From Haliotis cracherodii (taxonomy: Eukaryota), in NCBI RefSeq assembly GCF_022045235.1, contig NW_027266297.1, forward strand, positions 44,950,001 to 45,014,000: DNA of 64,000 bases, written 5' to 3'. Position 1 is the stretch's first letter, and each line of letters begins with the position of its first letter. The position numbers and the translations under genes are program-made. The notes under the pieces were generated by a model that was given only the letters and a program-made list of their open reading frames with translations, had not been told where the DNA came from and made no database searches. This document shows positions 1 through 64,000 of this stretch, piece after piece.

Positions 1-599
1 ATGACATGGCATGATGGTGGTGGGGTATGCATTAGCAGAACATATATAATCGGGTTCTGGCACGGTAGAATGGTAAGAAAGTTCTTCATTAAAAACAGCA
101 TCTTATATCCATTTTACTATAACAATATTAATGAGTGAAGCGGAATAAATTTGGGTATGTTGTCGACGTAAATGAAGAAAGCCTGATATCGCCTATAAAC
201 AAAGTATGTATCTGTATATACTTAAACAATGTTTTTACATCAATATGCTTTACACTCATGTAAGGACACTGAAAATATGTAAGCTACTTCGTAAGCAAAC
301 ATGAAGTTGTCACCCCTAAAGAAAATGAAGCATATTTTGCAAGGTTTATCTGAGGATGTCTGTGAGGCACACGTCATGACGTGTTACTGTGATTAATATA
401 CCTCTGTCTGGCCAATCAGAACCGGGTATTTTTCAAAGTCATGGTAGAATGGACGTATATCTCTTATGGACAATGTTACACGATCACGCATCCATAGAAT
501 GTATGCTGAGAACGTCTTCAGCATTTGACAATATATCAACATGGTTGACAAATACCAGAGCGATGAGTTGATGCCATATATGGTTGATGTTTAACGTAC

Positions 600-3500
600 C
601 TGAACTTGATACCCTGCGACACGTCGTAACCAGCTGGTACCTTCCAGGTGAACATAACTGACGTCTTCTTAAATTCACTTGTGTGGGTGATGGAGTTCTA
701 GGAATGAAAACACAAAACACGATACCCATCTTTGTTCAACGTTTCATTCTCTGTATGTTTGTTGAATCGTTGAGGTCAGAAGAAATTTCAATAAGATTCA
801 ACCAAGCCTTTGAAAACGTCACTGTGCTTATTAGGGCAACCAAACGTTATTGTGCTTCTTAGGGAAACCATAGTCTGAACACGTTACTGTGCTTATTGTG
901 GCAACCATACTTTGAACAAGTTACTGTGCTTCGTAGGGCAACCAGAGTTTGAACACGTTACTGCGCTTCTTAGGACAACAATACTTTGAACACGTGAATG
1001 TGCTTATTAGGGCAACAATACTTTGAACAAGTTATTGTGCTTCTTATGGCAACCAGAGTTTGAACACGTGAATGTGCTTATTAGGGCAACAATACTTTGA
1101 ACACGTGAATGTGCTTATTAGGGCAACAATACTTTGAACAAGTTATTGTGCTTCTTAGGACAGCCAGAGTTTGAAAACGTATACGTTTGGACGTATATCT
1201 CTTATGGACAATGTTACACATTACTGTGATTCTTAGGGCAACCATACTTTGAAAATGTTACTGTGCTTCTTGAATACAATAATTGTTGCAAACATACCTT
1301 GGTGACATTTAAACAGTCCATGGTTTGAATAGTACCATCCGAGGCGGTATACTTGGCAAATGTCCCGGGCACTATGGCAGTGTCGGCGGTGGTACACTTG
1401 GTACAGCGGGCTTGGACCAGGAAACCCTCGAAGTATCCGTCGGTGGCAGTTGCGTTCAGGGTGACTGAAATATACAAGACACATACAGAGTAATACGAGA
1501 GAGGCACCATCGTGGCAACCAAAAGCTTTCAGGTTAACATTTGATCTGATTATTAAGTCAAATCTGCGTAGACAGGTAGAACTTTTACAAATCCAACTTT
1601 TTTGGTGGATACTAAAAAATATAATCAAAGTTTATTTTAGCTAGCATGAATATTATAAAATATTAAGCAAGTCTAAGCTTATAATTCCCTCTACTCCTGC
1701 TAAAGGTCCTGATTTTGGCTTGGGTACATTTAGTCTGTCTCACATTCGCTGAACCATATCATTTTCCCTTCAGCTAAGCCCTTCTGTAATGCAAATGCCC
1801 TTGAAGAATGTCTAGATTTTCCTTAGGAATCTCCCATCTCACTGGATCTCCGTTTCAATTAAGGCGTTAATCTAGGGTACATTCCTGTATACTGAAATGT
1901 TCCTGGGTTACATATCTGTAGTACCCGTGACTACACGACATCTTCAGTTCTACTCCCCCATGCGGTTGATCCACCAGCCTGCTCTTTTTTACCCTGTTCC
2001 CCACAGTATTGCGAACAAATGTGATTTGAGTGTCAAGTCGTCAGAGATCACATACGGTCGGGGTGTCAGAGAAGATGTAAATTTTGAACAGCCAGGTATG
2101 AAATGTTAGTCGGGTGGCCAGAGGTGATGTACGTAACTTTGAGTAGCAAGGGATAATACGACATAAAATGACAAACACTTAACCGTCAATTATGGGGCAG
2201 TTCAGTAGGCGCATACTGTGTATCTAGCTCCACAGAGAAAACACACTGTCAACATGTTTATCTTCATTCTACCATGAAAAAAACATTAAACTGTTAGCAA
2301 AGAGACTGGGTGAAGCGGCAAGGGACTAGTCGACTATTTTCAATGGGTTGCCGATCTGAATTAACGGACCACTGATGATAGACTTCGAAGAAAGAATTAA
2401 GGGGACCAGGTACAGAGTGAATGAAGGGGTCTCGGTATGGAGTGAATGAAGGGGCCCGGTATGGAGTGAAAGAAAGGGTCCTGGTATGGAGTGAATGAAG
2501 GGGACCCGGTATGGAGTGAATGAAGGGGTCCCGGTACGGAGTGAATGAAGGGGTCCTGGTATGGAGTGAATGAAGGGGACCCGATACGCAGTGAATGAAG
2601 GGGTCCAGGTATGGAGTGAATGTAGGGGTCTCGGTATGGAGTGAATGAAGGGGCCCGGTATGGAGTGAAAAAAGAGGTCCCAGTATGGAGTGAATGAAGG
2701 GGTCTCGGTTTGGAGTGAATGAAGGGGGCCCGGTATGGAGTGAATGAAGGGGGCCCGGTATGGAGTGAATGAAGGGGTCCTGGTATGGAGTGAACGAAGG
2801 GGTCCCGGTATGGAGTGAATGAAGGGGCCCGGTATGGAGTGAATGAAGGGGCCCCAGTATGGAGTGAATGAAGGGGTCCCAGTACGGAGTGAATGAAGGG
2901 GTCCTGGTATGGAGTGAATGAAGGGGTTCTGGTATGGAGTGAAGGAAGGGGGCCCGGTATGGAGTGAATGAAGGGGGCCCGGTATAGAGTGAACGAAGGG
3001 GGCCCGGTATGGAGTGAAGGAAGGGGTCCCGGTATGGAGTGAACGAAGGGGTCCCGGTATGGAGTGAATGAAGGGGGCCCGGTATGGAGTGAATGAAGGG
3101 GGCCCGGTATGGAGTGAATGAAGGGGCCCCAGTATGGAGTGAATGAAGGGGTCCCAGTACGGAGTGAATGAAGCGGTCTCGGTATGGAGTGAATGAAGGG
3201 GTTCTGGTATGGAGTGAAGGAAGGGGGCCCGGTATGGAGTGAATGAAGGGGGCCCGGTATAGAGTGAAGGAAGGGGGCCCGGTATGGAGTGAACGAAGGG
3301 GTCCCGGTATGGAGTGAATGAAGGGGGCTCGGTATGGAGTGAATGAAGGGGGTCCGGTATGGAGTGAAGGAAGGGGTTCTGGTATGGAGTGAATGAAGGG
3401 GGCCCGGTATGGAGTGAATGAAGGGGGCCCGGTATGGAGTGAATGAAGGGGGCTCGGTATGGAGTGAATGAAGGGGTCCTGGTATGGAGTGAATGAAGGG

Positions 3501-5061
3501 GTTCTGGTATGGAGTAAATGAAGGGGTTCTGGTATGGAGTGAATGAAGGGGGCCCGGTATGGAGTGAATGAATGAATGAATACGTATATTGCATCTAAAT
3601 TTCAATAAGACTCCACGGATATATTGATATTTACCTTTAACCATCTCTTTTGCGTCAAAATTGCCAACAGGAATAATTCGAAGCTATCTGATCTTATCTA
3701 TAATGTCTTTTGAGTAACGCTAAGGATAACACAAAAATCAACAGAACAAAGGACTGTATTTCTTGCATTTATGACACTTTTATTACAACGGGCAATAATA
3801 TCTTTTGAATTGACCAATTGTTTGTAAAAAAAATAAATGGCCTTATCATAATAATATCGAATAATCTTAGAGACCTATATATTATAAAAATGGAATTCTG
3901 ACCTGGAACATCGAGGAAAAGCAGATTCTACAAGGCAATTGTAAATTATCCACCAAATTCATCTGATAAATGGGAAACTAGTTTGGTTCGTTTCAAATTT
4001 TCTCTGATGAAGCAGGTAGAAGGCAGAACATTACTCTCATAAAAAGAAAATGTATATTATGTCTATCAAGTGGTACTGCAGATGAATATCATTATTTGTT
4101 TAATTGTGTGTATTTCAATGAAACAAGAAGTTTCCTATCTCCTTCTTACATGAACCTACTATCAGTTCTCTACATGACCAAGTTATTTCTAAGTAGGTAA
4201 AACATATAACTTCTGTCGCCACAATACATTTAACTTCACATTTAACATTCAGACTTGAGAATTGTAAACTTCATGAGAGAATAATACTTCAACATTCTGC
4301 TTTAATTTGAGAAGTGGAAATCAGGTGTTGAGATAAACAATTACACCTTGATCTTTTTATGAGACTAGCGGGAGTATCAGTTGTGCAGTCATAGATGAAA
4401 TATCATCTACAGACGAGTTCATAACCTGACAAAAGTTTTCTCATGTCAGTACAATGTTTTGACGCATATACTTCGTTACCATATGTTCTCGTGTTTTTTA
4501 GGTGAACAATTGACTCGCCTTTGCTTGTGTTTGTGACATGTGTGGGGCAGAATACGCTCACCTTTTCGCGAACACCAAAGTGATTCATAAAAGCACATGC
4601 CCATGATGTAGTCGGAATCGTACACTCGCCTCTACTACGAGAAGAGATTTCTTATTAATATGGAAAGGGTTTTGTTTGGCGAAAGGTTTGTCATGTGAGA
4701 ACAGTGTCATTCTCCTTCCTGAAAGCCACCAGAAGTTGTTATACTTTGCTCTAACGTGTAGGAATTCTTATGAATACGGAAAGGGTCACAGCCAAAAAGG
4801 TTTCCGTTTTCAGGAAACCTTCCAGATACCTTTCCACTTTTAATAGGGCCTTATCTTACAGAAATTACCTGTAACCATCCCTCCCTGTTTGATGGAATTT
4901 GTCTCTACGAAGAGAGAGTATGGCGGCGTTGAGTTCTGGGCGATGGTACCGTCATGTTGAGGAGTGAGGTTGATGCAGGCTGGAGGTCCTGCTGCTGTAG
5001 AGTAGCCCAGGACTAGAGCGGGCTGGACACAGGCGATAAGGAGGACGATGTACGCAGCCAT
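600..5061 (-). CDS. Reeler-domain protein, paralogue A (partial; last exon lies left of the window). Coding exons 5061-4869, 1464-1298, 697-600
   Basis: Manual splicing with canonical GT-AG sites (phases 1,0,2) gives MAAYIVLLIACVQPALVLG-YSTAAGPPACINLTPQH...PPYSL...VTLNATATDGYFEGFLVQARCTKC...PGTF...MDCLNVTK-NSITHTSEFKKTSVMFTWKVP...IKFR. This is a signal peptide plus the Reeler motifs C..(M/L).P.H, F.GF..QAR, C...N..TH and W.(A/V)P. Confidence 0.9.
808..1270. repeat. ~37-bp minisatellite (TTTGAACACGTTACTGTGCTTATTAGGGCAACCATAC-like) in intron 2 of gene A
   Basis: Direct tandem copies, ~11 units; not amplified in the paralogous intron of gene B. Confidence 0.85.
2400..3580. repeat. ~25-bp minisatellite (GGTATGGAGTGAATGAAGGGGGCCC) in intron 1 of gene A
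   Basis: ~47 tandem units ending in (TGAA)n; explains the spurious 415/422-aa ORFs. Confidence 0.95.
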
Positions 5062-5543
5062 CTAGAATGATGTCATCATTTATCACGTCTTGGATGAAAT
5101 TTATTTCAGTAATGCTTTTGTTAATTTAAGTCATGGTAAAGGCTTGATGTGCTTATCACAACAAAATCCTCAAGAGCTAGTCATGATTAGTTGACATGAT
5201 CCCGACACACACAGGTAAGCAAAACAGTTATTACTTGACTGTTTGTTTGTTTGAGGTATACTGGTTAAGAGGGAATTAGTAATAGCTACAACGCTGGTAG
5301 TTTTAGCGTAGTAAAGTCAAAAGCTAGGATTTTTGTAAGGGACAGAATATATTTTGGGTAAGAGCTTCAAGATATACATCGTTTCCTTTGGAACAGAACA
5401 ATAATGTTTCTTAAACCCATTTTCATGACTTGTCCAGCGAAAAATTATTTTTGTTGCAAAACCGGATGCTTAAATATGCTTTTTTCTAAAACACATTATT
5501 TCTGCAAAATCTTCGCAGCTTCCACATTCCCCCGCACCGCGAA

Positions 5544-5678
5544 GAGTGAGTGAGTATGGTTTTACACCACTCTTAGCAATAGTCAAGCAGTTTAACGGCG
5601 GGGGACACCAGAAATGTGGGGAATCGAACCCGGCTTTTTAGACCTGACGAGCGAACGCTTAGTCTACCCCACCGCCCC
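5544..5678 (-). mobile_element. Degenerate tRNA-derived SINE (family 1)
   Basis: Similar to 13013-13187 and 52393-52552, with internal deletions. Confidence 0.75.
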
Positions 5679-6500
5679 ATCCCGTAGGGTTTTCCTCCTA
5701 CGGAAACCGACACGATATGTTTTGTAAGTGACTCTTCAAAGAAGCATTTAACCGCACTCCAAAGTCCGCCGTGACGTCAGTGCCTGACCTATATGTCTTT
5801 CACGCCGCAGGAAACTGTATTACAAATCGGCAACTTTGCCTGAACGTTACTGAACCTGACAAACGATAGTCATTCATCTCTGTACAAGTGGGGCATCTTT
5901 CACCGTCTGTGTTTCCGGATGGGTAAACAGCTGAAGCTGGGCCAGCTAAAGTGACGAGTCATCGTTGTATGAGTAACTCCAGGATTGCGTGGGGACCGAC
6001 CGAGAGAGTCTTTTGAGCAATGGGGCCCTGGATCTGTATTCTAGACCTTGGTAACCTATATAGGAATGCCACGTACACGCTACATGTTCGCCATTGAAAC
6101 ATTCTGAAAACTAAAACCTGAGGTTCCTCATTGTTAATACGGTGCTAACTGATTTCTCTATTCCTACAACTTCGACTTATTTTCTATGAATTTTAATCTT
6201 CAAACAACGACTACCAATGCACAGTCGCAGAGTAAATAATATAGATTACAATAATGGACTTTGTAAAAGTGTTCCAAGTATTAGTTTATTTAAAGGCATA
6301 TGACTTATGTCAAAGTACAAAAGGTTGAGGTACAAGTTGACAGCCTACTAAGCCTACTGACATCTAGATAAACGAGTAATATTTGGTTACTTTGATATGA
6401 TGTTTTTTTTATTTATTGGATTTAAAATAACATGTTCGTAGTAATTGCGTACGGTAAAACCTCACAAGTCGGGACTGTATCATACATAATGCAATCTTCC

Positions 6501-6612
6501 AAGGGTCCATTCCACAAAGGGGTCTTAGCGCAAAGGCGATCGTAACTCCCATACTTTAACATAGACTTACGACTGTCGTAGCGCTACGGTCGCTTTGTGG
6601 AATGGGGCCTAG
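6501..6612. mobile_element. ~110-bp palindromic MITE
   Basis: Inverted termini GGGTCCATTCCACAAAG / CTTTGTGGAATGGGGCC; related copy at 18035-18147; absent at the paralogous site in unit B (~20760). Confidence 0.8.
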
Positions 6613-7731
6613 ATTACCACGTTTCTGGTTTAACGAATTATAGACAGGGAGTAACATTTATTTAGATGTACCTCACCACACTAACCAGGTCAGTGTACAG
6701 AATTCAGCATACATGGGCCTGTTACATCACCAAACAGTAATGAAATCACAGTGAAAATGAAATGACACGTCTGTTGAACTATTGTGGCATTTCTAAACAG
6801 ATTAACATAAACATTACGAGCTTTATTCCAGAAATAAGTTCAAAGTATGCTAATCCACAGTGTGCGTTAGACACATTTGTGTAGTTACTGTTGATCGCAG
6901 GGTAAAGAAGACATTTTAAGTCAATTACTTTGCGCATGTCTCCCAGTAACATCGACATATGTCGAAAGGTTATGTCTATACTCTATGATTTGATGACAAC
7001 TTGATGACATTAACTTTCAAAATACATACATTTGTCAATTAATATTTCACCCTCAGCAAACACTTAAATACCATGGAAATAAATATCAATGTTATTGTAT
7101 ACAATTTTGTAAGTTAGTTTCTAACATATAATTCCAATTCTATATAATTTATGACGTGTAGCGTGCACTGTTTGTTATGCATATATGTAATGAAGCTAAT
7201 ATTGCCACCAGTCACATTGTTCACCAATCCTGCTCTTGTTCATTCATTGATATTGGTTTAGCTAAAACAACGTACATAGACTTTGCTAACCCAACAAAAA
7301 CGTCCCGGATACCTTTCTTCACAAGGGCCGAATCTTGAGCCTTGTCATTGTTATCAAAGCGATGTAATAAACCACAGACACTAAACGAATTGATTCAGAC
7401 AACCTATTTCTAGTGTTATCATCATTTAGCTAACCATATTAATAATACAAAAGGGATGTTGGGTGAACATTACTAGGTGACCAGGTCATGTATAATGTAT
7501 ATGGGTGCCCACAAAGATACAAAGACTGATATTTGACCTTCACTCTCTAGGACGAGTGTACATGTTCTCACCAACCTAAGGAGAAGGTTAGCAAACAGTC
7601 CGATTTGTTCATAAAAACATATCCGGAAAGATCGTTGTACTTTATACGGACTATATTTTTTTTAAAGTATAAAGTTAAAGTAACATCAGCCACTAAAACT
7701 GAGAGTGTTATGATCTACATAAGGTACTGAC

Positions 7732-7830
7732 CTTCGAGTTCTTTCAGACTACAGTCTAACAGCGTCGCCAGTGTGCGGGACCCAGTAGTGACTGTGATGC
7801 CAGCTCCTGAACCGGAACACGACCCAGTTT
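7732..7830 (-). other. Putative non-coding 5' UTR exon of gene A (upstream boundary approximate)
   Basis: The ATG at 5061 is immediately preceded by an acceptor (ttctag). This block ends in the donor AAG|GTCAGT and is conserved at 21669-21770 (gene B) and 40580-40670 (gene C). Confidence 0.6.
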
Positions 7831-8379
7831 TAGGCATGTACAAAAACCCACATTACGGATGCAGACTGGTTTCATCTGAGCGTGATAAAAAGATGCATAG
7901 ATGGCAAAATTGTTCTTTTCAAAACATGTCGAGGCAAGGCTACCATGTGTAAACATTCATTCTTAACGTGTTCAGTAAGGAATGTTCTGCATTTTTTACG
8001 TTGATTTTATAAGAAGATGGGGGTAAAGCCGTCGCAGCCATGCGATGAAACATGTATCTTTTGTCACAATTAGATTCTCTCTTGAAGAAGCAAAATCGTC
8101 ATTTATCCACACTTTTGAGTTGATCAAGCCTTCGGTAACGTTAACATTTGTTAGAGCACAGGCAAATACCTTCGTATAATGGGTGGACACTACTTTGATC
8201 AGGTCGAGTATATTTATATGCTGATCAAGTACTGTAAAGTAAACATTAATACAAGCGTGAAAAACGTTTTTATTGAAACATGTACATTTCAGCATGCCAG
8301 GACTTAAACAACAAACAATGGATTCTTTTATTATTTAAAACCGATAACGACCTGTGGTGATTGATTTGATAAATTCTAC

Positions 8380-9000
8380 TGCCTAAAGTTCTATTATTTA
8401 GCAATCTGGATCGCTTTGTCGCCTTGTTTAAATTTGAAAACTGTCCCTTTTCCTGAACTTGGTTGGTCATGGTAGAAAGACAGTTTTTGTTCCTCAGCCC
8501 GAAAATCCAAAATCCAATCTCGGATAATTGTCCCTTATATGCTCAATATAGCTCACGCTATCTGATAAAGAGATCTGGGGTAGCATTTCTGCATAGAAAG
8601 ACTGAAGCCAAAGTTTTAATTCTTCCGCCAAAATTGCGAAAACATCAAGTGGTAAGGACATGGAGATTCATGAAAATACAAGTTTCTATTTTTAGGTATT
8701 GCCCATTCTGTCCAAATGTTAAGACCCCACTTTGTGTTAATCTTGGTTTTAACGGGTATTCGATCTGATATCAAACCATCTATCATGGCTGAAGTACTAG
8801 ATGCAAAACGATCGTTATCTTTTGAGGTCGATGGTTTTTCATTTTGTAAAGTTTCAAAATCATACAAAGTTTGTCTTAGTTCAATATCAGAAAAAGTTGT
8901 ATTTTCACTTGCCCGAGATGACCAAATGCCATCTCGTGTTTCACCAAGATGACATACATCTATAAGCTGCGACGTTTTCCTCCAATAGTAAGCTGGCATG
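8380..9000 (-). mobile_element. Degenerate Crypton-like (DUF3504-associated) tyrosine-recombinase transposon fragment
   Basis: Broken frames give DRIPVKTKINTKWGLNIWTEWA..NRN, LKLWLQSFYAEM and YPRSLYQI, resembling the region N-terminal to DUF3504 in Crypton/KCTD1/QRICH1-type proteins. Stops and frameshifts present. Confidence 0.55.
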
Positions 9001-9114
9001 CCTTGGTGTAACTGAGAAACTTTTCAAAACTTTGTTAATCCCAACTCGCTCACTCAGCTGAGGGAGTTTTGTATTAACTGTGGAGGATAGAGAATGTTGT
9101 ATGTTCTTGAATAA

Positions 9115-9757
9115 GTGGTTGTCACGTGCACTGTAGGAACATGACAGGGCGAAGTCAGAGTTAGTGATGGTCACGTACTGCGTACGATCATGATAGGGTG
9201 GAGTCCGGATTGGTTAGTGGTGGACACGTGCACTGTAGGAACATGGCATGGTGGAGTTCAGGCTGGTTAGTGGTGGACACGTGCACTGTAGGAACATGGC
9301 ATGGTGGAGTTCAGGCTGGTTAGTGGTGGACACGTGCACTGTAGGAACATGGCATGGTGGAGTTCAGGCTGGTTAGTGGTGGACACGTGCGCTGTAGGAA
9401 CATGGCATGGTGGAGTTCAGGCTTGTTAGTGGTGGACACGTGCACTGTAGAAACATGGCATGGTGGAGTTCAGGCTTGTTAGTGGTGGACACGTGCACTG
9501 TAGGAACATGGCATGGTGGAGTTCAGGCTTGTTAGTGGTGGACACGTGCACTGTAGAAACATGGCATGGTGGAGTTCAGGCTTGTTAGTGGTGGACACGT
9601 GCACTGTAGGAACATGGCATGGTGGAGTTCAGGCTTGTTAGTGGTTGTCACGTGCACTGTAGGAACATGGCATGGTGGAGTTCAGGCTTGTTAGTGGTGG
9701 ACACGTGCACTGTAGGAACATGGCATGGTGGAGTTCAGGCTGGTTAGTGGTGGACAA
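9115..9757. repeat. 53-bp minisatellite (GGACACGTGCACTGTAGGAACATGGCATGGTGGAGTTCAGGCTGGTTAGTGGT)
   Basis: ~11-12 near-identical tandem units. Confidence 0.95.
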
Positions 9758-11416
9758 GTATGCTATGTCTTAGCGCATGGAAAGTGTGTACCTGTGTTTA
9801 CCTGACTAGTAGTCACATAGACTGAGAAAACACATGTGACATTTTTTTCACTAATATCCAAGGTTTTTTAAAAACACCTTTTCTTCAAAAATCATTCAGA
9901 GTATTATCAGCTAATCCTTTGAACATATATGGGTGTATTATGTCTGTTTTTATTAGTTAAGCTACACATATAAACGCTTACTTTTGACAAATACTCTCTG
10001 AAGATAACACTTATTTTTGATCGATATTGAACTCAGCTGGTCATTCCTCTGTTGCTGCGCTGCCACCTACATTTTACATAACATGTAATACATTCACCAC
10101 AACAGACCTAGGTTATTATGCCAATCTTTGATCACATAAGTAACAAAGACACGAGAAATATGAAATGGGAACCTTTGTCGGATAATCTGAGTGGTGCTAC
10201 CACTAATTATACATATAATAATTCATTAACTGTGCATCAAGTGAATGACGACAAATACACAGGTGTAGATGTGAAACATGGATGACAACACTAGGCTAGT
10301 AATAGTTGTGTTATGAGCAGTTTAGTTGACTGTAAAATAAGGATTGTTGTTGTCTTGAGTATATGAACTGAAAGTCATGGATGCAAATATAATATATAAT
10401 TGGACGTACACATTTAATTTAACGGTTTGTTTTTATTATGCCCCGCCCAAAGGAAGTTTTGCAGTGGATTCAGACAGCTTTTTCGTCACGCTTAGTTTCC
10501 GGGACATAACTCATAGACCATTCAATATTTCTGCTTCTTATGACAACGAGTTGGACTTCAAACGAGGATAGGGATCGTTTCCAGAGCATAACTCTTAATG
10601 TTTCTCATTTCTTTGTATCATTCAAGTGCTGAACTGGTGGGTTTTGTTATTGAGGCGTCTTTTTAGATTTCGCGTGAAGTTGAACTAATGTTGAAATGAG
10701 GGTTTCATTTTGAGGTTTAACCCTCTGTCATAATGTCAGTTGTACGACATCCGATAGTCGATAGAATATGATAATCATGCAATAACAAAATGGGGTTTCA
10801 TTTACGGCCTCTGATAAATCAAATGTGTATTTTAAATTCAATAGGTCTATTGACATGCCCTGATTAATATCTAAGCTGTGAAACACAGACATGAAATCCG
10901 GGTAGAATCCAGAGCCTAGTGCCCCCTTTAGATTCAATACCCCCTGTATCAGTATCTTAGTACTGACTAGTAGTTGTCAGTGCTGCTAACTTGTGAATAT
11001 TCGCCTGTTAGACGTATCTCATGCTGTGTGAGTTTGATATTGTATCTGTTCACGTAAAACCATAATGCGTCAGCTTAGTTTTATTGCTTAGTGTTAATAA
11101 ATCCTTAAACTTCAGTTTGTTTTATCTTTGTCGGTCTGTCAAGTTATTCATTGCTGACTTGTACCTGTATCAACACCTCTGGACAATTACGAGTCGGCCC
11201 CTCTGTGGGTGAGGCGTTACTTCAGCTTTGGCGGCGTAATCGTCAGTACCGTGACGCATGCATGTCCGGCCGTCGTGAAGGTGTGACCCACTGCGGTCAG
11301 GTAGGACATGGAATGTCACTATAGTCGTAGATGTATGCGCAAGATCGATGAGACATGTTTGTGGTTTTGTGTATTGTCCCATTCAATCCACGTGATAAGA
11401 TGTTCTTCTCCTCCAG

Positions 11417-11810
11417 GGCCACTGTTGTCGTCAATGAAACTCATTGGTGGGACAATATTCCTTCTGGGTATCTCCATGAGAAACGAGATGGGGAGACAAC
11501 ACAACGTTGGACCATGTGGACATCTTGTGTGCTGTGTTGTCCTTATACGGATACCATATTAACCTTGGAATCTTTTGTGCTGTTTTGTCCTTATATAGAT
11601 ACCATGTTAACATTGGAATCTTGTGTGCTGTGTTGCCTTTATATTGATACCATGTTAACATTGGAATCTTGTGTTCTGTGTTGTCCTGATATTGATACCA
11701 TGTTAACATTGGAATCTTGTGTGCTGTGTTGTCTTTATACTGATACCATGTTAACCTTGGAATCTTGTGTGTTGTGTTGTCCTAAAACAGGTGCCATGTT
11801 AACATTGTAA
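11417..11810 (+). pseudogene. Orphan inverted Reeler last-exon homologue reading into the 48-bp satellite
   Basis: Polypyrimidine acceptor ttcttctcctccag|G GCC ACT GTT GTC gives (R)ATVVVNETHWWDNIPS, with the same phase and motif as exon 4 of B/C/D (ATVVQ....WW....S). Confidence 0.65.
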
Positions 11811-14235
11811 TCCTGTGCGCTTTGTTGTCTTTATACTGACACCATGTTAACATTGGAATCGTTTGTGCTGTGTTGTCTTTATACTGACACCATGTTAACA
11901 TTGGAATATTGTGTGCCGTGTTGTCTTTATACAGATACCATGTTAACATTGGAATTTTGTGTGCTGTGTTGTCTTTATACTGATACCATGTTAACATTGG
12001 AATATTGTGTGCCGTGTTGTCTTTATACTGATACCATGTTAATATTGGAATCGTGTGGGCTGTGTTGTCTTTATACTGGAACCATGTTAACATTGCAATT
12101 TTGTGTGCTGTGTTGTCCTTATACAGATACCATGTTAACATTGGAATCTTGTGTGCTGTGTTGTCATTATATAGATACCATGTTAACATTGGAATCTTGT
12201 GTGCTGTGTTGTCATTATATAGATACCATGTTAACATTGGAATCTTGTGTGTTGTGTTGTCATTATATAGATACCATGTTAATATTGGAATCTTGTGTGC
12301 TGTGTTGTCCTTATATAGATACCATGTTAATATTGGAATCTTGTGTGCTGTGTTGTCTTTATACTGATACCATGTTAACATTGGAATCTTGTGTGCTGTG
12401 TTGTCATTATATAGATACCATGTTAACATTGGAATCTTGTGTGTTGTGTTGTCATTATATAGATACCATGTTAATATTGGAATCTTGTGTGCTGTGTTGT
12501 CATTATATAGATACCATGTTAACATTGGAATCTTGTGTGCTGTGTTGTCATTATATAGATACCATGTTAACATTGGAATCTTGTGTGTTGTGTTGTCATT
12601 ATATAGATACCATGTTAATATTGGAATCTTGTGTGCTGTGTTGTCATTATATAGATACCATGTTAATATTGGAATCTTGTGTGTTGTGTTGTCATTATAT
12701 AGATACCATGTTAACATTGGAATCTTGTGTGCTGTGTTGTCATTATATAGATACCATGTTAACATTGGAATCTTGTGTGTTGTGTTGTCATTATATAGAT
12801 ACCATGTTAATATTGGAATCTTGTGTGCTGTGTTGTCATTATATAGATACCATGTTAACATTGGAGTCTTGTGTCCTGTGTTGTCATTATATAGATACCA
12901 TGTTGATATTGGAATCTTGTGTGCTGTGTTGCCTTTATACTGATACCATGTTAACATTGGAATCTTGTGTGCTGTGTTGCCTTTATACTGATACCATGTT
13001 AACAGTGGAATCGGGGCGGTCGGGTAGCCTGGTGGTTAAAGTGTTCGCTCGTCACGCCGAAGACCCGGGTTCGATTCCCGACATGGGTACAATGTGTGAA
13101 GCCCATTTCTTGTGTCCCCCGCCGTGATATTGCTGGAATATTGCTAAAAGCGGCGTAAAACCAAACTCACTCACTCACTCACTCACTAATATTGGAATCT
13201 TGTGTGCTGTGTTGTCTTTATACTGATACTATGTTAACATTGGAATATTGTGTGCTGTGTTGTCCTTATATAGATACCATGTTAATATTGGAATCTTGTG
13301 TGCTGTGTTATCTTTATACTGATACCATGTTAACATTGGAGTCTTGTGTGCTGTGTTGCCTTTATATTGATACTATGTTAATATTGGAATCTTGTGTGCT
13401 GTGTTGTCCTTATATAGATACTATGTTAATATTGGAATCTTGTGTGCTGTGTTGTCTGTATACTGATACCATGTTAACATTGGAATATTGTGTGCTGTGT
13501 TGTCCTTATATAGATACCATGTTAATATTGGAATCTTGTGTGCTGTGTTATCTTTATACTGATACCATGTTAACATTGGAGTCTTGTGTGCTGTGTTGCC
13601 TTTATATTGATACTATGTTAATATTGGAATCCTGTGTGCTGTGTTGTCCTTATACTGATACCATGTTAACATTGGAATCTTGTGTGCTGTGTTGTCCTTA
13701 TACTGGAACCATGTTAACATTGGAATCTTGTGTGCTGTGTTGTCCTTATATAGATACCATGTTAACCCTGGAATCTTGTGTGTTGTGTTGTCTTTATACT
13801 GATACCATGTTAACATTGGAATCTTGTGCGCTGTGTTGTCCTAATATAGATACCATGTTAACATTGGATTCCTGTGTGCTGTGTTGTCTTTATACTGATA
13901 CATGTTAACCTAGGAATCTTGTGTGCTGTGTTGTCTTTATACTGATACCATGTTAACATTGGAATCTTGTGTGCTGTGTTGTCCTAATACAAAAACCATG
14001 TTAATATTGGAATCTTGTGCGGTGTGTTCTCCGTATACTGATACTATGTTAATATTGGAATCTTGTGTGCTGTGTTGTCCTAATATAGATACCATGTTAA
14101 CATTGGAGTCTTGTGTGCTGTGTTGTCTTTATACTGATACCATCTTAACATTGGAATCTTGTGTGCTGTGTTGTCCTTATACTGAAACCATGTTAATATT
14201 GGAATCTTGTGTGCTGTGCTGTCCTTACACTGAAC
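11510..14235. repeat. 48-bp satellite array 1 (GATACCATGTTAACATTGGAATCTTGTGTGCTGTGTTGTCTTTATACT), interrupted by a SINE
   Basis: ~53 tandem units; same unit as the array at 24828-28918. Confidence 0.97.
13013..13187 (+). mobile_element. tRNA-derived SINE (family 1) inserted in the satellite
   Basis: A box TAGCCTGGTGG, B box GGTTCGATTCC, tRNA-Asp-like GTC loop, (CACT)n tail; near-identical copies at 41462 and 52393. Confidence 0.9.
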
Positions 14236-15465
14236 GTTGATATCAATACCTTGTGTTCAGTATCCCTGATACACAATGTCTATAATTCTGAAATTAAATA
14301 TTTTAAGGTGTGACGTTTCTCCCTGAAATACACACTTGAGATGACTCCGAACCGATGTTATATCTACACACCTCATGAAATATTGTAAATATTGAAATTA
14401 ATGCCTCTCCAAATTAATACGATTGATGACTCCTTTTCAAAAACGTGACTCAATATCAATTAATGGGTACTTGAAAGCGTTCCCAGCTGCTGACTTTTGC
14501 AGGTTTTTGTATTAATTTGGATTAAACAATAAATGATTTTTTTCTTTGTTCCAATCTATTATTTTTGGCAATTAAAGTAAATAGCGATTCATTGTACATG
14601 TTTTGTTATAAAGATAATGGTCGACCGTGGCACCAAAGAAACTGTGAACATGGAGATATTTAAGGACCAAATTGAAGCTGCTGATTAGGTTAATGATCTG
14701 CCAACCCTTTACGCCGATGTTAGCTATGTTACAGCAGCCTATCTGTAATACATCTGACCCATACTGACCACTGGTTGACAGCATGAAGAACGATCCACAC
14801 AATCCGGGTTCGATGAAGCCTTCCGATCAACATTTAGATATAAGGTCAATGACGGGCTAATGTAGCCTTCTTTGCCCCAGAACTATGGCAAGGTGAAGGT
14901 TTATCATAGTATGCATACCAAAGCTTACAAATAGCAGACATTTATCTGATATCTGCTGTGAATGAATTGGTGTATATATCATCGCATTGACACACTACAC
15001 ATTGTATACGAGATACTGAACGTAGTTTCCCCACGTCACCTATTTTAGAGTCTTTAAACAATACGTAACCACGCGCTTAATGGAGTAATCAAGGTAGACA
15101 GTTCAAAGCCCATAGAAGACATCAAAGTGATCGCCATTTGCCGCTGAAGTTATGTTACGAATTATACTACACGAGGTGAGATATCCAAGAGTTATTAAAA
15201 CAAACGTTAAAACTTACTTTTTCAAAAATGCACAATTTAATCAAACCTAAGGCAGCGTAAGTTATGAGCGTGTGTACAGAAAGTGGTATGGTCGTGTGAG
15301 GTATGTGATCAGGTGTAAGATTCTCTGGCTGCTTGAAGTATAAATGGAGGGACAGAGTGAGGTGAGAATAAAATGGTCTGGTTGTGTGAAGGTGACATTC
15401 TATTAACGTGAGCGTTGATTCGGGCAGGAACCAGCATGTATTACACTGCTCTACACATGATTTTT

Positions 15466-15520
15466 TTTGTTGTTTAACGCCGCACTCAGCAATGTTCCAG
15501 CTATATGACGGCGACACATA
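15466..15520 (-). mobile_element. 3' end fragment of SINE (family 3)
   Basis: TGTTGTTTAACGCCGCACTCAGCAATGTTCCAGCTATATGACGGCG matches the copies at 59665 and 62380. Confidence 0.6.
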
Positions 15521-15931
15521 CAAATGAACAGAAGGTTGAGCTTCTTCCTATCTACCGGATGTACTCTCTTGTCATGACAGTGTAGGTCATGACACACTTG
15601 TCAGATGAGTAAAATATGAAACATTCAGAATAGCAATGCTCATCGTTCTTTAATCAAACTTCACTGCAGGATTTTAGATTACAGGCTAATAGCTGGAATT
15701 GATGAAGAATTGTGGACTACTTTCAAACAAATACGATAACATTGATGAAGAAAATAGAACATTATCATTATTGATATAGGTATTAATTTAACATACAGTG
15801 GAATTACAGATCCGCATTTGAAGGGTCTTAAAATGGTTTGAGAAGAACAATCGCTGTTTTCTTGTGGAAGAAGGTCCTACATGAATTCCATTGAAAACAA
15901 AAAATGTGCTTATAGGGATAGCATGAAACTC

Positions 15932-16954
15932 CTACAGGAAGAGAGCAGCAATGATGGAGCCAATGACAACAGCCGTCGCCGATGCGGACCGTGAGCAGCT
16001 GCTGGTCGTGACGCTGATCTCGTCAGACATCACCGTGTTCCACCATGTTCGTAGATTCTGGACAACTGTAGCCCTGGAACATAATGGGACATTTACAAAT
16101 GGAGCGACATAAAGACTCGCCACCACATGTTTAGGTCATTAGGTCCAGCACAAGACATAGGTTGATTTTCTGTCCCAACAATCATGCTTATATGGCGCGC
16201 AGAATATTGTATGCATTAGCAGAATAGAGAGTTCGCGTTTCATTCTGGCACGGTAGAATTGAGATACGTAATTTTGATTTTGATTTTGAAATTTTCAATG
16301 TAATGGTAGAAAAGACGTTTATCTCTTATGGACAGTGTTACACAATCACTTATATTCATATTCATATTCAGTAATTTTCACAGCTTGTTTGACCTTTACG
16401 CCATTTTGGAATCTGTTTCGGCGGATAATCTAGCCTGGTTATTCTCTTACATTGACGTTATATATTTAACGTACCTGAACTCGATGCCCTGTGACACGTC
16501 GTAACCACCTGGTGCCTTCCAGGTGAACATAACTGACGTCTTCTCAGTTGCATTTGTGTGGGTGATGGAGTTCTGAGAATGAATGATGTGTCAACAGCTG
16601 GACGTGTTACGTGTAAAATTCGTAAACTTTCGAAAATATTACTATGATCCGGGCAACCGTACTTTATATACAATAACTGCGAACTTGAAAACCTACCTTG
16701 TCGCCACCTGCACAGTTTTTGGTTTGAATAGTACCATCCGAGGCGGTATACTTGGCAAATGTCCCGGGCACTATGGCAGTGTCGGCGGTGGTACACTTGG
16801 TACAGCGGGCTTGGACCAGGAAACCCTTGAAGTATCCGTTGGTTGCAGTTGTGTTCAGGGTGACTGAAATATACAACACACATACAGAGTAATACGAGAG
16901 AGGCACCATCTAGCAAACAAAAGCTTTCAGGTTAACGTTTGATCTGATTATTAG

Positions 16955-17036
<82 letters not shown>

Positions 17037-19169
17037 GAGAGGGGGTGGGGGGGTGGGGGGGCCTACAACAACAACAATGGTTCTGGTTGGTATCAAATGA
17101 AAGTGGAATTCATTTAAGTCCAGTGAAAAGTATTATCACATGGTCAGATTTTATGGACGTTGACTTTTTCAGATATTTTTAACAAAGCTCAATTTTAACA
17201 GCTCAATCGTTTAGGTGTATGAGTGTCAAGTCGTTAGAGATCACCTCCGGTCTGGAATTCCTTGGGGACACAACTTTAGGCAGGCAGCTATAACATGTAG
17301 ATCAAGAGACTGAAGTGAAGCGGCAAGCGCTTAGTCCACAGATAATAGTCTTTAGAGAAAGAAGAGCCCCCTATATGCTTGAATACTGTTTTTTAACACC
17401 AGTCTTCCTTACTCGCATATATGGCAGTCCTGGGAAGTGCAGCTGCATCTACCTGGTAAGACTACATGTAGGGGACTGATTAAACACGCCTTGCCTGGTT
17501 TAGTTTTACTCCCTGGGCACTATCATGACGTCATATCACTCATTGTGACACATAAGATATGTCATGACGTAACTGTCGTATTTTCACACATACAAGTACT
17601 TCTATCCTCAGCGGTGATGCAAACCAGTTGTTACACTAAGCGGTTTTTGTATGATTTGAAACCTCTGAATAGACCAATCAGAATTAAGAATTTTACAAAT
17701 TCATGATAGAATAATAATTCAATATTTCTGCAATCAGTCACCCTGCATAAATTTGAGAAGAGGAAATGAGGTGTTAAGATAAACGATTATACCTTGACCT
17801 TTTTATGAGACAAGCACGAGTAGCAGTTGGGGAGTCATGGATGAAATATTATCTACAGACGAGTACACACTTGCAGATCTGTTTCTTTAAGCGCACGAAT
17901 CGGAACATCTGATCGGATTGGCTAATTCGAAACAAGGCAAATTTGCCAACAAGTTTAACTTAAGCTTTAGGGATATCGATGATACGAAAATCGTTCAATG
18001 ACGGTCAAACAGCCAAGTGAACTGATTTACCCACCTGGGTCCACTTGCACAAAGCGATCTTAGCACTAAGACTATCGTTCACCTATGTTAAAGTATGGAA
18101 GTTACGAACGTCTTAGCGCTAAGATCGCTTTGTGCAAGTGGGCCCAGATCTTCTATGGGGACAAAAGAGGCTCGTGAAACTGTCTTATCTATTTCATATT
18201 TAAATGTTTGCATACGGATTCAGAGCGACAATAATTCTTATTATCGAACAATATTCCAGCAGCTCCAGCCTTTGGTGTCTACATTTCACAACTGTTGAGG
18301 TACAATCGATCATGCTCAGTATTGGAAGATTTCAAAGATCATCAAACGACTCTTGTTAAAAAAGCTTTCAAGAGGTATTATGGTAGACATGTGGAGAACA
18401 TTTCCAAATTTGACGCCTCAGTGACCAAATGGTGTCCGATGCCATTCCTTGTTTGGACTTGTACCACGTGTTCCTGTGTTGTTGTTTCTCAGGCATGTGT
18501 CTGTGACGGGAGCCCCTTTCGCGAACACCTGGTATGATCAGTATCATAAATAAACGATGCGTAACACAACGATGCTCTCTGCCATGACTAATTTTATAAG
18601 CTTTCAACATTCCATACCCTCCACAGTTATATAAAAAATACTCACCTTTTGGCAAACACATGGCATCAACACTATTTGATAGTGATTCATAAACACATGC
18701 TCATGATATATTCCAAGTCGTACAATGTCTTATGAATCAAAACATTATGGAAAGAGTGTGGTCGCTTTTATTGGCGAAATATTTGTTATGTGAATACAGC
18801 GTTATTCACCTTCGTTAAAACCCCCAGAAGATGTTTTGTTTTACTCGAACGTGCATGTAGCCTGACTGTATCGACATCTTGTTGTCAGATATTTACATAT
18901 GTGTAGGAGAACTACCACAAATGTTGATAACGTCGTAAACTCATAACGCTGAAGCATGTGACGCATGCGGACTTACCTGTAACCATCCCTCCCTGTTTGA
19001 TGGAATTTGTATCTACGAAGAGTGAGTATGGCGGCGTTGAGTTCTGGGAGATGGTACCGACATGTTGTGGAGTGAGGTTGATGCAGGCTTGATCTCCTGC
19101 TCCTGTAGGGTAGCCCAGGACCAGCACGGGCAGGACACAGGCGATAAGGAGGACGATGTACGCAGCCAT
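15932..19169 (-). CDS. Reeler-domain protein, paralogue B, 199 aa, signal peptide and probable GPI anchor. Exons 19169-18977, 16863-16697, 16572-16475, 16073-15932
   Basis: Four GT-AG exons (193+167+98+142=600 nt) splice into an intact ORF ending ...RATVVQNLRTWWNTVMSDEISVTTSSCSRSASATAVVIGSIIAALFL*. Confidence 0.93.
16958..17040. repeat. (GA)n microsatellite
   Basis: Direct observation. Confidence 0.95.
18035..18147. mobile_element. ~110-bp palindromic MITE (same family as 6501-6612)
   Basis: Long inverted repeats CTGGGTCCACTTGCACAAAGCGATCTTAGC / GCTAAGATCGCTTTGTGCAAGTGGGCCCAG. Confidence 0.85.
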
Positions 19170-19195
19170 CTAGAATGATGTCATCATTTAATCTT

Positions 19196-19272
19196 TTCAT
19201 TCATTCATTCATTCATTCATTCATTCATTCATTCATTCATTCATGCATTCATTCATTCATTCATTCATTCAT
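19196..19272. repeat. (TTCA)n microsatellite just upstream of the gene B start-exon acceptor
   Basis: Direct observation. Confidence 0.95.
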
Positions 19273-21668
19273 AAAATAAAATAAAATAAGTAGATTACAA
19301 CAATAGAGTTGTACAAGTGAGTGTATTACTCGGGTCTTCTATGTAATTATTTTTATAATACATTTTACTTTTGTCAACATACAAAAGGTTTAGGCACTAG
19401 TTGAACATATTTCGGTTTTATCCCGGCTTGTTAGCATGAACTGAGAGAGAAGCCCTACTAGATGCAGGTCTTAGACGTCTACCACTTTGGTGACATCCTC
19501 GAGCACCGGTAGGGTGCAAAGACACCTAGAAACATCAAGGCGAATCTCTATTTGGAATTAGCGTCCATAGGTTCCTGGGACGCATAAAGGAACGCAACTC
19601 TGCACACTGAACTCATGCTAGAAACAAGTATAGTGATGCACACGTTCAATAAAGCCGTAACATAGATCCATTGCTTATTTTAGTGCATAGATAGATATAT
19701 TACTTCGGTATTAATAAGTATACTATTTGGCTATTTTAATGGCTGATTCTATTATTAGGGCTCCAAGCCGAAAGGCCTATTGTAATCGGACGATTTATTT
19801 ATTATAATTATTCCGCCGATTTTTGTACCAGAGCTAGGAAAGTAACCACTGGCTCGATTCCTTTCAAATTTTGTATGTGTATGGAGACAGTTGAACACTA
19901 GATATGGAAAATAAATCCCAAGGTCGTAGGCCCAACGACAAAGGGCATATAACTGAAGTTTTGAAGATATGTCTTGCCCTATTGCTCCGCAACCGCGTCT
20001 GATTACTTTCAAACTTTGCATGTGTCTGCTGCTTTAGGTGCTTGTCATTTCATATTCTTTAACTTCGGTCATTGGTTACTTGGTTTGGCAGCCATATTGG
20101 ATTCAAGGTTTTCACAGGGTTTTTTTGGTACTAGTCTTCAAATCCCATCTCCTCTGCATCCCTTGCATAAAATGCATTCAAATTTTCTAAGCGTTGTCTC
20201 CATACAAAACATAATTACGTGTCTTAACAGATTTTTGATATCTTGTTTAGTTGCGACTGTATTGCATTTTGATTTTGACACTTTCTTCACCGAAATTTTA
20301 CTTTAAAGAGTATATCTTGTAATGTTGTTGAGAGAAACTATGGCAAGTTTACATGAAGTTAGTGTGCCATATGCATCTCATTGTTTGTTCTTGGTTGCAT
20401 GCTAAAAGTAACATCGCTTGGTGGTGATATTTGACTAATATTTGAGCATGCCAATTTCGTAGCAGCGATGTCTTGCAAACGGTGACTTTCTTTTGACGGA
20501 GTTTGTACAAGCAAACCCTTTTAGGATTCGAACATGTTCGAGGTCGGAAATGGGTTTAGAACAGACTTGGACACCCCGACACACGCCAATTTCGTAGTGA
20601 CGGATTTGGTACAAGGAAACTCTTTGAGGATTCGAACATGAACGTTTGTCCACAGTGTTACTTTGAGCCCGTCATTGCTGCTTGCAGCTTTAATATATTT
20701 ATTGGATTTAATATTACATGTCATAAAACCGGACTGTATCATACACAATGTAATCGTCCAAAGTATCACGTTTCTGGATTAACGAAGTTAACGGGATATC
20801 ATTCATTTGGATGTACATCGTCCCACTCGCCAGGTCATTGTATAGAATTGATCATAGGTTCAAGTTACATTATCAAACAGAAGAGAAGATGAAATGACAC
20901 GTCTCTTGAAGTTTTGTGGTATTTCTAAACAGATTAATGTAAAACTACTTGGTATATTCCAGAAATGCTAATTCACAGTGTGTTAGACACATCAATAGAG
21001 TTAGTGTTAGTCCCAAGATATCAAGGAGACATTGAATGTCAATCACAAACCCCGATGCCCATACTGTTACTGCTGGAGACGGCAGCTGTCATCCCTGGAT
21101 CCGGAAAACTCAAGTGGCGGATGACACCGCCCCACTGTTAGGAGATACTATCGGAGTCCAACGTACACACTTTCGATTGTGAGAATGTGAAGGCGTGATT
21201 GTGAATAAACTGTCGGCAGATTTTCAACCATTGCATCAGTTGTGTTCGACAGAGAAACATAACATCATCATTATACTGTTCCTCATTCTCATACCTTCCT
21301 AAACAATCACAAATATGTGACGATTTGATCCAGACGAACCCATCTTAGTGTCACCATCATCTAGTCACTTACTTAAATACCTACAAGAGGAATGTTGGGA
21401 GAATCTGACCCCCTCTAGTTGAGTGACCAAACAGATACAGTTCCTGACTTTCACTCTCAAAGACGATATACGTACTGACACAACTAAGAACAAGGTGACA
21501 TAATAATCAGATTTATATATAAAAACTGGAAAGATCGCTTGGCCGTGAACGGACGAGTTTTTGTAAAGTAAAATACAGTTTCCAAAACAGGAACCTATTA
21601 TCATATTAAGTATAAGTAACACCAGACACTAAAACACTAAGAGTATTATCTACATACAGTATACTGAC

Positions 21669-21770
21669 CTCAGTGTTCCTACAGACTACAGTCTAACAGC
21701 GTCGTCAGTGTGCGGGACCCAGTAGTGACTGTGAAATCCACTCCTGAACCGGAACACGACAGACGACGTA
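21669..21770 (-). other. Putative non-coding 5' UTR exon of gene B (upstream boundary approximate)
   Basis: Donor GAG|GTCAGT; homologous to 7732-7830 and 40580-40670. Confidence 0.6.
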
Positions 21771-24700
21771 TCCGGTTTACACATATGCAGCAGTGCAGAT
21801 AAGACTCGTTCCACCTGAGTGTGATAAAGAGATGCCTAGATGGCAAGACATGTTTGAGGTGGAAGCAGTGCAGTTACTGCAAAGTAAAGGGCAGGGTGTG
21901 GTAAGGGGGCCTTGTTGACCAAGCGGATGTGTAAAATGTCAGAATTTAGGGATATCTTTCAGTATAATATTAGTTTGATGAGTTCTTGTAGACCAAAATT
22001 TGTTATTTTCAAAACTTGCATGTTGTAGATATATTACAACATCACATGTAAAGGTCTATCAAATAATTTTAACGTTTTCACTAAGCAATTTTCTGCTATT
22101 TTCTCCGCTGATTAAATTAGAAGATGCAGTTAAATACATCGCAGCCATACAATGAAACGTGTATTTTTGGGGACAGTTAGATTCTCTCTAGACGCAAACT
22201 AGTCCTTTATCCATACCTTTGAGTTGACCAATTCATCGGCCCGAAACGCACATGTTATTGAAAGTCAAATGCAGTCACACGGTCATGTCAGATAGCTTTC
22301 ATGACAATACTTCGAAGCCTTCGGACCCTACCTGGGCAATCTACCATACCTGGACCTAGAGCTCATTCTATCTCGCTTACTGGTCATTGGGCAACACATG
22401 TTCGTTTTTAAAAAGAAGACTTATCAATATTTCATTGAATTAAGTAAAATAGAAGAACGGCCAAAACTACTAGCTGTTAACCGAATCATTCTAATGTCCT
22501 ACCGGTTGGCATCAGGTGGAAGATTCAAAACTGATCTGATAACTTTATTATCTGACGTGCCATGAAGAACATTTTACACATGAATTGTATCAAGGGAAAA
22601 AGACTTATCTAATACATGGATAAGCAGCGATCCATACTTCATTCTTAACTTTCAGTGATGTTCACCACCATTGGCCCACTTAGATTCAGCATTCCATGTG
22701 TGTATATACCACTACACCCACACACTATCGAAGAATGGCCGTGCCGTCCAAATAAAGGCAATAAAATCCTTTCCATATTCATAAGAAATATCTGCTAAAA
22801 GCAGAGTCCATTGTTCGACTACGACTATATCATGAGCATGTGTTTATGAATCGCTATCAAATAGTCTTGATACCAGGTGTTCACGAAAAGGTGAGTATTT
22901 TTATTTAACTGGGTAGGATATGGGATGTTGAAAGCTTATAGAAGTTGTTATGGCAGAGAACATCATTGTGTTACGCATCGTTTATTTATGATTCAATATA
23001 TCTAGAATTTGCAAGTGAAGGAAAACATTCATCAGGCACTTATATTTTTGTCCTTATTCCGTGACGCTACTGGCCACAATAAGATGTACTTGGTGTGCAC
23101 GGGTGGAGTAATCGCACGTCGCTGTGCATGACCCCTGGGGTGTTGGTTCGAGCTTTGTATTTCCTGGTGTCGATGTACGAGTAAAGCTCACTTGTTCGCG
23201 TGCCGCCGCCTGTCTTTTCGACCGCCCGCCCAGACACATACACACAACCCTATCATAACCCAACACTGCACTGTAGATCCCATCGTTTCATACCAAAGGG
23301 ATATGATGACACGCCAATACAGCCAGATCCCTTATTCAAACACAACATGGTACACCCGCTGCATTGAATCGGCTTCACCTCGTCACCAATTAATGAACAA
23401 TTTGCTGCAAAACGTAGGGATGTGTTTGGTTAAGTATTGTTCGCCGCACTGCGTATCAGCATGTCATCACTCATGATAACGTCATGTAAGGACATGTGGT
23501 CTGTCGGGAGTACTAACAGGCAGTGCAAATGAATTGCCTGACAGTCATTGGCTACTCGTGATGCAAAGTAGATTTCAGTGACACCTCGACCTGACATGAT
23601 ATATATTCTACCCTGGAATTGCTGTCGTGTGCTTATGAAGACATTTCATCATTGTACAGCTGTGAGTTTCGGAACAGCAACCAATAGGGTAAGTTTCACT
23701 GGGCCGTGGCGTTTTAATATCGCAGTAAAGGAGAGAGAGAGAGAGAGAGAGAGAGACGGAGAGAGGGAGAGAGAGGGTGGGAGGGAGGGAGGGAGAGAGG
23801 AAGAGGGAGAGAGTCAGTCCTTTATTCAGACGACTGAATATTCAATCCCTCACTCCCTAAAATGAATATTGTCCTTGTAATTGTGATATATCTTTAGATA
23901 TTCAGTTTAAGAATGTAGGGGCAACCTACGCTACGACATGAAGTGTGGATGTGCTTGGACAGACTCCATCTGCTATCAGCGTGTCCAGGGTGGGGTGCCG
24001 GTCAGCAGTCTTTTTCCCGAGGCAAGGGAGTTAACGCCGGATTAACCCACTCACTAATTCACCCACTGTTCCAGTAACGTTTGGTTCGATTTATGATACT
24101 GAACTGTTCGAGGTGTACTTTCTAACAACATGGTGCACTGGTTGCACTGGACCACGGGACGTCAGCACGGTCCCAAGGTCAACCTCCCTTAAAGCGGCAT
24201 CACTGCGGGCCCCTCACACTGGCAAACTACATTCTTGTTACCACACTCTGAAAAGAAACACATGTACGATACGTCTCGATGCTGCAGTCATTGTATTGTA
24301 CAGTAACTTGGTTGGTTAATGAAAGTTTACTAAACTAAAGACATTATCAATATGTTGTGTTTATGATAAGTGATTGCTGCTGAAAACTTGACATATGTTA
24401 CTTGATATATGACTAATGGATGCCACAACAAATCAATTAAGTCAACGTATCTTTCTCTCGGTGATTAAAATGTGGATTGTCAATGCCTTCCTGAAGATCA
24501 ACTAGCAAAATATATATTCTGTTGTCACTCTCGGAATTACAGATTGAGGAGATTCTGGATGCTATAGTTTCAGACCTTCCAGGGACCAACACGTCTCATG
24601 TACTTATATGTCTTTGTGTCACGTGTTATGTGTCTGTATCATGTGTTAGAAATATATGTGTCATGTGTTGATGCATATGCTGTGTCTGTGTCATATCTCA

Positions 24701-24827
24701 TATGTAATGTTTCTTTGCCTTATGTCTTTATGTTTCATGTGTCTATGTGTGTATGTGTCTAAACATCATGTGTTCATGTAACATGGGCCATGCGTTATGC
24801 TTCATGTGTATATATGATACATATATC

Positions 24828-27800
24828 ACTGACACCATGTTAACATTGAAATCTTGTGTGCTGTGTTGTCCTTATACTGATACTCTGTTAACATTGGAAT
24901 CTAGTGTTCTATGTTGTCTTTGTACTGACACCATGTTAATATTGGAATAGTGTGGGCTGTGTTATCTTTGTACTGATACCATGTTAATATTGGAATAGTG
25001 TGGGCTGTGTTGTCTTTATACTGATACCATGTTAACATTGGAATCTTCTGTGCTGTGTTGTCCTAATACTGATACCATGTTAACACTGGAATAGTGTGTG
25101 CTGTGTTGTCTGTATACTGATACCATGTTAACACTGGAATAGTGTGGGCTGTGTTGTCTTTATACTGATACCATGTTAACATTGGAATCTTCTGTGCTGT
25201 GTTGTCCTAATACTGATACCATGTTAACACTGGAATAGTGTGGGCTGTGTTGTCTTTATACTGATACCATGTTAACACTGGAATAGTGTGGGCTGTGTTG
25301 TCTTTATACTGATACCATGTTAACACTGGAATAGTGTGGGCTGTGTTGTCTTTATACTGATACCATGTTTACACTGGAATAGTGTGGGCTGTGTTGTCTT
25401 TATACTGATACCATGTTAACACTGGAATAGTGTGGGCTGTGTTGTCTTTATACTGATACCATGTTTACACTGGAATAGTGTGGGCTGTGTTGTCCTGATA
25501 CTGATACCATGTTAACACTGCAATAGTGTGGGCTGTGTTGTCTTTATACTGATACCATGTTAACACTGGAATAGTGTGGGCTGTGTTGTCTTTATACTGA
25601 TACCATGTTAACACTGGAATAGTGTGGGCTGTGTTGTCTTTATACTGATACCATGTTCATACTGGAATAGTGTGGGCTGTGTTGTCTTTATACTGATACC
25701 ATGTTAACACTGGAATAGTGTGGGCTGTGTTGTCTTTATACTGATACCATGTTAACATTGGAATAGTGTGGGCTGTGTTGTCTTTATACTGATACCATGT
25801 TAACACTGGAATAGTGTGGGCTGTGTTGTCTTTATACTGATACCATGTTAACACTGGAATAGTGTGGGCTGTGTTGTCTTTATACTGATACCATGTTTAC
25901 ACTGGAATAGTGTGGGCTGTGTTGTCCTGATACTGATACCATGTTAACACTGGAATAGTGTGGGCTGTGTTGTCCTGATACTGATACCATGTTAACACTG
26001 GAATAGTGTGGGCTGTGTTGTCTTTATACTGATACCATATTAACACTGGAATAGTGTGGGCTGTGTTGTCCTGATACTGATACCATGTTAATATTGGAAT
26101 AGTGTGGGCTGTGTTGTCCTAATACTGATACCATGTTAACACTGGAATAGTGTGGGCTGTGTTGTCCTGATACTGATACCATGTTAATATTGGAATAGTG
26201 TGGGCTGTGTTGTCCTAATACTGATACCATGTTAACACTGGAATAGTGTGGGCTGTGTTGTCTTTATACTGATACCATGTTAACGCTGGAATAGTGTGGG
26301 CTGTGTTGTCCTGATACTGATACCATGTTAACACTGGAATAGTGTGGGCTGTGTTGTCTTTATACTGATACCATGTTTACACTGGAATAGTGTGGGCTGT
26401 GTTGTCCTGATACTGATACCATGTTAACACTGGAATAGTGTGGGCTGTGTTGTCTTTATACTGATACCATGTTAACACTGGAATAGTGTGGGCTGTGTTG
26501 TCTTTATACTGATACCATGTTAACACTTGAATAGTGTGGGCTGTGTTGTCCTGATACTGATACCATGTTAACACTGGAATAGTGTGGGCTGTGTTGTCTT
26601 TATACTGATACCATGTTAACACTGGAATAGTGTGTGCTGTGTTGTCTTTATACTGATACCATGTTAACACTGGAATAGTGTGGGCTGTGTTGTCTTTATA
26701 CTGATACCATGTTAACACTGGAATAGTGTGGGCTGTGTTGTCCTGATACTGATACCATGTTAACACTGGAATAGTGTGGGCTGTGTTGTCTTTATACTGA
26801 TACCATGTTAACACTGGAATAGTGTGGGCTGTGTTGTCTTTATACTGATACCATGTTAACACTGGAATAGTGTGGGCTGTGTTGTCTTTATACTGATACC
26901 ATGTTAACACTGGAATAGTGTGGGTTGTGTTGTCTTTATACTGATACCATGTTAATATTGGAATAGTGTGGGCTGTGTTGTCTTTATACTGATACCATGT
27001 TAACACTGGAATAGTGTGGGCTGTGTTGTCTTTATACTGATACCATGTTAACACTGGAATAGTGTGGGCTGTGTTGTCTTTATACTGATACCATGTTAAC
27101 ACTGGAATAGTGTGGGCTGTGTTGTCTTTATACTGATACCATGTTAACACTGGAATAGTGTGCGCTGTGTTGTCCTGATACTGATACCATGTTAACACTG
27201 GAATAGTGTGGGCTGTGTTGTCTTTATACTGATACCATGTTAACACTGGAATAGTGTGGGCTGTGTTGTCTTTATACTGATACCATATTAACACTGGAAT
27301 AGTGTGGGCTGTGTTGTCTTTATACTGATACCATGTTAACACTGGAATAGTGTGTGCTGTGTTGTCTTTATACTGATACCATGTTAACACTTGAATAGTG
27401 TGGGCTGTGTTGTCTTTATACTGATACCATGTTAACACTGGAATAGTGTGGGCTGTGTTGTCTTTATACTGATACCATGTTAACACTGGAATAGTGTGGG
27501 CTGTGTTGTCTTTATACTGATACCATGTTAACACTGGAATAGTGTGGGCTGTGTTGTCTTTATACTGATACCATGTTAACACTGGAATAGTGTGGGCTGT
27601 GTTGTCTTTATACTGATACCATGTTTACACTGGAATAGTGTGGGCTGTGTTGTCTTTATACTGATACCATGTTAACACTGGAATAGTGTGGGCTGTGTTG
27701 TCTTTATACTGATACCATGTTTACACTGGAATAGTGTGGGCTGTGTTGTCCTGATACTGATACCATGTTAACACTGGAATAGTGTGGGCTGTGTTGTCTT

Positions 27801-28918
27801 TATACTGATACCATGTTAACACTGGAATAGTGTGCGCTGTGTTGTCCTGATACTGATACCATGTTAACACTGGAATAGTGTGGGCTGTGTTGTCTTTATA
27901 CTGATACCATGTTAACACTGGAATAGTGTGGGCTGTGTTGTCTTTATACTGATACCATGTTAACACTGGAATAGTGTGGGCTGTGTTGTCTTTATACTGA
28001 TACCATGTTTACACTGGAATAGTGTGGGCTGTGTTGTCCTGATACTGATACCATGTTAACACTGGAATAGTGTGGGCTGTGTTGTCTTTATACTGATACC
28101 ATGTTAACACTGGAATAGTGTGGGCTGTGTTGTCTTTATACTGATACCATGTTAACACTGGAATAGTGTGGGCTGTGTTGTCCTGATACTGATACCATGT
28201 TAACACTGGAATAGTGTGGGCTGTGTTGTCTTTATACTGATACCATGTTAACACTGGAATAGTGTGGGCTGTGTTGTCTTTATACTGATACCATGTTTAC
28301 ACTGGAATAGTGTGGGCTGTGTTGTCCTGATACTGATACCATGTTAACACTGGAATAGTGTGGGCTGTGTTGTCTTTATACTGATACCATGTTAACACTG
28401 GAATAGTGTGTGCTGTGTTGTCTTTATACTGACACCATGTTAACATTGGAATATTGTGTGCTGTGTTGTCTTTATACTGATACCATGTTAACATTGGAAT
28501 CTTGTGTGCTGTGTTGTCCTTATACTGATACTATGTTAACATTGGAATCTTGTGTGCTGTGTTGTCTTTATACTGATACTATGTTAACATTGGAATCTAG
28601 TGTGCTTTGTTGTCCTTATACTGATACCATGTTAACACTGGAATAGTGTGGGCTGTGTTGTCTTTATACTGATACATGTTAACATTGGAATCTTGTGTGC
28701 TGTGTTGTCCTTATACTGATACTATGTTAACATTGGAATCTTGTGTGCTGTGTTGTCCTTATACTGATACTATGTTAACATTGGAATCTTGTGTGCTGTG
28801 TTGTCTTTATACTGATACTATGTTAACATTGGAATCTTGTGTGCCGTGTTGTCCTTATACTGATACTATGTTAACATTGGAATCTTGTGTGCTGTGTTAT
28901 CTGTGTACTGATACCATG
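24828..28918. repeat. 48-bp satellite array 2
   Basis: ~85 units. The centre carries a homogenised variant (ACTGGAATAGTGTGGGCT), while the edges resemble array 1. Confidence 0.97.
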
Positions 28919-29204
28919 TAAACCACTGGTTGACAGCAACGATCCACATCTTCCGGGTACGATAGAGCCACCCGATAATCATTTTAGTGTGGTTGTATTT
29001 CAGTCAGTCATTGTCTACTATAGGACTTTCAACCCCGGGCTCCCACAACGAGAATCTGTGCAGAGCGAAGGATATCATGTTGTGTTTGCCAAATCCTAAC
29101 AACAGCCGACATAAATCCGATATCTTCTTTCAAGTAATTGGTTGTATATATCTTCACATTAACTTCCTATACATTGCACAGTGACATTGTGTGATGATAT
29201 AGAA

Positions 29205-31660
29205 TGAAATAGTGAGTGGGGAATGTTGGTACAGATTGAAATGGTAAGTGGGGAATGTTGGTACAGAGTGAAATGGTGAGTGGGGAATGTTGGTACAGAG
29301 TGAAATGGTTGTGTGGTGAATGTGTGTACACAGAGTGAAATGGTGAGTGGGGGATGTTGGTACAGAGTGAAATGGTGTGTGGGGAATTGTGTACACAGAG
29401 TGAAATGGTGTGTGAGGAATGTGGGTACAGATTGAAATGGTGAATGGGGAATGTTGGTACAGATTGAAATGGTGTGTGAGGAATGTGGGTACAGAGTGAA
29501 ATGGTGAGTGGGGAATGTTGGTACAGATTGAAATGGTGAGTGGGGAATGTTGGTACAGATTGAAATGGTGAGTGGGGAATGTTGGTACAGAGTGAAATGG
29601 TGTGTGGGGAAGGTTGGTACAGACTGAAATGGTGTGTGCGGAATTGTGTACACAGAGTGAAATGGTGTGTGAGGAATGTGGGTACAGAGTGAAATGGTGA
29701 GTGGGGAATGTTGGTACAGAGTGAAATGGTGTGTGAGGAATGTGGGTACAGATTGAAATGGTGAATGGGGAATGTTGGTACAGATTGAAATGGTGTGTGA
29801 GGAATGTGGGTACAGAGTGAAATGGTGAGTGGGGAATGTTGGTACAGATTGAAATGGTGAGTGGGGAATGTTGGTACAGATTGAAATGGTGTGTAGGGAA
29901 TGTTGGTACAGATTGAAATGGTGAGTGGGGGATGTTGGTACAGAGTGAAATGGTGTGTGGGGAATTGTGTACACAATGAAATGGTTGTGTAAGGAATTGT
30001 GTGCACAGAGTGAAGTGGTTGTGTGGGGAATGTGGGTACAGAGTGAAATGGTGAGTGGGGAATGTTGGTACAGAGTGAAATAGTGTGTGGGGAATTGTGT
30101 ACACAGAGTGAAATGGATGTGTGAGGGATGTAAGTACAGAGAGTGAAATGGTTGTGTGAAGAATTGTGTACACAGAGTGAAATGGTTGTGTGAGGGATGT
30201 GTGTACGGAAAGTGGACTGGTTGTGTGAGGGATGTGTGTACAGAGAGTGGTCTGGTTGTGTGGGGATGTGTGTACAGAGAGTGGTCTGGTTGTGTGAGGA
30301 ATGTGTGTAAAGAAAGTGGTCTGGTTGTGTGGGGATGTGTGTACAGAAAGTGGTCTGGTTGTGTGAGGGATGTGTGTAAAGGAAGTGGTCTGGTGTGAGG
30401 GATGTGTGTACAGAAAGTGGTCTGGTGTGAGGGATGTGTGTACAGAAAGTGGACTGGTTGTTTGAGGGATGTGTGCACAGAAAGTGGTCTGGTGTGAGGG
30501 ATGTGTGTACAGAAAGTGGACTGGTGTGAGGAATGTGTGTACAGAGAGTGGTCTGGTGTGAGGGATGTGTGTACAGAAAGTGGACTGGTGTGAGGGATGT
30601 GTGTACAGAAAGTGGTCTGGTTGTGTGAAGGATGTGTGTACAGAAAGTGGTCAGGTTGTGTGGGGATATGTCTACAGAAAGTGGACTGGTTGTGTGAGGG
30701 ATGTATGTACAGAAAGTGGTCTGGTGTGAGGGATGTGTGTACAGAAAGTGGAGTGGTGTGAGGGATGTGTGTACAGAAAGTGGACTGGTGTGAGGAATGT
30801 GTGTACAGAGAGTGGACTGGTGTGAGGGATGTGTGTACGGAAAGTGGACTGGTTGTGTGAGGGATGTGTGTACAGAAAGTGGACTGGTGTGAGGGATGTG
30901 TGTACAGAAAGTGGACTTGTGTGAGGGATGTGTGTACAGAAAGTGGACTGGTTGTGTGAGGGATTTATGTACATAAAGTGGTCTAGTGTAAGGGATTGGT
31001 GTACAGAAAGTGGTCTGGTTGTGTGAGGGATGTGTGTAAAGAAAGTGGTCTGGTTGTGTGGGGATGTGTGTACAGAAAGTGGTCTGGTTGTGTGAGGGAT
31101 GTGTGTAAAGGAAGTGGACTGGTGTGAGGGATGTGTGTAGAGAAAGTGGTCTGGTGTGAGGGATGTGTGTACAGAAAGTGGTCTGGTTGTGTGAGGGATG
31201 TGTGTACAGAAAGTGGTCTGGTGTGAGGGATGTGTGTACAGAAAGTGGACTGGTTGTTTGAGGGATGTGTGTAGAGAAAGTGGTCTGGTGTGAAGGATGT
31301 GTGTACAGAAAGTGGACTTGTGTGAGGGATGTATGTACAGAAAGTGGACTGGTGTGAGGGATGTGTGTACAGAAAGTGGACTGGTGTGAGGAATGTGTGT
31401 ACAGAAAGTGGACTGGTGTGAGGGATATGTGTACAGAAAGTGGTCTGGTTGTGTGAGGGATGTGTGTACAGAAAGTGGACTGGTGTGAGGGATGTGTGTA
31501 CAGAAAGTGGACTGGTATGAGGGATATGTGTACAGAAAGTGGTCTGGTTGTGTGAGGGATGTGTGTACAGAAAGTGGACTGGTGTGAGGGATGTGTGTAC
31601 AGAAAGTGGACTGGTGTGAGGGATGTGTGTACAGAAAGTGGACTGATGTGAGGGATGTAT
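29205..31660. repeat. Compound ~32-36-bp G/T-rich minisatellite (GTACAGAGTGAAATGGTGAGTGGGGAATGTTG grading into GTACAGAAAGTGGACTGGTGTGAGGGATGTGT)
   Basis: Tandem units with a variant switch near 30180; explains the 853-aa His/Thr-rich ORF. Confidence 0.95.
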
Positions 31661-31899
31661 GTATTCCTATATCTTCTAAGACGTGTTATCACATGTGATT
31701 CAGAAATAATACCCCACCGGAACCTCACCCCACACCCAATTCGTTTTTATGTACACAAAAAAAACCTGTGTCTCCGATAAGTCATAAGTCGATATATAGT
31801 TTTGAACTGTGTTGAAGAGGTTTCACTCCTAATGATAATACTAATATGAGGTAGGTAAACAGTAAATCGTGTCAGTGACCAACATATGTTCAGTATATC

Positions 31900-32037
31900 T
31901 GGGATGGTGGGTTTGCCTAGCCGTTAAAGCGTTCACTCGTTACGCCGTAAGTACGGCTTCGATTCCCTATATTGTACAATGTGTGAAGCCCATTTCTGGT
32001 GTCCGCCTCCGTGATAAAACCACCCTCACTTACTCAC
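31900..32037 (+). mobile_element. Degenerate SINE (family 1)
   Basis: Shares GTACAATGTGTGAAGCCCATTTCTGGTGTCC and a decayed tRNA head. Confidence 0.75.
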
Positions 32038-32319
32038 AGAAGATATCTGCTTTGCTATGAGAGACAGTGTCTGAAAACAAACACTCGATACTCTAAAGCA
32101 AAGCTCGATGAAGATGAAAGCGTTCATAAATGCGCGCTTTTGAATTACAGAAAAATATCAAAATGAAAACTGGAGAAACATGTTCAACTCCGCAATAATG
32201 TATATCTTTTATACGTGCACCTTCAGAGTCAGGGTGACATCGTACAATTAGGGCGGTATTTCACTTATATGACGATGTGTCAGCTTAAAGGGGGAGAAAT
32301 CCGGGATCTATGTAGGTCA

Positions 32320-32485
32320 AAGGCCACCTTGGTGAAACCCAAGAACCTGGGTATGGTGCTGACAAACCAACAAATATATTCAGAGCGAACCGGGATTCGG
32401 ACCTATCATGACTTGGTTCTGACATGACTCGGTGGCACTACAGCCAATTGCAGGCACCTTAGGGGACTGGGCCACCGGTGCCTCC
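32320..32485 (-). mobile_element. Degenerate SINE (family 2)
   Basis: Shares GGTATGGTGCTGACAAACC, GCGAACCGGGATTCG and GACTGGGCCACC with 53798-54013. Confidence 0.65.
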
Positions 32486-33473
32486 GATTTGTATATGCCT
32501 TTCAGTTAGCTTTAGTGTGTCTGATTGAACTAAGACATCCTCTGCAAACACATATTATGATTAGAGGTTATCTTATGGCAGTTTTCATACCATGTCCCAT
32601 ATCATCCCGAGACTACAATATCAGCTCGATATGGGTTGATACGGGGTATGGTATGCAAACTGCCAAATAATAACCTTTTTATCATATACTATAACATGAA
32701 ATTGTAAAATGTATACATTAATAAAAAACTATGTCCGTAAAAACATGTTCACCTTGTTTGGAAGACATAACCTTCCCGTGGAAAGGGCGTTAACTGAATA
32801 TAAGTCCAGTTTCCACCCTTGCCGAACTAGGATGAAATCTCCAGGCTCGATCGTAGCGCCAGCATGACTGACACAAACGCAATATTTGTATATATACTTT
32901 TATTGATATTGCTACACAGTTTCANNNNNNNNNNNNNNNNNNNNNNNNNNNNNNNNNNNNNNNNNNNNNNNNNNNNNNNNNNNNNNNNNNNNNNNNNNNN
33001 NNNNNNNNNNNNNNNNNNNNNNNNNNNNNNNNNNNNNNNNNNNNNNNNNNNNNNNNNNNNTTCAATATTCAGGTGTAGGTTTCGCACGTTGAAAACTAAG
33101 AAAATCCATGCATTTTTTTCATAAGAAAGATATATTTTCCTCAAACATTAAACTGATACGTCTAGATATAACTAAAAACAATGTACAAAGCAGCATTACA
33201 CTACTCAACGAAATTCCCAGTTATATACTTATGCGAAATAATTGCTATAATTCATTTTTTATGTGTTTGGTGTTTGTGTGTAAACTTTTATATTCCCAAA
33301 AGAAACTGAATTTCATTTTACAGGCCAAAGTGTTTTAGGGAGTGAATTTTAAAAACAAAAATGTTTAAATTAAAAGAGAATGGGTGTCTGCCCTGTCATT
33401 ATCCTTCTTGCTTTAAACTAGCGTAGAGCATAGTGTAGGTCGGAAGCTTTTAAAGCAGCATAATCAGTTGGAA

Positions 33474-35728
33474 TTATGCGAGCAGTGAAGAGACGACGAC
33501 ACTAAAACTGATAATGAGAGCCAGCAATGGAGCAGCTTGAGTGGTAGAGTTGGGTGCAGCGGTGGTGACGGTGATCTCTTGGGACAGCACGTTAGTCCAC
33601 CAGGTCGCTTTCACTTGGACAATAGTAGCCCTGGAATATACAGGTCATTTGAAACACGTCTAGCGATCAGCCTGTACTGCGTCACCAAGGTAAAGGGAAA
33701 TCACTGGACCTGACACATCCCTGAGAAGGAACTATTTCCCATGCTGTTGTCTTTCTTGCCATTACAAAAGACGGAATGCGATCAGCGGGTTTGGGAATAC
33801 AGAATATCATACCATGTGTCCTACAGAATATCATACCATGTGTCCTACAGAATATCATACCATGTTTCCTACAGAATATCATACCATGTTTCCTGCAGAA
33901 TATCATACCATGTGCCCTACAGAATATCATACCAAGTGTTCTACAGAATATCATTTCAAGTTTCCTACAGAATATCATACCATGTGTCCTACTGAATATC
34001 ATACCAAGTTTCCTACAGAATATCACACCATGTGTCCTACAGAATATCATACCAAGTGTCCTACAGAATATCATACCAAGTGTCCTACAGAATATCATAC
34101 CAAGTGTCCTACAGAATATCATATAAAGTTTCCTACAGAATATCATACCAAGTGTCCTACAGAATATCATACCAAGTGTCCTACAGAATATCATACCAAG
34201 TGTCCTACAAAATATCATACCATGTGTCCCACAGAATATCATACCAAGTGTCCTACAGAATATCATACAAGTGTCCTACAGAATATCATACCAAGTGTCC
34301 TACAGAATATTATACCAAGTGTCCTACAGAATATCATACCAAGTGTCCTACAGAATACCATACCATGTGTCCTACAGAATAGCATACCATGTGTAACACG
34401 GAATAGCCTACAAAGTGTCAATCAAAACATTACAAGTGTCCTACAGAATATCGTGTCTTACAAGATATCATAAGCGTTCTACAGAGTATCCTGTCCTAAT
34501 GAAAATCATGACTATCACATCAAGTGTCCTAATGAAAATCATGACTATCACATCAAGTGTCCTACGGAAAATCATGACTATCACATCAAGTGTCCTACGG
34601 AATATCATGACTATCACATCAAGTGTCCTACGGAATATCATGACTATCACATCAAGTGTCCTACGGAAAATCATGACTATCACATCAAGTGTCCTACGGA
34701 ATATCATGACTATCACATCAAGTGAGTTTCTGCTATGTATATGCACACATCTGAGTGGGTTGCACAGAAATCACATACCTGAACTGAACGCCTTGGGAAA
34801 CATCATAATCCGAGGGTGCTGTCCAGGTGAACATGACAGTTGTCTTCATACTACTACTGGTATGAGTCATCGAATTCTGAAAATAGAATACACCAAAATG
34901 CATGAAATAGTTGTGTTAAACTGCAATACGGATGACTTATCAGTGGATACTGTCAAAAACGCCATGGCTATCATCATCATTTTACAATCTATAGGTCCTC
35001 TTAAATGAGCCCTGTGATATAGATGCTAGGATTCAGTTCATAAAGAATGAGTTCAAGCTACAGACAAACCTTGGCAATATTTGCGCAGTCCATGGTTTTA
35101 GTATCATCCGCGGCGGTATACTTGGCAAAAGTCCCGGGCACTATGGCAGTGTCGGCGGTGGTACACTTGGTACAGCGGGCTTGGACCAGGAAACCTTTGA
35201 AGTATCCGTTGGTGGCAGTTGCGTTCAGAGTAACTGAATAATTAGGAAATGTCACCTGCAATTAGCCTGTAAGTTATTTTACNNNNNNNNNNNNNNNNNN
35301 NNNNNNNNNNNNNNNNNNNNNNNNNNNNNNNNNNNNNNNNNNNNNNNNNNNNNNNNNNNNNNNNNNNNNNNNNNNNNNNNNNNNNNNNNNNNNNNNNNNN
35401 NNNNNNNNNNNNNNNNNNNNNNNNNNNNNNNNNNNNNNNNNNNNNNNNNNNNNNNNNNNNNNNNNNNNNNNNNNNNNNNNNNNNNNNNNNNNNNNNNNNN
35501 NNNNNNNNNNNNNNNNNNNNNNNNNNNNNNNNNNNNNNNNACCATCCCGCCTTGTTTGATGGATGTGGTATCCGCTGTGAGGGTGTAAGGATGTGGTGAT
35601 GTGTTTGCGGTGGTTCCGTCGTGATGAGGCTTGAGATCCAGGCAAGCAGAGGCACCAGCTCCATCTTGGTAACCCAGAACCATCACCGGCAACACACAGA
35701 CGATGAAGAGGAATACATGCACGGCCAT
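33474..35728 (-). CDS. Reeler-domain protein, paralogue C, ~203 aa, probable GPI anchor. Exons 35728-~35536 (end in N gap), 35233-35070, 34876-34779, 33630-33474
   Basis: MAVHVFLFIVCVLPVMVLG-YQDGAGASACLDLKPHH...; GFLVQARCTKC; NSMTHTSSSMKTTVMFTWTAP; ATIVQVKATWWTNVLSQEITVTTAAPNSTTQAAPLLALIISFSVVVSSLLA*. All visible splice sites are canonical. Confidence 0.9.
33795..34722. repeat. 24-bp minisatellite (GTCCTACAGAATATCATACCAAGT) followed by a related 33-bp array, intron 3 of gene C
   Basis: ~25 units to ~34400, then ~7 units of GTCCTACGGAATATCATGACTATCACATCAAGT at 34490-34722. Confidence 0.93.
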
Positions 35729-37479
35729 CTAAATTTGTGAAGAAAAATATAATCGATAATACGAAAATCGGGGATGTTTCGTGTGATGGGTTTTATTGAC
35801 ATCCCAAATGCTATAACCCCACCAACCTTTGAAAACAGCAAGGTATAACTCCCAGAGTTTTTCCCAGAATTGTTCACCAAGACAATGGTCGCCGCGAAAT
35901 AGCAGCAAGATTGCTGATGCTCACTCACACTCACTCACTCACTCACTCACTCATTCACTCACTCTAAACACATACTACTCTCTGGTGACAGACACTAGCT
36001 GTAAGCTCTTTTGAAACATTAATAAATATTCAAACACATCTAAAAGTGTAAAGCTGCTAGATTTTAAGGTATCCAGTACAATCTAATGCTTATTAAAAAG
36101 TGACTACTAGATGTTTTCTTGTTACTTATTTGATGCATCTGATTTAAAGTGAGACTAGCCACGGGCAAATCGTCAGTCCACACATGTTTCACTTAGTCAT
36201 TAAAACACTCGTCTGTTGATAACATGATATGCATCCACCTGGCACTGTATGATCACCCCAAGTTTATACAATGTCTCCGTAAGGGGCCTGAAGTTAGCAG
36301 CGGGTTCGTTATTCGTTATTCGTTATTCAAATAACGAAAAACAAGCCAGCACCGTGCTCGTTATTCAAAGGCTGTATATTAAACAACTACAGTAATGTGG
36401 TCACATACACTGAAACTCATTTAATATATGACAGCAGATTCGTCTTACATCGTCCAAAAGCTGTTTGGTTTTTCAGTACTTTTGAATAACGAAAAACTAA
36501 CTGCAGCATGTTAGTTTTCAGGTGATGTCCAACGGCTCCCATGGTCGAAGGCGATGAACACACAATGCCATTTAGAAAGTGTTCAAATGTAACAAATGCT
36601 ATATTTAGGATAACACTTTCTTAGTAAAGTACAGATTCACTTGTATACAAATACTTGTATATAAGTACATAAATAAAAACAGCAGCAGATTTTTTATTCC
36701 ATGTATTTTTAAATTTTCTTAGACATAAACTAAATAACGAACCCGGTGGTGGTTAGTTTTCCTTAGTCAAAAGTACTGAATAGCTTAACAGTTGTTGAGA
36801 TATAGACTATAGACTATCTTCATTTAATAGAATTGTTGGACATAAACTAAATAACGAACTCGGTGCTGGTTTGTTTTTCGTTATTCAAAAGTGCTGAACA
36901 ACTAAACAGCTTTTGGACGATGTAAGACGAACCTGCTGTCATATATTAAATTAGTCTCAGTGTATTTGACCACATTACTGTAGTTGTTTAATATACAGCC
37001 TTTGAATAACGAATCCGGTACTGGCTTGTTTTTCCTTATTCGAAATACGAATAACGAATAACGAACCCTCTGGAAACAAGGTATCGTATATTTGTTATGT
37101 ATACCAAGTCTGAACAAGTAGAGATTGCTGCAGAGCATCAATAGCTCCCCGCCATATAATGTTATGTGCAGAGGAAGGAAATGTAAGCTATGGGAGGAAA
37201 GAATTTGTGTAAAGTACAAATTGGTTGTTATTAATGTACTTATCTTTGGAAAGCACAATAAAAGAAACAGTGTCTTTAATTGGTCAGCACAAAGAAAACC
37301 CAGGCAAGAAAACTGGGCCTGTCAGGCAAAACTTGATGTATACCCACTATTAGTACCAATTAAAAAAATCCTATATAGATAACACAACAAATGTCACTCT
37401 AAAGCATGCTTTTGCAGCAAATATCAATATTTCTGGTCAAGATGTTGGTTGGTTTAAATAAAGCAAACTTTTAAAATAG

Positions 37480-37810
37480 TAAACACAAAAAATGTAATGA
37501 ATACACTCAAATATACTTCAGTTCAAATGTAAAAATTCACGCATTCATTAATGGATTCCCATTTATCTAGAAGCAAGTTAGGAACATACAGTTTGGTCAC
37601 GTTATCTATAAATATTGAGAATTATCTTACATATTGTAAAAACAAAGGCCATAGGTCACTTTTCTCAAAACTTCGTTTAAGTAATCACAAACTAAAAATT
37701 GAAAAAATTGTAGATATACAAAAACACCAACCCCATTTGAACAACGTCTCTGTGAAACATGTGATGTCTCAGAAGATGAACAACATTACGCACTGTCTTA
37801 CATAATACAA
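37480..37810 (+). mobile_element. 3' fragment of a non-LTR retrotransposon ORF2 (CR1/L2-clade-like)
   Basis: SKLGTYSL...IENYL...RSLFSKLRLSNHKLKIE followed by degenerate Cys/His residues, typical of LINE ORF2 C-termini. Confidence 0.6.
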
Positions 37811-38223
37811 CCAAGAAAGAGGATCACAAATAATCCCCAATCATGATAAAGAATTTGGTACACTCTGTTAAAAGGAGCAGATTCTTAATAAGTTTACCAA
37901 CAGTTATCCAGAAACAACTTCCAAGATCTGTTAACATATCAACAATTACAAACAAATTCCTTGTACATGTATGTACTACATTACCATAGTTATGCTCAAT
38001 TCTTATATTGTTTCCATATCATTATAAAACACTTGTTTTAGAAATTAAATTCTACCTCTTTTGAATGTTGAATGTTCCTGTGTTTTTTAATTGTCGTTTA
38101 TTGTGCATGTATTTTGTAGTTTGTGATTGTGCAATATTGCCACTGTTTCTTCATGGAATGTTCCGCAATACATATCTCATCTAAAACATCTTTGTTGTAT
38201 AATAGTTTCTTACAGTTGTTTAC

Positions 38224-38460
38224 GGGGGCATGGCTGCAATTCGCTATGCAGAGTTGTGTCCCTTGGGCACGCCAGAAACCTATGACAGTGTGTTTGAATC
38301 TCGGTTCGCCCCGATTTTGTTGTCAGCACAAAACCCTTGCTCGTTGGTTTCACCAAAGTGGTGAACGTGTAAGACCTGCATCACTTCAGACTTTCATCCC
38401 ACTTCAAGCTGACACGGAATACTATTCAAGACGGCGTTAAACCTAACTACCTCACTCACT
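38224..38460 (+). mobile_element. SINE (family 2), degenerate
   Basis: GCAGAGTTGTGTCCCTTGGGCACGCCAGAAACCTATGA is shared with 53798-54013; GGCGTTAAAC + (CACT)n tail. Confidence 0.8.
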
Positions 38461-49359: not shown

Positions 49360-52310
49360 AAACAAGTAGCGTGACGTCGAGAAGACAGTTGGAGTGACGT
49401 TGAGGAGACAGGGAGTGTGACGCAGAGGAGACAGGTGCGTGACGTTGAGGAGACAGGTATCGTGATGTCGAGAAGACAGGTACCGCGACGTCGAGAAGAC
49501 AGGTATCATGACGTCGAGAAGAAGGTATTGTGACGCGAGAAGACAGGTAGCATGACGTCGAGAACACAGGTATCGTGACGTCGAGAAGACAGGTATCGTG
49601 ACATCAAGAAGACAGGTGGTATGACGCTGAGGAGACAGGGAGTGTGACGTTGAAGAGACAGGGAGTGTGATGTTGAAGAGACAGGGAGTGTGACGTCGAG
49701 AAGACAGGTATCGTGGGGTTGAGGAGACATGGAGTGTGACGTTGAGGAGACAAGTATCGTGGGGTTGAGGAGACATGGAGTGTGACGTTGAGGAGTCGGG
49801 GAGTGTGACGTCGAGAAGACGTATCGTGGGGTTGAGGAGGCATGGAGCGTGACGTTGAGGAGACAAGTAGCGTGGGATTGAGGAGACATGAAGTGTGACG
49901 TTGAGGAGACAAGTAGCGTGGGGTTGTGGAGACATGGAGTGTGACGTTGAGGGGACATGGAGAGTGACGTTGAGGAGACATGGAGAGTGACGTTGAGGAG
50001 ACATGGAGAGTGACGTTGAGGAGACAAGTATCGTGGGGTTGAGGAGACATGAAGTGTGACGTTGAGGGGACATGGAGAGTGACGTTCAGGAGACATGGAG
50101 AGTGACGTTGAGGAGACAAGTAGCGTGTGGTTGAGGAGACAGGTATCGTGGGGTTGAGGAGACATGAAGTGTGACTTTGAGGAGATATGGAGAGTGACGT
50201 TGAGGAGACATGGAGAGTGACGTTGAGGAGACAAGTAGCGTGTGGTTGAGGAGACATGGAGAGTGACGTTGAGGAGACAGGTATCGTGGGGTTGAGGAGA
50301 CATGGAGAGTGACGTTGAGGAAACATGAAGTGTGACGTTGAGGAGACATGGAGAGTGACGTTGAGGAGACAAGTAGCGTGACGTTGAGGAGACAAGTAGC
50401 GTGACGTTGAGGAGACATGGAATGTGACGTTGAGGAGACATGGAGAGTGACGTTGAGGAGACAAGTAGCGTGACGTTGAGGAGACAGGTATCGTGGGGTT
50501 GAGGAGACATGAAGTGTGACGATGAGGGGACATGGAGAGTGACGTTGAGGAGACATGGAGAGTGACGTTGAGCAGACAAGTAGCGTGGGGTTGAGGAGAC
50601 ATGGAGAGTGACGTTGAGGAGATATGGAGAGTGACGTTGAGGAGACAAGTAGCGTGTGCTTGAGGAGACATGGAGAGTGACGTTGAGGAGACATGAAGTG
50701 TGACGTTGAGGAGACATGAAGTGTGACGTTGAGGAGACGAGTAGCGTGTGGTTGAGGAGACAGGTATCGTGGCGTTGTGGAGACATGGAGAGTGACGTTG
50801 AGGAGACAAGTAGCGTGACGTTGAGGAGACAAGTAGCGTGACGTTGAGGAGACATGGAGAGCGACGTTGAGGAGACAAGTAGCGTGACGTTGAGGAGACA
50901 AGTAGCGTGGGGTTGAGGAGACAGGTATTGTGGAGTTGAGGAGACATGAAGTGTGACGTTGGGGAGACAAGTAGCGTCACGTTGAGGAGACATGGAGAGT
51001 GACGTTGAGGAGACATTGAGAGTTACGTTGAGGAGGCATGAAGTGTGACGTTGAGGAGACATGGAGAGTGACGTTGGGGAGACAAGTAGCGTGGGGTTGA
51101 GGGGACATGGAGGGTGACGTTGAGGAGACATGGAGAGTGACGTTGAGGAGACATGGAGAGTGACGTTGGGGAGACAAGTAGCGTGACGTTTAGGAGACAT
51201 GGAGAGTGACGTTGGGGAGACAAGTAGCGTGGAGTTGAGGGGACATGGAGGGTGACGTTGAGAAGACAGGTATCGTGGAGTTGAGGAGACAGGTGGCGTG
51301 ATGTCGAGATGACAGGTATCGTGGGTTTGAGGAGACAGCTGGCGTGATGTCGAGAAGATGTAGAGGGATGTCGAGAGAACGGGGGATGGAGGGATGTCGA
51401 GAGGACGGGGAGAGGAATGTCGAGAGGACGGGGGATAGAGGGATGTCGAGAGGACGGGGGGTAGAGGAACGTCGAGAGGACGGAGGTTAGAGGGATATCG
51501 AAAAGACGGGGGATAGGGGGATGTCGAGAGGACCAGGGATAGAGGGATGTCGAGAGGAAGGGGAGAGGAATGTCGAGAGGACGGGGGTTAGAGGGATGAA
51601 GAGAGGACGGGTAGGGGATGTCGAGAAGACGGGGATAGGGACATCGAGAAGAAGGGTAGGGGATGTCGAGAGGACGGGTAGAGGGACATCGAGAGGACGG
51701 TTAGGGGATGTCGAAAAGACGGGCATAGGGACATCGAGAAGAAGGGTAGGGGATGTCGAGAGGACGGGTAGAGGGACGTCGAGAGGACGGGTAGGGGATG
51801 TCGAGAAGACGGGTAGAGGGACGTCGAGAGGACGGGTAGGGGATGTCGAGAAGACGGGTAGGGGATGTCGAGAGGACCAGGGATAGAGGGATGTCGAGAG
51901 GAAGGGGAGAGGAATGGGGTTAGAGGGATGAAGAGAGGACGGGTAGGGGATGTCGAGAAGATGGGGATAGGGACATCGAGAAGAAGGGTAGGGGATGTCG
52001 AGTGGACGGGTAGAGGGACATCGAGAGGACGGTTAGGGGATGTCGAGAAGACGGGGATAGGGACATCGAGAAGAAGGGTAGGGGATGTCGAGAGGACGGG
52101 TAGAGGGACGTCGAGAGGACGGGTAGGGGATGTCGAGAGGACGGGTAGGGGATGTCGAGAGGACGGGTAGAGGGACGTCGAGAAGACGGGGAGAGGGACA
52201 TCCAGAAGAAGGGTAGGGGATGTCGAGAGGACGGGTAGCTGGACGTCGAGAGCACGGGTAGGGGTCGGCTAGAGGACGGGTAGCTGGACGTCGAGAGGAC
52301 GGGTAGGGGG
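49360..52310. repeat. Compound ~23-bp purine-rich minisatellite (GTGACGTTGAGGAGACATGGAGA grading into GATGTCGAGAGGACGGGTAGAGG)
   Basis: Tandem units with a variant switch near 51350; explains the 290-564-aa ORFs. Confidence 0.95.
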
Positions 52311-52392
52311 ACTTCGATATGTTACGCATATTTTGTGTGTGAACTGCAACGGGTTGTGAACAGTAATATTTCAAGAAATAGTTGAAATAGCT

Positions 52393-52552
52393 GAGTGAGT
52401 ATGGTTTTACGCCGCTTTTAGCAATATTCCAGCAATATCACGGCGGGGGACACCAGAAATGGGCTTCACACATTGTACCCATGTCGGGAATCGAACCCGG
52501 GTCTTCGGCGTGACGAGCAAACGCTTTAACCACTAGGCTACCCGACCGCCCC
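52393..52552 (-). mobile_element. tRNA-derived SINE (family 1)
   Basis: Reverse complement nearly identical to 13013-13187 and 41462-41627. Confidence 0.92.
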
Positions 52553-52742
52553 GACAACAAATGAAAGAATGTAAAGAAATAAAAAAAAAATTAAAGCGTA
52601 ACACATTTCAGTAGGAGTTGAAGATGCAATATATGGAAACATAACGATTATATTTCTAAATATATTATAGTTTAGTCTTCAATAGTAACACGGGTAGCTG
52701 TAGCCGAGTATGCACAGATGAATTTTGTGCGATATATACTTA

Positions 52743-53769
52743 CGAGAGCTGGCTGAAAAGTTCTAAGCCTAACTGTGTAAGACCCGTACCAAGTCGATGG
52801 TTTTCATTTATTCTCCACATAGTCCAATTCCAGGTTTACACACAGTTGCCAGTGATGCTGCAAGGCCTGGATGCCGGTCAAGAAGAAATTGTCTTCCGCC
52901 ACCCTAAAAAAGTCACTCACAGTAATAATGACGTCATCATTACTATGAAAATGGCGACCGGCTAGTTTTGGGAAACAGGTGGAAGTCTGACGGGGCCAAA
53001 TCGGGTGCACAAGGAGGATGGTCAATGAGATCGAAGCCACAATCATGGATCGCTGACATGGCAACCACCGATTTATGAACAGGAGCATTGTCTTGGTGGA
53101 ACAGGACTCCTTTAGTCAGCATTCCCCGTCGCTTAGCTTTGATAGCTTCACGCAACTGTCTCAGTAGGTCAGCATGATATCTTCCATTGATAGTCTGACC
53201 TTTTTCAAGATAGTCAATCAGCAGAATACCCTTGGAATCCCAAAAGACCGAAGCCATCACCTTTCCAACAGAAGGAACCGACTTTGCTTTTTGGGGGGGC
53301 TGGTGATTCCGGGTGTGCTCTCATGAGAGATGCCCACAACACTGGCAATATGTCGAGTGGTCAATCGTCAATCAGCCATCACCATGTCATGCACCCGGGT
53401 AATGTTTTCCGGAATATTTGCTGTTGGAGGCCTTCCTGGACGCGGGTCATCGCCAAGGCTCTCTCTGCCACGCTTGAATTCCGTAGCCCACTACAGAGAA
53501 AAGGAAGGGGTATCATCCCCTAACATGGAGGCCATGTCAGCATGTATCTGTGTTGAAGTTGATGACTGCCCTATAGCCAGTTTTGTCCATTTCTGGTGAT
53601 TTCAATGGGTAGGTTCACAAGATGGTCTGGTACAAAGACAATAATAACACTACAATTGCAGTTCTTATGTCTATGATTCATTAAATGATTGTACTTGTTG
53701 GTGGCAAAAATTTGTTTCAATCCGATTGAGATATCCCACTTAGGCTTAGAACTTTTCAGCCAGCCCTCG
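52743..53769 (-). mobile_element. Internally deleted mariner transposon (pseudogenised transposase)
   Basis: ~30-bp TIRs CGAG(A/G)GCTGGCTGAAAAGTTCTAAGCCTAA with TA at both sides; protein MASVFWDSKGILLIDYLEKGQTING..Y...LFHQDNAPVH...HPP.APDLAPSDFHLF; frameshifts. Confidence 0.95.
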
Positions 53770-53797
53770 TACCTTATTTTAAAATAAGATATTAAAG

Positions 53798-54013
53798 TGA
53801 GTGAGTGAGTGACGTTTAACGCCGCTTTTAACAGTATTCCAGTATACCACTTCGGTGAAACCCACGAGCACGGGTATGGTGCTGACAAACCTAGAAACAT
53901 AATCGGGGCGAACCGGGATTCGAACCAACAATCATAGGTTTCTGGCGTGCCCAAGGGACGCAACTCTGCACAGCGAATCGCGGCGCCTTAGACGACTGGG
54001 CCACCCGTGCCCC
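53798..54013 (-). mobile_element. tRNA-derived SINE (family 2) with 13-bp TSD
   Basis: A box TGGCCCAGTCG, B box GGTTCGAATCC, (CACT)n tail; TSD TAAGATATTAAAG at 53785-53797 and 54014-54026. Confidence 0.9.
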
Positions 54014-54665
54014 CTAAGATATTAAAGACAACATAAGCTTAAAAGTGCGCTTAAGGACGTAGACCTTCAAAGCGTTTTGCTTATTCTGTACAGTTATCTC
54101 CTGATTGCTAGCTGCATCAGTGAGACCCTTGTTTGCTATATCTAAATGAGGATTCCTAATACATGAATCAATGGTAAATCTCATCCTAATCATCAACGAC
54201 AGGGCTCTCTTGTCAGTTACTCCGTACGCCCTATGGACATGCAAATAGAGCATGGCCAACTCCCTGCAGCGTTTACAAACCACGGAGCAAATACGTCCAT
54301 GGTGACAATAAAAAAAGATATAAAAATATATAGCTAACTTTATTGATCGCATATAACATTTGATAAATTGTTTCTATTAATAGGTGACGATGCAAACATC
54401 TGTTTGATAGAAGTGGATAATGGTTGGATTGTTCAGTCAAAGGGTTCAGTCGATTATTGCCTCATCTTCGCCAGTATGCAGTTCATTCAATATCAACTTG
54501 TAATGTAAGATAATATAAACATAACAGGTAGTTTTGTTTTGATCAGTAATCCTAAATGAAATCAATAAAATGTCTCTTGAGATTGTATCTACTTTCAGTT
54601 TAGCATCGGTGATTTAGTTGTATGACACTGTTAACGTTGATATATCACTCCGCCCTTGTGTTGTC

Positions 54666-57600
54666 CTATGCATTGAAATGCCGCAGTAATTGAGCAGTGA
54701 AAGCAAGAAACAACACAGCCCTCTCCTGACCGTGGTTTGTCGCTGTTGAACCATATGGATAGACGGATATGGTCTGTCGGGCAGGACAATAGCTGTACAT
54801 TCTAGTGCTATTCTGACTTGAATCATAAACAGTGTTACTCTGCACATTGGCCCAGAAGATGTCGCGCCTCTTCACTATGGTTGCCCTGCAATTGTAAAAA
54901 AATCATTTTCTGAGTACTCACGGAATTGGATGTTAGAACGTTCAGAGCTGTGACATGAACTGCCTCAAAACTGAACAGCCCGAGATACACAACTTCCCGC
55001 ACACGTGGTGGTATCCAGGTTATTAATTCCACCCGTTATGTGATACACGAGCAGATAGGTAGAATTGCCTTCCCCTATACAAATGTTGGTAAGAACAATC
55101 CTTTATCAGATGTTGTCCTCGTGTGTGTTAATACCCGAGTTATTGACTCACAGTGGTCGGACTTCTGCCTTTCTCACAGCAGTATGTCACGCATATATAT
55201 ACGGTACAGTCACGCATATATACGGTACAGTCACGCACATCTGAGGCTTGTATATGCAGGAATACTCTGCATTTTCAAGAAATAATAATTTAACGTATTT
55301 TGCAAACTCTACATTGGCTTTCGCTGAAACAGGGCAAGTGTTTTGGACAGGGACAGTGGGGTCTCTAGCAAGCGAAAACTCATAAAAAGAAATGAAAACG
55401 ACACAAGATTACCTCAGTCGAGATGAAATCATAACTGGGTCCCTATTTCTAGTTCACTAAAAGGAGGATATATTTTTAAGTACATTTACTAAACACGTAG
55501 GTTTCACTCGAACAGATATCGTTGATACTATGCACACTAGTTGATGAAGGTTACACAACTCATCAAGTTGTGCATACTCTAAAAACACTTAACACAGGAT
55601 CTCAGGATCTAAGGATCCATGTGAACATTAAGCCAAAATAGGTTTCCAGCACCCTATGTTTGCCAAAGGAAAGCAGACTACAATGTGCGACCTGGCAGAT
55701 TGTGTGTCATCCTACCCGATGGTGTGGACCTTGATCGCGTGATCTACCTCTGCTGTGTATGGCCGAGACAATTTCGGACCGTGATCCAACTGAAATAGTC
55801 ACTCCGATGATATGCAGCACTTACTGAAAGTAGACGTCTCCTCCATTGGGGTTCCTCCAGGTAACAGTGACTGATGTCTTCCTACTGGGGCTGGTGTGGG
55901 AAACAGCGTTCTGCAATATCAGGAACAGTCACTTTAACCACTCAAGTGTTTCCATTTCAACCATACAAGTAAAATTAAATAATAGACATCAGCCCAAACA
56001 TGTTTTTGAATACTCGATTTCTTAACAATGTCTTCATTTAGCTGTGATGATTACAGCAGCATGCAAGAGTCGTTCCAACTTCTAAACATGTTAAAACCTC
56101 TAACGGAAAAGAAACGCTTTCAGGACGTAAAACACGTTGCACAGTGCAATAGGTACTTCACTGCCGTAGTAAATTAAAGAATAGGTATGAACAATGTTTG
56201 TATTTGTATGGAAAATGTTAGAACTGGCGCATTTCAGACGTTATGGAAATGAAATTTGGGGATCTTCATTCAGAGAAAGTATAGAAAAAGTCCAAAGATT
56301 TTTTTCAAGAGATATCGATTAATCAGTAGTAAAGCATCCTCTAATACTGTTCTTGGTGAGTTTCATTGTTATCATCTAAGTGTTAATTATTTCAGTGTAT
56401 TGGTGTAGGCTAATACGCATGAATTCCAATGGACTTCCACTTGTTTGTTATCAAAAGATGATAATGGTAGGGTTAATTTTGCATCTCATGTGAGAATGCT
56501 TTAGTTTAAACAAGGCTTTGATTATGCTTGGATATCCGGATTGTGGAGATATACGTTACTTTATGGAAATAAGAGAAAATGTATTGACATTGATGTGCAG
56601 AACGGGAGTCAAAGTATTAGCAAGTCTATGTTCTTAAACCATTAATTGTCTTATAAAGCACTGCTAGAAACTGATAAAGATCAATTAGACTATTGGCGAA
56701 ATTTGGATGTTTAGCACATGATTAAAACATACAAAAACAGCGTTTTAGCAAACCGTGACCTCTCTAACTGGCTGAACCAGGTGCAAGGTCACATTTTAGT
56801 TATATTAGCAGGTTGTGTCTTATCTTTTCAGGTTATTGCAGAAAATCCAGTTTAAATGTAGATTAGCGTAAAGGAGAAAAACACTGAGGATTCAGACAGT
56901 GGTTGTGGCAAAACCATGCTTCAGGTTTCATATGTATCTTTATTCCACAATAACAATCATGTACACGTTCTTACGTCTTGAAATAACATAAGCGTCTACA
57001 TTGCTTCCCCCAGTCATTCGTTGATTTGCAATACGTACATTTGAGATCGGCCCCATGCATGTCATGCTCTGGGTGTTGGAGTCCAAAGGGCCAACAAAGA
57101 AACCCCTGGCAACGGTTGAGGACATGCAGTCAGCGCTATGTGCCTGGAGGAAAAACCCTTGAAAGTATGGATGATCCGTGTTCGTTGTTGATATGGTAAC
57201 TGAAACAATCATTATCAGCCACAATGTAGACGGTGTCATATGAAATCATTACATTTTATATAATTAGCCATCTTGATTTCGCGGGACTACATGTACACAA
57301 GAGTTTTTATATGAAATAATGCAGTAGGCCATAATATTTTATAATATTACATCATGTAATGTTTAGTGTTATCTTTGCGAAAAACCAGTGCGATAAATTT
57401 TATGTCACGACCCGAGAAATATGCAAATGAGTACAGCGAGCAGGAACTACTTGTGGGCCCCGTACATCGATGCAGTGTCTGCTTGATCAGTAACTGATTG
57501 ACTAACATTTGCAACAAGTTTAGGTGGGAGTTTCCTGATGCGTGGGTCATTCTGTAGACAGCCCTGACTGTAAATAATTTGGTGCTATATGATAAACGGG

Positions 57601-60001
57601 TCTGTTCACGCATACATTGTATTCATTTTAACCATTAAACGGTTTCTAAAGTTACTTCTTGGAGTGACAAAACGTCGATCATTTTAGAATGATGTTATAT
57701 GATAAAAGAAGTATTACATTCGTGTATTTCTGTATGGTAAATATCATACGTTAGACATAAGTATAAGTTTGACGGTTTAAAATAAGCGTAAACAACAACA
57801 AACAAAAAAACAAATAAATAAAACGAAAAAGAACCCCAAACAAATCTCTTGTCAATCTCATTAAAAATAGATCTCAGTGCTCGCTACCGCTAAACAAAGA
57901 TCTGAGGACATCCTGTCACAGCTTACGTCAGCACGACCATTCACCCGACCTTCAGCAAGTACGAAGTGGTCTCAATCTCATTAAAAGCAGTCGCTAAACA
58001 AAGATCTGAGGACATCGCATTAAGCGTCACGTCAAAACGACCTATCATCCAACCAATCAGCACTTACCAGATCATGAAAGTGTTTTCTAATCATGCAACC
58101 ACGAAATATTTAACATTGAGTATTCCGAACGACAGTTACGGGTTTTATGATCATATCAATACAATCTAGGTCATCTATAAGCCATTCCAGAATATTCTTC
58201 TTATCAGTTTTAATTTTTTTAATTGAGAATACGTCAAAATATGTTTCGAAGCGAAGTAACCAGTTTGAAAGTAGTGTCGTAAAGCTCGAGAAAACTGCCT
58301 TCTGATTGGCTAATGTCGATTTCTTGTCGGTCATTTCATTGGTCGGTCAAAATTCGCGAAAGGTCGTGCTGACCTGACCCGTAATGGGATGTCCTCAGAT
58401 CTTTGATTAGCGGTAGCGAAAACTCAGACCTGATTTTGATGAGATTGGAAGTGGTCTCTAATTATCCTATCTTGAAAGTGTCAACGCTGTACGACTGTTT
58501 CCTTCAAAATCACCGTCTATATCTCGCTTGAATTGGATAAACATTTGAAACGGATGAGACTTTCCAATAGCACGCGGGAAGTACTGCCATACAATCTCGG
58601 CCATCTATTAGACATTTCAGAATTTTCTTCTGTTCAATTTTCAAATTTTGAATTGAGAGCTCTTTCAAAATTTTTCTCAAGGCAACGTTTAGAATGAAAG
58701 CCGCCATTTTGAACTAGCACCGTAAAGCTCAAGAATTATGCTTATTGATTGGTTAATGTTGACGTCGTCTTACTCATTTCATTAGTCGGTCAATGTTCGC
58801 GAAAGGTCATTCTGTCGTAACCCTTAATGGGATGCCCTCAGATCTTTGCGTTGGCGTAGCGTGTACAAAGATCTGATTTTAATTAGATTGATTTCAACGG
58901 TGATCAACTTCAACGGTGATTTTGTATGCCGAATTTTAAAAATAACCGTACAGCTGTGTACTAGCCAATAAGACACACAATCTCTGGATGGCGTGTAATA
59001 AAATGTCCTATCAACTTAACTAGGCAAGATTAGTGTATATGATAGGTGATAAAGTGGCTACCGCTCACCGGTAATGTTGTCGTCGGTGGGTGTGTAGCTA
59101 GGGTTGTCAACAGTGATCACATAGGGCGGGGCACTCATCTGGGCATCAGCCCCGTGGTGAGGGAACATGTCTCCACACGCCGACAGAGGAGGCCCGGTGC
59201 TGTATCCCTGTGTCAGATGCAGGGAACAAATGGCCAACACAACTGCAACAATCTGAAATAGATTCATCATTTAAAATGTGACCATATTACTGATCTAAAA
59301 ACGGCAAACAAATCCGTCCGAAGACAAAATTACAGAAACGTGTAGATACACGAAACAATGCATTGAGGTTTCATCGTGTTAAACAGAAAAGAGACATCTC
59401 TTCGAGGAACAAGTGTTTCTACTGATAAATTGCCAAACCGTGCTTAGAAGAACAACGTCATGAGGTTTAAGCTGGTCAACCAGTCCAGACTTAATGGTTA
59501 CCAGGCAAGAGTAGCACAGCCCTGACGTATTGCTAAGTAACTGTTTTAAGTATTACAACACTGAGTTGACATACGTCACACCTATATGGTTAGGGTTCCA
59601 ATTATTTTATTTGTCTTACATATACAAACAACATCAATATTCATGTCAATTACATAAATTCATGTTTGCTTGTTGTTTAACGCCGCACTCAGCAACAATC
59701 CAGCTATAGACGGCGGTCTGTAAATAATTGAGTCTGGACCAGACAATCCAGTGATTGACATCATGAGCATCGACCCACGCAATTGGGATACGATGACATG
59801 CATCACCCAAGTCAGCATTCACGGGTCTATAAATTCATGTACAAAACAAATGTAAGTTAGTCGCACTGGACTCGGAGTTGTTTGTAGAATACCTCATTAA
59901 GTAATCAGCCGAAACACTGACGTGAGTTAGATATATGTTATAGCTTTTACGAATATTTTTCACTTACATTTAAATAACCATAAAACATGTACCTGAAACA
60001 T
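54666..60001 (-). CDS. Reeler-domain protein, divergent paralogue E, ~219 aa. Exons 60001-59993 (MFQ; alternative start ATG at 59270), 59252-59069, 57199-57039, 55910-55825, 54885-54666
   Basis: IVAVVLAICSLHLTQG-YSTGPPLSACGDMFPHHGADAQMSAPPY; YFQGFFLQAH...GFF...MTC; NAVSHTSPSRKTSVTVTWRNP; QATIVKRRDIFWANVQS. Same intron phases as A-D. Confidence 0.88.
57853..58890. mobile_element. Nested AcademH-like non-autonomous elements with RecQ-helicase fragment; inner copy 57973-58447
   Basis: Two left ends CAATCTCATTAAAA...CAAAGATCTGAGGACATC and two matching right ends; inner copy flanked by 10-bp TSD GAAGTGGTCT; ORF 58510-58707 LKIEQKKILKCLIDGRDCMAVLP resembles a RecQ N-terminus. Confidence 0.7.
59665..59828 (-). 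mobile_element. SINE (family 3) fragment
   Basis: TGTTTAACGCCGCACTCAGCAA...CTGTAAATAATTGAGTCTGGACCAGACAATCCAGTG. Confidence 0.8.
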
Positions 60002-62379
60002 TTCGCTGAGAGTAGATGTCGGCTAGCTTTGGTTAGCTTTGGCAGTCTGTATTCTCGCACAGTGAATCATAAACTGATTTAAGAATAAGTCTCTCGAGAG
60101 AATGGGGAGATATCAAGCTTAACTACACGATTATATAGATCGAGTAACAACTTTGTCGTCGTCAAACACACTTCGTATCAAATTGTAATGTAACCTAACG
60201 CCGATAGAAGCACATATTGACAAGTCATGGAATAGCAGTATATTGCGCCATCGTGAAAATAGACACGCCAAAGTACAAAAGTCATCATGATGAACAACAA
60301 CACTGTCCGTGTCTGGCGCTCCGCGGCTCTTTCACCCAGTGGTGAGACTCTATCACCACTCCCCCGTATTGCGACATCCTGTGACGCTTAAACATGCGTG
60401 TTTAAGCATATTTCATTTCCACAATTTACAGGAAAATGGGATTAAAAACAAGCAAACAAGTTTATGTTAAAACCTCTCCAAGACAACATAAAACTTCCAA
60501 TTATTATATGCAGACACATGTGTTGTGATATGGTAAGACTGGTCAGCTGTATACCTTTTGTGAAGCATGTCGTGTGTATATGTAGACGACATCACAAGGT
60601 CACACGGTTTGAGAAACAGCATCCGGTGGAAGTTGACATTGAAAATCTACCCACGATAATGTAATCAAAAGAAACAACGCGCAGTTTGACCAGATGCGGT
60701 ATTGTTGAATCATCTTATAAAACATAATGATCTTGGTAATTCATTTAAAATATACCTCATAAACAAGGTGTAGTATAATGTTGATAGGACAGTTCGTGAA
60801 ATGTACAAATTTCGTGTGAAATGTGTGTACAAAATAACCGCAATTCTACACTGTAATGAGATCCTACATTAATATGTGTCCTGCCCCATCATTTTCAAAG
60901 CATTCAGATAACTGGAGGATTGTATTTAAAATCTAAACATGTTGAAAGTGTAAATATAACTTAACATTTATGAATATGTCATCGCGTTTTAGATTTGAAG
61001 TTTCGCCAAGGTTGATACAACAATGTCTTAATGAGCTAGAACCTTTCAAATATGTACCTCTCGACAGCCAATGACCTATGCCAGCTTCTGCTTTTACTAA
61101 AGCAAAAATAACAACATTATCATCATCATCTACTTCTTTTTGTTCTTCTTCATCATCAGCAGCAGCAACAGCAGCAGCACCATCTATGTCATCTTCACCA
61201 TCACCATCATCACCATTCTCATTATTATTATTGATTAAGTGAGAGATCACTTAAAGACAGTATTAGATTCAAACTTTCTTTGCTGAAGTATATATGATTG
61301 TGTTATGATGACACTTCTAAGACGCGTTATAACCAGGTCACTCACTCGTCGCCTCATGAAGGTGACAGACCGATTGATAAGCAGTCCATCATATATAGAT
61401 ATCATATATAGTTATGTATGTAATGCAAACGTACTACAGCGTGTTTTGATTCAGAGAATTTGGGTATGTTATGAGATCTTCGCCTATTTCGTGTGTTTTC
61501 ATCCAAGGCCTGTTCCGATAAGAACACGCGACCCATTGATCCGTTTAGGATTAACACAATCCTTAAAAAGTTTAACGCAAACAATGTTTTTGAATGTGTT
61601 TAATACCCAACCAGTTGACAGTATAGTGAGCGAATATTGCTCTGTATCAAACTCCGTCCTGCAGTATATATACGTAAGAGAAAGTAGACAGCAAATCGTA
61701 TAGTTTGATTTAAATGTGTATCGGTTGATGATACATGCGATGTCGACAATCGAATGATCAGTTCTACAGGCGTGGGCTGCCAACTGACACGCGGAGTAGG
61801 TGTTTCATGTCGATTAACGTTTGGAATGAGTTCATGTACGGTAATATTTCAGTATGTTGAACTTGTGAATGAGTGTACCAGTGTTACGAGAAAAATAGTT
61901 ATGGGGGTATTTAGAAAACAACGCAAGATTGATTTTTGTTTGTATCTTTTAGGGATTTCATTATGAACACTCATACCCATGGGTGACCCAGCACTGATGT
62001 CAGTCATCTGAGCCGCAGTCCGCTGTGCAGTGGTTCGAACCTTTAGCGTGCCTGAATCCGACGATGACCCACTCGTAGATTGTGCTCCATGGTGTATCAG
62101 CACCCACAGGTGCTCACAGTTTTGTCATCGGCACAAGACCTGCCTGTGTTTGGAACTTTCTCCCGTAAACAAAACCTAGGTATTACTGAAACACCTGCGA
62201 CGCTAACCCCAACTCACTCGCACACTGTCAAATTCGAATTGAACAGACAATTATGTTTAAATATTTGCACAATGCGCATGTGAAATGTTTCAACTTTGAT
62301 ACATACACTGCGAGTGGATTACAGCCGAAAAGCAAGATTCATTGCATGTCAACGAAGAGCAGTAAAATCATTTGCTGTT

Positions 62380-62500
62380 GTTGTTGTTTGTTTAACGCCG
62401 CACTAGGCAATATTCCAGCCATATGACGGCGGATTGTAAATAATCGAGTCTGGACCTGACCATCCAGTGAATGACATCATGAGCATCGATCTACGCAAAT
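62380..62500 (-). mobile_element. SINE (family 3) 3' fragment
   Basis: Matches the copy at 59665. Confidence 0.8.
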
Positions 62501-62812
62501 TAGTGGACCCGTTTAGTGAAGGACACTGGGTCAATTGTGCACTTTGTGATAAAAGCATGAAAGTTGACACAGTTGTAGGTGTATAGATATGCATTTCTTG
62601 CTTTTTCGGCAGATCTTTAAAACATCCTTCATGAAGGCCAATTAACTATACCCAATATGGTGAATACAATGACATCAACAGAATATTTAAAGAACAAAAT
62701 TCGTATCTATTGAAATATGCTGTAAGTGGCTAATGGTTTTGATTGGTAAGTGGCTATTTACTGTGATCACAGTTGCCACAAGATTTGCACAGTGGGGAAC
62801 CAATTATATATT

Positions 62813-63070
62813 ACCCGTGAAGATCCGGGGTAGAATAGGTCTTCAGCAACCTATGCTTGCCATTAAAGGCAATTAAGCTTGTCGTAAGAAGCGACTAGCG
62901 GGATCGGGTGCTCAGACTCGCTGATTTGGTTGTCATCGATCCCAATGGCGTGGATCGATGCTCATGATGTCAGTCACTGGATTGTCACGTCCACACACGA
63001 TTATTTACAGACCGCCGGCATGTAGCTGGAATTGGAGTCCGGCGTTAAACAACAAACAAACAAACAAACA
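62813..63070 (+). mobile_element. SINE (family 3), longest copy
   Basis: Central GCTTGTCGTAAGA(A/G)GCGACTA motif, 3' GGCGTTAAAC + (AAAC)n tail; several partial copies in the window. Confidence 0.8.
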
Positions 63071-63079
63071 GCTATCATT

Positions 63080-63700
63080 TGTGGCATAACACAGTCACGC
63101 CCTGCTCTGAATGCCCTCTCAGACTTACAACTACATCTCAGAAGCTCTAGGCATGACTTAGAGAAGAAGGTTGTGGTAGTGTAGTCCACAAAGGGTCGTA
63201 TTCATGACACTGTCAGATATTACCCATCCTCTTTCAGTTGGCCTCCAGACTTCGTCGCCCATAGGGGCCAGCTTGACGTGAGCTCTGGTACAGTGCAGCT
63301 GATGTAGAGGAATAGAATCAATTGATCTACCTTTCAACTCTTGTACAGATACTGGCCCAATGATGCAGTAAGACCACAAGACGCTGAATGACTGGCATCA
63401 TGTTCATCACATCCTGTTTGGTTGGTACATCATCAATGAGACATTTGATGAATCTAGCTAATTTCGAAGTTGTGGTAAATCTGGGCTAAGGTCATTCTGA
63501 AAACCATCAAGATTATTGCATCACATTGCTGAATGTAAGCTCAACCTACGAGCAGAGAATTCAGTCCACATAAATATCAGGGGTCTGAGTTGGTTTGGTG
63601 TAATCAGTTGTAAACAGTCTGGCCACAGAAAGAACATACACACAACGTCGCGGACGTACTGAGTGATATCAGGGTGTCTCAAAAGTCTTTGTAAAGTCTC
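63080..63700 (-). mobile_element. Degenerate DNA-transposon (Academ-like) transposase C-terminal remnant
   Basis: Fragments LHCTRAH...PTERGW and SKSCLELLRCSCK..RA..AG resemble the Cys-rich C-terminus of Academ transposases; frames are broken. Confidence 0.45.
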
Positions 63701-63744
63701 CTGGGATATATATAACATGCTCACTGGCCATGAACGACTGACCC

Positions 63745-63749
<5 letters not shown>

Positions 63750-63833
<84 letters not shown>
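63750..63833. repeat. (GT)n microsatellite
   Basis: Direct observation; similar tracts at 44081-44125 (GT), 23730-23810 (GA-rich) and 47840-47930 (ATT/ATC/GTT). Confidence 0.95.
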
Positions 63834-63835
<2 letters not shown>

Positions 63836-64000
63836 TGAACAGACATTGCGTCCATATGTATTGAATCCAGTTGTCATGGCAGGGTTAGATATTATGAAAG
63901 AATTTAGCACTTTTGTTAGTGAGTATACTCCAGCCTAACCTGTATACCTTCAGAGTCATGAAAATGTATATTTTGAACTGACAACTTAAACATTTCAGGT

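What the first reader, a model, noticed from the sequence alone, without database searches (positions are those of the whole stretch)
1344..1426. 83-nt exon-2 tract almost nucleotide-identical across four diverged paralogues
Seen: 1344-1426 (A), 16743-16825 (B), 35113-35195 (C) and 47153-47235 (D) differ by at most 2 nt, including at synonymous positions (encoding GFLVQARCTKC(T/S)TADTAIVPGTFAKYTA). Exons 1, 3 and 4, and the end of exon 2, of C and D diverge strongly from A/B. Protein-level selection cannot explain frozen third positions. Inference: a recurrent gene-conversion tract homogenising a functional core while the flanks diversify, or an RNA/DNA-level constraint such as a splicing enhancer, small-RNA target or structure.
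Basis: partly seen in the sequence, partly recalled or inferred. Interest (0 to 1): 0.8.

Follow-up and report, generated by a model that had tools for sequence, protein, structure and literature searches.

The report
Gene-conversion core in abalone Reeler genes
Four neighbouring black-abalone genes for secreted Reeler-domain proteins keep an 83-base stretch of exon 2 almost identical, most likely because the copies overwrite each other there (gene conversion) in a protein segment that never changes; this is a clear but ordinary case of concerted evolution.

Summary
The four 83-nt tracts differ by 0-2 nt and are the only copies in the 1.18-Gb genome. The genome is Haliotis cracherodii. The tracts lie in exon 2 of four tandem minus-strand Reeler-domain genes, RefSeq 'putative defense protein 3'. 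Outside exon 2, paralogue types A/B, C and D are old. Synonymous differences per site (pS) are 0.59-0.71, and each type has orthologues in H. rubra and H. asinina. In the core only 1-2 of about 22 synonymous sites differ (P 1e-6 to 6e-11).

Best explanation: short ectopic gene conversions confined to exon 2, seeded and bounded by a 27-aa block that is invariant in all Haliotis homologues found.
- The non-conserved exon-2 flanks of C versus A/B also have low pS.
- The Ser variant in the core is shared by A and B in H. rufescens but sits only in D here.
- C's 5' flank is B-like and unlike its own orthologue.

No RNA structure, Rfam family, intronic complement or conserved antisense ORF was found. 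The scan noted a similar exon core in another gene cluster of this genome (s1-847929). Ordinary concerted evolution; modest interest.

The parts
1344..1426 (-). 83-nt near-identical core, paralogue A
16743..16825 (-). 83-nt core, paralogue B (identical to A)
35113..35195 (-). 83-nt core, paralogue C (1 synonymous difference, ACT instead of ACA)
47153..47235 (-). 83-nt core, paralogue D (ACT, plus AGC Ser instead of ACC Thr)
1298..1464 (-). exon 2 of A (phase 1 start, AG/GT borders); Reeler profile positions 38-85
16697..16863 (-). exon 2 of B
35070..35233 (-). exon 2 of C; low pS against A/B over its whole length; an N run begins 50 nt upstream in the gene's sense (35283)
47107..47273 (-). exon 2 of D; only columns ~30-119 of its in-frame part are homogenised
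4869..5061 (-). exon 1 of A (signal peptide plus start of the Reeler domain). A's exon 4 lies outside the window, at -348..-195
600..697 (-). exon 3 of A
18977..19169 (-). exon 1 of B
16475..16572 (-). exon 3 of B
15932..16073 (-). exon 4 of B (Ser/Thr-rich stretch plus hydrophobic tail, then stop)
35541..35728 (-). exon 1 of C, its 3' end cut off by the N run 35283-35540 (left unfilled)
34779..34876 (-). exon 3 of C
33474..33630 (-). exon 4 of C
48079..48268 (-). exon 1 of D
46827..46924 (-). exon 3 of D
44962..45109 (-). exon 4 of D
54705..59249 (-). divergent fifth paralogue E (exon matches at about 59097-59249, 57054-57200, 55833-55910 and 54705-54884); it lacks the core and the CxxC motif and serves as the within-cluster contrast

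Best explanation
The window carries a tandem cluster of five Haliotis cracherodii genes for small secreted Reeler-domain proteins. Each has a signal peptide, a Reeler domain and a hydrophobic C-terminal tail (by eye), and four exons on the minus strand. Paralogue types A/B, C and D separated before H. cracherodii/rufescens, H. rubra and H. asinina diverged. A 27-28-residue block in exon 2, GFLVQARCTKC[T/S]TADTAIVPGTFAKY, is under near-absolute protein-level purifying selection. Because that block keeps the paralogues most alike, it is the one place where heteroduplex can still form between them. Short ectopic (interlocus) gene conversions therefore keep occurring there and erase synonymous differences. 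These events are about 90 nt long with D and up to the whole 165-nt exon between C and A/B. They cannot spread into the unalignable introns. Towards the 3' end they stop at a hypervariable loop, where amino-acid change is fast. Shown here: the frozen synonymous sites, the age of the paralogue types, the low synonymous divergence of non-conserved exon-2 flanks, and variants shared by paralogues but specific to a species. Inferred: the conversion mechanism itself, its recurrence, and the idea that the conserved core seeds and limits it.
For: (1) Core pS is 0.05-0.09 (1-2 of about 22 synonymous sites) against 0.59-0.71 in exons 1, 3 and 4; binomial P is 6e-11 (A-C), 1e-6 (A-D) and 1e-8 (C-D).
(2) Control for protein constraint: of columns with the same amino acid in A-D, 25/27 in the core have identical codons against 18/57 elsewhere.
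(3) Trees from exon 1 and from exons 3+4 place H. rubra and H. asinina proteins inside each of the D (99/99, 99/98), A/B (98/97) and C (93/89 on exon 1) groups, so the identity is not recent duplication.
(4) The exon-2 flanks vary in amino acids between species and paralogues, so they are not constrained. Yet they show pS 0.23 (A-C, P 6e-5) and 0.31 (B-C, P 2e-3). The D flanks are lower than background (0.40-0.48 against 0.59-0.63) but not significantly so. The homogenised span therefore differs from pair to pair.
(5) The Ser codon in the core is in D only in H. cracherodii but in both A and B of H. rufescens. A and B predate that species split, so without exchange this needs three parallel changes.
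(6) H. cracherodii C matches H. rufescens B at 13/13 residues of the exon-2 5' flank but its own orthologue at only 9/13, while those orthologues are 91-93% identical elsewhere.
(7) The B-type transcript of two other species labels carries ACT where H. cracherodii B has ACA, the same site that varies among paralogues here.
(8) Similarity ends within about 10 nt of the exon borders, and the genes are tandem and in the same orientation at 12-18 kb spacing.
(9) A 90-165-nt tract is within the usual size range of conversion tracts (my own knowledge).
Against: No nucleotide sequence from distant species (H. rubra, H. asinina) could be obtained. The classic test is therefore untested at the DNA level: paralogues alike within a species but different between species at synonymous sites. 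The species-specific shared variants rest on one amino-acid site plus one synonymous site. The direction of the C-flank event is unclear, because the C types of H. rubra and H. asinina also have DGYFK. The 3' limit of the frozen zone falls at the same place (about column 120) for all type pairs. That is what a fixed functional element would also give. For D, the core is significantly more conserved than D's own exon-2 flanks (P 1e-3 to 6e-5), which fits either a short tract or a constrained element. GC3 of the core (0.62-0.69) is only slightly above the flanks, so there is no clear GC-biased conversion signal.
Confidence: 0.72

Rival explanations
1. Nucleotide-level functional element. The 83 nt are conserved as RNA or DNA in their own right, for example a shared small-RNA target, a splicing enhancer cluster or a protein-binding RNA site. 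The invariance of the peptide would then be partly a by-product.
For: The frozen zone has the same 3' limit for all type pairs. For D it is sharply more conserved than D's own exon-2 flanks. The same 31-mers occur in runs of four organism labels and 10 studies. Contigs of two other labels carry an identical tract. The peptide is invariant across four named Haliotis species.
Against: There is no excess folding stability on either strand: z = +0.69, -0.52, +0.35 and +1.38. No Rfam family matched in the window. No complementary segment lies in the flanking introns or the 84-kb neighbourhood. Antisense ORFs are short and differ between copies, and the +2 sense frame has a stop in D. It does not explain the low pS of the unconstrained exon-2 flanks between C and A/B, nor the Ser variant shared by H. 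rufescens A and B. The other species whose DNA was seen appear closely related (about 91-92% protein identity for B orthologues), so their identical tract carries little weight.
Confidence: 0.14
2. No exchange at all. Protein-level purifying selection, together with strong codon preference or a local mutation cold spot, happens to keep the same codons.
For: The peptide block is invariant in every homologue found. GC3 of the core is somewhat higher than in the flanks.
Against: Other columns with the same amino acid in all four genes keep identical codons in only 32% of cases, against 93% in the core. The core uses a mix of codons ending in A/T and in G/C (ATA, CAA, TGT, TAT, TTT, GGT next to ACC, GCC, GTC), not one preferred set. 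It cannot explain the homoplasy at the Ser/Thr and Thr/Asn sites.
Confidence: 0.05
3. Assembly or polishing artefact. The identity was produced by consensus building across similar copies.
For: An N run lies 50 nt from C's exon 2. The source-sample run X2 is thin and did not cover D's own exon 2.
Against: The tract is shorter than a read and each copy has unique flanks. An independent Logan contig of the source sample carries the A/B-type tract with its flanks, and D's intron 1 is confirmed at 100% over 376 nt. Spliced cDNA contigs of other species labels carry the same tract. Independent assemblies of H. rufescens, H. rubra and H. asinina encode the same peptide block in several paralogues each.
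Confidence: 0.02

Closest known systems
Interlocus (ectopic) gene conversion and concerted evolution of tandem duplicates, as reviewed for duplicated genes in PMC3924837 and surveyed in Drosophila in PMC2588116 and PMC3924832
   Same: Tandem paralogues in the same orientation. A short tract has much lower divergence than the rest of the gene. Synonymous sites are erased. Variants are shared between paralogues. The review describes divergence between duplicates being kept low for a long time by frequent exchange of DNA fragments.
   Different: Here the homogenised span is very small (83-165 nt) and lies inside one exon of genes whose types are older than the split from H. rubra and H. asinina. 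It coincides with a protein block that is invariant across the Haliotis homologues found. It is flanked on both sides by fast-changing segments.
Exon-restricted conversion in vertebrate gene families (globins, MHC exon 2, RHD/RHCE, opsins); from my own knowledge, not checked here
   Same: Conversion tracts of tens to hundreds of bases are confined to coding sequence because the introns have diverged. The result is a mosaic of conserved and variable segments.
   Different: In MHC, conversion spreads diversity in the variable part. Here it appears mainly to keep the conserved part identical. No population data are available for these genes.
Concerted evolution of the tandem KRTAP1 genes (bioRxiv 10.1101/282418) and of abalone VERL repeats (the latter from my own knowledge)
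   Same: Within-genome repeats are more alike than expected from their age. VERL shows that concerted evolution is already documented in Haliotis.
   Different: Those cases homogenise whole repeats or whole coding regions, not a sub-exon core. The gene family is different.
Reeler-domain 'putative defense protein' / 'ferric-chelate reductase 1-like' proteins (Pfam PF02014); Reeler proteins in the Haliotis laevigata shell matrix proteome (PMC6003135)
   Same: Exons 1-3 match consecutive parts of the Reeler profile. The RefSeq products carry PF02014. [quoted passage not shown]
   Different: It was not shown that the shell-matrix entries are these particular genes. The CTKC-containing core was found only in Haliotis: 3 hits in 1.84 billion representatives, two of them Haliotis.

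Membership tests
Reeler domain proteins (PF02014) | Match to the Pfam Reeler profile | tested here: met
   Searched exon by exon. Exon 1 matches profile positions 1-35 (14.5 bits), exon 2 matches 38-85 (20.1 bits for A, 22.2 for D; cut-off 21), and exon 3 matches 88-111 (18.7 bits), collinear. The RefSeq products of these genes carry PF02014 in the precomputed table.
Reeler domain proteins (PF02014) | Secreted or extracellular context (signal peptide) | not tested
   A hydrophobic N-terminus (MAAYIVLLIACV...) and a hydrophobic C-terminal tail were seen by eye. No signal-peptide or GPI predictor was available.
Interlocus gene conversion / concerted evolution | A tract with significantly lower divergence, synonymous sites included, than the rest of the paralogues | tested here: met
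   Core pS is 0.05-0.09 against 0.59-0.71, P 1e-6 to 6e-11. Run-length permutation gives P <= 5e-5 to 5e-4.
Interlocus gene conversion / concerted evolution | Paralogues older than the species, so the identity is not recent duplication | tested here: met
   Protein trees of exon 1 and of exons 3+4 place H. rubra and H. asinina members inside the D, A/B and C groups.
Interlocus gene conversion / concerted evolution | Variants shared among paralogues within a species but differing between species | tested here: inconclusive
   Met at the protein level for one site: Ser in both A and B of H. rufescens, Thr in both of H. cracherodii. Supported by the B-like 5' flank of H. cracherodii C and by the ACA/ACT site.
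Interlocus gene conversion / concerted evolution | Tract end-points that differ between pairs (a mosaic) rather than one fixed block | tested here: inconclusive
   The 5' limit differs: the exon start for C against A/B, column ~30 for D. The 3' limit is shared at about column 120.
Structured or catalogued RNA element | Folding energy below shuffled controls, or a match to an Rfam family | tested here: not met
   z = +0.69, -0.52, +0.35 and +1.38. There were 0 Rfam matches in the window at gathering score.
Structured or catalogued RNA element | Compensatory base changes or a long-range complementary partner | tested here: not met
   No complementary segment longer than 14 nt lies in the window plus 10 kb on each side. 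Covariation is untestable because the tract hardly varies.
Small-RNA target or splicing enhancer | A matching small RNA, or an effect of synonymous recoding on splicing | not testable with these tools
   No small-RNA data or splicing assay were available.

The most novel reading that the evidence does not exclude
There are two forms. In the first, the 83-nt core is a functional sequence in its own right, such as a shared RNA-level regulatory site. In the second, it is a germline 'homology anchor' that lets the cluster exchange its two hypervariable exon-2 flanks between paralogues. That would be a cassette-shuffling device creating variety in a secreted defence or shell-matrix protein family, with the identical core maintained because it enables the exchange.
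Probability: 0.12. Interest if true: 0.65.

Novelty: new member of a known kind. Interest (0 to 1): 0.3.

Why it matters
It is a clean, small-scale example of how gene conversion and purifying selection reinforce each other. An invariant protein block preserves enough identity for conversion to continue for a very long time, while the adjacent loops diversify. For annotation and phylogenetics of abalone Reeler ('defense protein 3' / 'ferric-chelate reductase 1-like') genes, it means exon 2 should not be used to date duplications or assign orthology. It also marks a Haliotis-restricted, CxxC-containing 27-residue block as the functionally critical part of these proteins and hence a sensible target for experiments. 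A second cluster with a similar core noted in this genome (s1-847929) suggests such islands may be common in abalone tandem families.

Tried and rejected
- RNA secondary structure of the tract and of 141-nt exon segments, both strands: no excess stability.
- Rfam over the whole window: nothing.
- Intronic or nearby reverse-complement partner (editing-type duplex): nothing longer than 14 nt.
- Conserved antisense or alternative-frame ORF: antisense ORFs are at most 64 aa and differ between copies; the +2 sense frame has a stop in D.
- Extra copies or a donor fragment elsewhere in the genome: none, by DNA or by protein.
- GC-biased conversion signal: GC3 is 0.62-0.69 in the core against 0.50-0.58 in the exon-2 flanks, too weak to use.
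- Structure of the protein: the AlphaFold2 model on 13 sequences was poor (mean pLDDT 50.3) and was not used. The PDB sequence search gave only a chance hit at E = 0.76.
A metagenome scan with exon-2 peptide patterns gave no confirmed relative.
- Reads: the source-sample run was too thin to cover D's exon 2. The loose-end consensus for run X6 has agreement of only 0.67 over two contigs, so I drew nothing from it.
- Literature: no paper links Reeler genes with gene conversion or treats these abalone genes.
- Joined models: the exons of my own gene models were never joined for a search. Full-length comparisons used only database proteins returned by the searches.
Full report
**Observation**

81 of 83 columns are invariant. 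A and B are identical, C differs at one column, and D differs at two. A DNA search of the window's own 1.18-Gb assembly finds exactly these four places and no other. A protein search with the exon gives the same four. The tract is read on the minus strand and encodes GFLVQARCTKC(T/S)TADTAIVPGTFAKYT(A).

**What the genes are**

The window holds five tandem minus-strand genes of four exons each, A to E. All borders have AG/GT, and the reading frames end in stops.
- Searched exon by exon, exons 1, 2 and 3 match consecutive parts of the Pfam Reeler profile: positions 1-35, 38-85 and 88-111.
- Each product starts with a hydrophobic leader and ends in a Ser/Thr-rich stretch plus a hydrophobic tail (seen by eye).
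- An HMMER search of 1.84 billion representatives with the exon-2 peptide returned only three proteins. Two are abalone proteins.
- A word search with one of these returned 13 proteins, all named ones from Haliotis: rufescens, rubra, asinina and cracherodii. They are named 'putative defense protein 3' or 'putative ferric-chelate reductase 1'.
- The H. cracherodii entries sit on a contig of 73,386,740 nt, the length of the window's contig. The genome is therefore black abalone.
[quoted passage not shown] I could not show that they are these genes.

Full-length comparisons use database proteins only.

**How unusual the tract is**

Nei-Gojobori counts were made per exon.

| Comparison | Region | pS | Source |
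|---|---|---|---|
| A/B vs C vs D (type pairs) | exons 1, 3, 4 pooled | 0.59-0.71 (pN 0.27-0.30) | |
| A vs B (recent duplicates) | exons 1, 3, 4 pooled | 0.09 | |
| A-C | 28-codon core | 1 of ~22 synonymous sites differ, P 6e-11 | |
| A-D | 28-codon core | 2 of ~22 differ, P 1e-6 | |
| C-D | 28-codon core | 1 of ~22 differs, P 1e-8 | |

- Control for protein conservation: among columns where all four genes have the same amino acid, 25 of 27 in the core have four identical codons, against 18 of 57 elsewhere.
- Permuting match and mismatch positions gives P <= 5e-5 for the longest identical runs of A-C, B-C and C-D, and about 5e-4 for the pairs with D.
- The core uses a mixture of codons ending in A/T and in G/C, so codon preference is not the cause.

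**Age of the paralogues**

Protein trees were built from exon 1 and from exons 3+4, that is, without exon 2.
- They group the sequences by type, not by species.
- The D group (support 99/99 and 99/98), the A/B group (98/97) and the C group (93/89 on exon 1) each contain H. rubra and H. asinina members next to the Californian species.
- The types are therefore older than these species splits. Recent duplication cannot explain the identity.

**Tests of a nucleotide-level element**

- The tract and 141-nt exon segments fold no better than dinucleotide shuffles on either strand: z = +0.69, -0.52, +0.35 and +1.38.
- No Rfam family reaches its threshold anywhere in the window.
- No reverse-complement partner longer than 14 nt exists in the window plus 10 kb on each side.
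- Antisense ORFs are at most 64 aa and differ between copies. The +2 sense frame carries a stop in D.

None of this proves absence of function. It leaves that reading without positive support.

**Evidence that conversion is at work in this exon**

1. *Low pS in unconstrained flanks.* The exon-2 flanks vary in amino acids between paralogues and species, so they are not constrained. They still have low pS between C and A/B: 0.23 (P 6e-5) and 0.31 (P 2e-3). The flanks of D are lower than background but not significantly so (0.40-0.48 against 0.59-0.63).
2. *Different spans for different pairs.* The mismatch map shows C like A/B from the first base of the exon. D becomes identical only from column ~30. 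All type pairs diverge again at about column 120.
3. *Exon-limited similarity.* Similarity ends within about 10 nt of the exon borders, because the introns are unalignable.
4. *A variant shared by paralogues but specific to a species.* The one variable residue of the core is Ser only in D of H. cracherodii, but in both A and B of H. rufescens. A and B already existed before those species split. Without exchange this needs three parallel changes. The Thr/Asn site at the edge of the core is similarly scattered over types and species.
5. *A clustered replacement in C.* H. cracherodii C and H. rufescens C are 91-93% identical in exons 1, 3 and 4 and in the 3' flank. They match at only 9/13 residues in the exon-2 5' flank. 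There the H. cracherodii copy equals H. rufescens B at 13/13. The direction of this event is uncertain, since the H. rubra and H. asinina C types also end in DGYFK.
6. *A parallel case in H. rubra.* Two H. rubra proteins of different type share the first 47 residues of exon 2 and then diverge.

**Reads**

The tract's sampled 31-mers occur in runs of four coded organisms plus one metatranscriptome, across 10 studies. Reads were laid on D (46800-47838) at 80% likeness.
- Contigs of organisms C and D are spliced cDNA. Their loose end joins the exon-2 end ...GGTGGCGACATG to the exon-3 start AACTCCATCACC.
- These contigs are B-type and match the unnamed protein P0008.
- They carry the tract in the version of paralogue C, with ACT where H. 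cracherodii B has ACA.
- Run X6 (organism B) has very deep contigs over the tract, with both states at both variable sites.
- These species appear close to H. cracherodii (B orthologues are 91-92% identical in protein). Their identical tract therefore does not discriminate between conversion and constraint.
- The source-sample run was thin. It confirmed an A/B-type contig and 376 nt of D's intron 1 at 100%, but did not cover D's own exon 2.

**Artefact**

This reading is rejected for four reasons.
- The tract is shorter than a read and has unique flanks.
- Independent cDNA contigs carry it.
- Independent assemblies of three other species encode the same block in several paralogues.
- The N runs at 32925-33060 and 35283-35540 were left as they are. 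The second removes the end of C's exon 1 and lies 50 nt from C's exon 2, which is a caveat for that copy only.

**Mechanism proposed**

The block GFLVQARCTKC[T/S]TADTAIVPGTFAKY is invariant in every homologue found, while the rest of the proteins is 55-70% identical. Protein-level selection thus keeps this stretch the most similar between paralogues. That makes it the last place where heteroduplex can form. Conversions there are harmless, so they persist and erase synonymous differences, which in turn preserves the substrate for the next event. Tracts cannot run into the diverged introns. Towards the 3' end they meet a loop that changes fast. Even the recent duplicates A and B differ there by 9.5 nonsynonymous against 0.5 synonymous changes, which suggests diversifying selection. 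The conversion itself and its recurrence are inferred, not observed.

**Comparison with what is known**

This is concerted evolution by interlocus gene conversion, as described for duplicated genes in general (PMC3924837, PMC2588116, PMC3924832). It is unusual only in three respects:
- the island is small;
- it persists in paralogue types older than the species splits sampled here;
- it coincides with a Haliotis-restricted invariant block.

The scan has noted a similar exon core in another gene cluster of this genome (s1-847929). I did not check that note.

**Limits**

- The decisive comparison is synonymous sites of the core in H. rubra and H. asinina.
- The AlphaFold2 model was too poor to use.

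**Verdict**

Gene conversion layered on strict protein conservation is the best explanation (0.72). A nucleotide-level element remains possible (about 0.14). Interest is modest.

Noticed in passing
window 46499-46837: A 75-nt x 4.5 minisatellite in intron 3 of D. Its unit contains the last bases of exon 3 plus the donor site (AGTTCAG|GTATGTTCAG), so the intron starts with several tandem copies of a potential 5' splice site.
   Followed up: partly
window 45108-45391: A 40-nt x 7 minisatellite that begins exactly at the acceptor of D's exon 4.
   Followed up: no
window 780-1290 and 2380-3570: Two long minisatellites in introns 2 and 1 of A, with units of about 37 nt and about 30 nt (GGTATGGAGTGAATGAAGGGG...). 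They are absent from the matching introns of B.
   Followed up: no
window 11417-14233 and 24828-28929: Large arrays of a 48-nt satellite, 84-91% alike, on either side of gene B. An inverted, orphan exon-4-like reading frame (ATVVVNETHWWDNIPS) lies at 11418-11465 (+) next to the first array.
   Followed up: partly
window 13011-13184, 41462-41632, 52392-52554 (inverted), 31906-32016: A repeat of about 165 nt, present three times at 95-97% identity and once at about 80%. It is probably a fragment of a mobile element.
   Followed up: no
window 47640-47838: Part of D's intron 1 is a very high-copy repeat. Thousands of contigs from both the DNA run and the presumed RNA run pile up on it.
   Followed up: no
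window ~7757-7828 (-); proteins P0001, P0007, P0012: RefSeq isoforms link neighbouring units. H. rufescens P0001 starts with an alternative first exon whose counterpart lies upstream of A's exon 1 in this window. H. rubra P0007 combines a C-type exon 1 with B-type exons 3-4. This suggests read-through or intergenic splicing between tandem paralogues, or annotation chimeras.
   Followed up: partly
window 1298-1343 and 16697-16742 (3' flank of exon 2 in A and B): Between the recent duplicates A and B this 15-codon segment has 9.5 nonsynonymous but 0.5 synonymous differences (pN 0.27, pS 0.05). It is a hypervariable loop, possibly under diversifying selection.
   Followed up: partly
window 54705-59249: The fifth paralogue E has the Reeler exons but neither the frozen core nor the CxxC motif: GFFLQAHSADCMSS instead of GFLVQARCTKCTTA. 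This agrees with note s1-841794.
   Followed up: partly
window 32925-33060 and 35283-35540: Two N runs. The second removes the 3' end of C's exon 1 and most of its intron 1.
   Followed up: no

What the first reader, a model, noticed from the sequence alone, without database searches (positions are those of the whole stretch)
600..60001. Tandem array of five stand-alone, probably GPI-anchored Reeler genes: candidate diversified surface/mucosal defence family
Seen: five co-oriented genes with identical exon phases, each encoding a signal peptide plus one Reeler domain. B, C and D end in a Ser/Thr spacer plus hydrophobic tail with no cytoplasmic segment. The ORF track shows these genes only as fragments. 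Known: single-Reeler proteins act in insect immunity (nodulation, 'putative defense protein'), and Reeler is the N-terminal domain of FRRS1/SDR2 ferric-chelate reductases, F-spondin and reelin. Inference: a lineage-specific expansion of membrane-tethered Reeler proteins with graded ages (A/B recent, C/D older, E basal), possibly for immune recognition or extracellular-matrix/shell function. The cluster continues left of the window.
Basis: partly seen in the sequence, partly recalled or inferred. Interest (0 to 1): 0.8.

Follow-up and report, generated by a model that had tools for sequence, protein, structure and literature searches.

The report
Abalone cluster of single-Reeler surface genes
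This stretch of the black abalone genome holds a real tandem cluster of small genes that each encode a secreted, probably membrane-tethered protein with one Reeler domain; public annotation already lists them as 'putative defense protein 3', and nobody has studied what they do.

Summary
The window (Haliotis cracherodii, C34:44.95-45.01 Mb) carries five co-oriented minus-strand genes, A-E. All introns are GT-AG with phases 1/0/2. Each gene encodes a signal-peptide-like N-terminus and one complete Reeler domain (PF02014).

- **Public models:** B, C and D match RefSeq proteins of 199-203 aa exactly. D scores E 2e-29 over the full Reeler model, and its predicted fold matches the F-spondin reeler domain.
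- **Transcripts:** Gene E is confirmed by a spliced RNA contig with exactly the predicted junctions. Two related species show the same junctions. The contig ends in 3' UTR.
- **Not a fusion gene:** No DOMON or cytochrome b561 exon lies within about 130 kb, although other Reeler loci in this genome do have DOMON exons.
- **C-terminal tails:** A-D end in a Ser/Thr spacer and a hydrophobic tail with no cytoplasmic part, which is GPI-like. E's tail is weak.
- **Gaps:** One gap cuts the end of C exon 1. The other is downstream of C.
- **Cluster size:** The cluster has at least nine genes over about 100 kb.
- **Ages:** They are graded (A/B dS 0.10; B/C/D 0.8-0.9; E/F saturated).

GPI anchoring and a defence role remain inferences. 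This is a new member of a known kind and is already annotated.

The parts
4869..5061 (-). Gene A exon 1 (ATG at 5061; signal peptide plus start of Reeler; donor ACAG|gt, phase 1)
   Evidence: 91% identical to H. rufescens P0008
1298..1464 (-). Gene A exon 2 (Reeler HMM 34-87)
600..697 (-). Gene A exon 3 (phase 2 donor). Exon 4 with the Ser-rich spacer and hydrophobic tail lies outside the window, 195-345 bases to its left (locus L004)
18977..19169 (-). Gene B exon 1
   Evidence: 100% to RefSeq P0015
16697..16863 (-). Gene B exon 2
16475..16572 (-). Gene B exon 3
15932..16073 (-). Gene B exon 4 coding part with stop: end of Reeler, Ser-rich spacer, hydrophobic tail
35541..35728 (-). Gene C exon 1, cut at its 3' end by the gap 35283-35540 (last few bases and donor not readable)
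35283..35540 (.). Assembly gap at the exon 1/intron 1 border of gene C. Not filled; continuity across it is unknown
35070..35233 (-). Gene C exon 2
34779..34876 (-). Gene C exon 3
33474..33630 (-). Gene C exon 4 coding part with stop (spacer plus hydrophobic tail)
32925..33060 (.). Assembly gap about 415 bases downstream of gene C's stop codon; touches no coding exon
48079..48268 (-). Gene D exon 1
   Evidence: 100% to RefSeq P0001
47107..47273 (-). Gene D exon 2
46827..46924 (-). Gene D exon 3. Its donor lies in the first unit of a 75-bp tandem repeat (46499-46837)
44962..45109 (-). Gene D exon 4 coding part with stop. Its acceptor follows a 40-bp repeat array (45108-45391)
59993..60001 (-). 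Gene E first coding mini-exon (ATG TTT CAG|gtacat, phase 0). The exon extends at least about 70 bases further 5' as UTR
   Evidence: fits the 70 unplaced 5' letters and the shared TTTCAG of the RNA contig
59069..59252 (-). Gene E second coding exon (rest of signal peptide, start of Reeler)
   Evidence: joint 57199/59069
57039..57199 (-). Gene E Reeler exon (HMM 34-90)
   Evidence: joints 55910/57039 and 57199/59069
55825..55910 (-). Gene E Reeler exon (HMM 87-119)
54400..54885 (-). Gene E last exon: coding 54669-54885, stop 54666-54668, then 3' UTR running past 54400. Its tail is weakly hydrophobic

Best explanation
This is part of a tandem cluster of at least nine genes in the black abalone, Haliotis cracherodii. 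Each gene encodes a small protein of about 200-220 aa.

**Architecture.** Each protein has an N-terminal signal peptide, one complete Reeler domain (a beta-sandwich with a CTKC motif in A-D), a short Ser/Thr-rich spacer, and a C-terminal hydrophobic tail with no cytoplasmic residues. In two left-flank members the spacer is a long Thr/Pro-rich mucin-like stalk.

**Most likely mechanism (inferred).** The proteins enter the secretory pathway. In A-D and F, the tail is exchanged for a GPI anchor, or at least holds the protein in the outer membrane leaflet. The Reeler domain is then displayed on an epithelial or haemocyte surface. There it binds carbohydrate polymers of microbes or of the animal's own matrix, as the secreted single-Reeler proteins of arthropods do.

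**Origin (shown).** The family grew by repeated tandem duplication: an old E/F split, then C/D/B at middle age, then A/B recently. All of these events predate the H. cracherodii / H. rufescens split.

**What is shown and what is inferred.** Gene structure, domain, fold, splicing of E, stand-alone status and the order of duplications are shown. Signal-peptide cleavage, GPI anchoring, ligand and biological role are inferred.
For: - **Domain:** Pfam Reeler is found exon by exon and over the full-length RefSeq protein of gene D, 29-164 against HMM 1-131, E 2e-29.
- **Public models:** RefSeq models are identical to my exon models for B, C and D.
- **Splice sites:** All introns are GT-AG with phases 1/0/2.
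- **Transcript of E:** A 1045-nt RNA contig of run X1 differs by one letter and has joints 54884/55824, 55910/57039 and 57199/59069. Two related organisms show the same joints.
- **No fusion partners:** There is no DOMON or cytochrome b561 exon near the cluster, while DOMON exons are found next to Reeler exons at C34:20.78-20.85 Mb and at three C80 loci.
- **Fold:** The eight best Foldseek matches are F-spondin reeler domain chains, E 4e-8 to 4e-7. The next match is about 1000-fold weaker.
- **Tails:** The tails reach Kyte-Doolittle 2.45-2.81 over 13 residues at the extreme C-terminus, with at most four residues after that stretch, none acidic or basic (His in A). The same tail type occurs in a tick homologue, P0014.
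- **Conservation:** Orthologues exist in H. rufescens, H. rubra and H. asinina.
- **Ages:** dS grading supports the order of duplications.
- **Analogues:** PcReeler binds bacteria and polysaccharides and inhibits biofilm in crayfish gills (PMC10149183). LvReeler1-3 and the tick gut protein PIXR are listed.
Against: - No GPI or signal-peptide predictor was available, so both are read from hydropathy and small-residue patterns only.
- E's tail is weak (KD 1.67, ending in RHFNA).
- No tissue or challenge expression data could be read, because run identities are coded. One of two samples of the same organism had no E transcript.
- RNA was laid only on gene E. A-D rest on RefSeq models.
- A/B dN/dS of about 0.9 could mean relaxed constraint rather than diversification.
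- The structure model is of modest confidence (mean pLDDT 59; core 64-83).
- Stand-alone Reeler proteins in gastropods are also known as shell matrix proteins, so a defence role is not the only reading.
Confidence: 0.7

Rival explanations
1. They are shell or extracellular-matrix proteins. The Reeler domain organises matrix in the mantle or shell field, as in Crepidula SMP1 and the Reeler-only proteins in the Haliotis laevigata shell proteome. The hydrophobic tail would only be a transient membrane hold before release.
For: - Crepidula SMP1 is signal peptide plus Reeler plus a low-complexity tail, and is expressed only in shell-forming cells (PMC12277549; PMC9365450).
- The H. laevigata shell matrix contains Reeler-only entries described as 'Reeler, TM, IDR; S' and 'Reeler, IDR; T' (PMC6003135).
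- Left-flank genes G and I have long Ser/Thr/Pro stalks.
Against: - The peptide context of the shell protein Tri_61496 (GFLVTLLT) does not match the invariant GFLVQARC of A-D or the flank genes.
- SMP1's tail is Gly/Gln-rich and has no terminal hydrophobic stretch.
- No expression data tie this cluster to the mantle.
Confidence: 0.2
2. They are membrane-proximal accessory subunits of iron or redox metabolism, related to the Reeler module of ferric-chelate reductase 1 (FRRS1/SDR2), as some RefSeq names suggest.
For: RefSeq names several orthologues 'putative ferric-chelate reductase 1'. The genome has true Reeler+DOMON genes elsewhere.
Against: The proteins have only a Reeler domain. No DOMON or cytochrome b561 exons lie near the cluster. 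The name is an automatic transfer based on the shared Reeler domain.
Confidence: 0.04
3. Some copies are decaying duplicates with no function of their own. In particular the young pair A/B may be under relaxed constraint, and E has a degenerate tail.
For: A/B dN/dS is 0.92. E's tail is weakly hydrophobic. An orphan inverted exon-4 relic lies at about 11.4 kb. The spacers are full of minisatellites.
Against: - All frames are open and all splice sites are intact.
- A and B each keep an orthologue in H. rufescens.
- E is transcribed and correctly spliced in three organisms.
- Older pairs show dN/dS of 0.30-0.39.
Confidence: 0.06

Closest known systems
Arthropod single-Reeler immune proteins (PcReeler of Procambarus clarkii, LvReeler1-3 of Litopenaeus vannamei, PIXR of Ixodes scapularis, insect Noduler / 'putative defense protein')
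   Same: Both have a signal peptide and one Reeler domain with no other domain. The RefSeq name 'putative defense protein 3' is transferred from this group. A tick homologue, P0014, aligns over 92% of gene D's protein at 32% identity and also ends in a hydrophobic tail.
   Different: The arthropod proteins are described as secreted, whereas A-D here carry a GPI-like tail. The abalone genes form a tandem cluster of at least nine. No binding or immune data exist for the abalone proteins.
Gastropod shell matrix protein SMP1 (Crepidula) and the Reeler-only entries of the Haliotis laevigata shell proteome
   Same: Both are gastropod proteins with a signal peptide, one Reeler domain and a low-complexity C-terminal region.
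   Different: SMP1 has a Gly/Gln-rich disordered end with no terminal hydrophobic stretch. The H. laevigata peptide I checked does not fit this cluster. Expression of this cluster in shell-forming tissue is unknown.
F-spondin / reelin N-terminal reeler domain (PDB 2ZOT, 2ZOU, 3COO)
   Same: They share the fold: these are the top eight Foldseek matches, with TM 0.63-0.69 relative to the target and 19-22% identity.
   Different: In vertebrates the reeler domain is the N-terminal module of large multidomain matrix proteins. Here it is the whole ectodomain.
Ferric-chelate reductase 1 (FRRS1/SDR2): Reeler + DOMON + cytochrome b561
   Same: Both have an N-terminal Reeler domain. Some orthologues carry this RefSeq name.
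   Different: The DOMON and cytochrome b561 parts are absent from the proteins and from the locus.

Membership tests
Reeler domain family (Pfam PF02014) | Match to the Reeler HMM above the gathering score over the whole domain | tested here: met
   P0001 (gene D): 103 bits, E 2e-29, HMM 1-131/131. Exons of A-E give colinear partial matches. Genome-wide six-frame hits fall at all five genes.
Reeler domain family (Pfam PF02014) | Reeler beta-sandwich fold as in the F-spondin reeler domain | tested here: met
   The AlphaFold2 model of P0001 has core pLDDT 64-83 and mean 59. The top eight Foldseek PDB matches are 2ZOT/2ZOU/3COO at E 4e-8 to 4e-7. Sequence search of PDB alone found nothing.
Stand-alone single-Reeler secreted proteins ('putative defense protein', Noduler/PcReeler/PIXR type) | Signal peptide plus one Reeler domain and no other globular domain | tested here: met
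   Proteins are 199-203 aa with Reeler as the only significant Pfam hit. N-termini are hydrophobic with a small -3/-1 pattern (the signal peptide is read by eye, not with a predictor).
Stand-alone single-Reeler secreted proteins ('putative defense protein', Noduler/PcReeler/PIXR type) | Binds microbial polysaccharides or bacteria; induced by infection | not testable with these tools
   Known only for the arthropod proteins (PMC10149183). No abalone data were found.
Ferric-chelate reductase 1 (FRRS1/SDR2) | DOMON domain and cytochrome b561 membrane domain after the Reeler domain | tested here: not met
   No DOMON or b561 exon hit in C34:44.90-45.03 Mb at E<=10. The same search finds DOMON exons beside Reeler exons at other loci, which serves as a positive control. 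The RNA contig of E ends in 3' UTR.
GPI-anchored proteins | N-terminal signal peptide, and a C-terminal hydrophobic stretch at the very end with no cytoplasmic residues, preceded by a polar spacer and small residues | tested here: inconclusive
   A-D have KD(13) 2.45-2.81 at the extreme C-terminus, with at most four residues after that stretch, none acidic or basic (His in A), and Ser/Ala/Cys-rich spacers. F has 2.35. E has only 1.67 and ends in RHFNA. No dedicated predictor (NetGPI, PredGPI) was available.
GPI-anchored proteins | Release by PI-PLC, or detection of the anchor | not testable with these tools
   Needs an experiment.
Gastropod shell matrix Reeler proteins (SMP1 type) | Found in the shell proteome, or expressed in shell-forming cells | tested here: inconclusive
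   The one H. laevigata Reeler-only peptide context I could read (Tri_61496) does not match this cluster. No expression-by-tissue data were readable.

The most novel reading that the evidence does not exclude
The co-oriented paralogues, which share exon phases, may be used combinatorially. Read-through transcripts would splice exon 1 of one gene to exons 2-4 of the next, giving in-frame chimeric GPI-tethered Reeler receptors. A nearly nucleotide-identical tract in exon 2 (the CTKC loop) would be kept uniform by gene conversion. Together these would make a surface recognition repertoire larger than the gene count.

The hints are these:
- H. rubra RefSeq isoforms P0012 and P0010 share exon 1 but carry the 3' exons of different paralogues.
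- H. rufescens P0013 has an alternative first exon.
- Synonymous divergence in exon 2 is only 0.16-0.27, against 0.5-0.86 in the other exons.
Probability: 0.1. Interest if true: 0.6.

Novelty: new member of a known kind. Interest (0 to 1): 0.3.

Why it matters
Single-Reeler proteins control gut and gill microbes in ticks and crustaceans. In molluscs they have been noted only as shell matrix components. A conserved cluster of at least nine probably membrane-tethered Reeler genes in abalone gives a defined candidate family for mucosal or haemocyte surface recognition. From my own knowledge, black abalone populations collapsed from a bacterial gut disease (withering syndrome), so such a family could be relevant there. 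The value is that of a well-delimited, testable gene family. It is not a new kind of system, and the gene models already exist in RefSeq.

Tried and rejected
- **Fusion gene with DOMON or cytochrome b561:** rejected. There are no such exons near the cluster, and the transcript of E ends after the last Reeler exon.
- **ATG at 59270 as E's start:** rejected. The RNA contig leaves the genome at 59258. An upstream mini-exon, ATGTTTCAG|gt at 59993-60001, explains both the shared TTTCAG and the 70 unplaced letters.
- **Identity with the H. laevigata shell Reeler-only proteins:** the peptide context does not fit.
- **5' exons of A-D and F:** a search by similarity between upstream regions gave nothing usable. 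For F several ATG mini-exon candidates remain open.
- **Sequence search of PDB:** no hit. Only the fold search found the reeler domain.
- **Not run:** the large representative protein search and the protein atlas, on the operators' cost advice and because Pfam settled the family. The statement 'lineage-specific' is therefore untested outside Haliotis.
- **Joined models:** Full-length searches used RefSeq proteins that the word search returned.
Full report
**Where the window lies.** The window is G000:C34:44950001-45014000 of a 1.18-Gb assembly. A word search with an open frame containing exon 3 of gene D returned a 200-aa RefSeq protein, 'putative defense protein 3 [Haliotis cracherodii]', on a contig of the same length as C34. 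The organism is therefore the black abalone, a vetigastropod.

**The gaps, tested first.** The window has two runs of N, at 32925-33060 and 35283-35540. The second gap starts within the last few bases of exon 1 of gene C and removes its splice donor. Only 49 bases of intron lie between the gap and exon 2. Whether the two sides are continuous, and how long the intron is, cannot be known from the window. Strand, order and phase on both sides agree with the paralogues. The first gap lies about 415 bases downstream of C's stop codon and touches no coding sequence. I did not fill either gap.

**Gene structure.** All genes lie on the minus strand.
- Genes A-D have four coding exons. Exon lengths are 193/167/98/151 for A, 193/167/98/139 for B and 190/167/98/145 for D. 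For C the readable part of exon 1 is 188 bases, followed by 164/98/154.
- Every intron is GT..AG. The phases are 1, 0, 2 in all of them, and also in E and in a sixth gene, F, right of the window.
- A's last exon lies 195-345 bases left of the window.
- In A-D an AG immediately precedes the ATG, which suggests a non-coding 5' exon. I could not locate it.
- E has one more coding exon than A-D: ATG TTT CAG|gtacat at 59993-60001, joined in phase 0 to 59252.

**Domain and fold.**
- Exon by exon, Pfam Reeler (PF02014) matches HMM positions 1-35, 34-85/90 and 83-112 in colinear order in all five genes.
- The RefSeq protein of D is identical to my exon model. It matches the whole HMM, 1-131, at E 2e-29, with no other significant domain.
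- An AlphaFold2 model from a shallow alignment is of modest quality, with mean pLDDT 59 and core 64-83.
- Its eight best Foldseek matches in the PDB are all chains of the F-spondin reeler domain (2ZOT, 2ZOU, 3COO; E 4e-8 to 4e-7). The next match is about a thousand times weaker.

**Are the genes stand-alone?**
- Six-frame searches of the whole genome with DOMON and cytochrome b561 found no exon in C34:44.90-45.03 Mb at E up to 10.
- The same searches do find DOMON exons just downstream of Reeler exons at C34:20.78-20.85 Mb and at three loci on C80. The absence here is therefore meaningful.
- RefSeq models of B, C and D (XP_071118169.1, XP_071118010.1, XP_071119798.1) are 199-203 aa.

**RNA evidence.** I laid four runs on 54400-59400, which is gene E, the copy with no public model in hand and no tandem repeats.
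- Run X1 has a 1045-nt contig that differs by one letter from the window.
- That contig has joints 54884/55824, 55910/57039 and 57199/59069, all GT..AG on the minus strand. These are exactly the predicted exon borders.
- The contig runs through the stop codon and past 54400 without any further joint.
- Runs of two other organisms, X2 and X3, which differ by 2-4%, show the same joints.
- A second sample of organism A (X20) has no E transcript.
- The runs' kind is a guess ('RNA?'), but intron-free contigs with canonical borders are transcripts.

**N- and C-termini.**
- The N-termini are hydrophobic (KD over 10 residues 2.1-3.2) with V-x-G before a Tyr. This is signal-peptide-like, but I read it by eye.
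- A-D end with a Ser/Thr/Ala/Cys-rich spacer and a hydrophobic stretch (KD over 13 residues 2.45-2.81) at the extreme C-terminus, with nothing after it that could be cytoplasmic.
- F is similar (2.35). E is weak (1.67, ending in RHFNA).
- A tick homologue of 232 aa, P0014, has the same layout with a Pro/Ser-rich stalk.
- This pattern is that of GPI-anchor signals, but no predictor was available.

**Extent of the cluster.** Reeler exons continue on both sides of the window.
- F lies at +65 to +72 kb.
- G (minus strand) lies at about -8.6 to -11 kb. Its last exon has a Pro/Thr/Ser stalk and a hydrophobic tail.
- H is on the plus strand at about -19 to -15 kb.
- I (minus strand) lies at about -24 to -28 kb. 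Its last exon encodes a poly-Thr stalk of about 130 residues and a hydrophobic tail.
- That makes at least nine genes in about 100 kb.
- The spacers between genes are filled with minisatellite arrays.

**Ages and selection.** I used Nei-Gojobori counts made exon by exon and then pooled.
- A/B: dS 0.10, dN 0.09, ratio 0.92.
- B/C, B/D, C/D and A/D: dS 0.8-0.9, ratio 0.30-0.39.
- E and F are saturated, at 38-39% amino-acid identity with each other and with B.
- A tree of database proteins puts D with orthologues from four Haliotis species (100/100) and places C as its sister (85/98).
- A and B each have a H. rufescens counterpart.
- Exon 2 stands out. Its synonymous difference is only 0.16-0.27 in pairs whose other exons show 0.5-0.86. 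A tract of about 85 nt encoding GFLVQARCTKC..PGTFAKY is almost identical in A-D. This points to gene conversion or to constraint at the nucleotide level.

**What is known.**
- Single-Reeler proteins are established antibacterial or microbiota-shaping factors in crayfish gills (PMC10149183), in shrimp and in the tick gut.
- In gastropods, Crepidula SMP1 (signal peptide, Reeler, low-complexity tail) is a shell matrix protein of shell-forming cells.
- The H. laevigata shell proteome lists Reeler-only entries. The peptide I could check does not fit this cluster.
- I found no paper on these abalone genes and none on GPI-anchored Reeler proteins.

**Verdict.** The best reading is a conserved Haliotis cluster of stand-alone, probably membrane-tethered Reeler proteins. 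By analogy their function is surface binding of microbial or matrix polysaccharides. A shell-matrix role is the main rival. The genes are already annotated automatically, and the protein type is known, so this is a new member of a known kind, of moderate to low interest. The inter-paralogue isoforms in RefSeq and the exon-2 tract are the more unusual leads.

**Limits.**
- The large protein search and the atlas were not run.
- The gaps were left as they are.

Noticed in passing
window 1344-1426, 16745-16827, 35115-35197, 47155-47237 (exon 2 of A-D): A tract of about 85 nt encoding GFLVQARCTKC..PGTFAKY is almost nucleotide-identical in four paralogues. Synonymous difference in exon 2 is 0.16-0.27, against 0.5-0.86 in the other exons. 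This suggests gene conversion or nucleotide-level constraint.
   Followed up: partly
proteins P0010, P0012 (H. rubra) and P0013 (H. rufescens): RefSeq 'isoforms' share exon 1 but carry the 3' exons of different paralogues, or have an alternative first exon without a signal peptide. This is either inter-paralogue splicing or an annotation artefact.
   Followed up: partly
L002/L003, about 24-28 kb and 8.6-11 kb left of the window: Further Reeler genes have much longer stalks. One last exon encodes about 130 residues of almost pure Thr/Pro before a hydrophobic tail. Another encodes a Pro/Thr/Ser stalk.
   Followed up: partly
window 11352-11807 (+): An inverted, isolated exon-4-like piece (..SSRATVVVNETHWWDN..) runs in frame into the 48-bp minisatellite. 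It is probably a relic of a lost or rearranged copy.
   Followed up: partly
window 46499-46837 and 45108-45391: The donor and the acceptor of gene D's last intron each sit at the edge of a tandem repeat (75 bp x 4.5 and 40 bp x 7) that repeats the splice-site sequence. The RefSeq model uses the first donor and the last acceptor.
   Followed up: no
window 57740-58900 (intron of gene E): Depth from contigs at 90-95% identity is very high, in the thousands, in all four runs and three organisms, with many joints and loose ends. This looks like a transcribed high-copy repeat or transposable element.
   Followed up: no
window 52943-53260 (-): An open frame matches the mariner-type Transposase_1 family (E 4.9e-16). 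It is a fragment.
   Followed up: partly
window 2394-3572, 9114-9756, 11517-14233, 24828-28929, 29201-31663, 33798-34724, 41726-43601, 49342-52317: Every spacer between the Reeler genes, and one intron of C, holds long minisatellite arrays with periods of 22-53 bp. The same 48-bp family occurs twice. These arrays produce the long spurious ORFs of the ORF list.
   Followed up: no
window 60125-60137 (-): A TATA-like ATCTATATAATCG lies about 60-70 bases upstream of the inferred 5' end of gene E's first exon.
   Followed up: no
genes A and B: The young pair has dN/dS of about 0.9, with non-synonymous above synonymous differences in exon 2. This means relaxed constraint or diversification, and the counts are too small to tell which.
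   Followed up: partly
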